A stretch of DNA of 64,000 nucleotides from Macrostomum lignano (lineage: Eukaryota), in contig NIVC01001003.1 in the NCBI GenBank assembly GCA_002269645.1, positions 275,863 to 339,862 on the forward strand, written 5' to 3'. Below are positions 1 to 64,000 of this stretch, in pieces. The notes beneath the pieces are model-generated. The model saw only the letters and a program-made list of their open reading frames with translations. It had not been told where the DNA came from and searched no databases. Positions within the stretch are counted from its first letter, which is position 1. Each line of letters opens with the position of its first letter. The position numbers and the translations under genes were made by a program.

Positions 1-539
1 TGGTTGCCAATGCCCCGACAAAGGCCCGGGTGTCCCGCAGTGCCGTGACTCACAGGGCCTTGCCTACACGTAGAGCAGGGCCAGACAGTCAACGCATACT
101 TGACACTCTGAGGGACCACATTCGACGCAAGCGGCCAGAATGGATGGCAAGAACCAGGTTCACTGTTCTGCATGACAATGCCCGTCCACACACGTGTCAG
201 CCCACACCAGGGAGTTTCTTACCAGGAGAGGCATTCCGGTGGTGCCGCATCCAACCTACTCACCTGATTTGGCCCCTGGCTGCGGACTTCTGGCTATTTC
301 CGCATGTCAAAAACTGCATTGCCGGTTGCCGGTTCGACACCTTGCTGGAGCTTTTGACACCAACCCCATGGCTGCTTCCCAGTGCACTGAGGCCTTCAAC
401 AAGTGGCTGTTAGGGATGGCAGCGGTGCATTGAGAAGGATGGAGATTATGTTGAAAAATGACAGTTATTGTTTCGTTTCAATTGTTTGTTTAAAATCGTA
501 TATGGCACCTGCTGTCCTATATTTCGCCGGACAACCCTC
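1..539 (+). mobile_element. Mariner (DD34D-type) transposon, 3' part, frameshifted and cut by the window edge
   Basis: Across frames the sequence reads LRDHIRRKRPEW..LHDNARPH..HPTYSPDLAP.DFWLF..YVEK*, which are mariner catalytic motifs. 521-539 (atttcgccggacaaccctc) is the reverse complement of a GAGGGTTGTCC-type mariner TIR, lacking the terminal bases. Confidence 0.85.
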
Positions 540-1454
540 TCCTGGTATTACAACATGATCGAGAGTAAGCAGGAAGTCCTGTACGACTTTGGGCCAGGGG
601 CAGAAGCGATCTCGGCCCGAATACGCGGTCCCCAATTCCATCGCCGGCGCAGTCTCTCGATCGATCAGCCGATCCCGACGCTATCCCCGCAAATTTCTAC
701 ATTAAAGATCTACAATTTCTACACGAACATGTGGAGCATGTACATCTGCAGCGGGCTGCAGCGCTGCAGCCAGGTATTCCGCGTCCGACCGTCTCGACCT
801 TAGCCTGCCACAGCCGGGCAGCGGTAACGTACATGTACAACGTTACATGTACATACAACATACGCCGTACAGCTAGGCTGCATTGTACATGTACATAAAT
901 TAACATGTACATTTTGGGAATGTTTCTGAGGAGGACATGTATATGCCCCCCGCGCCACCCGAAAAATTACAATATTTTTATATTGTACTTGAAGTAAATG
1001 TAGTTTCTACATGCATATTTTGACTAATATCGAATATTCGGTTCGATTTTAGAATATGTGCAGTATTAACTACCCAATTTCGGTGAAATATACGTTCGCA
1101 GAATAGAAACTTAGGTATCGTGAACATATCGTCCTAACTTCTAATGCATTACTAAAAGTAGCAAATTTAGCGAATAATTACAATCAGATGAAGTCGCAAC
1201 TCGTACTTACGCACTTTTTATAATACAAAAAGGCATTGGCTGACCAATTGCTATTTGGCAAGCATAGTACGCAGATTGGGTATCAAAGTATGAAAATGTT
1301 GTATCTAAATAAAATTCAGACAAGAACGGTACGATTGTGCCGCAGTCTTCCGTAGTGTCCACACAGTTTTGCTGCTGGGCAAGTCTCTCTGCGAGTGCGT
1401 TTTGATCTTCGCTGTGCTATAGAAGAGTGAAGAAGGTCTGCTGCTGCACCGAAT

Positions 1455-4400
1455 ATGCCGTTGGTATTACGTGTTGTTATGCCACTGTTGCTGTGTGCAT
1501 TGTGCTCCGACTGCCTGCCGGCTAGCAACAGCATGTACAGCCATCAGTCTGCGGACTGTGCCAGTGCCGACTTGGTGAGATGCTCGACATATTTTATCTA
1601 TATTTGCGCGTATAAAACTATTCATGAAATTGGAAAAAATGATCAGCTGGTTCTACCATAGATCCATAGATTTCACTGGTTACATACATGTAGTGTTTGA
1701 GGTTAAAGAGGTTAAAGCAATATGTTGGAAGATACACTCGTTAAAAGAGTGGATGGAGGCAGGGGCGGACCCAGGGGGGGGGGGAGCAAGGTGACCTCGG
1801 CCCCCCTCAGCCGTGGCCAAAAAATTAGCTCATGCTTTTTGGCCTGTAATTATACAAGGTCTCTTTTCTAATATTGATCCGAGGGCGATGGAAGATAGAG
1901 TGATATAAGGGTAAATGGATCATATTGAGGGCAGACAGTGGAGACAGAGGTGTCAATGGAGAATGGTACAACTGATATGAATGAATGAGTTATAAAGAGG
2001 ATAGCACTCCGTCACTCCGTCACTGCCTCACTCCGTCACTGCCTCACTCTGTCACTGCCTCACTCCGTCACTGCCTCACTCCGTCACTGCCTCACTCCGT
2101 CACTGCCTCACTCCGTCACTGCCTCACTCCGTCACTGCCTCACTCCGTCACTGCCTCACTCCGTCACTGCCTCACTCCGTCACTGCCTCACTCCGTCACT
2201 GCCTCACTCCGTCACTGCCTCACTGCCTCACTGCCTCACTCCGTCACTGCCTCACTCCGTCACTGCCTCACTCCGTCACTGCCTCACTCCGTCACTGCCT
2301 CACTCCGTCACTGCCTCACTCCCTCACTCCGTCACTGCCTCACTCCGTCACTGCCTCACTCCCTCACTCCGTCACTGCCTCACTCCGTCACTGCCTCACT
2401 CCGTCACTCCGTCACTCCCTCACTCCGTCACTGCCTCACTCCGTCACTGCCTCACTCCGTCACTGCCTCACTCCGTCACTGCCTCACTCCGTCACTGCCT
2501 CACTCCGTCACTGCCTCACTCCGTCACTGCCTCACTCCCTCACTCCGTCACTGCCTCACTCCGTCACTGCCTCACTCCGTCACTGCCTCACTCCGTCACT
2601 CCCTCACTCCGTCACTGCCGTACTCCGTCACTGCCTCACTCCGTCACTGCCTCATTCCCTCTCTCCGTCACTCCGTCCCTCAGTCATTCCGTCACTCCCC
2701 CAACCCGTCACTTCCTCACCCTGTCACTCAGTCACTCCTTCATTCCCGCAAACTGTCACTGCCGAATATTGCTATAGCAAGTCACAATCCCGAATGCAAC
2801 TGCCCTGAGGCCTCGCATTGGTACTAAAAAAATATCCCAGAGCCGATTCTGGACTTCTCTGTTGGCGTACGAGGCTTAATTTTAATTGTCGTTACGCTAA
2901 AAACTTCGAAAATTACAGTTGTTAATTTAGCCTATCTTGATCTTTTTCTTTCGCTATATAAATTAGTTCGCTTCAATATACGCTCGTAGCAGTACAGTAG
3001 TCCTAGATGGTAGAAGCTTCATGCAGCTGTCATTCAATCATCGTCATTATAGTGCAGCAACATGTCATGGTCGCTAAAAAGTTTATCTACAGTAGTTGAC
3101 TACAAAATTTCGCTAGCAGAAAACAGCTCGCGATTCAACTTAGTGGCTAAGCACTAAACACTGGGGGGAGGGGGGTTCGGTCTTGTGTTTCCCACGTTCG
3201 GGCGAGCTGTGCCTGACAAAGAAGGCATTTTATTCGGTACAACAAACAAATGCATGTAAATGAAGACAAGGAACTGAGGAGGATATTTGGCGTCAGCCTG
3301 TCCCGCCGCCTCTCATCCCAGCAAAGATCCCAAGCAGAGATAGATTTCCCAATTGTCCCCACTCGCAACCAAGGGCTCCGGTTTTGTAGCTTCATGGACT
3401 GCTAATAAGGTACAATATGGATCGGAGGTCACTAGAGCAATTTTTGGGAACCATTCACAATGTATGAGTATTGAGTAAGTAAATAGGCAATGAATGGGAT
3501 ACTTTACAACATTATAAATTATGTTTAGTAAGTAACTTTCACAACCCATGGACAGATAGAAGCTTAAAAATGCAGAAATTTCTCAGATTAAATAGTAGAT
3601 TGTGTCGATGGTTTTGGAGACAGACAATGGTAGATTGTGTCCATGGTTTTGGAGACAGACAATGGTAGATTGTGTCTATGGTTTTGGAGTCAGACAATGG
3701 TAGATTGTGTCCATGGTTTTGGAGACAGACAATGGTAGATTGTGTCTATGGTTTTGGAGTCAGACAATGGTAGATTGTGTCTATGGTTTTGGAGACAGAC
3801 AATGGTAGATTGTGTCTATGGTTTTGGAGTCAGACAATGGTAGATTGTGTCTATGGTTTTGGAGACAGACAATGGTAGATTGTGTCTATGGTTTTGGAGA
3901 CAGACAATGGTAGATTGTGTCTATGGTTTTTGAGGCAGACAATGGTAGATTGTGTCTATGGCTTTGGAGGCAGACAATGATAGATTATGTCTATGGTTTT
4001 TGAGGCAGACAATGGTAGATTGTGTCTATGGTTTTTGAGGCAGACAATGGTAGATTGTGTCTATGGTTTTTGAGGCAGACAATGGTAGATTGTGTCTATG
4101 GTTTTGGAGACAGACAATGGTAGATTGTGTCTATGGTTTTGGAGGCAGACAATGGTAGATTGTGTCTATGGTTTTTGAGGCAGACAAGGATTGATATTTC
4201 ACGAGTAGAGAGAAGCCACTAATCTTGTCTATGACAAAACCATATACACAAGCACATTGTCTCATGAATGTTGCGTTGAATAATGAGCGTAGATCCTAAG
4301 ACAATGATCCATGCATGACAACATAAAATAAGTGATGAGTTGCTTTTTCTCAAAATTAAATACTAGTAGAATATCCACCTTTTTGTACCTGGTACATTGT

Positions 4401-7400
4401 TGACTGCTGCCTCCAGTCCAGATGCTTTGCGCCAGGAGTCCATGCTTCCTTTCCCACCGGACCGGATCCGGATATGACACTAATACTGCAGCAAAGCACA
4501 CCCCATGTTAATATTTCATATATAGTAAGCGAAGCCCTCAAAGTCTGTCTGTAAGCAGATTTTGAGACTAGACTGAGAATTAATATTTAAAGAAGAATTA
4601 GTGCGACTATTACATTAGAAAGGGGCCGGTGTGTCTGAACCCCCCCATCTTGACAAGCATGACAAGACAAATTAACAACATGTAGTCATGCCAGTCCTAG
4701 AGCAGACAGGGTGGAAGCGAGAGCAGAATCTGAGAAATGCTTAATACTCGCACAGTTTATATGACGGTTGTTAAACAGTGAGGCCGTAAAATGAGTAATT
4801 TTGTAGCGTAAAATCAATATCAAAATTTCATAAACTATAAATTATCACAAACCTGAAATATCACAGACCCGAAATATCACAAACCCGAAATATCACAAAC
4901 CTGAAAAATCACGGACCTGAAATATCACAGACCTGAAATATCACAAACCTGAAATATCACAAACCCAAAATATCACAAACCTGAAATATCACAAACCTGA
5001 AATATCACAAACCCGAAATATCACAAACCCGAAATATCACAAACCTGAAATATCACGGACCTGAATATCACAGACCTGAAATATCACAGACCTGAAATAT
5101 CACAGACCTGAAATATCACAAACCCGAAATATCACAAACCCGAAATATCACGAACCCGAAATATCACAAACCCGAAATATCACAAACCCGAAATATCACA
5201 AACCCGAAATATCACAAACCTGAAACATCTCAAACCCGAAATATCACAAACCCGAAATATCACAAACCCGAAACATCTCAAACCCGAAACATCACAAACC
5301 TGAAATATCACAGACCTGAAATATCACAAACCTGAAATATCACAGACCTGAAATATCACAAACCCGAAATATCACAAACCCGAAACATCTCAAACCCGAA
5401 ATGCGAGCTATCATAACTCCGAAAAGCAAAATACCGTTGGGTGTTGCTGGAACTTTCGGAGTTATTTCAGCAAAAGACTGAAAAAAACAGAGCGAAAACA
5501 CTTATCAGCCACGTGTTGGTTGCATCGCAAGTTTTCTATTCTGAAGCAACTACAATCTCTTTCTTGCACCCACATGCCACTGTCCCGGAAAAGATCGACA
5601 GTTATGGCGTGTTCTGCGCGTTATTTTGCATCACGTGCTCTAACTTAAAAGAAAGGTAAAAGTAAATTATGCTGCAGATTTTATGCTGCTGTTTAAACAA
5701 CAGATCAAACTCCGGTGTAAACTACAGTTGACTCTTTAAGCACAGCACAGATTTCATCGATTAGATCTGCTCCTACACAAACCTCAGCAGCGAACGGAAA
5801 TGAATTCACGACACATGCCCTAACCCCCAACCTTGCTCTCCTTCAGACCCAGCACGGGCTTGGCACAGTGTCCAGGCACGCGGAAATGTGCAGCGAAATG
5901 CCTGGTAAGCCAGCGCGATTTCAATAACATGATTTTTTGTATTGAGGGTCAAATTTGTTGAAGGGAAAGTGGCTGGGGGTAGCCAGCAGCAGCACTTCAA
6001 TGCGTTAATCCAGGGTTTAAGCATCGGACTTTATCGATAAGCTCGATCTAAAAGTAATCTAGGCAAGGGTCAGCACTCTCCACAGCCTCCCTGTACAACT
6101 GCTTAGAGCCAGCTGCTCAAATGCACTCTCCCACAGCCTCACTGTACAACTGCTCAGAGCCAGCTGCTCAAATGCACTCTCCCACAGCCTCCCTGTACAA
6201 CTGCTCAGAGCCAGCTGCTCAAATGCACTCTCCCACAGCCTCCCTGTACAACTGCTCAGAGCCAGCTGCTCAAATGCACTCTCACACAGCCTCCCTGTAC
6301 AACTGCTCAGAGCCAGCTGCTCAAATGCACTCTCCCACAGCCTCCCTGTACAACTGCTCAGAGCCAGCTGCTCAAATGCACTCTCCCACAGCCTCCCTGT
6401 ACAACTGCTCAGAGCCAGCTGCTCAAATGCACTCTCCCACAGCCTCCCTGTACAACTGCTCAGAGCCAGCTGCTCAAATGCACTCTCCCACAGCCTCCCT
6501 GTACAACTGCTTAGAGCCAGCTGCTCAAATGCACTCTCCCACAGCCTCCCTGTACAACTGCTTAGAGCCAGCTGCTCAAATGCACTCTCCCACAGCCTCC
6601 CTGTACAACTGCTTAGAGCCAGCTGCTCAAATGCACTCTCCCACAGCCTCCCTGTACAACTGCTTAGAGCCAGCTGCTCAAATGCACTCTCCCACAGCCT
6701 CCCTGTACAACTGCTTAGAGCCAGCTGCTCAAATGCACTCTCCCACAGCCTCCCTGTACAACTGCTTAGAGCCAGCTGCTCAAATGCACTCTCCCACAGC
6801 CTCCCTGTACAACTACAGCGTGCAGACGGCTCAGTCAGCTGACAGCCTTCAGAGCACCGAGTTCTCAGACACTGCCAGCGGCCTCATTATCGGCTCCTTC
6901 GAGCTGGAGCACTGCCTGACTCCGTCAGACTCGCTGCTCATCGTTCTGGGCGAAGCCTCCGACTCGATGGGCGCCTCTGAGCACAGATGTCAGAGGCTGA
7001 CCGTCTGCAACCAGATGGCCGACGGGAAGCGGCGACGACTGCGGCTTCAACTGAGCCTCCGTCCGACCAGATCCTACACGATGAAGGTCTTCAAGCTGGC
7101 CAGCGGGTCCAGGCTGTGCGAGCAGCCCCGAGTTCGATTCTTCTTCACCAGGTCGGCGGGCGACGACCGGCCGCTGGTGCAGCTGGCGGCGCGACGCTGC
7201 GGCGCCTGTGGTGACGATGGCAGCGACTTCCGCTGCAACATGACGGCCTACCTGCGGAGCGGCTGGGTTGGTGGGCTGCTGCTAAAGCTGACCGGAGTTT
7301 TAGGCGATCAAAGTGACTGGATCAAATTTCCGGCCAATCAGAGTCAGCGGGTGTCGGTGAGCTCACGGAGACCGTTTTGGGCGAGCAAACGGCGGGAGTA

Positions 7401-9286
7401 ATGATTTAGTACGACTCACGTAGAATACTATAGCATTAAAATACTGTATTTTTTGCTTAAGGCAGCCTTCAAAGATTCTAAGAAACGAAATATTCTAGCC
7501 TTCTAAGATTTTCTAAGACACGTATGTTGCAGTCTTGAAAATTTTTATAAGAAAATAAATGTTGCAGTCTTGAAAGATTTTCTAAGAAACACAAATTCCA
7601 GTCTTGAAAGATTTTCTAAGAAACTAAATATTCCAGCTTTCAAATATTTTTTAAGAACGAAACGTTTTGACTCAAATGCAATTGTAAATTCAAACTAACT
7701 TTTTAAATTGCTGCAGAATTCAAACAGTTGGATTAAGGCAAACCTCTCCATGCAGATCCGAAGTTGGCAGCTCACCTATCATGTGAGTAATGTTTTTAAT
7801 AATTTGTAACACAGCTGAGCATATTTCGTAGAACTCAGAGCCTTCCAATTTAATTTCAATCCAGTTTCGCAAAACTGCCGGATCGAGACGGACGATTTCC
7901 AGTGCAAGGCGAAGCATCTTTTCATTAGGATTCAATGGTAATCCACTCTGTGATTGACCTCATTGACACTGTGATTGACCTCACCGACACTCTGATTGAC
8001 CTCACCGACACTCTGATTGACCTCACCGACACTCTGATTGACCTCACCGACACTCTGATTGACCTCACCGACACTGTGATTGACCTCACCGACACCCTGT
8101 GATTGACCTCACCGACACTTTGATTGGCCTCACCGACACCCTGTGATTGACCTCACCGACACTGTGATTGACCTCACCGACACCCTGTGATTGACCTCAC
8201 CGACACTTTGATTGGCCTCACCGACGCTCTGATTGACCTCACCGACACTCTGATTGACCTCACCGACACTCTGATTGACCTCACCGACACTCTGATTGAC
8301 CTCACCGACACTGTGATTGACCTCACCGACACTGTGATTGACCTCACCGACACTTTGATTGACCTCACCGACACTGTGATTGGCCTCACCGACACTCTGA
8401 TTGACCTCACCGACACTCTGATTGACCTCACCGACACTCTGATTGACCTCACCGACGCTCTGATTGGCCTCACCGACACTCTGTGATTGACCTCACCGAC
8501 ACTCTGATTGACCTCACCGACACTCTGATTGACCTCACCGACACTCTGATTGACCTTAACGGTGATTGACCTCACCAACACTCTGTGATTGATCTCAATG
8601 ACACTCCAAATTCCTCTGACTAATTATTTACAGACAAGTCGCTCCGCTCGCCGACCCTCTGTCAGCCCTCTGAGCCGCTGGCAGTCTGCCCGAGGCCGCT
8701 GTTGCCGCCGACAGTGGGCCAGTGGAGCGCGCCTTCGCCCTCCCAGTCGGCCAGAGGGTCTGTCAATCGATCAACAATCAGCGACACAGCGCCCGCAGTT
8801 TTAAGCTGGGCGCTTCCTCCGGCGCTAGTCCTGGCGCTCTTCCTGGCGCTCTACCGGGCGCTCTATGCTCAGCGCAATTGCGGCGATAGCAACACGAGAA
8901 AACTTGTCCTGCTAGTGCTTCCAGAAGCCGGAAATCCAACGACCCGTCAGCTTATTCGCCGGCTGCCAGCGGCCCCGGCCGGAGTCGAGATACGTCAGGT
9001 GGTCGGCCTGAGCAAGCTCAACCGACAGCTAATTGGCAGCTCGTGCCTCGTCATCTTCCTGAGCTGGGACTCAAAGTTCGACAGCTTCCAAGCTGGCAGC
9101 CTGTCGGATGCAGCCGGGAGGAGTCTGAGAACGGTGCTGCTGACTGAGAAGCACCGGATGCTGGGAGCCTTCATCAACTCGGGAGCTGGACCGCCTGCTG
9201 ACTCGATCTGGTCCGGCCTCGATGCCAGGATGCTGGGACTGGACGATGGAGCGGCTTGGAAAGATCTGCTGCTCCAGGCTGCTTGA
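1455..9286 (+). CDS. Receptor paralogue A: type I single-pass membrane protein with Cys-containing ectodomain and TIR/SEFIR-like cytoplasmic domain
   Basis: Hand model with compatible phases: 1455-1574 (signal peptide MPLVLRVVMPLLLCALCSDC; donor gtgaga), 5751-5904 (donor gtaagc), 6800 to about 7356 (donor position uncertain), 7717-7782, 7832-7937, 8634-9286. TM helix VLSWALPPALVLALFLALY is followed by RKLVLLVLPE..GVEIRQVVGL..LVIFLS..LLTEKHR. Exons 3-6 align with paralogue B. The TIR/SEFIR assignment comes from the alternating beta/alpha pattern only. Confidence 0.7.
2005..2740. repeat. 16-bp minisatellite (CTCCGTCACTGCCTCA)n, intronic
   Basis: Direct tandem repeat. It explains ORF 1985-2827. 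Confidence 0.95.
3596..4190. repeat. 35-bp minisatellite (TAGATTGTGTCTATGGTTTTGGAGACAGACAATGG)n
   Basis: About 17 tandem copies with a 35-bp period. Confidence 0.95.
4841..5400. repeat. 17-bp minisatellite (AAACCCGAAATATCACA)n
   Basis: Tandem copies. A few related monomers also occur at about 19270-19335. Confidence 0.95.
6073..6812 (+). repeat. 51-bp tandem array at the intron/exon boundary of receptor A
   Basis: Unit ATGCACTCTCCCACAG|CCTCCCTGTACAACTGCTCAGAGCCAGCTGCTCAA. There are 15 CACAG acceptor-like sites (6085, then 6136 to 6799 every 51 bp). Confidence 0.95.
7950..8600. repeat. 21-bp minisatellite (GATTGACCTCACCGACACTCT)n filling an intron of receptor A
   Basis: Starts about 12 bp after the donor at 7938 and ends about 30 bp before the acceptor at 8633. 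Confidence 0.95.
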
Positions 9287-9489
9287 GAACGGATGGTAGC
9301 TTTTGGTGGGTCTCAGGTTATTAGACGAGCGGGAATCGTTTTTAGAAATCATGGACCCGTGGGTTACGTTGCTCCCTAGCGTGTTTTAGCAACTTTAGAT
9401 TTTTTTTATGGACTAAAAGTAAAATATTAAATATCTTCATTTGGAAAATTCACGAGGTCCGACAAGCCAAATACGTCATGCCATGTACA

Positions 9490-9855
9490 CTGGGAATCGC
9501 CCATGTACACTAAGAATCGCCCATGTACATTGGGAATCGCCCATGTACATTGGGAATCGCCCATGTACATTGGGAATCGCCCCCCCACCGAATGACACTG
9601 TGGGAATCGCCTCCCCCCGATACACATTGGGAATCGCTCCAACCGATATACATTGAGAATCGCCCCCCCCTGCCCCGATATACATTGGGAATCGCCCCCC
9701 CCCGGCCCCCACCGATGTACATTGGGAATCGCCCCCCCCACCGATGTACATTGGGAATCGCCCCCCCACCGATGTACATTGGGAATCGCCCCCCCACCGA
9801 TGTACATTGGGAATCGCCCCCCCCCACCGATGTACATTGGGAATCGCCCCCCCCC
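9490..9855. repeat. 20-30-bp minisatellite (GGGAATCGCCC(n)ACCGATGTACATT)n
   Basis: Tandem copies with a variable C-run. Confidence 0.9.
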
Positions 9856-10389
9856 CATTTACGCCTCTGCCTCCTTGTCCAAACGGTGGCCTCAATTCGC
9901 CATTGATGTCAACCCCTCCAATTAAATTTCAGATCAAGCTTGAAAAGTTTGGCAAACTTTTGTGCGGTCAACTGATCCCGCGATCACTCACTGATGTACA
10001 AAGTTGACACCTGCAGCTATCATTATAAAAGTTCATACGCATCGAGTTAAGATTTAGGTCAGGAGGCAAAGAACATTCATTAGTCAATTTCTGTGTTCAA
10101 TTCCTATTTTGAAAAGCCATTATTATTTCATAGTTTATTAGTCTGTCATTTTACGCGTATTTTCGAATTGATTTCGCCAAATACTCTACTAGTAGTCACT
10201 GTACGTTCAGTGCCAAAATGTTATTGAGAAGAAATTTGTAAATAAATTGAAATAAATTTTTTAATGCTTGATTTTTGTCCCTTGTTGAAGTTTGGGCAAT
10301 GCAATAATAAAATACAATGATTATTTATTTAAATTATACGCTTGTAAATACTTGCTGTAAATCTGCAATAATGACCTCTAGGTACTTAC

Positions 10390-10640
10390 AGTTTGACACC
10401 CAGTTACTTTATGGCTCACTCTGACACCCGGTTAGTGTACTTTTATAGTTTACTCTGACACCCGGTTAGTGTACTTTTATAGTTCACTCGGACACCCGGT
10501 TAGTGTACTTTTATAGTTCACTCGGACACCCGGTTAGTGTACTTTTATAGTTCACTCGGACACCCGGTTAGTGTACTTTTATAGTTCACTCTGACATCCG
10601 GTTAGTGTACTTTTATAGTTCACTCCGGACACCGGTTAAT
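10390..10640. repeat. 34-bp minisatellite
   Basis: (GACACCCGGTTAGTGTACTTTTATAGTTCACTCG)n, about 6-7 copies. Confidence 0.9.
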
Positions 10641-11802
10641 GCAGTATTATTGTGTGTCTCACTCCAAAACCAGTTATTATAACAATAATTATAACATATG
10701 AGGCTATACTTCAAGTCATGGTAGTATTGACCTAATCAGCGAAGGTGCAAATTAGGACCCAAAATAGTTCTTTTTAATTGTTCTGCACTTTAATCAGGGA
10801 CAACTGATGCAGGACGCTTCCGTACATGTATTTCTTCAGAGCATATAGTATAGCCCATGTACGTGCATACTCGTACATGTATAGACAAACCTAAGGTCAG
10901 TGTTTTAGAGTCGCAAAAATTGAGTTATTTCGCTGCTATGCTTCTGCTTTTCATACATGTGGATCTAATTTGTTTCAGATCTTTAGCGGAAATCGCACCC
11001 CAACACGTGTATTCTGTTGTGTATTAAAAGGATTGACTGGAAAGTAAAACGGCCCTTTTCAGGGCCACCTTAAGCCACAGATACTAGAGTACACTAAGTA
11101 GATGAGCCACTCAGGCAAAAAATAAGCCTTCTGTTTAATAAAGGCAGCTGAAATGACTTTGAGTTCAGAAGCCCAAGCTTGCAGGCGTAAACAGCTTGCT
11201 AATTGGTTCAGCCATGATCTACATTAGCCAGTCCAACTGAAATGTACATGGCAGCTTTAGGCTGGAATTCCGAGAAAGGCAATAAAAATTGGGACGGGCA
11301 GGGGTTAGTGAGGAAAGGCGCGGTTGGAGGGTTTAAGCTACGCTGCTACGGGTAAGAGTCAATTAATGAGCTTTTGGTGTTAAAAATACATTAAAATCCT
11401 TCTGTTTAACGTACTACTGAACTGAAAGTAGCTTGCACGCAAATGTGCTGAGTGGCCCTAATCTATTTTATTCTAGTACATTATCTGTGCCCTAAACGAA
11501 CATAGCGGTTGAGGCTAAAAAGAGTGGGGGCACAAAATATGCGAAATATGGAGAACACGATGATGCGGTTCTGAATGCTACACTCGTAAAAAAACCGCGC
11601 GGAGTAAGAATATCAATCTCTCTGTTCCTACAGTGCCCGTCTGGCACCAACCAGCGTAAACAGCCCTAGGCTTGCTCTTTCTTTTGAGTCGTTTCCTTCG
11701 TGCAACAGATCATACTCTTCCAGTTTAACCAGAAGTATAAAGCCGCAGACCAATAAGTATAACAATGAGTAAGCACATTCAACAACTTTCAATCAAGGAC
11801 GA

Positions 11803-12302
11803 CTTAAGTAGGACAGGAAACCTCGTTTCTTAGAAAATTTTAGAAGGCAGGTTTTTCCGAAAAAATACACTACGGAGATAGGAAGTTTTCATTTTTTTCA
11901 GCACAAAAAAATTGCTATTGCTTTTGATATGAGGCAGATCCAGTGTTCATCTTTGTTTGTTTGTTACAGAGTCAGCTAAGAATGACAAAATAACATCATA
12001 AAGTTAAAGAGCAGACCTGTGCCATCTCAATAGTTTTCAGGCACAAGACACGCGCAAATGTATGTAGAATAAAAAATTCACATAGCATCCTAATTTTCTG
12101 AACGAGAAGCTTATTGAATATCGATAGAGCAATAAGAAAGACACAACATAGCAAAAGATGAACACTGGATCTGCTTCCTATCAAAAGCAAAAGCAATTTT
12201 TGTGCTGAAAGAATGAAAACTTCCTATCTCCGTAGTGTATTTTTTCGGGAAAGCCGGCCTTCTAAATTTTTCTAAGAAATGAGGTTTTTTTGTCCTCCTA
12301 AG
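11803..12302. mobile_element. MITE-like foldback with inverted arms of about 150 bp
   Basis: 11803-11955 is the diverged reverse complement of 12152-12302 (e.g. aatacactacggagataggaagttttcatt versus aatgaaaacttcctatctccgtagtgtatt). The spacer is about 200 bp. No clear TSD. Confidence 0.65.
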
Positions 12303-12379
12303 ACTGGCAAATCTCTCAATTAGATGCATTTTTACAGTGCCGGATGATTTTAAGACTGGTCCAGTTCCATTTAATTCTA

Positions 12380-12903
12380 AACTGTCAGCTTCCACTGCTT
12401 CTGTGCTGAGTCAGCTGATGATGGTAGGCATGACAAGGACAGTTGAATGGTGGCATCCTGCTGCTTCAGATTCGGATTGACAGACTGGAGAATCCCTCCT
12501 CCGGCATGCACCAGCAGCTGCCTAAATGCTGAGCGAAACTTACGAGTATTGCCCAGTCTGAGTCCGTGGCTTTCCTGTACTTGCTGCAACATACACACAT
12601 ATTTACATTCTTCTGTTCGGCCACACAAATGTTCCCAGGGACTGCCACTGCATGGTTTCGAATCAGCTTCAACATGTGCGACACATCCAAGAAGGCTGAA
12701 ACCTGAATGCCAGGATCTCAGCGCTATCAGTCACTTTTTTCTCATTACTTTAATTGTCCGTTGGAAAAGTCTGGAAGGACTCCGGGATTCCGGATACAGC
12801 GGGAGGCGTCGCGTCGCCGCTAAGTAAGGAGGGACACTCCCGCCACCACCAGCGGCATCGCTGCATTGTTTGAACAGCCAAACAGCACAGCAAAAGCTGT
12901 CAT
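12380..12903 (-). pseudogene. Internally deleted THAP/P-element (THAP9-like) transposase remnant
   Basis: Minus strand reads MTAFAVLFGCSN (THAP-like start), SFQTFP (THAP FxxFP-like) and VSAFLDVSHMLKLIRNH, matching the P-element transposase D-x-x-H-x-x-K motif. Stops and frameshifts are present and no TIR pair was found. Confidence 0.45.
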
Positions 12904-13626
12904 GACTTCCTCTTCTTTTCCCGGCAATTTAGAAGATTCAGATTGTTATTTCATTTCATTTAAGTAATTATATTTCCAATAACTTTGCTTGTCACTTAAA
13001 AACTAGTATAGCATTGCTATTTTGGTCTCTAGTGCCACTTTAATGTAGATGTTAATTTAAATAAGGGCAGACAGCTAAAGAAGGGCCAGGGCCAGTCTTC
13101 CCCAGGCCACTGATATCGATCGTTTTGGGATGGAGTAGAGGGGACCATTTTTTGCTTGGTCATTTTTTACAAAAAAAACAGCCCCAGGCAAAGCAATGCT
13201 GGATGCGCAGTTTAGTTATACTTATTGTTCTGAGGCTGGCGCTGCCCTGCAACATCATTTCGAGAAGAACATTTCTTGGAAATAAACCCAACTACACTAA
13301 AAAAATTATTCACTGCGCCATAGCAGCGTACACTGAACCACGGCCGGAGACAGTAAATGATTGTACATTTGCATGTACACACCGGACAGAAATGTATACG
13401 TACATCGAACCATTCATTTCTATAGTTTACTAGTTTACTGGCCAATTAGAGTTAATAATTAATTATAGCCGACAATTGGTTGAGGTCAGCATAAAATAAC
13501 ATACATATATTAGAAACCAAAACTTAATTATTACAAGCCTCTCGATAATTATCTCTTGATAAGCAATCCTCGTTTCTCAGTAAGTTCCAGTTAACAAATT
13601 AAAACGAAAAGATTTTGCTCTTCGAA

Positions 13627-19622
<5,996 letters not shown>

Positions 19623-19779
19623 ATGCCCTTAATGATGAGAGCGGAACAGAAAATACTGATCAAGGAGGCGAACGGAGTTGAAAAGTAAATTACAAAGAAT
19701 AAAAATATCTGAGGAGACACGGACTTGAGACTGAGAGAGGAAAGACGACAGCGACAGAAGACGCGTATGCAGACAAGGA

Positions 19780-22700
19780 TGAGTGAGGCAGAAGCGGACA
19801 CAAAGCGAGTGGACACAAACGGGCAAAGAGTGAGGCAGAAGCGGACACAAGCGGTCAAGGAGTGAGGCAGAAGCGGACACAAACGGGCAAGGAGTGAGGC
19901 AGAAGCGGACACAAACGGTCAAGGAGTGAGGCACAAGCGGACACAAACGGGCAAGGAAGAGTGAGGCAGAAGCGGACACAAACGGGCAAGGACGAGTGAG
20001 GCAGAAGCGGACACAAACGGTCAAGGAGTGAGGCAGAAGCGGACACAAACGGGCAAGGAAGAGTGAGGCAGAAGCGGACACAAGCGGTCAAGGAGTGAGG
20101 CAGAAGCGGACACAAACGGGCAAGGAGTGAGGCAGAAGCGGACACAAACGGTCAAGGAGTGAGGCACAAGCGGACACAAACGGGCAAGGAGTGAGGCACA
20201 AGCGGACACAAACGGGCAAGGAGTGAGGCAGAAGCGGACACAAACGGTCAAGGAGTGAGGCAGAAGCGGACACAAACGGGCAAGGAGTGAGGCACAAGCG
20301 GACACAAACGGGCAAGGAGTGAGGCACAAGCGGACACAAACGGGCAAGGAGTGAGGCAGAAGCGGACACAAACGGTCAAGGAGTGAGGCACAAGCGGACA
20401 CAAACGGGCAAGGAAGAGTGAGGCAGAAGCGGACACAAACGGGCAAGGACGAGTGAGGCAGAAGCGGACACAAACGGTCAAGGAGTGAGGCAGAATCGGA
20501 CACAAACGGGCAAGGAAGAGTGAGGCAGAAGCGGACACAAACGGGCAAGGAGTGAGGCACAAGCGGACACAAACGGGCAAGGAGTGAGGCACAAGCGGAC
20601 ACAAACGGGCAAGGAGTGAGGCAGAAGCGGACACAAACGGTCAAGGAGTGAGGCACAAGCGGACACAAACGGGCAAGGAGTGAGGCAGAAGCGGACACAA
20701 ACGGTCAAGGAGTGAGGCACAAGCGGACACAAACGGGCAAGGAAGAGTGAGGCAGAAGCGGACACAAACGGGCAAGGACGAGTGAGGCAGAAGCGGACAC
20801 AAACGGTCAAGGAGTGAGGCAGAAGCGGACACAAACGGGCAAGGAAGAGTGAGGCAGAAGCGGACACAAGCGGTCAAGGAGTGAGGCAGAAGCGGACACA
20901 AACGGGCAAGGAGTGAGGCAGAAGCGGACACAAACGGTCAAGGAGTGAGGCACAAGCGGACACAAACGGGCAAGTAGTGAGGCACAAGCGGACACAAACG
21001 GGCAAGGAGTGAGGCAGAAGCGGACACAAACGGTCAAGGAGTGAGGCAGAAGCGGACACAAACGGGCAAGGAGTGAGGCACAAGCGGACACAAACGGGCA
21101 AGGAGTGAGGCACAAGCGGACACAAACGGGCAAGGAGTGAGGCAGAAGCGGACACAAACGGTCAAGGAGTGAGGCACAAGCGGACACAAACGGGCAAGGA
21201 AGAGTGAGGCAGAAGCGGACACAAACGGGCAAGGACGAGTGAGGCAGAAGCGGACACAAACGGTCAAGGAGTGAGGCAGAATCGGACACAAACGGGCAAG
21301 GAAGAGTGAGGCAGAAGCGGACACAAACGGGCAAGGAGTGAGGCACAAGCGGACACAAACGGGCAAGGAGTGAGGCACAAGCGGACACAAACGGGCAAGG
21401 AGTGAGGCAGAAGCGGACACAAACGGTCAAGGAGTGAGGCACAAGCGGACACAAACGGGCAAGGAAGAGTGAGGCAGAAGCGGACACAAACGGTCAAGGA
21501 GTGAGGCACAAGCGGACACAAACGGGCAAGGAAGAGTGAGGCAGAAGCGGACACAAACGGGCAAGGAAAAGTGAGGCAGAAGCGGACACAAACGGGCAAG
21601 GAAGAGTGAGGCAGAAGCGGACACAAACGGGCAAGGAAGAGTGAGGCAGAAGCGGACACAAACGGTCAAGGAGTGAGGCAGAAGCGGACACAAACGGTCA
21701 AGGAGTGAGGCAGAAGCGGACACAAACGGTCAAGGAGTGAGGCAGAAGCGGACACAAACGGTCAAGGAGTGAGGCAGAAGCGGACACAAACGGGCAAGGA
21801 GTGAGGCAGAAGCGGACACAAACGGTCAAGGAGTGAGGCACAAGCGGACACAAACGGGCAAGGAGTGAGGCACAAGCGGACACAAACGGGCAAGGAGTGA
21901 GGCAGAAGCGGACACAAACGGTCAAGGAGTGAGGCAGAAGCGGACACAAACGGGCAAGGAGTGAGGCACAAGCGGACACAAACGGGCAAGGAGTGAGGCA
22001 CAAGCGGACACAAACGGGCAAGGAGTGAGGCAGAAGCGGACACAAACGGTCAAGGAGTGAGGCACAAGCGGACACAAACGGGCAAGGAAGAGTGAGGCAG
22101 AAGCGGACACAAACGGGCAAGGACGAGTGAGGCAGAAGCGGACACAAACGGTCAAGGAGTGAGGCAGAATCGGACACAAACGGGCAAGGAAGAGTGAGGC
22201 AGAAGCGGACACAAACGGGCAAGGAGTGAGGCACAAGCGGACACAAACGGGCAAGGAGTGAGGCACAAGCGGACACAAACGGGCAAGGAGTGAGGCAGAA
22301 GCGGACACAAACGGTCAAGGAGTGAGGCACAAGCGGACACAAACGGGCAAGGAGTGAGGCACAAGCGGACACAAACGGGCAAGGAGTGAGGCACAAGCGG
22401 ACACAAACGGGCAAGGAAGAGTGAGGCAGAAGCGGACACAAACGGGCAAGGAAAAGTGAGGCAGAAGCGGACACAAACGGGCAAGGAAGAGTGAGGCAGA
22501 AGCGGACACAAACGGGCAAGGAAGAGTGAGGCAGAAGCGGACACAAACGGTCAAGGAGTGAGGCAGAAGCGGACACAAACGGTCAAGGAGTGAGGCAGAA
22601 GCGGACACAAACGGTCAAGGAGTGAGGCAGAAGCGGACACAAACGGTCAAGGAGTGAGGCAGAAGCGGACACAAACGGTCAAGGAGTGAGGCAGAAGCGG

Positions 22701-22830
22701 ACACAAACGGTCAAGGAGTGAGGCAGAAGCGGACACAAACTGGCAAGGAGTGAGGCAGAAGCGGACACAAACTGGCAAGGAGTGAGGCAGAAGCGGACAC
22801 AAACGGGCAAGGAGTGACGCAGAAGCGGAC
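19780..22830. repeat. 32-bp satellite (GAGTGAGGCAGAAGCGGACACAAACGGGCAAG)n with higher-order duplications
   Basis: About 3 kb array. Identical variant strings recur at offsets of 786 and 888 bp. Confidence 0.97.
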
Positions 22831-23274
22831 ACAACACATCGAAATTTTCAAAGAAATCGACACTCAAATCGGCAAAAATTCCGCCACGGAGCAGCGGAGC
22901 ATGGCAAAAAAATAACAAAGAACACTTGCTCTCCTACCGAAAATATTTTAATTGTATTGTTTTATATCAAACCAAATATATATTATACACTTAACGAATG
23001 CTGTGATGTAAAAAAACAAAATACTTTTATATTTTTTATTTAAAGTTAAAAAGAACGTTACGGCGACAGTTCTCTATTTATGACAGTATAAATGAGTCAA
23101 ATGACAGCTAGTGTGAGTGACAGCTATAATGTCCGTGTATTGATAGCATCGCTAAAATAACGTGCAAGCCCATAAAGGTGTAAGACGTAATCATCATTCA
23201 TACGTTAGCTTTTAGTTATGTTTAATAGCTGTCTACGACAGGCGATTGAATAAGGAGAAAAGACTGAGAAACAT

Positions 23275-24070
23275 GAGGGAGAGGCTCTGAGACATGACGG
23301 GAGACTCTGAGACATGACGGGAGACTCTGAGACATGACGGGAGACTCTGAGACATGACGGGAAACTCTGAGACATGACGGGAGACTCTGAGACATGACGG
23401 GAAACTCTGAGACATGACGGGAGACTCTGAGACATGACGGGAGACTCTAAGACATGACGGGAGACTCTGAGACATGACGGGAGACTCTGAGACATGACGG
23501 GAGACTCTAAGACATGACGGGAGACTCTGAGACATGACGGGAGACTCTAAGACATGACGGGAGACTCTGAGACATGACGTGAGACTCTGAGACATGACGG
23601 GAGACTCTGAGACATGACGGGAGACTCTGAGACATGACGGGAGACTCTGAGACATGACGTGAGACTCTGAGACATGACGGGAAACTCTGAGACATGACGG
23701 GAAACTCTGAGACATGACAGGAGACTCTGAGACATGACGGGAGACTCTGAGACATGACGGGAGATTCTGAGACATGACGGGAAACTCTGAGACATGACGG
23801 GAGACTCTGAGACATGAGGAAGAGACGCTGAGACATGAGGAAGAGACGCTGAGACATGAGAAAGAGACTCTGAGGCATGAGGAAGAGACGCTGAGACATG
23901 AGAAAGAGACTCTGAGACATGAGAAAGAGACTCTGAGACATGAGGAAGAGATTCTGAGACATGAGGAAGAGACGCTGAGACATAAGAAAGAGATTCTGAG
24001 ACATGAGGAAGAGACGCTGAGACATGAGAAAGAGACTCTGAGACATGAGAAAGAGATTCTGAGAAATGAG
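23275..24070. repeat. 20/21-bp minisatellite (GAGACTCTGAGACATGACGG grading into GAAGAGACGCTGAGACATGAG)
   Basis: Tandem array that switches unit at about 23815. Confidence 0.95.
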
Positions 24071-25059
24071 GGAGATTTTGAGACAATACCGAGAGAGGAG
24101 CAACACAATAAACAACAAATATAGGTTTTCAATTAAATATTTCACAAAGGCAAGCGACTATTCGTAATGTATAAGACTGTTTGAAAAAACACATAAATAA
24201 ATACAAGTCCCGTATCAACAAACAAACAAAGCAAAGTTGAACAAAAATTAAGAGATTGTTTACGAAGAGATCTTCAATAAGATAGCCAGAGAATCAAGAT
24301 GATATGAACTCTTAGTTATCTGCTATACTTGAGATGGCTGCAACAACGTAAATACAAATTTCATGTCACTGCAAACAAAGTACAAACGGAAAATGGTTTC
24401 TTTTAAGGTGTAAATTTTGCTCTTTTCTTTGGAAATCCGATTGGGAAACCATCCTATCTCATCACTTACGCGATTTACCTTCGACTCACAACCCTAGGTC
24501 ACATATTCAACACTTAAGATTCACAACTAACTACCCAATCTTTCACAACCCTATAATCACCAATTCACAAACCTATATGTATAATCACCTATTCACAAAC
24601 CTCACATATAATAACCTATTCACAAACCTATAATCCCAATTCACAACCCTATAATCACCAATTCACAAACCTATATTCACCTATCTACAAACTTCTAATA
24701 TACGATTCACAACCAACTATCCAATCATTCATAACTCCATAATCACTTATTCACAGAGTAGCATACGATTCACACAACAACCTATCTCCAATTCGCAACA
24801 AAAACACAACAAAAAGCCACACAACAAAAAACAGTTATAATGATATGATAGAAATTGATGAGAGCTATAGGATCAATATAAAAACTTTTGTTCGCAGAAT
24901 ACCTTACAAGTTGAGTAAAACGATTAATAAAATTTGTTGCCTAATAATAATATGTTATAATTTGAGACAATATCAGAGCAGACGAGGAATGAAGCGGCAA
25001 TATGCCCGCTGAACTGTATAATATGTAGACAGTTCATGAAGTTGTTACGCTTCGACCCG

Positions 25060-28000
25060 TCAGTGGCTCCCGTTAGCGAGCTTCTCAACGCAATCCACGG
25101 CGGCAAGAACCCAAGCCATGGGGCGGTCCCGCTTTGCCAGCAGTTCGTTGAGCTGCGTTGGAAGGCAATGTGTTGGATATTGTATGCCATTCTCTAACCT
25201 CTGAATCAGTGACTAGATCTTTAAGATTTATTGACTAGATCAGCATGAGCAATGACCAGATCAGCATAAGCAGCATTAGCAATGACTAGATCAGCATGAG
25301 CGATGACTAGATAAGCATGAGAAATGACTAGATCAGCATGATTAATGACTAGATCAGCATGAGCAATGACTAGATCAGCATGAGCAATGACCAGATCAGC
25401 ATGAGCAATGACTAGATCAGCATGATCAATGACTAGATCAGCATGAGCAATGACTAGATCAGCATGAGCAATGACCAGATCAGCATGAGCAATGACCAGA
25501 TCAGCATGCCAGACTTACCTGACCAGACCGGACCACGACTCCGTGAGCGGCGGTCAGCTTGGCCTTAGTGGCGGCGATGCCATCCGGCATGACACCGCAG
25601 CAGGCGTCCTCAAGCAGCGCGGTGCGGTAGCCCAGCTCCTGGGCGTGGGCAGCCGTGGATCCGACGCAGACATCTGTGGCCAGGCCGCAGACGATGAGGT
25701 CAGAAATTCCCAGTTTGCTCAGTCTGTCGTGCAGGTCCGTCTTCTTCAGCTTGTTGTTGTCCCAGAATGCCGAGTAGCTGTCTATATCCGGGTCCGTGCC
25801 CTTGTACACCTTGGTGTGGTTGCCAGCCAGCTGCAGGAGGGACGAGACGGACAAAACTGTTCCAGGTGGACACAATCAGTTCCAAACAGACACAGTCAGT
25901 TCCAAACAGACACAGTCAGTTCCAAACAGACACAGTCAGTTCCAACACAGACACAGTCAGTTCCAACACAGACACAGTCAGTTCCAAACAGACACAGTCA
26001 GTTCCAAACAGACACAGTCAGTTCCAAACAGACACAGTCAGTTCCAAACAGACACACTTAGGTCTAAACAGACACATTTCCAAACAGACACAGTCAGTTC
26101 CAAACAGACACAGTCAGTTCCAAACAGACACAGTCAGTTTCAAACAGACACACTTAGGTCTAAACAGACACATTTCCAAACAGACACAGTCAGTTCCAAA
26201 CAGACACAGTCAGTTTCAAACAGACACACTTAGGTCTAAACAGACACATTTCCAAACAGACACAGTCAGTTCCAAACAGACACAGTCAGTTCCAAACAGA
26301 CACAGTCAGTTCCAAACAGACACAGTCAGTTCCAAACAGACACAGTCAGTTCTAAACAGACACAGTCAGTTCCAAACAGACACAGTCAGTTCTAAACAGA
26401 CACAGTCAGTTCCAAACAGACACAGTCAGTTCTAAACAGACACAGTCAGTTCCAAACAGACACAGTCAGTTCCAAACAGACACAGTCAGTTCCAACACAG
26501 ACACAGTCAGTTCCAAACAGACACAGTCAGTTTCAAACAGACACAGTCAGTTCCAAACAGACACAGTCAGTTCTAAACAGACACAGTCAGTTCCAAACAG
26601 ACACAGTCAGTTCCAAACAGACACAGTCAGTTCCAAACAGACACAGTCAGTTCCAACACAGACACAGTCAGTTCCAAACAGACACAGTCAGTTCTAAACA
26701 GACACAGTCAGTTCCAAACAGACACAGTCAGTTCTAAACAGACACAGTCAGTTCCAAACAGACACAGTCAGTTCCAAACAGACACACTTAGGTCTAAACA
26801 GACACATTTCCAAACAGACACAGTCAGTTCCAAACAGACACAGTCAGTTCCAAACAGACACAGTCAGTTTCAAACAGACACAGTCAGATCCAAACAGACA
26901 CAGTCAGATCCAAACAGACACACTTAGGTCTAAACAGACACATTTCCAAACAGACACAGTCAGTTCCAAACAGACACAGTCAGTTCCAAACAGACACAGT
27001 CAGTTCCAAACAGACACAGTCAGTTCCAAACAGACACAGTCAGTTCCAAACAGACACAGTCAGTTCCAAACAGACACAGTCAGTTACAAACAGACACAGT
27101 CAGTTCCAAACAGACACAGTCAGTTCCAAACAGACACAGTCAGTTCTAAACAGACACAGTCAGATCCAAACAGACACAGTCAGTTCCAAACAGACACACT
27201 TAGGTCTAAACAGACACAGTTCCAAAGAGACACAGTTACAGATGGACACAATCAGTTCCAGACGAACATAATCAGTTCCAGACGGACACAAACAGCTCCA
27301 GATGGACACAAACAGCTCCAGACGGACACAAACAGCTCCAGACGGACACAAAATATGAAATACACCAACCTTAAGCTCCGAGTGCAGTTCAGCGCCTGAA
27401 GAATTTTGCACGCAATGCCGAGGCCACATTATCTGCTCGATGGGTCCGTAGGCCTTCGTCTCCAGCACCACAACATCGTTGAGGCCCACTTTGGCTGCGT
27501 CCTTGATCTGCAGAGTGGAGGCCGGCCTGGTTTGATGTAACTTTTAGATTAAAACTTTTTGATGCAAGAGAGGGACACTGAGACAAGATAAAGGCGGACA
27601 CTGAGACAATATAGATAGGGATATTGAGACTAGATAGAGGGACACTGAGACAAGATAGAGACGGATACTGAGACAAGATAAAGGGACACTGAGACAAGAT
27701 AGAGGGGGATACTGAGACAAGATAGAGAGGGACACTGAGACAAGATAGAGAGGGACACTGAGACAAGATAGATAGGGATATTGAGACAAGATAGATAGGG
27801 ATACTGAGACAAGATAGAGGCGGACACTGAGACAAGATAAAAATACACTGAGACAAGATAAAAATACACTGAGACAAGATAGTGACGGACACTGAGACAA
27901 GAAAGACATCTATCAGACTGATAAAAATCCCATTGTTGAGGCGCTCTCCCACCTTAGACTTGTCGCTTAGCTTCCGCTTAGCCAAGTTGTCCAAAAACGA

Positions 28001-28765
28001 GATGTGATCAGCTGGGTGCCAGTCGAGGGAATAGATGACTGTCTTGAAGGCGGCAGAGTGCTTGGCTATGACGTCATTGATAACGGGTACAACGTTGGCA
28101 CCATCCTCTTTGGCTGGATAGACTTTCAAAGCGAGGCTACCCGTGATGAAGTCGTTCTGCACGTCAACAATCACCATGGCAACTGGGCCGGAGAAAATCA
28201 CGCTCAGCCAGGGCAGAGCGCGAGCCGCCATGTCCGAGGGCGACACGAGGCCGTCCTGGAGAAGAGGAGCACTTTACTGCAGTCACCTGACCCCACCAAT
28301 GGAATCAAAGGGTGTCACCTGACCCCACCAATGGAATCCCAGGGTGTCACCTGACCCCACCAATGGAATCCCAGGGTGTTACCTGACCCCACCAATGAAA
28401 TCCCAAAGTGTATCATATGCTAAAAAAATTCTTAGCATTTCAAGACCATACCAACCTTGTCCTTGTCCAAGAAGGCATAGATTTTATCCAGCTCAGCTGC
28501 ACTCAGTGAACCACTGGTTGCAATGGACTCAACCAAATTTTTTACCTCTGCTTTGTCTAATGCATTATCTCTAAAATAGATAAATTTTTTGAGACAATCA
28601 GAATAATTTATTTAAAACTGAAGTGCAAATTAAACATATATGTTAAACAAAAATCATAACTTACTTGTTTGCATCAAATGTCTGAAAGATCCTTTTTATA
28701 TCAGCTTCTGTGATATCCTTGCCAGGATATTGGTTAAAAAACTTGCTATTGCCAAACATTTTGTG
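25060..28765 (-). CDS. Naam: Nicotinamidase with N-terminal EF-hand (isochorismatase family); 5' exon not located
   Basis: Exons on the minus strand: 28765-28665, 28255-27953, 27507-27370, 25830-25519, 25152-25060 (TGA). Motifs IVDVQNDF, LDWHPADH, WPRHCVQ, VYKGTDPDIDSYSAFWDN, GLATDVCV, C-terminal KRDRP and EF-hand IFQTFDANKDGLVSPSD match the Drosophila Naam architecture. One base is missing at the 28665/28255 junction. Confidence 0.93.
25240..25510. repeat. 21-bp minisatellite (AGCATGAGCAATGACTAGATC)n in a Naam intron
   Basis: Tandem copies abutting the donor at 25518. Confidence 0.9.
25860..27350. repeat. 20-bp minisatellite (TTCCAAACAGACACAGTCAG)n filling a Naam intron
   Basis: About 1.5 kb array between exons ending 27370 and starting 25830. 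Confidence 0.97.
27570..27905. repeat. 22-24-bp minisatellite (GACACTGAGACAAGATAGAGGG)n in a Naam intron
   Basis: Tandem copies between exons 27953 and 27507. Confidence 0.9.
28282..28410. repeat. 32-bp tandem repeat, about 4 copies, next to a Naam acceptor
   Basis: GTCACCTGACCCCACCAATGGAATCCCAGGGT repeated. Confidence 0.85.
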
Positions 28766-29081
28766 CTGTAAGTAGTTGTAAGATTATACAACATAAGAAG
28801 TTAAATCTATAAAAATAAATAGAAAGTCATGGTAATAGTTACTAAGGCTAATTTCAAATGTCAAATGTTTAATATTTAATAAAATTGTAATAGTTGGCTT
28901 TATTATAATATATATTGCTTGTCATTAAATATGAATAAAGGTAAAACCTTATATCCTTGAATTGTCTTTTTGAAAAGCAACTATTTCAATTTTTTATAAA
29001 GACTAGCTATAAGTATAAAGGCTAATAAATACATAATACTATCAATACTGATATTCATAAACTAGAATACTAATAAAAATT

Positions 29082-29248
29082 CAGTGGCATATATAGGATT
29101 TTCTATTGGTGGTGGGGGTTGCTGACAAACCAGGGCCACAGGGAGTATCGTCTATCTGCACCAACAAGTTTGGACAATAAAGGACCTTTTTGGGGTTCTC
29201 TCTGGCTAGTCACCTCTGGCAAGCCCCTCGCCCCCTGCATATGCCACT
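29082..29248. mobile_element. Small MITE with short TIRs
   Basis: AGTGGCATAT...ATATGCCACT 10-bp inverted ends enclose a GC-richer insert of about 165 bp within AT-rich intron DNA. Confidence 0.45.
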
Positions 29249-32200
29249 ATAAACATTAGAAGTAAACATAGTTGTGACATTGTCACTGGTAAATAGATAA
29301 AAATTAGTTTTAATTTTCCAAATCAATGACAATAACTAGTAAACTAAGGGCCTAAATATAGCTGATTTTCTTTAGCTATAGATTAAATTTTATTTCAATA
29401 GCATACTTAAGCTTAGTGCTAAATGACTACCTATTAATATTACTAAAGTTTAAAATAAAAAATGAAATGATTAATTTAAATTCATGTAGGGGCCTATATT
29501 ACTGTGATCTCAGCAGACAGAAGTTAAAAAGTTAAAAGCACATGTACTAATGTATTTTTGTCTATGGCTGAAATCAGTGAAATGCTTGTTCGGTCAGGGA
29601 GGTTACTACACTTAAGTGAGCACAGCGAGCCAAAGAGCTTTGGAGTACAAGTGCCCATGTGATATCCGCACACCCGTCAAGTTTAAGACCTTTGAACCCA
29701 ACTCATTAGTCAACAAAATTACAGAAATTGATTGCGGTTGGTTTGGTATCTAACTTGTCGAGTGATAAAAACAGTACACTTACAGCAGTTAAAATTTGCC
29801 AAACTACAGAGACACATGGGTAAGAAACGCAATCGTTTCTGTCACATGACAAGCTTTTAAAAGATAAATAAAGTAAGTACAAAAAACTAAAATAAGGTCA
29901 GTATTCTGCAAACCTACATAAAAATCGTTTGTTTTTAGTTAAAATGCAAAGCTTACTAAAAATAGTTTTCGCCTTTGAACACGACAATTGTTTCAGAACC
30001 AGAATATATATTTCCGATTCTTGAACCAGTATTGGTAGGAAAATCAAAATCATAATCATTCAAATTGTTTCAAGTGTTTCATTAGCTTTTACAAGCAATG
30101 GATTTCTCGATCAAAATTTTTGAACCTGCAGCTGACAACGGTTCTGGAACTGATTCTTGAATACGGAACATTGAAGATGAAGCACAAGTGCTGTTTTCGG
30201 AAGCAGTAATATGAAAACGCTGTATTAAGTGATTCTGCGTACGCGGACACAAAATGATAGCAGTGCAGTTTCTGGACGCAGGACAATACAATTACATGCT
30301 AGAAAAAATCGGCGAATTTCTATCTTTTTTAATTGATTCAATGCGCTGTAGCTGATCCCGTTGGCCTTTTTCTTACATGTATAGATTTTGTTGAGTTTAT
30401 GGCGAAATTGTTTAGCGAAAACGGACCTCTTATGTTGTAAGTTTTCTTTTAGGCCTTGCTGACTTTTACCCAAGTATATAATTATTTTACCTATTATAAT
30501 TATTTATATACCTATAAGCTATATTTGTCTTATTTTACATAATTCTTCTTGCTCTTTTCGGACTCGGCTTACTTTGCTGTCTTATATCGGGCCTTTCCGC
30601 TAGGCCGCTAGGCCTCTTCGGGTTAATTTATTTACTCGCATTTTTGTGTCAATTGGACTGATGACTGACTTCTCGGCCGATCTTCTGCTGGACCTCTAAG
30701 GGCCTCCTTTTTTAATAACTAATTTCTGACGGGGCAGATGCTAAGTACCCGAGGGTGCTGCGTCAGCAGGCCGCAGTGCCTCGAGCGGGCGTCGGTGTAG
30801 ATTGGGTGAGAGAGACCAGAGAGATAAAAGAACTATTTTACCGCAGTGCGCCCTCATCCCGCTCGCTACGTGGGCCCTCTACCCCTAATGGTGTTCACCA
30901 GCTTGGACCTGCCATCCTGCTGGTCCTTGTGAGCGCTCTTTCTTGGTTCGGCCGTCGCTTCTTGGTGTCTCCGGTGCTCGAAGTTGCTGTCGCGCGCTCT
31001 GTTGAATTTCCTTGCTGATACTTGCTCTGGGGTACCCCTATGTAAATGTTCATTCCCAGAGCTTTACGCTAATTCCTGGCGAATTTGCTGAATTGGAATC
31101 TTCTGTTGATAGCCCTGCCGGTCCTGAATTCCTATACTAGTTTTCGTGCCTATCTGGCACTGCATTAAATAGTTACGGTAAGCATGCATTTTTTGTCCTT
31201 TTAAAAAGATTTTTCTCTGTTTTTGTTTGTTTTCTATAATTTCTTTGGTGCTCTTTTACAGCAGCTTGTAAATGAGCAAATCAGGGAATTAAGCTGCACT
31301 CATCCTGTCCTTCCGCGCTCCTGCCTCCGCCGATGAAGTTACTCAGCCATACCGTGCGATCTCGTCAGGTTGAAATTTGTAGATGACTCTGAGGTCAGAG
31401 GGAACCACTTGTAAGTCTTCTTTTAGGCCTTGCTGACTTTTACCTAAGTCGGTCTCTCATGCACTTCCGTTCTAAATAATTCTTAAGCCTAAAAGATCTT
31501 ACAACCGAGATCGTCAGCCGGTTGGCTACAAATTGAGCCTTTAGCACAAAGGAAAAATATAAGTCGCTTGGATTTAAATGAACTGCACAGGAGTTCTAGC
31601 TACCACTTAAGGTTCTTTTAAGGCTCATTTCGGGGCCGAGGCCGTGTCTATTTTATAGATTTTACACGTCATCCCCCGCCGCTGATTAGCAACGGCGGGG
31701 TGCCAAAACAGACGCAGCAACATTAGATTAGCGCGTTGCTACGGGGCAACAGAGATAATTTAATATCTGTTAGTTGGTCGCCTCAGGCGATGGTTAAAGG
31801 TCAGTTCAGGGTTCATTATTCGAGTCGATTCGCACGTCAGACCACCCGTGCGTCCCTCGGTGAGTCGTGCTTTCGCTCCCTGGGCCGATCCACGTACGTC
31901 ACCGCTGACCTTGGCCTGTTGACCATCGCTCTATCTCGCCCGCCAGTCGGGGTATCTTGCCGTATCGATTCTCCTGGCACCGCGCCGACTGACTCTGTCT
32001 GATGGCACCTCGACCAACTTTGAAGTCATCTCGTTTGGTCTGAAATCTTGGGGGACAGCGACAGTTAAGTTCTTATCATATGTATGATTTATTTCGCTTT
32101 CTTGTCGTTCTTTTAATTTCTTTTACTTAAGTGTCAGGGACAACTTAAACTACCGGGACGCGAAACCAGCCAAATCATGGCGAAAAACGTTGGGGGCTCG

Positions 32201-32414
32201 TTCATTCTATGGTCCTATAGCTGAGACACTTTAATTAGATTGGAAAATGAAATTAGAATTGGTGCAGAAATGTCGTAAAAATTTTTCTTATAAAACCAAC
32301 AAGTCGTAGTTTAACCCCTGTACAGAGCCCGAAATGTGTTTTATTAAAATCCTGAATAATACGCACAAAATGGCGTACAATACTCGCGACAAGCAGTCAT
32401 AACAAAGTATAAGG

Positions 32415-33048
32415 TGTAGTGAGCCGCTAGTTTATTGTTTGGCGTCGCCCTTTGTCAGCAGTCGCCCTTGCTCTCGCCCCCTCTTTGGGTTGCTGTCTGC
32501 CGCTGGTCAGCTTCCCGCTCCCTTGTCTGTCTGCTCCTGTCCCTTTTGCGCTCCCTTTGCGTCTCTGTTCTCAGCCTTCAGCTTCTCTGCTGTTGGCTGT
32601 CTCTGTTTCGCTTCCGTCCCGTTTTCCTTGTCTTGTGAGCTAGTCACATGACAGTTTTTGAGTTCTTCGAGTCTTAAAGTGCAGTAAACATGTTTACTGC
32701 ACTCGCTGGCCCTGTTTACCGGGTGAGTCACATGCTTTTGGTCCCCTCCCTTCTCTAAGGAGAGGAGTGACTCGTGTTGCTAAAAATAGCAACTGAGTCA
32801 CAGCCATGTGCACTCTGCCGGGACCCTCAAGTGACGTCAGTTCTAAAAATAGAACGAGTCACGAGGTCTTCCGCACGCTTGTACCCTGCCCAAGACTCTT
32901 AAGTGACGTCAGTTCTAAAAATAGAACGAGTCACGAGGTCTTGTGCGTGGTAGTTTCCCGGCTATAAATAGGACCCCTCTCCCCCTTGTTTCCGTCAAGG
33001 AGCTTCCAGTTTTCTTAAGTGCCTAACCGGGAAGCAAACCGCGTTCTA
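32415..33048 (-). mobile_element. Probable solitary LTR inside the DNA transposon
   Basis: TGTAG...CTACA inverted termini, AATAAA about 17 bp from the minus-strand 3' end, and an internal 42-bp enhancer-like direct repeat containing TGACGTCA (about 32829 and 32901). No TSD seen. Confidence 0.55.
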
Positions 33049-33310
33049 CAACAAAGGGAAGGCATAACAAAAAAGTAAAAACTTGTAAGAAAAAGTGGTG
33101 TGTGCGAAAACGTGCATCGGGCCCGGTTGGAAAAGAAAATATTCTTGTTCGTTTAGTTTCAGAGTTGTAGTTTGATCTGCACGTTCGTGGCATGGCTTTC
33201 TCTCAACTACAGGCGCATGATTCTTAGAGCTCATTGAAAATTATAGAAGCCCCTCAGCAGTCGACTTACTTTAGTATAGGATTTTTATTTTTTTTTTACT
33301 TTATTATAGA

Positions 33311-33958
33311 ATTCATAACTTTGCCACTTCATTTCGACATACCCAGTAGAAAGGCAACAGAAAAGTCGATGCGCTTGTCCAGTACAGAAAGAACTGTTAA
33401 AAACAGAAAGCTGTGTATTTAAGTCACATGAGGAAGTAGACAGTTGCAACAGTGAAATCAGTTATGTCCGCCAAAGTTAATGCTCGTTCGCTGCAACAAG
33501 CTACAAATTTCACATTATCTGCTGCTCATTGATGCACAGGGGCAGAAACCGCATCACATGTCGTTCCCAGGCAAGGCACTTCGCGGCGGAAATTTCCTCT
33601 AGTGCAACGTAGCCGCAGCGGAAAAGCACCATGAGTCTCCACTGCGTTGGGTTGATGCCATCAGGCGGATAGCTAAGTCACTTTCTAAGTCACTTTTAAG
33701 TCCGTCACTTTCTCACCCCTGTTCATTGCTTCAATGACAAGATGCCTTCTGTCGTTTCCAATGGACGCGTATGCAGCCATTTTTAGGCACACAAGGAAAG
33801 TGACTGTTGCCCAAGAAGAGGACACGTTCATATAGGCTTTTCATTTCTATGAGAGGTTTGGCCATAGATATTCACCCACTGATATCCCAGCCCCCTCTGG
33901 CAGTGTTTGAGTCACTCCGCGCGTCAAGTCGAAATGATGTGGCAAAGTTATGAATTCA
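33311..33958. mobile_element. Nested MITE with 30-bp TIRs
   Basis: GAATTCATAACTTTGCCACTTCATTTCGAC ... GTCGAAATGATGTGGCAAAGTTATGAATTC, with one mismatch. Confidence 0.6.
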
Positions 33959-35629
33959 ATTGGAAAACAGCGCACTTTATTGCCATAGACTCTATGGCCA
34001 CTCTGCCAACTTCTATGGACGAAATCAAATGACAATTTTATGAAATCAAACGAAAAAACCTATACTATATAGAACGAAGAAGGCGCGTATCACAAAGCAA
34101 AACACATTAAATTGTCCACAGCCATAGACAAACAAACGAGCCCCCAACTTTTTTCGCCATGATTTGGCTTGTTTCGCGTCCCGGTAGTTTAAGTTGTCCC
34201 TGTTAAGTGTCTTATCTCTAAATTGAACTTTCGCCCCCTGATTTTTGCTTCTTACTTTGCCCTTTAGAGAACCTTTTTTATTTGCTCAGACTTTTCCTAA
34301 TTTCTAATCCCTATATAAACTTTTTAAAAATATTCGTAACTTTATTAGACTACTGCATCGATCTTTTTTGCATTTGCAAAAAGAAAAATTTGCTGAAAAG
34401 GCAATGCTGAGATCGATTCATTCATGCATCGAAACATTTAGCAAAGTGAGATGTTATTCTGCTATTAGCTATACTACTGCTAGCATGTTATTCACTAGTA
34501 GCGTCCTGACGTGTTAAGTCGTCCAATACAAACTTACAAAGAATAATAATATTTAATTACATTTATATGATGGTCCAATATTGTTTTAAACTCATTTTTG
34601 CACGTGTGATGGCGTGTCAAAGGCAAAAATCCCAAAATTTGTCTACATGTAGCTCAGTTGACATGCAATGATCGAGGAACCAAAAGCACGACTATACATG
34701 TATATTGAGTATATCTACTGTATGTACCATCTACTGTACATGTACGGGCGTGGTTGCATAAATGAACCAGAAGTGCTCTGTTTGTCTGTCCGTGCATCTC
34801 AAGGCCCGTGCAACATTACCATCGATAATTGTATATATTAATACACGGAAACATATGTAGAGAAACGTTGTGATACAATGTACGTGTACATGCAAGATGC
34901 ACGGCTCCTCTTGAAGAGATCTCCAAGCTTAGCAGAGTACTATAAAAGTAGTAAGATAAAAACATGAATAAGCTTTCATGAACATGCCTGCAATATCACG
35001 TAAACAGCGAGTGATCATTACATAGTCCGAAAAACCGGCCGGTTTTCAACCGATATTTCCAAATATGGTAAATGTCAATTTAAATGCGACCTAAGCTTCA
35101 CCCCTTTTCTATGTAAAACCCCACCGGTCAATGGACAAAGTACATTTCTTGATTCTTATCAATAAAACCGGTTTGGGGCTCAAGGTCAATTATAAGTGTG
35201 TATAAATACAAGCGAGAAATCCGAGCTGAAACCTCAGACTCAGAGCAGCCTTAAGAAATCTTGGGCTTAGCCAGAGCTACTAAGCAAGGCTATATCTCTG
35301 AGAGAGACAAACACAAATTGGTAAGCCTTTGTTTGAGTCTTTGTTACTTGAGTCTTTGTTATTCGATTATTAAGAGCTGTCATTGCCGGCCGTTACTGAT
35401 CAGTCGATTTATTAAGTTATTGAATTTGAGGCCTCCCTATTTCTAAGGGATTGGATAGGATCTGCGGACCGATTCCAATACTCTTAGTCGATTATTGATT
35501 GATTAATTTTGGTACCCTAGAGTAACCGATAGGAGCACACGACTCCGATTCCGTTATTTCTAGAAGAAGACGCCCTTTCGGAGGACTTTGTCATTGTTAT
35601 AGAGTTGACTTTGTTATTAGGGCGCATCT

Positions 35630-36175
35630 CTGATCTCAGCACTCGAGGAATATGATGGTTTCTGCAATCGAGGAATATAATGGTTTCTGCAATCGAGGAA
35701 TATATCGATTTCTGCACTCGAGGAATATAATGGTTTCTGCAATCGAGGAATATATCGATTTCTGCACTCGAGGAATATAATGGTTTCTGCAATCGAGGAA
35801 TATATCGATTTCTGCACTCGAGGAATATAATGGTTTCTGCACTCGAGGAATATATCGATTTCTGCACTCGAGGAATATAATGGTTTCTGCAATCGAGGAA
35901 TATATCGATTTCTGCACTCGAGGAATATATCGATTTCTGCACTCGAGGAATATAATGGTTTCTGCAATCGAGGAATATATCGATTTCTGCACTCGAGGAA
36001 TATAATGGTTTCTGCAATCGAGGAATATATCGATTTCTGCACTCGAGGAATATATCGATTTCTGCACTCGAGGAATATATTGATTTCTTCACTCGAGGAA
36101 TATATCGATTTCTTCACTCGAGGAAAATAATGGTTTCTGCACTCGAGGAATATAATGGTTTCTGCACTCGAGAAA
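35630..36175. repeat. 25-bp minisatellite with two interspersed monomer types
   Basis: TCGAGGAATATATCGATTTCTGCAC and TCGAGGAATATAATGGTTTCTGCAA. Confidence 0.93.
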
Positions 36176-37370
36176 CATATTGTCGTCGACGGACTATGTT
36201 ACTAAGCTCTCTTATTCGGCCGATTTAGAATTCAAGAAGACTACTCCGGAGGAAGAAGATTCGAAGAGACGAGTTCGGAGAACCTGCCCGACAAAGAAGA
36301 GGAGCCCGCATCAGTAAGTGATTACTGAATTCTGTTACCAGGCTTAAGGTCTGGAAGTGGGAGTTTTCGAGTGACTGAATACAACTCTTAAACTCTTCAC
36401 TCTTATCGTAGCAATGTCATACATGTAGCTCGTATATAGACATTCGCGGTGTGCCACACTATGCGCACTCTCATCGTACGTGGTCATATAATTTTAGGCG
36501 GTGCAGCACTCGCAAGAGCGTCGAGCCAAGCAGTACATCCCCATTTGATTTTGATATACCTTTTACTATAGAGTGGCTAGCGTACATGTGTAGCTAGGCT
36601 ACCTAAAATATGCACTAGGCTATACTATCACATGTCATGGACAACTAGTTGTCCATGTCACATGTACTTTGTGTACTTTTTGCCATAAAATTCAACTATT
36701 GTGATCGTCCTGTACGAATAAATACTTGTACATGAATGTAAATCAATGTAAGAAATAAGAGTATATGTATACGAAATTAGCAATTGCAGTATATTTGCTT
36801 TAAAATAAAAGAACATGAAGCACATGTACATTGAGTAAAGTATAAAATGTCACAGCGCTTAGTATAATGTTACAAGGACCACTAGCTACCCGTAAAACAC
36901 TACGACGACGATGGACATATCGCTTTCAAACTTTTTTCATGCATGTACATATAGTGTGAAAGTACATGCACGGAAAGTGTACATAAGGCTTGATGAATAA
37001 GGAAAAATGTATTACATGTACATTGATGCAGATTAGTTTGTATATTGTAGCGCATAAGTATATTTTGCATTGTTTTAATTATCACAATAAATGTTTTACG
37101 TACTGAAATAAAAATTTCAAATAATACCTGTCATCGCAGACAACGAGGATAAATTTAATATATGTAAAAATTATCGTTTAAAGTCTGCCAGTCATAGATA
37201 AACCACATTAGCCAACAAAGGCATTTACACGTAGTCGTTGCTCGTTGAATATGTCATCGCTGTTGTTTTACTGCGAGCACGGAAGTTAAGAGTTTTTTAC
37301 CATAAATTAATAGTTAAGTCTCATTTCCAACGAATTTAAACGTATAGTAACTCTTATAGCATAAAGGCTC

Positions 37371-40300
37371 TCACCGTGAAACATCCTCATTGAAAATCAT
37401 ATTAGCCAAATCGCTAGACAATATCTTTAGCGCTGCCTCGTCATCATCCAGCTTCTTGGCCTCGAAACCCGACCAGGCCAAGTTCGCTGGCAGATCGTCA
37501 GTCTTCTCGTTGACGAAGATTCCTTGAAATCGATGCTTCTCAGTTAGCAAGAGGGTTGTCAAGCTGTGTCTGGATCCATCTGAGAGGGTGTCGATCTGCA
37601 ATAAGGGAAATAAAAACGATTACAGGTCTTTTTCGTTGTCCTTGTCTGTCATTTGTTATTGAAGTTTTCCATCCGACAGTACAAGTACCACTAGGAACAC
37701 TTCGTTATATAAGGACGTTACACTCTCGATTCGTGTAAAAATAGTTGAAGGCCGATTTTCGTTCTCGTATACATTATTATAATATTAGAGGAGAAAGACT
37801 TTAAAGCATAAAGACCAAATTATGCGGGTTCTGTATATGATCTCCAGACTCTGGTATATTTTCAGAAACGTCACAAAATTTTGCATTCACATAAATGTGC
37901 GTAAGATTTTCAGCTACTTATTAATTTTACTTTCTAAACTTGAAGATTTGGATAGCTACCAGACGCCCAAAAATAGGGTGTCTCCATTGTACAGGATTTT
38001 CTTGCATCTATACATCTAGTGGGAAACTAAACTAACTGGTTTGCTTGGTAGTAGGGGACAAAAATCTGAACAATTTGGCGAAAAAATCAACATTCTACAT
38101 GCAATCGATTCGGAGATACAGGCATTTAAACAATCGGCCTTCAACTGTTTTTGCACGATTTGCAAGTGTTGCGTCCTTCAAGTCTAGTAGTCCTTGCGAC
38201 GGTAACCATGAAGTACATGTAAGTTCCCTTTGAATTTGTTCTGAATCAGTTTCCCTGCTAGATAATTTGACATTATTTGAGTCTCCATGCCCGTACATGT
38301 ACATCTGGGAAGAATCGATGCGAGAGAAAATTATAACACCCATGTACTTGCCCGAAAGCTATCAAAAGCCGAATCGGCGCTCATAAACACGACAAGATTC
38401 GAACTTCCGACCAATTGTCGCGTCAGACTTTGCAGACCAACAACCTTTACCACCTCGACGCCAGCGGCAGCCGCTGTCAGCGCGTGCTGGAACCGCCGCA
38501 CAGTTTTCCGGCTAATGGCGTTGACATTTTCCAGTTCGGGCAGCACTAGGAGAATGAGCTTCCGTGCATTTCTCAGCCGACGATGACAGTACACGATCAG
38601 CATCAATACTGACACTGGCACTAGCAATACTACGACAAACGCCAGCAAAATTACGGTTGTAGCAAATGTTTCAACTCTGTCAGCATAACCAGTTTGGTCC
38701 AGGGACATCAGCTTAGCCGGACAAAGTTTGCAGCTATCGAATAGAGCCTCATCAAGATGGCAAAGCTGCGGATGAAGCAGCTTCTCTGCCGAGCCGTCTG
38801 CGTTACGTTTGCAGGGGATTAGCGTTAATCCATTAGGTTGTATGAGTTGAAATATTGAATTCCTCCCACTAAAAGACTCACCTGACCCGCGGATTGCGAA
38901 AAACATTCGCCTACTCGTACAGCATTTTCGACTGCTATTTGCAAACCTTGGACGGAACTGAAAATCAAAATTGGCAATGATTGGCATTCGAAAACCTACT
39001 CTAAAAGAACCATTTTTACGTGAAAGAAACGTGAGACAGGTACACACATCAATCCGAATGAGAAGGCCAGCGGCAGGTGATATTCGAACTACGACCGACT
39101 GTTTGACCCACAGATTGCGTCTCTGAAGCCAACATGAGTGCGATTGGATGTACAATCGGTTGGGTGGAATTGAAAAGCTTTTTTGAGCGAGATAATTTCC
39201 GAGTTAATACGCTCGTGCGAGCACTTACATAAAAAATATCTGAGACATTCTGGAGATACTGCACCAAATCAACGGTGCTACTATAAAAAGCTACCCGCAC
39301 CAGGAGCCTTGATGGACTCACCATTTTGTCGCTGAACTCGTAGCTGTCAGCGCTCCAAACAGACGGTTCATTCAGAGTCAGGCGCAGCCCGCCAACCCAG
39401 CCGCTCCGCAGGTAGGCCGTCATGTTGCAGCGGAAGTCGCTGCCATCGTCACCGCAGGCGCCGCAGCGTCGCGCCGCCAGCTGCACCAGCGGCCGGTCGT
39501 CGCCCGCCGACCTGGTGAAGAAGAATCGAACTCGGGGCTGCTCGCACAGCCTGGACCCGCTGGCCAGCTTGAAGACCTTCATCGTGTAGGATCTGGTCGG
39601 ACGGAGGCTCAGTTGAAGCCGCAGTCGTCGCCGCTTCCCGTCGGCCATCTGGTTGCAGACGGTCAGCCTCCGACATCTGTGCTCAGAGGCGCCCATCGAG
39701 TCGGAGGCTTCGCCCAGAACGATGAGCAGCGAGTCTGACGGAGTCAGGCAGTGCTCCAGCTCGAAGGAGCCGATAATGAGGCCGCTGGCAGTGTCTGAGA
39801 ACTCGGTGCTCTGAAGGCTGTCAGCTGACTGAGCCGTCTGTACGCTGTAGTTGTACAGGGAGGCTGTGGGAGAGTGCATTTGAGCAGCTGGCTCTAAGCG
39901 GTTGTACAGGGAGGCTGTGGGAGAGTGCATTTGAGCAGCTGGCTCTGAGCGGTTGTACAGGGAGGCTGTGGGAGAGTGCATTTGAGCTGTGCATTTGAGC
40001 AGCTGGCTCTGAGCAGTTGTACAGGGAGGCTGTGGGAGAGTGCATTTGAGCAGCTGGCTCTGAGCGGTTGTACAGGGAGGCTGTGGGAGAGTGCATTTGA
40101 GCAGCTGGCTCTGAGCGGTTGTACAGGGAGGCTGTGGGAGAGTGCATTTGAGCAGCTGGCTCTGAGCGGTTGTACAGGGAGGCTGTGGGAGAGTGCATTT
40201 GAGCAGCTGGCTCTGAGCAGTTGTACAGGGAGGCTGTGGGAGAGTGCATTTGAGCAGCTGGCTCTGAGCAGTTGTACAGAGAGGCCGTGGGAGAGTGCAT

Positions 40301-40832
40301 TTGAGCAGCTGGCTCTGAGCGGTTGTACAGAGAGGCTGTGGGAGAGTGCATTTGAGCAGCTGGCTCTGAGCGGTTGTACAGGGAGGCTGTGGGAGAGTGC
40401 ATTTGAGCAGCTGGCTCTGAGCAGTTGTACAGGGAGGCTGTGGGAGAGTGCGTTTGAGCAGCTGGCTCTGAGCGGTTGTATAGTGAGGTTGTGGGAGAGC
40501 AAGATAGAACATGAAAACCATATAAAAATCGGTGGCTCCAATCGGCAAAAACCGATGTCCATGCTAAAATATAAAATTGTTACCGTCCATTTTTGGGCAG
40601 TTAGTCTCGTGCAGTGAGTCAATTGGACCAAATTGTATTTTTTTAGGAATCTGAAATTCATTACGGTGCACTTTCAGTTCAAAAGTAAATGGATGCGTTG
40701 AGGTTTTTATACCAGTGTTTGCATTGGACCTACCTCCAGGTTGCAGTCTGCAGTTGAAACTTCAGTGCTAGAGACACCAACTATCATGATGAAGGCGGTA
40801 CAGCAAGCAGACAGTATATTGGCATTCGACAT
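37371..40832 (-). CDS. Receptor paralogue B: type I single-pass membrane protein with TIR/SEFIR-like cytoplasmic domain
   Basis: Model: 40832-40734 (signal peptide MSNANILSACCTAFIMIVGVSS; donor gtaggt), repeat-containing exon ending 39229 (gtaagt), 39122 to about 39046, 39000-38882, 38797-38352, GC-AG intron, 37595-37371. TM VILLAFVVVLLVPVSVLMLIVYC is followed by RKLILLVLPE..GVEVVKVVGL..LVVFMS..LLTEKHR, homologous to paralogue A. Confidence 0.7.
39850..40500 (-). repeat. 51-bp tandem array, inverted homologue of 6073-6812
   Basis: Same unit with CGC/TGC variants and a 13-nt insertion at 39988-40000. Confidence 0.95.
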
Positions 40833-41329
40833 GCTGATGAAAGACCTCGGGCGTAACCGCAATTGCAATCCCGTAAAAGTATTTTGTAAGGAGATGCCAG
40901 TTATTGAAACGCAAGTATTGGCATTCATTTTATAGACATCTGCTTTTTAGCAACACAAGAGACTTCGCCTGCAGTGATCCTTTAAACTGCCAATCCATTT
41001 GTATGCGTGGAGTTAATGTAAACAGACGGCATCTATGCATTGGCTAGAAATGTTTTAGCGGGCCCAAACTTCAGTCGCCAATATTTAACTTCGTGATGGT
41101 TGCGCGCGCAACTTCAAGATGAAAAAGGCTGATTTAATGTCATAAAGCTTTCCGTCGCACGGAATAAATGCTACTTTTTCTCGTTGCATGTGATATGATG
41201 CATGTGAGCCTTCAAAACCTCTGACTATCGTGTCTTGGAGCATAGAAATCAGTGATGGGTTCGGCCTTCAAAACCTCTGGCTATCGGGTCTCGGAGCACA
41301 GAAATCAGTGATGGGTTCGGTATCATTAT

Positions 41330-41590
41330 CAGCGATAGTCAGCGGTTGTAAGCGATTGTCAGCGATTGTCAGCGACTGCAAGCGATTATCAGCGATTGTC
41401 AGCGATTGTCAGCGATTGTCAGCGATTGTCAGCGATTGTCAGCGATTGTCAGCGACTGCAAGCGATTATCAGCGATTGTCGGCGATTGTCAGCGATTTTC
41501 AGCGACTGTCAGCGATTGTCAGCGATTGTCAGCGATTGTCAGCGATTGTCAGCGACTGTTAGCGATTGTCAGCGATTGTCAGCGATTGAA
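41330..41590. repeat. 10-bp repeat (AGCGATTGTC)n at the 5' edge of the Gypsy gag region
   Basis: Tandem decamer. It is preceded by a duplication of about 56 bp at 41208-41320. Confidence 0.93.
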
Positions 41591-44500
41591 GACGAAGCCG
41601 TTGACCGACTTATCGAGGCACTGACGCTGCGAGTTCGGGCCAACGCTGAGCGCCAAGGCCAACCAAGTCAACAAAGTATTTGCCGACGATGAATTTCAAT
41701 CTCTGGCTGTAGAGTTTTAATGCGTACTGCGAGGCCGTCGAGAAAGCGGAAAGACGACCTCACCTAGTCAGCCTACTGGATCTGACAACGGCATACGCTG
41801 CGGTAAATAAGATGGAACTCTCCGATGATCTTGAGTATGAGGACTTCGTCGACAGACTTCGAGAGCGCTTTACAATGCACCGGAGTGTGCAAGATGATCG
41901 ATTCGAGCTTTCCAACCGGGATCAGAGCGAGCGTGAGACTTTCGAAACATATGGAGACGAACTTCTCGAACTAGTCCGCAGTGGCTTCCCGAATGTGGAC
42001 GCTGACACTCGTACTGAGCTAGCCAAGGATCGATTCCTCAAAGGCGTTCGAGTGTCCGATTCGGTGAGAGAGAGAGGCTCTTCCTACAGCAGCCAGCGGA
42101 TCTGACAGATTCAATCCGGACAGTGAGGCAACTGGAGGCAGCGCAGAGAGAGTCAGCATCATAACATAAACCTAAGCTAAGAGGTGGACTGAATGTGTTT
42201 TCAACCGCCCAAGAACATCCGGGAGCCGAAGAAGAGGTGCGGCAGCTGAGGGCGAAAATGGAGAGGATGGAAGAGACGATCCGCCAGTTGCAGCAGGGCC
42301 CGTCAATGCAGCCGGTCCCCAAAGAGCCGCCGAAGCAACCGGTACAGGCCCACACCAGGACACAGCCGCGTGCCTATCACAAGGCCCTCCACAGGCATCT
42401 GGCGCCACCGGAGGCTCGGCTACGAAAGGGGTCACCTGTTTTCGGTGCGGGAAAACCGGAATCTCTCGTTTAAGTGCAAGCAGCAGGGAAAAGCCAACAG
42501 GAACTCACGTCCTGGAGGCCACTGAGTTCCTGCAATCGTCCTGCCTCCACCAGTAGCACCCAGCATCATCAGCAACCCATCGACAGCACCCAGCATCATC
42601 AGCAACTCATCGACAGCACCCCGCATCATCAGCAACTCGTGCCAACAAGGATCGTCAACCTGGCGCTAGCATCAAGCATCACGAATTCTCCAGCGCCAGC
42701 CTCATCAACCCCAGCATCGAGGACCGCCATCAAGCTAATGTCAGTTTCACCAGTCACTCTCAGCATGGCATTCAGTTGGGCTCGTCGGCCCTTTACGTGA
42801 CAGCATCGTTGTCCGGCCGGAAGCTCAATACGCTCATTGATTCAGGAGCTTCGTGTACAATCATGTCAGAAGAGGCTTTTGAAAGACTACCAAAACGAGA
42901 GATCTAAGTCCTTTCGAAGTTAGACGGCGGTATCAGCATGGCGAACGGCGCTACGGTCGAGGTCCTAGGCACAGCTTTACTCTCACTAAGAATCGCGGCC
43001 GAGACCATCCCTACGGTCGTGGCGGTCGTCTCGGGAATCAAGTATCAACTGGTGTTAGGCTCCGACTTCTTCAGGCAGAACAACTGCATTATTGATTACA
43101 AGAAGGCAGTCATAAAAATCAACGAAAGGGCGATCCCGTTCCGGTGGCAAGAAGAGCATCCAACGGCATGCCGGATTTTTGCAGATCGTTATAGCACGCT
43201 TTCCCCCAGCAATCAGGTTATCTTGCCTGGGAAACTCGACCGGAGATGGAAGTAGAACAGAGGATGTGTCGGCTTGACAGAAAATTTTGCGGGAAGCACC
43301 CTTACTTCCGGACAACGCCTGGCGAAGGCTGTAGTAGTTGCCTACAGAAGTAGGACGCGTACCAGTCTGCTTGATGAATCTTACAGACGAGCCTGTGAAA
43401 CTGAGAAGGGGCAGTGTGCAAGGTTGGTACTTCCCGCTGGACCCCACGGAGCCGCTGAACAACTTAAAGATCCTCTCAATGGAGCCTACAGAGAAGACCG
43501 ACCAGCAAGAAGAAAACGACAGAGATGGGACCGAACTCATTCCAAACGAGTATGGTACCTGTGGCCTCTCTCCCGAAGAGGACAAGGAATTTAAAAACTT
43601 GGTTAGCAATTTCAAGGACGTGTTCGTTACATCACAGTCACCGTACCGTAAGACAAGCGTCGTCGAACACGAGATCGATACGGGAGCGTCTCGACCGATC
43701 AAAATCCCGCCAAGACGATTGCCACCGCATCTCGCGGAGGAGGTGAATCGTCAGATTGACGGACTACTCAAAGACGGACAAATCGAAGAAGCCCAGTCAT
43801 CTTGGAGAATGACTGATGTGGAGAACATGTCTCGCCTACATGGATGACGTGCTAGTATGGTCGACGGACGTGAAGGAGCACCCAACGAGGCTTGAGGAAA
43901 TCTTTGGCAGACTTCGCGAAGCAAACCTGTGCCTGAAGCCACAAAAATGCCATTTTTTGCTGGCCGAAGCGGAGTTCCTCGGTCATAAGATCTCGGCATT
44001 CGGCGTGAGCACCGAATCGTAGGTACAGGAGATAGAATCCTGGCCTACACCAGCGAACGTCGCCGAACTTAGATCGTTTCTGGGCCTGTGTGGATACTAA
44101 AGAAACTTTATCCAAGGTTTTGCTAAAGTCGCTACCCCGTTGACTCGACTCACGGCCAAGGGCGTCGCATTCACGTGGAACGAAGAGCAGCAAAAAGCAT
44201 TCGAGTCTCTGAAGAGTCGGCTAACGAGTGCTGAAGTCATGTCTTATCCGGATTTCTCCCCTGAAGCTGGCGAGTTCATTCTAGATACCGATGGCAGCTC
44301 AAAGCTGGGAATTGGAGCCGTGCTGTTGCAAGTCCAGGCCGACGGTACTGAGCACGTAATCGCCTACGCCTCGAAAACGTTAAATCAAACAGAGCGAAAT
44401 TATTGCACAGCTCAGTCAGAACTTCTGGCTGTAGTGACCTTCGTCTCTCAGTTCCGCTATTTACTTGCTGGGGAAACCGTTCTGCTTGCGAACAGATCAT

Positions 44501-45055
44501 AGTAGCTTACAATGGCTCCAGAATTTCCGAGATGCAGAAGGACAAGTCGCCCGCTGGCTAGAGAAGCTTGCAGCGTTTCACTATCGGATCGTACACAGAC
44601 CGGGGCGTAACCATGGAAACGCAAATGCTTTATCGAGGAAACCAAGTCGACGACATCCAGGCGCTTCGACTTGTCCGTCCTGTGCCTGCAAAACAACGAT
44701 CCTGAACGCGATTGGTTTCGAATCGACGTCACCAGCGGACCTGGCACGTGAGCAACGCAACGATCCTGACCTGGCAGTTGTGCGTGAAGCGCTGAGGAGC
44801 AATAGAGAACTCGCAAGGGAAAAACTATAAAGAGCTGGAGCCTGACCGCAAGAAGCATCTGGGCCCGTAAGGAAGACTTGTTGCTTCAAGAAAAGGTGCT
44901 CTTCGTCAAGGACCAAAGACGAGGGAGCAACAGAACTTAATCCTGCCGGTCGGTTTAATGTCGGAAACTTTGAAGAATCTGCATCAAGGTGTGGGAGGGG
45001 GCCATGCCGGTTTCTTGAAGACAAAGTTCAAAGTTCAGCAAAAATTTTGGCCTTA
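41590..45055 (+). mobile_element. Decayed Ty3/Gypsy LTR retrotransposon internal region (gag-PR-RT-RNaseH, start of IN)
   Basis: Gag (..ELAKDRFLKG), knuckle TCFRCGKTG, protease TLIDSGAS, RT YMDD and KCHF, RNase H FILDTDGS..VIAYASKTL..ERNY..ELLAVV, LRTDHSSLQWL..ARW, and integrase zinc-finger start LHQG..GGH.G. Many stops and frameshifts, and no flanking LTRs found. Confidence 0.95.
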
Positions 45056-48000
45056 TTTTGATATTTTGATTTTTTATTTATTAAAGGCTGTAGAGTTTTA
45101 AAAATAATTTGTAGGCCTTAAAAGCTATATTTTGTCTTTGTTTTTTTTCTCAAAAGGTAAATGGCTAATATTTAATTTTATACTTTGGCTTGGCTTAGCA
45201 CGTACATCATCTCCGCAGGCTCGCTCGCGGCCCTACTCGAGCCATTGAGCTCGAGAGCGGGTTTACGGGTTAACCGTGAGGTGTAAGAATACACCTTGGT
45301 GCTAAAGCCCCTGGTGCTTGAGCTGTGCTAACTGGTAGTCATAATAGTTCTGCGTATTCAATTTGGCAAACCGAGAGGAAAATTTACGTATTCAAATTGT
45401 TTTGAAAGACAGGTATAGTAGGTTGACCAACCAACGAACCAAAGCAAGCACGATCTTTTCTATTTAATAGTCAGCTGTATCTGTCAGCTGACTCATTGAT
45501 TATTTTCTAACTAACTGAGAGGCCTTTTTAAACTATCAGTAACAAGTTCAAGTGTTCAATACCCGAGGGCGACACGACATGAAACATTGCAGCACTTCTG
45601 AAAAAAAATAGTTAGCTAACAGCCTCGCTCAGGTCTACATCTCCATTTCAACATGCCTTGATATTGAAATTTTTTATTTTATCAATAATATAGTATCAGT
45701 ATCCAATTATCCAGAAAGTTCTTGCACTTATCTTTTGGTTTTGTTTGCGCATAACTTTGGTTGTGTTTCACTTTATCTTTTATCTAGGCCCTAGGCCCTA
45801 ATAATAATATAGAAATGTCAGTAGACCTATCTGATGCCAATGCCCAAGCAGCCCAATGAATGGAAAATATAAAAAATTTGCCACTTTTCAAATGAATTAC
45901 ATTATTCAGTCTAATCATTATTTAAACCATATAATTTTAGCAATGAAAATAAACCAACAAAATCTAAAGTTGTACTTGTGCTCTTTTGCTCAAAAATTTA
46001 AACTTGGCAATTTAGAAGTTGGGAATAGAGGCCTATCTAGCTTATTATAGCCTAAACATCTTGCAACTATGCCTATCTAGTTGGTATCTAGTCAATCTGG
46101 CGACAAGACCATCTGGTGACAGACAATATGGCAACAGTCAATCTAGCAACATATATTAAATCAATGTATATCACTATCAGCATATATATGGATTAGTTGA
46201 GCTATTATTTTTAGCTCTATTATTACCTATTAATACTTAAATAAATAAATTACAATTATATAAACTATAATTATTGCAGTTATATTTTTATAGTTATATG
46301 TAGCTATTGATTTTTAAAATGTTATTTTTAAAGACAATTAATCTATTTAGGTGCCTAATCTGCTTGGAAAGCAAGTTTGTATGACTATGATCCAATATTG
46401 TTGTATATATTAACTATTGTATTTGCAACAATATTTGAAAGTTGAAGAACCAAAAAATTGCTATTCGCACTGCAACTTATATGTATTATTTGCCATGCTT
46501 AAAATACTATTCCATTCATACATGTGCAACAGTCAGCCGATCCAGCCGACCGATTTGGCAGCCAACCAAGGAGGTCGCAAAAATGCCCACCCGAAAAAAT
46601 ACCCAAGTAGTAGTACTAAGTAGCTGATGAGGCATTTTGACTTAATAAGACAGTTATAGTTACTCCTGCCGTTTACCCAAAGTTGTGTTAATTTGTGGTT
46701 TTACATGTAAGTCACATTTTTGGCCAAAAACTATGTCGCATTTTTGTTAAAACTAAGTCACATGTCTGACCAAATTTTGGAGGTGGCGCATATATGATTC
46801 CATTTAATGTAACAAATGCTACGTGGATAAGTTAATAGTATTACCTTACTAAAGGTAATACCTTACTAATAATAAAAAGCTAAAAATAATAGCTCAATTA
46901 ATCTGTATATATGCTGATATATGTTGATTTAATATCTGTCACCAGATTGTCTGTTGCCAGATTAACTATTGCTAGATTGTCTTGTTGCCAGACTGTCTGG
47001 AAGCCATCTAGTCTAGGCCTATCTAGTTTTTGTCAAGCAACTGTTTGGCTAATAAAAAGTTCTTAACCAAAGACAAAAAGGAACTAAAAATAGGAGTATG
47101 TGGGCTTATGTAGTTTTTATTAGCCAAAAAAGCCCATTTTTACAGATTGCCTTATAATAGGCCTAGCTAGGTTAGTAGTTCATTAGGCCTAGTAGGTTAT
47201 GCCTATGGTTGCCAGGGCCTATTAATTTTATAAGAGTTTGTTAAATAACTATTGATTTTATTAGCTTTAGGCTATTGTATTGCATTTATTTTATAAACTT
47301 AACAAAACCTTACATTTTAGGCCTAGCTTACTACCTAAGCATTTAAACTAACTGGAAATTTTAAAGATATTATCCCATGTAGTTTTGAATCAAATTAATT
47401 TATTTTAGATATATTTTTTTAATTATCAAATTTTTTTATAAACATGCTTAGTTATAAAATAAACAAGGTAGTAATAATAATATTAATAATAATAGGCAAT
47501 AAGTAATAGTAGCCTAAAGGGTTAGTATAAGTGCTTGCAAGCTAGGTTTTTTTGCTAGCACTAAGATGCAAAATCATATCTAAGGTCCAATTTTAGGATG
47601 CAATTTGGAAAGTCAGCATATTATATAGTTTTTGTTGGCACTAAAATGCAAAATTGCATTTAAGGTCTAATTTGATGCAATTTTAAAAGGCAAAGATGCA
47701 ATAATATCTTTATCACATAAAAAATAAACCTAGGAGCTTAAGTAAGTCAGTAATAAAGCAGTCAAATAGGGATAATGTTAGGCCTAGCTATAGTATAGTT
47801 ATTTGTTTGGCTAGTTTAATAAGGCTAAAGGTAAAAAAGGTAGGATATGTATAGAATAGCTAAGGGTCTAGCCTAGTAGCAAAGTAGCACTTAAAATTTT
47901 AATAGTGGTATTATAGCTAGGCTATCAGGGGATTATTTAGCAGACACTATGCAAGATATGCCTAGTATATAGCATTAGGGTCTATTCTAGTATATAGTAT

Positions 48001-48612
48001 AGCAGCAAATGGTAGAATATATCAAGGGGCTACTTTTGTATGTTGGTTAGTATAGACAAATATAAAATTAATAATAATAAAGTAATAGTAATAAGCTGCA
48101 CATTATTATATTAATATATACTATATTGTTTTTTCCTTATACAATAATTTTTTTTTGTTTTTTAACATGCAATTTTATATGATAATTAAGAGGCATATCA
48201 ATATCTACCATGATATATAAGACAAGATAATAAGTTTAAGTTAAAGATTTTTTAGTATGCCTAGTTTTGATCATCTTTTAGTTCATATTGGGAAAATGAA
48301 ATCATTTAATCACCTTACCCAAAACCTGATTTTTTGTATCTAATGTATTATGAAGTTACAATTAGTGAAGTTATTAGGAAGTTAGGAAGTAAAGGAATGT
48401 ATACAATATTCCTTCCATTGATTCAATTCCAATGTTTGCATGAAACAAATTTTATTTGACTTTGACCCAAATATGGATCACTAGAAAGAAGAACACCTGA
48501 AAACCAACATCCAGAAACTTAAGGATCATCTCCATCCAGTACACCTAAAATAATGGCATTCCCACAAGCAGTTGCTAATATTTAACAAAATGCCCCAAAA
48601 TTGCAGCTGCCT

Positions 48613-51265
48613 ATGAATGGTCAGGCAGTTGGCCCACAGCCAGATAATGCCACCGGCGCAACTGGCTGCAAAACTGTCGCCTCGGCTATTCAGCTCTCCT
48701 CAATAGCCAGTAAGAATCAAAGTACTCTTAGTACTTTGCTCGCCAATGGCTGCGTTGGCAGCTCTGCAATAAACAAATTATCCGCAGGTGTAAATATTGA
48801 AGCTACACAAAAGTACATTGTTATATTGCAAGAGAAAATACGCGAATATGAGCGAGCATTGGATGGCGTCCGCGCTCAGTTGAAGTCGCAGGCGTCTCGC
48901 GCTGTGGTGGAGCTGGATGGCTGTTTAAGTACCGATTGCGCTAGGCAGGAGCGGACAAAACGCCGGCTTGAGCAGGAGCACGGCGAGCTCAAGGCCAAAG
49001 CGCACAAGCTGCAAAGGACTGTGAAGAAGCTTCAATACAAATTGGCTGATCTGAGGGCTAATGGCATTCCGATCGATGTAAGTCGTTTTTATGAAGAAAA
49101 AAAATGCCAGGCTTAATTGGGGACTTCTACTTAAAACTGGAGAATTCTACTTAGAACTGGGTAATTCTACTGAAAATTTGGGAATTCTACTGAAAATTGA
49201 GGAATACTGCTGAAAATTGGGGAATTCTACTGAAAATTTAGGATATCTACTAGAAATTAGGAATTCTACTGAAAATTGGAGAATTCTACTGAAAATTTAG
49301 GATATCTACTAGAAATTAGGGAATTCTACTGAAAATTGGAGAATTCTACTGAAAATTTAGGATATCTACTAGAAATTAGGGAATTCTACTGAAAATTGGA
49401 GAATTCTACTGAAAATTTGGGAATTCTACTGAAAATTTAGGATATCTACTAGAAATTAGGGAATTCTACTGAAAATTGGAGAATTCTACTGAAAATTGGA
49501 GAATTCTACTGAAAATTTAGGATATCTACTAGAAATTAGGGAATTCTACTGAAAATTGGAGAATTCTACTGAAAATTTGGGAATTCTACTAGAAATTGGG
49601 GAATTCTATTGAAAATTGGGGAATTCTACTGAAAATTGGGGAATTCTACTAAAAATTGGAGAATTCCGCTAAAAATTTTGGAATTCGACTAGAAATTTGG
49701 GAATTCTTTGCCAGGCCAATGCCAGTATATTTACTGTCTATTTACTGTCTATATTTATGCATATCAGAGAATTTCACACTGTCGAGTTAAGCATCGTTGG
49801 TCGCGGTTAGTATGCAGCTGAATGTGCTGCCAGTGTCACGACCTCTGGTTCGATTCCGTGAGCCGCTAAGTTAATTTAGGGCTTGTGCACGAAAAAAAAT
49901 TGGCCAGGGGGTTGTCGTATGATTAACACCTGTGTAAATCGTCAGGAAAAGTCAAGGCCGCTGTAGCGGCTGTACACCCTCTGTGAGCGTGTGTGTGAGT
50001 GCGTGCTCAGATGTCAGCGCATGTACACACGCATATATGCTTTCACCCAGACGCAATAACGGAATCGAACCTGGTTTCTTTGTCGCGAGAGCTGCTCTTC
50101 TGAGTTCATTATCTCACTGTTTAAACAGGTCGTACCAGACGATTACGTGCGCCAGCTGCAGCAGCACAGGGACGCTGGAGTAGCTGAGCCCGCCATCTCC
50201 TCCTCGGCCTCGTCTGTTTCCGCTGTACATCGCCAAAACCCGGCCGCCTTCGCTGCAACATCAGCCTCGGCTTTGAACTCCGTCGTGCACCGGACGGCCT
50301 CTTCTAGCGACCTGCTGCCCGGCCCGAGCCGCCGGCAGCCTGCCGAAGACCCGGAGCCGAACCCTGCCAATGTCGATAATTCGAATAACGGCGTTGGCGA
50401 CGCTGCGCCTAGCGTTGCTATGGGCAGATTCTCTGATGCCGACCGGTTGACCCTGTCCTCGTCTGACCCGTCGGCGCCTCTCATTTCGACGTCGCCGCCG
50501 TCGCTGCCGCTAATTCAGTCGCAGCAGTCTTCGTCGTTGCTGCTGCCGGCAAATTCGTCCGCAGGCAACTCTTCGTCGGCCGAATCTGTCGAGCAGCTGC
50601 GGCTGTACTACGAGCGTCGGTTAATCGAACAGCAGGCCGCTTTCGCCGCCGAACTGGACTCTCTACGCCTGCGCGCCTCCGACGAAGCCGGCGATATTCA
50701 ACGATTAGTAGACACGGAGCTGAAGAACCTGCGCTACGACCAGCAGGAGCTGGCTGCCTCCGCCGATGACGGGCACAAAGAGCTTGAAAAGATGAAGGTC
50801 TTCCTCACCAACCTGTCTAAGGAGATGAGCCGCATGCTGCTAGTTGATCAGCAGATTGACGATATGAATAATCGACTAGCTGTCATCACCCGAGACCTAG
50901 TGCAGAGCCATCAATCCGCCTGCTCCTCTCATCATCATCATAATCGCCCGGATGCTGGCCAGGGCGGAGCGGCCAGCGCTCGCCTACTCAATATGCTGGT
51001 TGCCCTGCTCTCCTACGCTTTCGTAGCCGCCTCCTGTTTAGTTAATCTGCTGATCTGGTTACTCCGTCTGCCTGGCAGTCGGCCGTTCTCCGCCGCTTGT
51101 CTGACTGTCTGCGCCGCTCCGCTGCTTATTCTGTGGCTTGGCGGCGACGGTGGCGGCGTCTGGTTGGCGCAGACTTTGCCAGATTTGATTGTCAGGCACC
51201 TGCCGTTGAGTGCCAGGCGCCAGCTCAGCAACCTGCTGCTGAGGCTTAATGCCACGCTCGCTTAA
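48613..51265 (+). CDS. Coiled-coil protein with C-terminal double transmembrane hairpin, TMCC/TEX28-like
   Basis: Exons about 48613-49077 (donor gtaagt, phase 0) and 50129-51265 (acceptor aaacag, phase 0). Heptad segments LQEKIREYERAL and AGDIQRLV..NLRYDQQ, then ARLLNMLVALLSYAFVAAS..SRPFSAACL..LLILW, resemble the TMCC C-terminus. The start codon is uncertain and the family call is from remembered motif pattern only. Confidence 0.6.
49120..49710. repeat. 20-21-bp minisatellite (GAATTCTACTGAAAATTGGG)n, intronic
   Basis: Starts about 40 bp after the donor at 49078. Confidence 0.93.
49795..50120. mobile_element. Degenerate tRNA-derived SINE material
   Basis: B-box GGTTCGATTCC at about 49847 (+), a core shared with the 16873 SINE at about 49965-50000, and a second B-box in reverse (GGAATCGAACC, about 50060). 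Confidence 0.5.
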
Positions 51266-51284
51266 CCACGCTTAGCTATGTCCT

Positions 51285-52495
51285 CAGATGACCTCAGACC
51301 GTAGCTTAGCCCAGCTGTGACCCCATGTGACCTCAGACCGTAGCTTAGCTCAGCTGTGACCCCATGTGATCTCAGACCGTAGCTTAGCCCAGCTGTGACC
51401 CCATGTGACCTCAAAACGTAGCTTAGCCCAGATGTGACCCCATGTGACCTCAAAACGTAGCTTAGCCCAGATGTGACCTCAGACCGTAGCTTAGCCCAGC
51501 TGTGACCCCATGTGACCTCAAAACGTAGCTTAGCCCAGATGGGACCTCAGACCGTAGCTTAGCCCAGCTGTGACCCCATGTGACCTCAAAACGTAGTTTA
51601 GCTCAGCCCTGACCCCCCATGTGACCTCAGATCGTAGCTTAGCTCAGCCCTGACCCCATGTGACCTCAGATCGTAGCTTAGCTCAGCCCTGACCCCCATG
51701 TGACCTCAGACCGTAGCTTAGCCCAGCTGTGACCCCATGTGACCTCAGACCGTAGCTTAGCTCAGCTGTGACCCCATGTGATCTCAGACCGTAGCTTAGC
51801 TCAGCCCTGACGCCCATGTGACGTCAACTCGTAGCTTAGCTCAGCTGTGACCCCATGTGACCACAAAACCGTAGCTTAGCTCAGCGCAGACCCCATGTGA
51901 CCCCAGACCGTATCTTAGCTCAGTTCGGACCTCATGTGACCTCAGATCGTAGCTTAGCTCAGCTGTGACCTCATGTGACCTCAGATCGTAGCTTAGCTCA
52001 GCTCTGACCCTATATGACCCCAGACCGTATCTTAGCTCAGCTCTGACCTCATGTGACCTCAGATCGTAGCTTAGCTCAGCTGTGACCCCATGTGACCTCA
52101 AAACCGTAGCTTAGCTCAGCCCTGACGCCCATGTGACGTCAACTCGTAGCTTAGCTCAGCTGTGACCCCATGTGACCACAAAACCGTAGCTTAGCTCAGC
52201 GCAGACCCCATGTGACCCCAGACCGTATCTTAGCTCAGTTCGGACCTCATGTGACCTCAGATCGTAGCTTAGCTCAGCTGTGACCCCATGTGACCTCAAA
52301 ACCGTAGCTTAGCTCAGCTGTGACCCCATGTGACCTCAAAACCGTAGCTTAGCTCAGCTGTGACCCCATGTGACCTCAAAACCGTAGCTTAGCTCAGCCC
52401 TGACCCCCATGTGACCTCAAAACCGTAGCTTAGCTCAGCTGTGACCCCATGTGACCTCAAAACCGTAGCTTAGCTCAGCTGTGACCCATGTGACG
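51285..52495. repeat. 39-bp minisatellite immediately after the TMCC-like stop codon
   Basis: (GACCTCAGACCGTAGCTTAGCCCAGCTGTGACCCCATGT)n. Confidence 0.95.
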
Positions 52496-53519
52496 TTAAC
52501 ACCCATTGATAAAGATATTTGGCCCTGTATCCCTCTTTCCAAGACTGTTGGTTTTATTGACGTCATTTCATTTAGATTATCTTGATTCTCGAAAACAATG
52601 AATTTGCCAGTGATATTGCATGACCTAGTCAGTAGGCTTTTATTCGTAATTTTTAAGACATCACACAGTGTGCTTATTTGGTTATATTGTTATTGTTATT
52701 GTTTTACTGCTGCAATAAAAATAATTTTAACGCCGTTTCAAGGTTGAACCTTGATGTTTCGAATGTATTTTCTATTAAGGAAAGCGCGAAGTAATTTTCA
52801 GACTACTTCTGGCAGTGGCCACCCAGTTAAATAGAAAAGCACACCAGCTACATTTCAATAATTTTCTTATTCTAACAAGTGAGCTTTCCTTATTGAACAG
52901 CTATTTTTTATTCTCCTTTTTGTCGCCCAACTTGTGGCGTGTATAAACTGTTCATTATTGGCTTCTGTTATTAAGTGATTGTTTTCAACAATTTCTCTCC
53001 GCATGGAATCTCAGTCTTGAGTAGTGCAGCAGCACAATTTGCCAGATTGGTTATTTTTCACTCGTCTGTTTATTTATTTATTTTTTAAGCCCCCTTTTTG
53101 TAGTTTTGCACAGCCAACCTGGCCGTTAGTTTCTCTCTTTCTCTATTATTGTTTTCTAGGCTTTCACAATAATGTTAATAAAAAATAGTGTTCTTCATAA
53201 TGGTAGATTTTCTTGGTTTTAGCTTAGCATTGTTGTAAAGTTTAATTGTGTCTAGCAGAATGATTCAGTTGTATTGATATTACCTATCTATTGCTTCTTA
53301 AATCTTTTTTAATTGCAATGAATGTATAAAAATATATATTTATATGCTTGTAAATCCGTGACGTCACCTCTGCGCCGCTACCAAGATTTCCTGAGCTCTT
53401 AGCGGATAAAATCATACTTGCGCATTGGCCTGTCTTCGTTGAGTCATTTAGGTCTCTGATTTAGCTCATTTGTAATCATCTAAGTTCCTCGGTTTCTGTG
53501 CTGAGCCACCCTACTAAAT

Positions 53520-54865
53520 CTTGTTGCTGGGCCAGCCTCCCAGATCCTCAGTTGCTGGGCCAGCCTCCCAGATCCTCAGTTGCTGGGCCAGCCTCCCAGT
53601 GTCAGTTGCTGGGCCAGCCTCCCAGATCCTCAGTTGCTGGGCCAGCCTCCCAGATCCTCAGTTGCTGGGCCAGCCTCCCAGATCCTCAGTTGCTGGTCCA
53701 GCCTCCCAGATCCTCAGTTTCTGGGCCAGCCTCCCAGAGTGTCAGTTGCTGGGCCAACCTCCCAGATCCTCAGTTGCTGGTCCAGCCTCCCAGATCCTCA
53801 GTTGCTGGGCCAGCCTCCCAGAGTGTCAGTTGCTGGGCCAGCCTCTCAGATCCTCAGTTGCTGGGCCAGCCTCCCAGATCCTCAGTTGCTGGGCCAGCCT
53901 CTCATAGTGTCAGTTGCTGGTCCAGCCTCCCAGATCCTCAGTTGCTGGGCCAGCCTCCCAGATCCTCAGTTTCTGGGCCAGCCTCCCAGATCCTCAGTTG
54001 CTGGGCCAGCCTCCCAGATCCTCAGTTTCTGGGCCAGCCTCCCAGATCCTCAGTTGCTGGGCCAGCCTCCCAGATCCTCAGTTGCTGGGCCAGCCTCCAA
54101 GAACCCCAGTTGCTGGGCCAGCCTCCCAGATTGTCAGTTGATGGGCCAGACTTTCAGATCCTCAGTTTCTGGGCCAGCCTCTCAGAGAGTCAGTTGCTGG
54201 GCCAGCCTCTCAGATCCTCAGTTGCTGGGCCAGCCTCTCAGAGTGTCAGTTGCTGGGCCAGCCTCCCAGTGTCAGTTGCTGGGCCAGCCTCCCAGATCCT
54301 CAGTTGCTGGGCCAGCCTCCCAGATCCTCAGTTGCTGGGCCAACCTCCCAGATCCTCAGTTGCTGGGCCAACCTCCCAGATCCTCAGTTGCTGGGCCAAC
54401 CTCCCAGATCCTCAGTTGCTGGGCCAGCCTCCCAGAGTGTCAGTTGCTGGGCCAGCCTCTCAGATCCTCAGTTGCTGGGCCAGCCTCCCAGATCCTCAGT
54501 TGCTGGGCCAGCCTCTCAGAGTGTCAGTTGCTGGGCCAGCCTCTCAGAGTGTCAGTTGCTGGGCCAGCCTCCCAGATCCTCAGTTGCTGGGCCAGCCTCT
54601 CAGAGTGTCAGTTGCTGGGCCAGCCTCCCAGTGTCAGTTGCTGGGCCAGCCTCCCAGTTCCTCAGTTGCTGTTCCAGCCTCCCAGAGTGTCAGTTGCTGG
54701 GCCAGCCTCCCAGATCCTCAGTTGCTGGGCCAGCCTCCCAGATCCCCAGTTGCTGGTCCAGCCTCCAAGATCCTCAGTTGCTGGGCCAGCCTCCCAGTGT
54801 CAGTTGCTGGGCCAGCCTCCCAGATCCCCAGTTGCTGGTCCAGCCTCCCAGATCCTCAGTCGCTG
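53520..54865. repeat. 28-bp minisatellite (GTTGCTGGGCCAGCCTCCCAGATCCTCA)n
   Basis: About 48 copies. It explains ORFs open in all three + frames. Confidence 0.97.
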
Positions 54866-55290
54866 TGCCAGCGCCACTCTCGCAGAGCCTCGGGTAATCT
54901 AACCACTAAATATCCGGAATATTCCATCTGAAATCCAATCAATCTCTCATGCCAGAATAGTGTCTCAAATTTAGCCTTGGATCTCACTACAGTAGCCGCG
55001 CGCAATTCGCCCCCTGCTTTGATATTAGTTTTCCCATCTCGTTGGCTCAGGCCCGGTCCCTACAGTGAGAATAATTAAGCCGCATCCGAGCTATAGCCCC
55101 CCCCCCCCTGTCTGCAGGCAGTTTGGCTGTCCCTCAGTCGCGCCCTGTAGCCAAGCAACACAGTGGAAGCCTCCCACTCAGTACGTTAAAAGTGCATTTG
55201 CTAGCTAGTAGTTGGTATAAAGCAGCTGGGCGAAGTGAAATTGCAATCTCCGCAGTCTTATTTTTTTTCTACTCCAACGGCGCGCACGCA

Positions 55291-58200
55291 ATGGTCCGCA
55301 AGGCTCCTTTCTCGGGCTCCTACGCTTACATTGTAAGGCTTTAGACCATCGCTAGAGAGTTCATTCTAGCGAAAACTGTTCCAAACCCTTAACTGCGTGC
55401 ACCCTGTGCTTCGCGAGTCATGCACTTTTAATACCTCCCCTTCCAGCGTCCTAATTTGTTCATCCTCGACCAGGTCTGTTCGCGTTTTAGTGTCTACCGC
55501 TATCCAGGACTACTAATGGTGCGGGTTCGTGGCCTACGAGTATCGATTTATATTAATGTCGTGTGCTTTGGTCTGTTATGGGATTGTTTTAGTTAAGTCT
55601 GGTGTGTCGCATTGATTTAATGGTTACAACTAGTCAGCCAGAGGACACAGCCAAATTTATTCATGCAGATAGTTAGACAGACAGTTAAACAGTTAGACAG
55701 ACAGACATACTGTGACATTTATTCATGCAGATAGTTAGACAGACGGTTAGACAGTTAGACAGACAGACATACTGTGACATTTATTCATGCAGATAGTTAG
55801 ACAGACAGTTAGACAGTTAGACAGACAGACATACTGTGACATTTATTCATGCAGATAGTTAGACAGACACTGTGACATTTATTCATGCAGATAGTTAGAC
55901 AGACACTGTGACATTTATTCATGCAGATAGTTAGACAGACACTGTGACATTTATTCATGCAGATAGTTAGACAGACGGTTAGACAGTTAGACAGACAGAC
56001 ACTGTGACATTTATTCATGCAGATAGTTAGACAGACAGTTAGACAGTTAGACAGACAGACATACTGTGACATTTATTCATGCAGATAGTTAGACAGACGG
56101 TTAGACAGTTAGACGGACAGACACTGACATTTATTCATGCAGATAGTTAGACAGACAGTTAGACAGTTATACAGACAGACACTGTGACATTTATTCATGC
56201 AGATAGTTAGACAGACACTGTGACATTTATTCATGCAGATAGTTAGACAGACACTGTGACATTTATTCATGCAGATAGTTAGACAGACAGTTAGACAGAC
56301 AGACACTGTGACATTTATTCATGCAGATAGTTAGACAGACAGACACTGTGACATTTAGACATGCAGACATGCAGACACTGATATTTAGACATGCAGACAT
56401 GCAGACACTGATATTTAGACAGGCAGACAGACACTGGTATTTAGACAAGCAGACATGCAGGCAGACAGACACTGATATTTAGACATGCAGACATGCAGGC
56501 AGACAGACACTGGTATTTAGACATGCAGACATGCAGACACTGATATTTAGACATGCAGACATGCAGACACTGATATTTAGACAGGCAGACAGACACTGAT
56601 ATTTAGACATGCAGACATGCAGACACTGATATTTAGACATGCAGACATGCAGACACTGATATTTAGACATGCAGACATGCAGACACTGATATTTAGACAG
56701 GCAGACAGACACTGATATTTAGACATGCAGACACTGATATTTAGACATGCAGACATGCAGGCAGACAGACACTGATATTTAGACATGCAGACACGCAGAC
56801 ACTGATATTTAGACATGCAGACATGCAGACACTGATATTTAGACATGCAGGCACACAGACACTGGTATTTAGACATGCAGACATGCAGACACTGATATTT
56901 AGACATGCAGACATGCAGGCAGACAGACACTGGTATTTAGACATGCAGACATGCAGACACTGATATTTAGACAGGCAGACATGCAGACACTGATATTTAG
57001 ACATGCAGACATGCAGACACTGATATTTAGACATGCAGACATGCAGACACTGATATTTAGACATGCAGACATGCAGGCAGACAGACACTGGTATTTAGAC
57101 ATGCAGACATGCAGACACTGATATTTAGACATGCAGACATGCAGACACTGATATTTAGACATGCAGACATGCAGGCAGACAGACACTGGTATTTAGACAT
57201 GCAGACATGCAGGCAGACAGACAGACACTGATATTTAGACATATAGACATGCAGGCAGGCAGACAGACACTGACATATAGACATGCAGGCAGACAGACAC
57301 TGACATATAGACATGCAGGCAGACAGACACTGACATATAGACATGCAGACAGACAGACACTGACATACAGACATGCAGGCAGACAGACACTGACATATAG
57401 ACATGCAGGCAGACAGACACTGACATATAGACATGCAGGCAGACAGACACTGACATATAGACATGCAGACAGACAGACACTGGCATATAGACATGCAGAC
57501 TGGGACATGTGGTCATGCAGACAGACAGACGGGAACTGACATTAGGACAGAGCACACGGAGACAGTAAAACATTAGATGAATGGCTGACAATGACTCATC
57601 TATCATGCACGTGACTCATCAATCCCAAATATGACCATTGCCATGATATCATGCATCATTAATCTAATTCCTACATTAATAAATGTTCGTCTCTCCCTAC
57701 ATCTCCCTCCACTCCAGGCTTCAACCTCGTCTCCGTACTTTCAGTCTGAGGATTCTACAAAGAAATCCGCCGCTAGCCGTGGCGCCAATTCAAAATCGCA
57801 AAATCGCAAGCGCCGCTCCCAGCCGGTGCCAATCGCTTACGAAGAGTCGGTCGGTGAGGCTGCTGACGAACTGGTTGCCGCGGCGCCGGCGCCGGCCAAG
57901 TGGGAGGCGCAGCTGGCTAACATTAAACTGATGCGAGCGGATAAAAGTGCTCCAGTTGACAATATGGGCTGTCACACTCTCGCCGACGGGGCGGCCGAAC
58001 CCAAGGTTTGTTTGTTTTGAGAGTGCATTAATTTAGCTGGGCACACTGCTGCGGTGTGAAGTAGAAGCTCTGAGCAGGGGCGTGGCCAGCATTCTTCATT
58101 GAGGGCTGCCGTTTCATTTAAGGGGATGCCATTAATTTGAGGGCAGCACCAGGGGCGCCGGCACCAAGGAGCGCCAGCACCAAGGAGCGCCAGCACCAAG

Positions 58201-61200
58201 GGCGCCAGCACCAAGGGCGCCAGCACCAGGGCGCCAGCATCAGTGTCGCCAGCACCAGAAGCGCTAACACCTGTAGTAACTGAGTCAGAGGCCGTGTTTG
58301 CTGTGTAGCCAAACTCTTATAAATCTCGCCGCGCTGGGCACGCGTCTATATATTATGGAGTTAGAATTGGGGTGGCGGCACCCACCCCACTCCGCAGCCA
58401 ATCAGACTGCCCGGGCGTACCATACTGTGCGTACGCACACTACATCTCTCCCCTTTCGAATAGAGACTGAGAGAGAAGAAAATCGATTTAAACGTAACTC
58501 GAAAATACAAATTTCGAAAGATTCACCGATGATGCGCATTGAAAATGGAGATTAAAATATTGAGGAAATAAAATATTTGAATTGAATGCAGCAAAAACGT
58601 AAAAAACTTCAGTCCGCATATTACGGAAAAGAAAGTCAGTTAATTTCAGTCATTGCAGGATTTCAAATTCAGTCCTTGTAGATTTTCACGCCCGCCCGAG
58701 CAGCGCGGGGTGCGGGCGCAGCGCCATCGGGGAGGCGGGTGGATCTCGGGCCGCCTCGCCCGAAGCTCTCGGTGCAGCGGTCTGCGTCTGGGCGCCGGCG
58801 TCGCGAGCGTACGCACACTACAACACCAAGGGACCAGCACCAGGAGCGCCAGCACCAAGGGCGCCAGCACCAAGGGCGCCAGCACCAGGAGCGCCAGCAC
58901 CAAGGGCGCCAGCACCAAGGGCGCCAGCACCAATGGCGCCAGCACCAGGAGCGCCAGCACCAAGGGCGCCAGCACCAAGGGCGCCAGCACCAAGGGCGCC
59001 AGCACCAGGAGCGCCAGCACCAAGGGCGCCAGCACCAAGGGCGCCAGCACCAGGAGCGCCAGCACCAAGGGCGCCAGCACCAAGGGCGCCAGCACCAGGA
59101 GCGCCAGCACCAAGGGCGCCAGCACCAAGGGCGCCAGCACCAAGGGCGCCAGCACCAATGGCGCCAGCACCAGGAGCGCCAGCACCAAGGGCGCCAGCAC
59201 CAAGGGCGCCAGCACCAAGGGCGCCAGCACCAGGAGCGCCAGCACCAAGGGCGCCAGCACAAGGGCGCCAGCACCAGGAGCGCCAGCACCAAGGGCGCCA
59301 GCACCAAGGGCGCCAGCACCAGGAGCGCCAGCACAAGGGCGCCAGCACCAAGGGCGCCAGCACCAGGGACGTCAGTAACCCTCATAAGTTTAAGCTACAG
59401 TAGGGACACAGTGTGGAGAGTAGCGATCCGCCCCGCAGTCTAAATAGTTCGATGATAAATCGATTCCACAAAGTGACGACTGCCACTAACCTGGCAAAAT
59501 ATATCATATTTGATTGATGATTTTTCAGGCTTTAAGCTGAACTGGGTGCGCCTCCCGTCCTATGTTTGATGCTGCAAGCAACAGTAGTTGCTGCATTTCC
59601 AATTTGCGTGAGACGGAGGCGGAGAGAGAGAGAGTTGCCAGGGTTAGGACAGGAGAACCTACATCTAGCTGCTATAGCTTATAGCTACTCAAACTTAATT
59701 AGCCTGCTCATCAGCCGCAGTCGTTATCGCAGATCTGACTGAGAGAGATCGGCTCCTTATCATCAGCCGCCGAGCGAATTCGATTCCGCCCCAATGTCTC
59801 TCTATCTTAGAAAGAGTCCAATTTTCTTATTTCTCCTCCCTGTCCCGTCGCTGCCTGCCTGCGTTATTATTTAGAAGCAAAATTTTGAGGACCTGCCTGA
59901 CAGCGGCGGGAGGCCGTTTTCTTCTTGTACTCGTAAGGATTTTGAATCCGGGGATTTCCGTGTCTATTATATATTGATTCTTCCCACTCAATTACTGCCG
60001 CCCGTATCTCTCTGTATTGCCTGAGGCAGGGGTGTCGGCCTTCACTGCGTCTCTTTTTATTTATCTCTAGCTATGCCGGCTCAGCCTAGGTGGGTGCGTG
60101 CCCTCTCTCGATTCTTGCTATCCACTCTCGAGTCTCTTCTTTTAGCTCATCCGCTTCCAGCTAAACACTTCACCCTAACCTCTCTGCCCTCTGTCTCAAA
60201 CCCTCCCTAACCCTTTCTCCTACCCCTCCGATTCTAACCCTGTACACCCCTTCCTGACGCCTCTCGTACTCACCCTCTACCCTCCCTACCTCTCTACGCC
60301 TCCCTACCCTCTCTACCCCTCCCTACCTCTCTACGCTCCCTACCCTCTCTACCCTCCCTACCTCTCTACGCCTCCCTACCTCTTACCCTCCCTACCCTCT
60401 CTCTAATCCCTCCCTACCTCTCTACGCCTCCCTACCCTCTCTACCCCTCCCTACCCTCTCTCTACCCCTCCTACCTCTCTACGCCTCCCTACCCTCTCTA
60501 CCCCTCCCTACCCTCTCTACCCCTCCCTACCTCTCTCTACTCCCTACCCTCTCTCTACCCCTCCCTACCTCTCTCCACCCTTTCCTACCCTCTCTCTACT
60601 CCCCTCCCTACCCTCTCTCTACCTTTGTTCCTCTGTCTATATCCTCTCTTCCTGTCTGCTTCTCTTTTCTATCTTCTATCCAAAACAAATCCTCTTTAGT
60701 TTGCCCCTACCGCCCTTCTATGCAGCCGCTTCAGTCCTCACGCCCTCAGTTCATTGTTTCTACGACTGAAGCTGAAGCTGAAAAGCTGAAATAATTTTAT
60801 ATGATATTATATTTCAGATTTCCATAATTTGAATAAAAAGCACTAGTATAATATTTGTTTGCCTAATTTGAGATTCAATAAGCATTCCTTTTGGCTTTGA
60901 TTGCAGATAGAAGCGCGATTATCTTTCCTCTCTGTGCAGGCTGAATCTATAATATGGAATAATAATTTGAGAGCTGCAGTAAAAAAATAATTTGCCACAC
61001 TCGGCTGCACTGAAGTGCCGCCAGCCAACTGGCTTTTAAGCCTACTTAGAGACTATACCGATTTAGTCTAAAAAGGAGTTTTAGCTGAGTCTAGCTGAGT
61101 TGAAAAGCTGAGTCTAAAAATCTGCCTTGGAAAATAGAGGTTCTCTGGCACTTTTAGCAACAATATACTATATACTATTATTAGCATTAGCGCACTGTCT

Positions 61201-63288
61201 TCGCCGCTCCCAAAATGCTGTAGAGACTCAGATTAAAGGGCCATATACTGACATAAGCGCTGTCATGAGCGCATACTGACATAAGCACTGTCATGAGCGC
61301 ATACTGACATAAGCGCTGTTATGAGCGCATACTGACATAAGCGCTGTTATGAGCGCATACTGACATAAGCGCTGTCATGAGCGCATACTGACATAAGCGC
61401 GCACTTCTGCAAGATCTTAGCACCTTGCCGAGGTAATTGCGCTCTTATGCCATTGCACGCTTATCACATTTGTAAGGCAACAAAGATTATTATTAGACGC
61501 TTAGTATATGCGATGAGTACACAAGTGTGTTTACACTGCCAGCGTACCAGTGCGTGCATGTGTATGCCCGATTTAGCAAGTTGCGATTAGAAGATTTCCA
61601 TTAAAGTGTGTCCTACTGTTTTGTACCTGAAAATTCTATTCATGCTATATGGATGGCAGCCAAAAATAAATATTCTTGGATGAGAGGTCAACTGACCCCT
61701 ATTGACCCCTCCTAGATCCGTAACGGTCTCCAGTCTTGGCAGCCATTGCTATATTGTCACAAATGGGATTCCGAGGGCACACAAGGCCACACAAGTGACA
61801 CACAAGGCCACACAAGTGGCACAAAAGACCTCAAGTGGCACACAAGGCCTCACAAGTGGCACACAAGGCCTTACAAGCGGCACACAAGGCCTCACAAGTG
61901 GCACACAAGGCCTCACAAGTGTCACACAAAGCCTCACAAGTGGCAGCACAAGGCCTTACAAGTGGCACACAAGGCCTTACAAGTGGCACACAAAGCCTCA
62001 CAAGTGGCACACAAGGCCTCACAAGTGGCACACAAGCCTCACAAGTGGCACACAAAGCCTCACAAGTGGCACACAAGGCCTCACAAGTGCCACACAAGGC
62101 CTCACAAGTGGCACACAAAGCCTCACAAGTGCCACACAAGGCCTTACAAGCGGCACACAAAGCCTCACAAGTGGTACACAAAGCCTCACAAGTGGCACAC
62201 AAAGCCTCACAAGTGTCGCCCTACTTAGTCACAGCGCTTCGCTCTTTATTGGTGCTGGAAAGTGAATTCTTACAGGAAGGGAAATAGCGCCGCTGCTCAG
62301 GCAACTGCCAAGATAATTTCAGCCTGTTCTGAGTAGTGCTCATAATAAACCCTCCTCTTGTCGTGTCGCCATCTCGCTCGCTAACAATATCTCCGCAGGC
62401 ATCAATAATTTGTATTCCTTTTACGACTATAGCGACTATAGCGACAGATGGATGAATGGGTATTTTTTAGATATCCATTGCTGCGCCGGAGATTTCAATC
62501 AGGCACAGTCAGGCTATGCGTGCCGTTAATTTCTCGTTGTCACTTTAGCAGCCAGCTGCGCTTGCTTGAAGTGCTACGGCTTCGCTCAGCATGCTAGAAA
62601 CATCTTAGTAGCATCTTATCCACTCTGTTCTATAAGACTGATGCTTGTTGTCGCAATCCTGCCATATATTTGGATTAATTTGTTTATTCCTAGTGTATGA
62701 AATTATTAACGATACATATCGGTGGATTGATAGCTCGGGACAGTTTATGATTCAGTGTTTTTTTATTATTACACCTGCCCCAAATCGGCCAAATGTGTAA
62801 CCGACAGCTCAGCCGCAGCTATTGCGCGGCGCATCTGAAGGCTGCGTACGGCTGTTCAGTCCAAGGACTGGGGGTCGCCACACACACAGCCTCAATTAAC
62901 CAGCTAATGCTGGCGCCCATTTTACAGCTGGTGAACTGAAGCAATGCAGAGTTAAGTGCCTTGCTCAAGGATGCAAATTGTTCCGAGGGGATTGAAAATC
63001 GAACCCCCGACCTTCAAGTCGTGATTCCGACGCTCTAACCACTAGGCTACAACCCCTATTGTAGACTAGTGTAGCCTAAAAGCTGATTAACTAAGATTTC
63101 TCGCTCCTCCCGTCAGACATTTCGCTATCAAGTCCTGCTGTCCCTGATGCTATCCAGCCAGACTAAGGACGAAGTCACTGCGGCTGCTATGGCCCGCGCT
63201 GAGGCGGCACGGCTGCACTCTGGATAACATTCTGGCCACGGACAATGCGGAACTGGGCCGCCTCATCTATCCCGTCGGATTCTGGAAG
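55291..63288 (+). CDS. NTHL1: Endonuclease III-like DNA glycosylase/AP lyase, first three exons; the gene continues beyond the window
   Basis: Exon 57718-58005 (..WEAQLANIKLMRADKSAPVDNMGCHTLAD..PK) and exon 63117-63288 (RYQVLLSLMLSSQTKDEVTAAAM..LGRLIYPVGFWK, HhH-GPD family), with one extra base at about 63194-63198. A putative first exon 55291-55332 (MVRKAPFSGSYAYI, phase 0 donor) is less certain. Confidence 0.93.
55655..57530. repeat. Compound GACA-derived minisatellite (36-51-bp units grading into 30-bp units) in NTHL1 intron 1
   Basis: CATTTATTCATGCAGATAGTTAGACAG.. grades into TATTTAGACATGCAGACATGCAGACACTGA, then into CATATAGACATGCAGGCAGACAGACACTGA. Confidence 0.95.
58140..59370. repeat. 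15-bp minisatellite (GCGCCAGCACCAAGG)n in two blocks (58140-58270 and 58823-59370) around a unique core
   Basis: Tandem copies. They explain the 5-aa periodic ORFs. Confidence 0.95.
60255..60625. repeat. CT-rich low-complexity repeat (CTCTACCCCTCCCTA-like)
   Basis: Tandem degenerate units of about 15 bp. Confidence 0.9.
61245..61400. repeat. 28-bp tandem repeat (CATACTGACATAAGCGCTGTCATGAGCG)n
   Basis: About 5.5 copies with no spacers. Confidence 0.92.
61775..62215. repeat. 21-bp minisatellite (GCACACAAGGCCTCACAAGTG)n
   Basis: Tandem copies. Confidence 0.95.
62758..63056 (-). mobile_element. Full-length tRNA-derived SINE with a V/Deu/Nin-type conserved core
   Basis: Minus strand: GGGGTTGTAGCCTAGTGGTTAGAGCG (A-box), GGTTCGATT (B-box), core CCTTGAGCAAGGCACTTAAC..CCAGCTGTAAATGGG and tail TAATAATAAAAAAA. 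Confidence 0.85.
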
Positions 63289-63354
63289 GTAAGCTGCGAA
63301 TGGACTTTTCATGTTTGCCCTTTCACTGCTGCTCGAATAAACTCAATTTTCTCT

Positions 63355-64000
63355 CTATTTCCTTCGTTCTCTGTTCCCCTCACTCTCCTCACTGTTCCCC
63401 TCACTCTCCTCTCTGTTCCCCTCACTCTCCTCTCTGTTCCCCTCACTCTTCTCTGCTGTCCCCTCACTCTCCTCTCTGTTCCCCTCACTCTCCTCTCTGT
63501 TCCCCTCACTCCCCTCTGTTCCCCTCACTCTTCTCTCTGTTCCCTCACTCTCCTCTCTGTTCCCTCACTCTCCTCTCTGTTCCCCTCACTCCCCTCTCTG
63601 TTCCCTCACTCTCCTCACTGTTCCCTCACTCTCCTCTCTGTTCCCCTCACTCTTCTCTCTGTTCCCTCACTCTCTCTCTGTTCCCTCACTCCCTCTCTGT
63701 TCCCTCACTCTCCTCTCTGTTCCCTCACTCTCCTCTCTGTTCCCTCACTCTCCTCTCTGTTCCCCTCACTCCCCTCTCTGTTCCCTCACTCTCTCCTCAC
63801 TGTTCCCTCACTCTCCTCTCTGTTCCCTCACTCTTCTCTCTGTTCCCCTCACTCTCCTCTCTGTTCCCCTCACTCCCCTCTCTGTTCCCACTCACTCTCT
63901 GTTCCCCTCACTCTCCTCTCTGTTCCCTCACTCTCCTCACTGTTCCCTCACTCCCTCTCTGTTTCCCCTCACTCTTCTCTCTGTTCCCTCACTCTTCTCT
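63355..64000. repeat. About 21-bp pyrimidine-rich minisatellite (CTGTTCCCTCACTCTCCTCT)n in NTHL1 intron 3
   Basis: Starts about 65 bp after the donor at 63289 and runs to the window end. Confidence 0.95.

Follow-up and report, generated by a model that had tools for sequence, protein, structure and literature searches.

A lineage-restricted, receptor-like membrane protein family in Macrostomum lignano, possibly of degenerate IL-17 receptor type

In a 64,000-nt window of the Macrostomum lignano genome, the whole stretch of DNA analysed here, we found two paralogous genes, denoted A and B, which encode a lineage-restricted family of receptor-like proteins, possibly degenerate and IL-17R-like. 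Their products are very probably type I membrane glycoproteins with a folded, functional cytoplasmic tail. The best explanation, which we hold with some confidence, is that A and B are paralogous cell-surface receptors, i.e. type I glycoproteins whose tail signals; the gene structures, topology features, species restriction in the databases searched, tail constraint and conversion tract are shown by the data, and from them we infer a receptor role, its mode of signalling and any STIR relation. Being single-pass, confined to Macrostomum and equipped with a strongly constrained alpha/beta tail close to the membrane, the family is a reasonable candidate for a flatworm receptor. Should its tail turn out to be a degenerate SEFIR/TIR domain, the sequence space known for that superfamily would grow; otherwise the pair would add to the orphan membrane-protein families and be of local interest only. 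Transgenesis and RNAi both work in this species.

RESULTS

Two paralogous gene models

Gene A occupies positions 1455-9286 of the plus strand, and its six exons join in frame through canonical GT-AG introns to encode 508 aa. Gene B runs from 40832 to 37371 on the minus strand; its seven exons likewise join in frame at canonical splice sites and encode 513 aa between a start codon and a stop codon. The two genes are convergently oriented and ~28 kb apart. In the preliminary description the span 1455-9286 had been given for both paralogues; it is exactly gene A from ATG to stop, and gene B lies outside it.

Exon 1 of gene A (1455-1574, plus strand, as are all features of this gene) contains the start codon and the signal peptide (MPLVLRVVMPLLLCALCSDC...), a hydrophobic N-terminus, and ends in phase 0 at a GT donor. 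Exon 2 (TQHGLGTVSRHAEMCSEMP; 5847-5904) ends in phase 1. The acceptor of exon 3 falls within the final repeat of a 51-bp minisatellite, and this exon (6800-7356) encodes the bulk of the beta-rich, Cys-containing ectodomain, which AF2 modelled here as all-beta with low confidence. Exons 4 (NSNSWIKANLSMQIRSWQLTYH; 7717-7782) and 5 (FRKTAGSRRTISSARRSIFSLGFN; 7865-7937) are followed by exon 6 (8634-9286), which comprises a Pro/Ser-rich stalk with a CxxxxxxxxC motif, the TM helix (8798-8866), the conserved cytoplasmic domain (8867-9283) and the stop codon.

In gene B (all features on the minus strand), the predicted exon 1 (40734-40832), with start codon and signal peptide (MSNANILSACCTAFIMIVGVSS...), was placed from its position and phase and from a weak resemblance to A (..ADC..). 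Exon 2 (IPKKIQFGPIDSLHETNCPKMD; 40584-40650) has the phase of exon 2 in A, and exon 3 (39322-39863) is 99% identical to A exon 3 over the first 465 nt past the minisatellite. After exons 4 (RRNLWVKQSVVVRISPAAGLLIRID; 39048-39122) and 5 (FRPRFANSSRKCCTSRRMFFAIRGS; 38882-38957), exon 6 (38340-38797) encodes the stalk, the TM helix (38666-38589) and the first half of the cytoplasmic domain, and ends at a weak donor (GTGTTA) that was picked by phase. The second half, including LLTEKHR, and the stop codon are in exon 7 (37371-37595); the intron between exons 6 and 7 has no equivalent in A.

The proposal of two paralogues with matching exon peptides is borne out, as both genes assemble in frame and the matches are far beyond chance. 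When the last exon of A was compared with the window by tblastn, the two tail exons of B were returned (E=4.6e-19 and 3.7e-10) and no other match was below E=0.4. The peptide pairs pointed out beforehand are all found in the alignments (NSWIKANLSMQI/NLWVKQSVVVRI, FRKTAGSRR.../FRPRFANSSRK... and PTLC..E...CP/PQLC..E...CP), as are the shared tail motifs RKL.LLVLPE, GVE...VVGL..L.RQL.GSS.LV.F.S.DS.FDSF and LLTEKHR. For the pair originally given as QFRK/QFRP, the exon peptides stand from the F onwards, and the leading Q is the intronic acceptor 'cag'.

Public entries and transcript support

The exon joins claimed for gene A agree at every junction with two public models. GenBank PAA52225.1 (BOX15_Mlig029866g3), a 'hypothetical protein' of 458 aa that is 98% identical to gene A, begins at a Met within exon 2 and covers exons 2-6; its GenBank annotation was built from a genome-guided RNA-seq transcriptome (PMC5730564). 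The exon 1-2-3 joins are included in UniRef A0A1I8H6B0, a WormBase-derived UniProt model. All public entries for gene A (PAA52225.1 and UniProt A0A267DSM1, A0A1I8H6B0 and A0A1I8IVD9) are 98% identical to gene A, have the same exon joins, are uncharacterised, and represent the same locus as gene A, with collinear flanks of 94-99% identity. Their assembly differs from the window in that a unit equal to window positions 5458-9273 is tandemly duplicated there, and the two tandem copies are fused in one UniProt model, A0A1I8IVD9.

This fused model bears the automatic name 'SEFIR domain-containing protein', the near-identical A0A1I8H6B0 is automatically named 'Cadherin domain-containing protein', and the near-identical GenBank protein, which has a complete tail, is 'Uncharacterized' in UniRef. 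Since these automatic names disagree, the SEFIR name is probably a borderline profile match. To call the family unrecognised was nevertheless too strong, because gene A is already in GenBank and the fused model had already received the SEFIR name. Gene B was absent from the public protein sets searched, with no exact match in the collection, and when B was used as query in a word-indexed homology search, the only matches were two M. lignano models of A type.

Protein architecture and family distribution

Proteins A and B each have just two hydrophobic segments, an N-terminal signal and one TM. N-x-S/T sequons are all on the ectodomain side (5/5 in A and 3/3 in B), and basic residues come after the TM in both proteins. 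These features support the order of signal peptide, Cys-containing ectodomain and single TM described earlier, with type I topology. The ectodomain was predicted by AF2 to be all-beta, with ~14 strands over ~230 aa at pLDDT below 50, and Foldseek on this low-confidence model gave matches with TM-scores of 0.16 or less. The tails, 135-150 aa in length, begin ~12 residues past the TM and are 55% identical between A and B, with long invariant motifs. As had been noted, LRR and Ig motifs were not detected, with no Pfam match at E<10; none of A, B and A0A1I8H6B0 matched the Pfam Cadherin repeat (PF00028) at this cut-off either, and the double FN3-like ectodomain families IL17_R_N and IL17R_fnIII_D1/D2 gave no Pfam match.

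When 1.84 billion (1.84e9) representative proteins were searched exhaustively with a HMMER profile, PAA52225.1, from the same species, was the only match. The earlier suggestion of a lineage-specific family is thereby upheld, and the family is restricted to Macrostomum lignano in the databases searched. A word-indexed search with the stalk+TM+tail alignment gave no match and missed even PAA52225.1; TM words probably saturated its candidate list.

The cytoplasmic tail and the TIR/SEFIR assignment

The tail had been assigned a TIR/SEFIR-like fold, which is not established by our searches. Pfam on full-length A and B, three tails and A0A1I8H6B0 gave no SEFIR or TIR match (PF08357, PF01582, PF13676 and relatives) at E<10, PADLOC TIR/SEFIR defence models did not match the tails, and the SEFIR chains 4NUX, 3VBC and 9OT1 were not matched in a PDB sequence search with whole-protein and tail profiles. 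A match of DUF7767 to the B tail only (E=0.023, 34 residues, below cut-off) was dismissed as chance, and Protein A helix matches to the last helix region in the PDB search were rejected as a compositional or repeat artefact.

With hhalign, in local and global modes, the tails were compared with a 10-sequence vertebrate SEFIR alignment (human and mouse IL-17RA/RB verified against the PDB, IL-17RD, and matches from database searches), and the probability was 0.14%; under the SEFIR HMM, real tails scored no higher than 1000 shuffles. Because this profile is vertebrate-only and thin, the outcome of both comparisons is weak, though still negative. Most invariant residues of the alignment (Y8, F22, F25, L26, C30, G48 and W52) have no counterpart in the tails.

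AF2 models were of low confidence, too low for the fold to be classified, with pLDDT of 37.5 for PAA52225.1 alone and 46.9 for the tail with a 3-sequence alignment. In the Foldseek comparison with the PDB, the best E-values were 0.37 and 0.02, TM-scores were 0.1-0.38, and no match had E<=0.001. Given the low confidence of the models, we regard the top matches (DHFR, meprin MAM/TRAF and viral jelly rolls) as noise. At low pLDDT, both AF2 runs share a tail start of beta(KLVLLVL)-alpha-beta(VEIRQVVG)-beta(CLVIFLS). A short helix before the third strand was seen in the domain-only run, and the C-terminal half was helical in one run and formed two short strands in the other. Of the fivefold beta-alpha pattern proposed for the tail, the two runs agree only on strands one to three and on helix one, and the complete five-unit pattern is not shown by them. 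That the tail is a degenerate SEFIR/TIR-type domain we consider rather less likely than not.

DISCUSSION

Comparison with IL-17 and TIR receptors

One alternative is that A and B are genuine, extremely degenerate IL-17 receptors, in which a double-FN3 ectodomain would recognise an IL-17-like cystine-knot ligand and a SEFIR tail would engage an adaptor of the CIKS/Act1 type or a TRAF; we consider it unlikely. Like the IL-17 receptors (IL-17RA-RE, SEF/IL-17RD and C. elegans ILCR-1/2), A and B are type I single-pass proteins with an ectodomain of ~300 aa, predicted to be all-beta in A/B (~14 strands), without LRR or Ig, and with a putative compact alpha/beta domain near the membrane; layout and sizes fit. 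Short likenesses occur at the first strand (K-hydrophobic x5-P-x-E), where K-V-L-V-V-Y-P-S-E of IL-17RB is locally similar to R-K-L-V-L-L-V-L-P-E of the tail, and at the third strand; the sole hhalign segment pairs W..Q....KIIFL.S with L.RQL.GSS.LVIFLS. Moreover, the FN3 and SEFIR domains of many invertebrate IL-17Rs are reported to be too degenerate for detection by domain models (PMC11087794), and the automatic name of A0A1I8IVD9 points in the same direction.

However, every statistical test of this relationship failed (Pfam SEFIR and IL17R ectodomain families, hhalign, HMM versus shuffles, and Foldseek). Neither sequence nor profile comparison gave a significant match to SEFIR or IL17R FN3 domains, and the models nearly identical to A0A1I8IVD9 carry the names 'Uncharacterized' and 'Cadherin domain-containing'. 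Unlike in IL-17 receptors, the tail of A/B starts ~12 residues after the TM and is without the conserved SEFIR residues, most of those invariant in vertebrates being missing. It is also shorter than SEFIR, at 135-150 aa overall with a still shorter conserved core, SEFIR having roughly 150-160 aa, or ~210 aa with the IL-17RA extension. Literature searches on SEFIR or IL-17 in flatworms, planarians and Macrostomum, and on Mlig029866, returned nothing specific, and flatworms are not mentioned in the portions of the IL-17 evolution literature covered by keyword.

With TLR, IL-1R and Hydra HyTRR-type receptors, A and B have in common a single-pass layout in which a beta-alpha-beta domain on the cytoplasmic side is presumed to provide the output. 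They differ from TIR receptors in that Pfam TIR is not matched, neither the box 1/2/3 motifs nor a BB-loop signature can be recognised, and the ectodomain is without LRR or Ig. Flatworms are reported to be without TLR and IL-1R orthologues but to have MyD88, TRAFs including TRAF6, p38 and orphan TIR proteins (PMC7958881), and a divergent receptor would thus fit a known gap. That the tail is an undescribed signalling module (a STIR branch too diverged for present profiles to detect, or an alpha/beta fold unrelated to STIR) and the family the missing receptor feeding MyD88/TRAF6-type machinery is an idea to which we give a distinctly low probability.

Constraint on the tail and proposed function

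Among the anciently diverged segments of A and B, for which dS is saturated, dN is 0.37 in the tail and 0.84-1.0 in the others. By this measure no other old part is as constrained as the tail, in line with the conservation first described, and its low dN relative to the other old segments indicates that the tail has been under purifying selection in A as well as in B.

Under the receptor model that we prefer, a cleavable signal peptide would be followed by a beta-rich ectodomain of ~300 aa with conserved Cys and N-glycosylation, a Pro/Ser-rich stalk, the TM and the alpha/beta domain. The ectodomain would bind an extracellular ligand, and the conserved tail would pass on the signal by binding a protein partner in the cytosol, driven by oligomerisation in the manner of TIR/SEFIR receptors. 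The N-terminal ectodomain module is kept nearly identical in A and B by gene conversion; the membrane-proximal, TM and tail parts are old and divergent. With one module alike and the other parts divergent, A and B could share a ligand with different outputs, or form a heteromer.

It is improbable, in our judgement, that only A is functional and that B is a duplicate which is not expressed or is decaying, and in which a recent conversion event copied A sequence over exon 3. The absence of B from all public protein sets searched would fit such decay, as would the weak exon-6 donor, where intron retention would end translation two codons on, and a remnant of an LTR retrotransposon less than ~1 kb upstream of the B start codon. 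However, gene B has an open reading frame in each of its seven exons, canonical splicing signals, a start and a stop, and the low tail dN relative to other segments requires long-term constraint in both lineages. Moreover, the GenBank annotation purposely removed transcripts overlapping repeat annotations (PMC5730564), hence the absence of B from it is weak evidence.

Flatworm genomes contain many orphan genes, and this, together with the lack of detected homology to any signalling domain, the Cadherin name of one public model and a 17-aa Ser/Pro/Thr/Cys repeat addable to the ectodomain by alternative acceptors, would suit lineage-specific non-signalling membrane proteins (adhesion, matrix or mucosal surface) whose tail is a novel domain unrelated to STIR, e.g. 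a cytoskeletal or trafficking anchor, but we think this very improbable, as Pfam Cadherin is unmatched even at the permissive cut-off used and among the old segments constraint is strongest on the tail rather than on the ectodomain, which is more typical of a receptor with a fixed output and an evolving ligand-binding part.

Gene conversion and the minisatellite

The gene-conversion tract extends over 6073-7279 (plus strand) on the A side, where it consists of the 51-bp minisatellite (6073-6814) and the 5' 465 nt of exon 3, and over 39384-40499 (minus strand) on the B side, where it consists of the minisatellite (39849-40499) and the 5' part of exon 3. Only 4 mismatches separate A and B in these 465 nt, with a dS of 0.045 as against saturation elsewhere, and the identity collapses at A position 7280. 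This sharp tract, homogenising one ectodomain module of otherwise old paralogues, is a tidy case of minisatellite-associated conversion.

The minisatellite was also considered as coding sequence and rejected: it is open in the exon-3 frame, yet two public models splice past the array. In B, a 13-bp indel puts the repeat units out of register and yet leaves the array open in the exon-3 frame, and openness is thus weak evidence. The 17-aa repeat itself is in frame, and its entry into the ectodomain could occur via alternative acceptors.

Gene models of the paralogous pair

Gene A was assembled by reading and exon translation from six exons on the + strand (1455-1574, 5847-5904, 6800-7356, 7717-7782, 7865-7937 and 8634-9286), with AG/GT at all exon boundaries and an in-frame CDS of 1527 nt encoding 508 aa. 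A tblastn search of the whole window with the exon peptides of A placed its paralogue B at 40832-37371 (-), where seven exons join in frame to give 513 aa. The preliminary description had placed both paralogues within 1455-9286; both genes do assemble, but B lies outside this range. Every one of the matched peptides and tail motifs proposed there was found in the A/B alignments, and the observation of the pair is confirmed. Two splice details were corrected. Of the peptides read as QFRK/QFRP, only FRK/FRP is exonic, ‘Q’ being the intronic acceptor ‘cag’, and the acceptor of exon 3, formerly set at a later ‘ctacag’, is moved to the frame-consistent site ctcccacag/CC within the final repeat of a minisatellite with 51-bp units. 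Both corrections are confirmed by public A-type models: P0002 (GenBank PAA52225.1, UniProt A0A267DSM1) reads ...MCSEMPASLYNYSVQTAQ... and ...LTYHFRKTAG...SLGFNDKSLRS..., an exact match to the gene A model, and P0058 (UniRef A0A1I8H6B0) includes the exon 1-2-3 joins of gene A.

The GenBank annotation of Macrostomum lignano rests on RNA-seq data assembled into a genome-guided transcriptome with StringTie/TACO, TBONE and TransDecoder (PMC5730564). Because the public models agree with ours and P0002, with the same joins, is RNA-seq-derived, the joining of exons by transcripts, on which the preliminary description had made its proposal depend, is settled for A. For gene B no such public model was found: its exact sequence was absent from a 15-billion-protein collection, and a protein search with the B model gave only two matches, both from Macrostomum lignano and both A-type.

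The 51-bp minisatellite lies 5′ of exon 3 in both genes (A, 6073-6814, +; B, 39849-40499, -). It is open in the frame of exon 3, and the acceptor used by the public models recurs in every unit, so that an acceptor farther upstream in the array would insert in-frame 17-aa units (SLYNC[S/L]EPAAQMHSPTA) into the ectodomain.

Protein architecture and evolution of the pair

Hydrophobic stretches number two in both proteins: the N-terminus is signal-like, and the second stretch is a single transmembrane (TM) segment (residues 347-369 in A and 331-356 in B). All N-x-S/T sequons, five in A and three in B, are located between these stretches, and basic residues follow C-terminal to the TM segment. The ectodomain contains conserved cysteines and was predicted by AlphaFold2, at low confidence, to be all-beta with ∼14 strands; a Pro/Ser-rich stalk with the motif C..E...CP precedes the membrane. 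The cytoplasmic tail is 140 aa long in A and 158 aa in B, and its domain starts ∼12 residues past the membrane with RKL(V/I)LLVLPE. A type I architecture with a beta-rich, Cys-containing ectodomain and a conserved membrane-proximal alpha/beta tail is thus supported.

In nucleotide comparison, A 6073-7279 (+) and B 40499-39384 (-) form a single tract consisting of the 51-bp minisatellite and 465 nt at the 5′ end of exon 3, with four mismatches in those 465 nt. Identity drops abruptly at 7280, within exon 3, and no nucleotide similarity between the two genes was found outside the tract. Since dS (Nei-Gojobori) is 0.045 in the tract and saturated in all other segments, the block of similarity is the trace of a recent gene conversion, superimposed on a duplication that is itself old. 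In the anciently diverged segments, dN by the same method was 1.0 for exons 1-2, 0.87 for the remaining ectodomain, 0.84 for the TM segment and 0.37 for the tail. The last value, the lowest of these, indicates that purifying selection has acted on the tail along both the A and B lineages, which favours a folded and functional tail and speaks against B being a long-dead pseudogene.

Relationship of the tail to SEFIR and TIR domains

At E<10, no Pfam family was matched by whole A and B, the isolated tails or P0058, save DUF7767 on the B tail (E=0.023), which is below the cut-off, has no counterpart on A and was rejected. TIR- and SEFIR-type defence proteins have been described in bacteria, hence the tails were also searched with PADLOC, with no match. 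Profile searches of all PDB sequences left the SEFIR chains 4NUX, 3VBC and 9OT1 and any TIR unmatched. For direct comparison we used a vertebrate-only SEFIR alignment that combined PDB-verified sequences of IL-17RA and IL-17RB with IL-17RD and with database relatives carrying PF08357. Against this alignment, hhalign gave the tail alignment a probability of 0.14%, with global mode worse, and the only segment paired was L.RQL.GSS.LVIFLS of the tails with W..Q....KIIFL.S of SEFIR. With an HMM from the same alignment, the real tails did not outscore 1000 shuffles (A, -4.6 bits). As Pfam, PADLOC, PDB profiles, hhalign and the shuffle test were all negative, membership of the tail in the SEFIR or TIR family was not supported at the level of sequence.

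AlphaFold2 reached a pLDDT of 37.5 for P0002; for the tail, modelled from an alignment of three sequences, it was 46.9. Foldseek with these low-confidence models found no PDB match at E<=0.001 (TM-scores 0.1-0.38). The two models concur only on a beta-alpha-beta-beta opening of the tail and differ beyond it, and the proposed ‘beta-alpha x5’ pattern did not emerge from them. The domain-only run placed a short helix ahead of the third tail strand.

A caveat to the negative SEFIR comparisons is their vertebrate-only profile; in addition, invertebrate IL-17R domains are noted to be frequently too degenerate for detection by domain models (PMC11087794). That the tail is a very degenerate domain of the superfamily comprising SEFIR and TIR seems to us less likely than not; were it so, the A/B proteins would be IL-17R-like. 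We read the pair, for preference, as a receptor-like family restricted to Macrostomum, with the constrained tail as its putative signalling part. Flatworms reportedly have no TLR and IL-1R orthologues yet have kept MyD88 and TRAF6 (PMC7958881), which makes the pair worth following up.

Distribution of the family and public entries

When 1.84 billion representative proteins were scored by HMMER with a profile built from A, B and P0002, the sole match was the cluster of P0002 itself, and no relatives beyond M. lignano were detected in this set. The annotated M. lignano proteome contains A-type models only. These searches support a lineage-restricted A/B family.

A0A1I8IVD9, in which two tandem copies of A are fused by read-through, carries the automatic name ‘SEFIR domain-containing protein’. 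A0A1I8H6B0, with the same tail truncated C-terminally, is named ‘Cadherin domain-containing protein’, and A0A267DSM1/PAA52225.1, whose complete tail differs from that of A0A1I8IVD9 only in the extreme C-terminal residues (LLLQAA versus LLLELFEQ...), is ‘Uncharacterized/hypothetical’. Three different names on near-identical sequences indicate borderline profile hits, and for us the SEFIR name is a lead rather than a test of membership. As the evidence stands, this is an orphan family of uncharacterised membrane proteins, with one member (A) already publicly annotated.

The window and the locus of a public A-type gene on contig NIVC01003280.1 (GCA_002269645.1) align collinearly, with 94-99% identity and repeat copy number as the main difference; the window was therefore taken to be this M. 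lignano locus as it stands in another assembly or haplotype. The A unit from exon 2 to the stop codon, single-copy in the window (5458-9273), is tandemly duplicated there (5686-13169), and exons 4-5 are apparently missing from the first copy.

Other genes and repeats in the window

An isochorismatase-family gene is represented on the minus strand by two exons (25501-25875 and 27389-28246; PF00857, E=7.6e-17 and 4e-4), the intron between them packed with 20-bp and 23-bp minisatellites. Directly upstream of the start of gene B is an LTR-retrotransposon pol remnant (∼41700-45000, +) with broken frames, containing RT_RNaseH_2 at 44140-44502 (E=3.7e-29) and flanked by ORFs that look protease- and integrase-like by eye. 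The ORFs at 30-413 and 15805-16450 (+) resemble, by eye, Tc1/mariner transposase remnants, as judged from ..HDNARPH.. and an HTH-like N-terminus; neither ORF matched Pfam at E<0.01. A Pro-rich ORF at 14986-15705 (+), ending in a CCCH-like motif and unmatched in Pfam on its own, is syntenic with a 610-aa zf-CCCH gene downstream of the A-type gene on NIVC01003280.1. Two long coiled-coil-like ORFs with a hydrophobic C-terminus (48601-49116 and 50147-51265, +) are probably exons of a single gene; they matched no significant Pfam family, FapA (E=2e-4) being below the cut-off.

The window is eukaryotic and dense in minisatellites. Arrays occupy all gene A introns but the short intron 4, with three in intron 1; those at 2012-2728, 3591-4187, 4843-5402 and 7951-8556 have units of 16, 35, 16 and 21 bp, respectively, and 17-46 copies each. 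The largest of the window's many arrays, at 19811-22834, spans 3 kb with ∼92 copies of a 32-bp unit, and shows strong purine/pyrimidine strand asymmetry with an AT skew of up to 0.8.

Follow-up and report, generated by a model that had tools for sequence, protein, structure and literature searches.

Conversion-like copying between paralogs as the probable origin of an inverted repeat in two divergent receptor-like genes of Macrostomum lignano

In the 64,000-nucleotide stretch of Macrostomum lignano DNA analysed in this study (the window), two convergent, old and very divergent membrane-protein genes, A on the forward and B on the reverse strand, have one inverted repeat in common. This leads to the question whether the repeat is a device for flipping the DNA between its arms or a trace of copying from one gene to the other. 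The evidence below suggests that it is probably the footprint of non-reciprocal, conversion-like copying between paralogs, likely from an A-type gene to gene B, and not a DNA device. The full repeat extends over 6073-7279 (+) and 40499-39384 (-), and each arm of 1.1-1.2 kb (the patch) consists of a 51-bp minisatellite, which makes up more than half of the arm, followed by unique sequence. An inverted-repeat search returned arms at 6676-7291 and 39372-39987 (616 nt, 98%), and blastn aligned 6177-7279 with 40499-39384 over 1116 columns at 96.6% identity. The components are:

6073-6814, forward strand: minisatellite of arm A, 14.6 units of 51 bp, in the intron 5' of the gene A ectodomain exon (TRF, unit map)
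6800-7279, forward strand: unique part of arm A, starting at the gene A acceptor and 99.2% identical to 39863-39384
7280-39383, no strand: spacer between the arms, 32,104 bp, which a crossover between the arms would flip
39384-39863, reverse strand: unique part of arm B, coding at 39837-39384, with the gene B acceptor gtacag/ACG
39850-40499, reverse strand: minisatellite of arm B, 12.7 units, wholly within gene B intron 1 (TRF, unit map)

The spacer holds the 3' parts of genes A and B, a zf-CCCH gene, an isochorismatase-domain gene, Tc1/mariner remnants and many minisatellites. Much of what the preliminary description had reported is thus confirmed, namely an inverted block of about 99% identity in two otherwise very divergent genes, a common 51-bp array ahead of both copies (which lies in an intron), and convergent genes with about 32 kb in between that a crossover of the arms would flip.

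The unique 480 bp align without gaps and differ at four positions. The A/B differences are G/A at 6822, A/G at 6992 (Gln/Arg) and the synonymous T/C at 7209 and 7272. The first, second and last of these had been recognized earlier, but the count of three given then was wrong, 7209 being the fourth. According to public gene models, the unique part comprises the 3' end of an intron and, from the main ectodomain exon, the first 454 coding bases. The stretch 6826-7279 is coding sequence in genes A and B alike, and the acceptors of the two genes must differ, lying 26 nt apart within the patch (6799/6800 in A and 39838/39837 in B). At the 3' edge, mismatches begin at 7280/39383 directly after GWVGGL, and 162 of the 256 aligned columns beyond it differ; the identity does end abruptly in mid-exon, as had been claimed, with the reading frame intact in both genes. 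A blastn comparison of the 10-kb gene regions at word size 7 gave no DNA similarity outside 6073-7279 and 40499-39384, and homology for repair at the tract ends is accordingly absent from the flanks and offered by the arrays alone.

The two genes have the following structures:

1455-9286, forward strand: gene A, 6 coding exons, 508 aa, splice sites and frame checked
1455-1574 (signal peptide), 5847-5904, 6800-7356, 7717-7782, 7865-7937 and 8634-9286, forward strand: exons of gene A
7280-7356, forward strand: gene A-specific exon tail, LLKLTGVLGDQSDWIKFPANQSQRVS, ending at donor TCG/GTGAGC
37371-40832, reverse strand: gene B, 5 coding exons, 457 aa
40832-40734 (signal peptide), 39837-39322, 38957-38882, 38797-38340 and 37595-37371, reverse strand: exons of gene B
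39322-39383, reverse strand: gene B-specific tail of exon 2, RLTLNEPSVWSADSYEFSDKM, with donor ATG/GTGAGT, in frame with the patch

Gene A was modelled by a scan for the signal-peptide exon and by tblastn with two models, P0005 (ML2) and P0002. A join from 7356 to 8666 was dropped because P0002 and P0005 show exons 7717-7782 and 7865-7937 together with two upstream exons, and a weaker exon 1 candidate at 5669-5716 was dropped because P0005 uses 1455-1574. For gene B, model P0001 served for exons 1 and 2, splicing exon 1 straight onto ACGGCT at 39837, and homology to gene A served for exons 3-5; the splice sites were inferred from sequence, and the donor of exon 4 (TGG/GTGTTA) is weak. The last exon of gene A encodes the stalk, the TM segment, the cytoplasmic domain and the stop, and exon 4 of gene B the stalk, the TM segment and the N-terminal part of the cytoplasmic domain.

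The ancient paralogs A and B belong to an orphan family of type I membrane proteins that is specific to Macrostomum, with a signal peptide, an all-beta ectodomain, one TM helix and a cytoplasmic domain of about 150 aa. Both genes have hydrophobic N-terminal exons, and the TM stretches VLSWALPPALVLALFLALY and TVILLAFVVVLLVPVSVLMLIVY were judged by eye and by an AF2 helix at 301-319. The downstream exons are true but distant homologs, with 53% of amino acids identical across the TM and cytoplasmic part and no DNA similarity at blastn word size 7, in agreement with the distant likeness noted before. The counterpart of B exon 3 (FRPRFANSSRK..) is A exon 5 (FRKTAGSRRT..), and both are in phase 1. 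The gene structure is therefore homologous on both sides of the patch, indicating replacement at a homologous position and not random insertion; at the replaced exon position the frame is kept at GGL and the phases match. The cytoplasmic domain had also been called TIR-like. A Pfam search of the patch, the cytoplasmic domains and full-length B yielded nothing, including no TIR or SEFIR match at E<=10, and PDB profile and sequence searches yielded nothing at E<=10. The AlphaFold2 model of P0002, computed without an alignment, shows an alternating beta/alpha pattern only and is unusable at pLDDT 37, which leaves the TIR-like assignment without backing. Searches with the patch, the cytoplasmic domain and full-length B against 5.8 billion proteins and 1.84 billion representatives returned only the M. 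lignano models P0001, P0002 and P0005, with no B-type homolog, and six spliced A and B isoforms were absent from the protein collection in exact look-ups; the negatives of these protein searches are weak because the word index, which is incomplete, missed P0002 twice.

The patch is far less diverged than the rest of the paralog pair. Over 453 coding bases it has a dS of 0.017 and a dN of 0.003, whereas the A and B cytoplasmic domains are saturated at synonymous sites (pS 0.75) with a dN of 0.37. A recent ectopic conversion or exon transfer, the minimum that had been claimed, fits these values. A second M. lignano locus on Mlig_3_7 contig NIVC01003280.1 (L001), a second haplotype or homeolog in which gene A is tandemly duplicated, supplied two further A-type copies; in one of these, A2, the tail 7280-7356, which has no DNA similarity to gene B, is identical. 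In a four-way comparison of the patches from window genes A and B and the two L001 copies, seven sites are variable and the tree is a star, with three private changes in window A, one in window B and three in L001. Window B differs from window A at four sites and from the L001 copies at four and six. At sites 6885, 7003 and 7061, the bases C, G and G are common to window A and B, against L001. The background substitution divergence between the window and L001 amounts to about 1.1-1.6% in the cleanest two stretches and to at least 3% elsewhere, where it is inflated by arrays. Comparison with this background suggests that the transfer and the split of the two loci are of about the same age. What these data establish is the existence of the patch, where it begins and ends, how old it is in relation to the flanks, and how the exons around it are arranged.

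The direction of copying was assessed from base composition and from the arrays. The GC3 of the patch (0.81) is nearer to that of the last exon of A (0.69) than to that of B's other exons (0.44-0.60); the A exon tail has 0.56. Every unit of the arm A array contains CTCTCCCACAG, a motif resembling a 3' splice site, and all CACAG acceptors in this array (15/15) give an open, in-frame join to the phase-1 donor at 5904. The unit covers the gene A acceptor and the first 14 nt of the A exon and is in frame for A, so that the array appears to have been born at the A locus. A unit search gave 24 matches, all within the two arrays, where none was expected by chance. The variant maps of the two arms differ. 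The B array and the L001 A-type arrays have in common the variants CCTCTCTG and AACCGCT, a 13-bp CAGCTCAAATGCA insert (at 39989-39977 in arm B) and a degenerate first unit (TCACT.TA.AAC), and the array in A and B is thus homologous from its first unit on; the array of window A has lost CCTCTCTG, AACCGCT and the 13-bp insert. Composition and array logic make A to B the most likely direction, and an unseen third paralog may have been the donor.

We infer the following mechanism of copying. A tract of 1.1-1.2 kb, from the first unit of the intronic minisatellite to the codons for GGL in the ectodomain exon, would have been copied non-reciprocally into gene B from a gene of the A type, in place of B's own version and with the reading frame retained, at roughly the time when the window locus and L001 separated (about 1% divergence). 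This could have been a single illegitimate or one-sided event, in which a break in or near one array was followed by invasion of the other, synthesis into the exon and in-frame end-joining, or it could have been the latest round in a long-standing conversion island anchored on the minisatellite. Purely homologous conversion is hard to picture as the founding event, since the present flanks have no homology on either side. As a by-product, the inverted arms could in principle allow inversion through non-allelic homologous recombination (NAHR). Interlocus conversion is known to yield mosaic paralogs, as in human HBG1/HBG2, where an intronic simple repeat bounds the tract. The M. lignano patch resembles this case in being a short, near-identical tract in divergent paralogs with abrupt edges, one of them at a tandem repeat, and in its non-reciprocal, frame-preserving transfer. 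It differs in that the flanks are without detectable DNA homology (pS 0.75), the paralogs lie in inverted orientation at a distance of 32 kb, and the tract includes a whole minisatellite of 0.65-0.74 kb. A literature search on gene conversion in Macrostomum found nothing relevant.

The conversion island may also be taken as an explanation in its own right, and as such it is a possible, though distinctly less probable, reading. Here repeated conversion would have homogenised the patch from the ancient duplication onwards, starting at the minisatellite, which would also anchor the homology, and the sharp edges would mark where flank divergence escaped conversion. This accounts for the missing flank homology without an illegitimate event, as well as for the end of the tract at a tandem repeat, comparable to fetal globin. 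The GC3 of the patch is above that of the other exons of both genes, and GC-biased conversion in a long-lived island would likewise lift it there; the bases common to window A and B at 6885, 7003 and 7061 are also in line with this reading. On the other hand, window B is equidistant from window A and the L001 A copies, the three changes of window A and the one of window B have not been exchanged, and the arrays have drifted apart. To homogenise an intronic minisatellite over the time in which dS becomes saturated is also demanding.

Programmed inversion switches are known from bacteria, where invertons and shufflons are flipped by site-specific recombinases. The M. lignano repeat is similar in that a segment lies between inverted repeats and, if flipped, would bring 5' and 3' gene parts into new pairings. 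In contrast to those systems, it has ordinary diverging arms in a metazoan nuclear genome, with no recombinase gene and no short recombination sites; Pfam searches of the neighbouring ORFs gave no recombinase system, only decayed Tc1/mariner (HTH, DDE_3) and an LTR-retroelement RNase H fragment. A flip-flop could instead arise by reciprocal NAHR between the arms, recurrently in the germline or somatically, with the 32-kb spacer present in both orientations and promoters and signal-peptide exons swapped. We regard this as unlikely. The geometry is suitable, in that high-identity inverted repeats (96.6% overall, 99.2% in the unique part) bracket the spacer, and both arms hold two frame-compatible acceptors, so that chimeric transcripts would remain translatable. 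Spacers of similar size are known from precedents (PMC9731477, PMC3961182). Yet only the parental configuration was seen. Both L001 A-type copies run into A 3' sequence and models P0002 and P0005 read A5'-patch-A3', a very small sample from the A side only, in which the two orientations were not both found, and no chimeric protein model is on record in the protein collections searched. The private substitutions, the differently evolved arrays and the fact that window B is no closer to window A than to the L001 copies point the same way; private changes and array drift indicate that exchange has been rare on the scale of about 1% divergence. Accordingly, the proposed invertible switch is not supported, with parental junctions throughout, arms diverged since the last exchange and no recombinase nearby.

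Two documented systems illustrate the difference. On yeast chromosome XIV, a 24-kb flip/flop region lies between the arms of a 4-kb inverted repeat, which consists of paralogous sporulation genes and is homogenised continually (PMC9731477). There too, inverted paralogs flank a spacer of a few tens of kb, arm identity stems from homogenisation and inversion is possible, but the yeast region is documented in either orientation, with arms that are nearly the same within a strain, whereas in M. lignano only one orientation was seen, and the arms, at 1.1-1.2 kb, are limited to a part of each gene and have diverged after the last exchange. Human inversions mediated by inverted repeats span 5.1-226 kb with repeats of 1.6-24 kb (PMC3961182). 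They have the same NAHR substrate geometry with breakpoints inside genes, but the M. lignano repeat lies below the size range studied; its arms are shorter than those of the documented cases and more than half minisatellite.

A stronger version, in which the arms are a live NAHR substrate, the spacer flips recurrently in populations or in somatic or neoblast lineages, and the array adds N-terminal repeats by acceptor choice, is improbable. If flipping were true, two promoters and signal-peptide exons would be re-paired with two sets of ectodomain-stalk, TM and cytoplasmic modules, and the 3' splice site in each in-frame 17-codon unit would give variable N-terminal repeats. The chimeric receptors envisaged in the preliminary description could indeed arise from a 5'/3' swap by a flip, but less dramatically than implied. 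Upstream of the patch, the differing parts are the promoter and N-terminal exons only (exon 1 of B with the signal peptide, exons 1 and 2 of A), and the chimeras would therefore be nearly unchanged over almost the whole protein.

That one arm is a mis-join or a collapsed duplicate in the assembly is very improbable, even though assemblies of M. lignano have high redundancy and many repeats (tandem repeats form 15% of the genome, and blocks duplicated at 95% identity or more account for 180 Mb; PMC5730564) and the window is full of minisatellites, for the arms differ at four substitutions and in array structure, each continues in frame into a flank of its own, where the splice sites are proper and the downstream exons homologous, the A junctions are seen twice in an independent Mlig_3_7 contig, and the ML2-based P0001 links B's private exon 1 to a patch with the B variants Arg and Val. 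Equally remote is a mobile cassette, in which array and exon fragment would belong to a multi-copy transposable or captured element landed in both genes; the 5' edge of the shared block is the array edge and the region is TE-rich, but the block edges show no terminal repeats, target-site duplication or TE protein, the block sits in frame at the homologous exon position of two paralogs, it is confined to these genes within 87 kb (window and L001), and among the protein collections, whose index is incomplete, only the A-type and B models have it.

A patch of this conversion type reveals no new mechanism and is what copying between gene copies ordinarily leaves behind; nothing shows that it functions as a DNA switch. 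Over about 450 coding bases, reads and transcripts of genes A and B are indistinguishable, which calls for caution. The locus offers a clean small example of how a short tract on an intronic minisatellite is copied between paralogs without other nucleotide homology. Such copying makes a mosaic gene and incidentally also an inverted repeat, through which an inversion could come about later. The analysis also draws the attention of Macrostomum genomics to a structurally unstable locus with an orphan receptor-like family.

A near-identical inverted block is shared by two convergent paralogs, gene A (+) and gene B (-), and consists in each arm of a 51-bp minisatellite followed by a 480-bp unique part. 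The block is real: a repeat search of the window recovered inverted arms at 6676-7291 and 39372-39987 (616 nt, 98%), and blastn aligned 6177-7279 with 40499-39384 over 1116 columns at 96.6%. The preliminary description had listed three differences in the unique part (6800-7279 against 39863-39384); these exist, but a fourth was omitted, the mismatches being 6822, 6992 (Gln/Arg), 7209 and 7272. It was right that the same array heads both arms, with 14.6 copies of the unit at 6073-6814 and 12.7 copies plus a 13-bp insert at 39850-40499, and within the window the unit is confined to these two arrays (24 matches against 0 expected). The abrupt end of identity directly after GWVGGL was likewise borne out at 7279/39384. 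Neither beyond this edge nor 5' of the arrays did blastn (word size 7) give a match within 10 kb on either side.

Among database proteins, the shared exon occurred only in entries of the free-living flatworm Macrostomum lignano, namely the protein models P0001 (UniRef A0A1I8HTN6, 'Secreted protein', 110 aa), P0002 (PAA52225.1, BOX15_Mlig029866g3, 458 aa) and P0005 (A0A1I8H6B0, 714 aa). Negatives of the word-indexed protein search are unreliable for this family: it twice failed to return P0002, which has ~98% identity with the patch query and is hit by the C-terminal profile at 2e-81 in HMMER. Tblastn mapping of P0005 and P0002 gave six coding exons for gene A, and gene B has five.

Coding exons of the two genes
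1455-1574, +, gene A, signal peptide; also found independently of P0005 and P0002
5847-5904, +, gene A, P0005/P0002 tblastn
6800-7356, +, gene A, P0005/P0002 tblastn
7717-7782, +, gene A, P0005/P0002 tblastn
7865-7937, +, gene A, P0005/P0002 tblastn
8634-9286, +, gene A, P0005/P0002 tblastn
40832-40734, -, gene B, signal peptide, from P0001
39837-39322, -, gene B, start from P0001
38957-38882, -, gene B
38797-38340, -, gene B
37595-37371, -, gene B

In P0001, the signal-peptide exon private to gene B (40832-40734, MSNANIL...CNLE/gtaggt) is spliced straight to ACGGCT at 39837, which places the array in intron 1 of this gene. Because the phases of the upstream donors differ between the genes, the acceptor would have to be cacag/CC at 6799/6800 in gene A and gtacag/ACG at 39838/39837 in gene B; the shared patch contains both. 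Each of the 51-bp units contains a 3' splice-site-like CTCTCCCACAG and 17 stop-free codons (6076-6800, 40499-39863). All 15 array acceptors of gene A are in frame with its phase-1 donor at 5904, and in gene B nine upstream acceptors become frame-compatible with exon 1, whose donor is phase 0, through the 13-bp insert (39989-39977). Judged from the sequence, alternative acceptor choice could add 17-aa repeats at the N-terminus.

The products of both genes resemble type I membrane proteins: a predicted all-beta ectodomain is followed by a single TM helix and ~150 aa of cytoplasmic domain. Pfam at E<=10 gave no domain match apart from a sub-threshold DUF7767, PDB sequence searches gave none, HMMER against 1.84 billion representatives found no homolog outside M. 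lignano, and the AF2 model is unusable (pLDDT 37). The data thus lend no support to the proposed 'TIR-like' cytoplasmic domain and reach no further than 'receptor-like type I membrane protein'.

Outside the patch, the genes are true but ancient paralogs. Exon 3 of gene B is homologous to exon 5 of gene A, with equal phase, and the TM and cytoplasmic parts are 53% identical, in line with the earlier statement that the remaining exons are only distantly alike. By Nei-Gojobori counts, the cytoplasmic domain has a saturated pS of 0.75 and a dN of 0.37, against two synonymous and one non-synonymous difference in 453 bases of the patch (dS 0.017, dN 0.003), which supports the minimal reading, recent ectopic transfer.

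P0002 led to a second locus, L001 (NIVC01003280.1:21191-44359, GCA_002269645.1), collinear with window 1-18557. Substitution divergence from the window is ~1.1-1.6% in the two stretches that are cleanest and at least 3% in the others, where arrays and indels inflate it. L001 carries a tandem duplication of gene A (5686-13741), at whose junction (9576/9577) the equivalent of window 9273 is followed by that of 5458. The copies, A1' and A2', do not differ across the patch; the first lacks a stretch of ~390 bp (window 7470-7860) that includes exon 7717-7782. Alignment of both with the window patches A_win and B_win gave seven variable sites.

Variable sites of the patch (A_win, B_win, A1', A2')
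6822: G, A, G, G
6885: C, C, T, T
6992: A, G, G, G
7003: G, G, A, A
7061: G, G, A, A
7209: T, C, C, C
7272: T, C, C, C

The tree is a star, with three private changes in A_win, one in B_win and three in L001, and the patch of gene B is no closer to the adjacent A gene than to A1' and A2'. This dates the last exchange to about the time when the two loci split, and on these sites the patch appears to have exchanged nothing since. The arrays agree with this. Those of gene B and of the L001 A-type copies have in common the unit variants CCTCTCTG and AACCGCT, the 13-bp CAGCTCAAATGCA insert and a degenerate first unit; the A_win array has lost both variants and the insert and has expanded a CTTAGAG variant. 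The arrays are thus homologous from the very first unit, and on its 5' side the shared block begins where the array begins.

Three lines suggest an A-type donor: GC3, which is 0.81 in the patch, 0.69 in the last exon of gene A and 0.44-0.60 in the other exons of gene B; the origin of the 51-bp unit, a duplication of the gene A acceptor and the first 14 nt of its exon; and the reading frame of the unit, which fits the gene A donor throughout. A long-lived island with GC-biased conversion would equally raise GC3. Our preferred reading is that the 5' part of the gene B ectodomain exon, with the adjoining intron, was replaced non-reciprocally in a conversion-like event. Since the present flanks have no nucleotide homology, either the founding event used one-sided homology or microhomology, or the patch is what remains of an old conversion island. 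The former would involve a break, invasion, synthesis and in-frame end-joining or template switch; in the latter, the minisatellite would have been the anchor of the island.

The preliminary description had also proposed an invertible switch, which is not supported. The geometry is correct, and comparable spacers have precedents in the 24-kb flip/flop of yeast chrXIV with 4-kb homogenised arms (PMC9731477) and in documented human IR-mediated inversions (PMC3961182). However, the A-side junctions are parental in three of three independent cases (two in L001, one in the ML2-based model P0005), the collections searched held no chimeric protein models, the arms have diverged from each other in substitutions and arrays after the last exchange, and no recombinase was found near them. 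A flip would, moreover, exchange only promoters and N-terminal exons (the signal-peptide exon of gene B, the first two exons of gene A). An inversion polymorphism of the spacer through arm recombination is thus improbable, and a programmed switch far more so. An assembly artefact is unlikely, as the two arms have their own substitutions and array structures, each continues in frame into its own flank and has proper splice sites, Mlig_3_7 shows the A junction again, and P0001 links the private exon 1 of gene B to the exact B variant pair, Arg plus Val.

Several further features were observed in the window.

14887-19600, +, proline-rich CCCH zinc-finger gene (zf-CCCH at 17673-17975)
15787-16759, +, decayed Tc1/mariner-type transposase in the spacer (HTH_23/PAX-like and DDE_3, split over several frames)
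19811-22834, array of 32-bp units, 3 kb
25504-28273, -, isochorismatase-domain gene (PF00857, E 7.6e-17 for the 25504-25875 exon), long minisatellite arrays between exons
25869-27350, array of 20-bp units, 1.5 kb
41713-45100, +, LTR-retrotransposon fragment (gag-like ORF 41713-42102, RT_RNaseH 44101-44827), ~0.9 kb upstream of the first exon of gene B

The counterpart of the CCCH gene in L001 is a 610-aa zf-CCCH gene (17015-23169), and the transposase also occurs there (19771-21324), so it is older than the split of the loci. Minisatellite density is extreme (45 TRF rows with a score of 200 or more in 1-64000), and arrays sit within introns of several genes. The window is typical of the M. lignano genome: more than half of the published Mlig_3_7 assembly is reported to be repetitive, with simple and tandem repeats making up 15%, and non-repetitive blocks duplicated at 95% identity or more are reported to amount to 180 Mb (PMC5730564). 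Overall, recent ectopic transfer between the two genes is supported, and it is of a kind already known.
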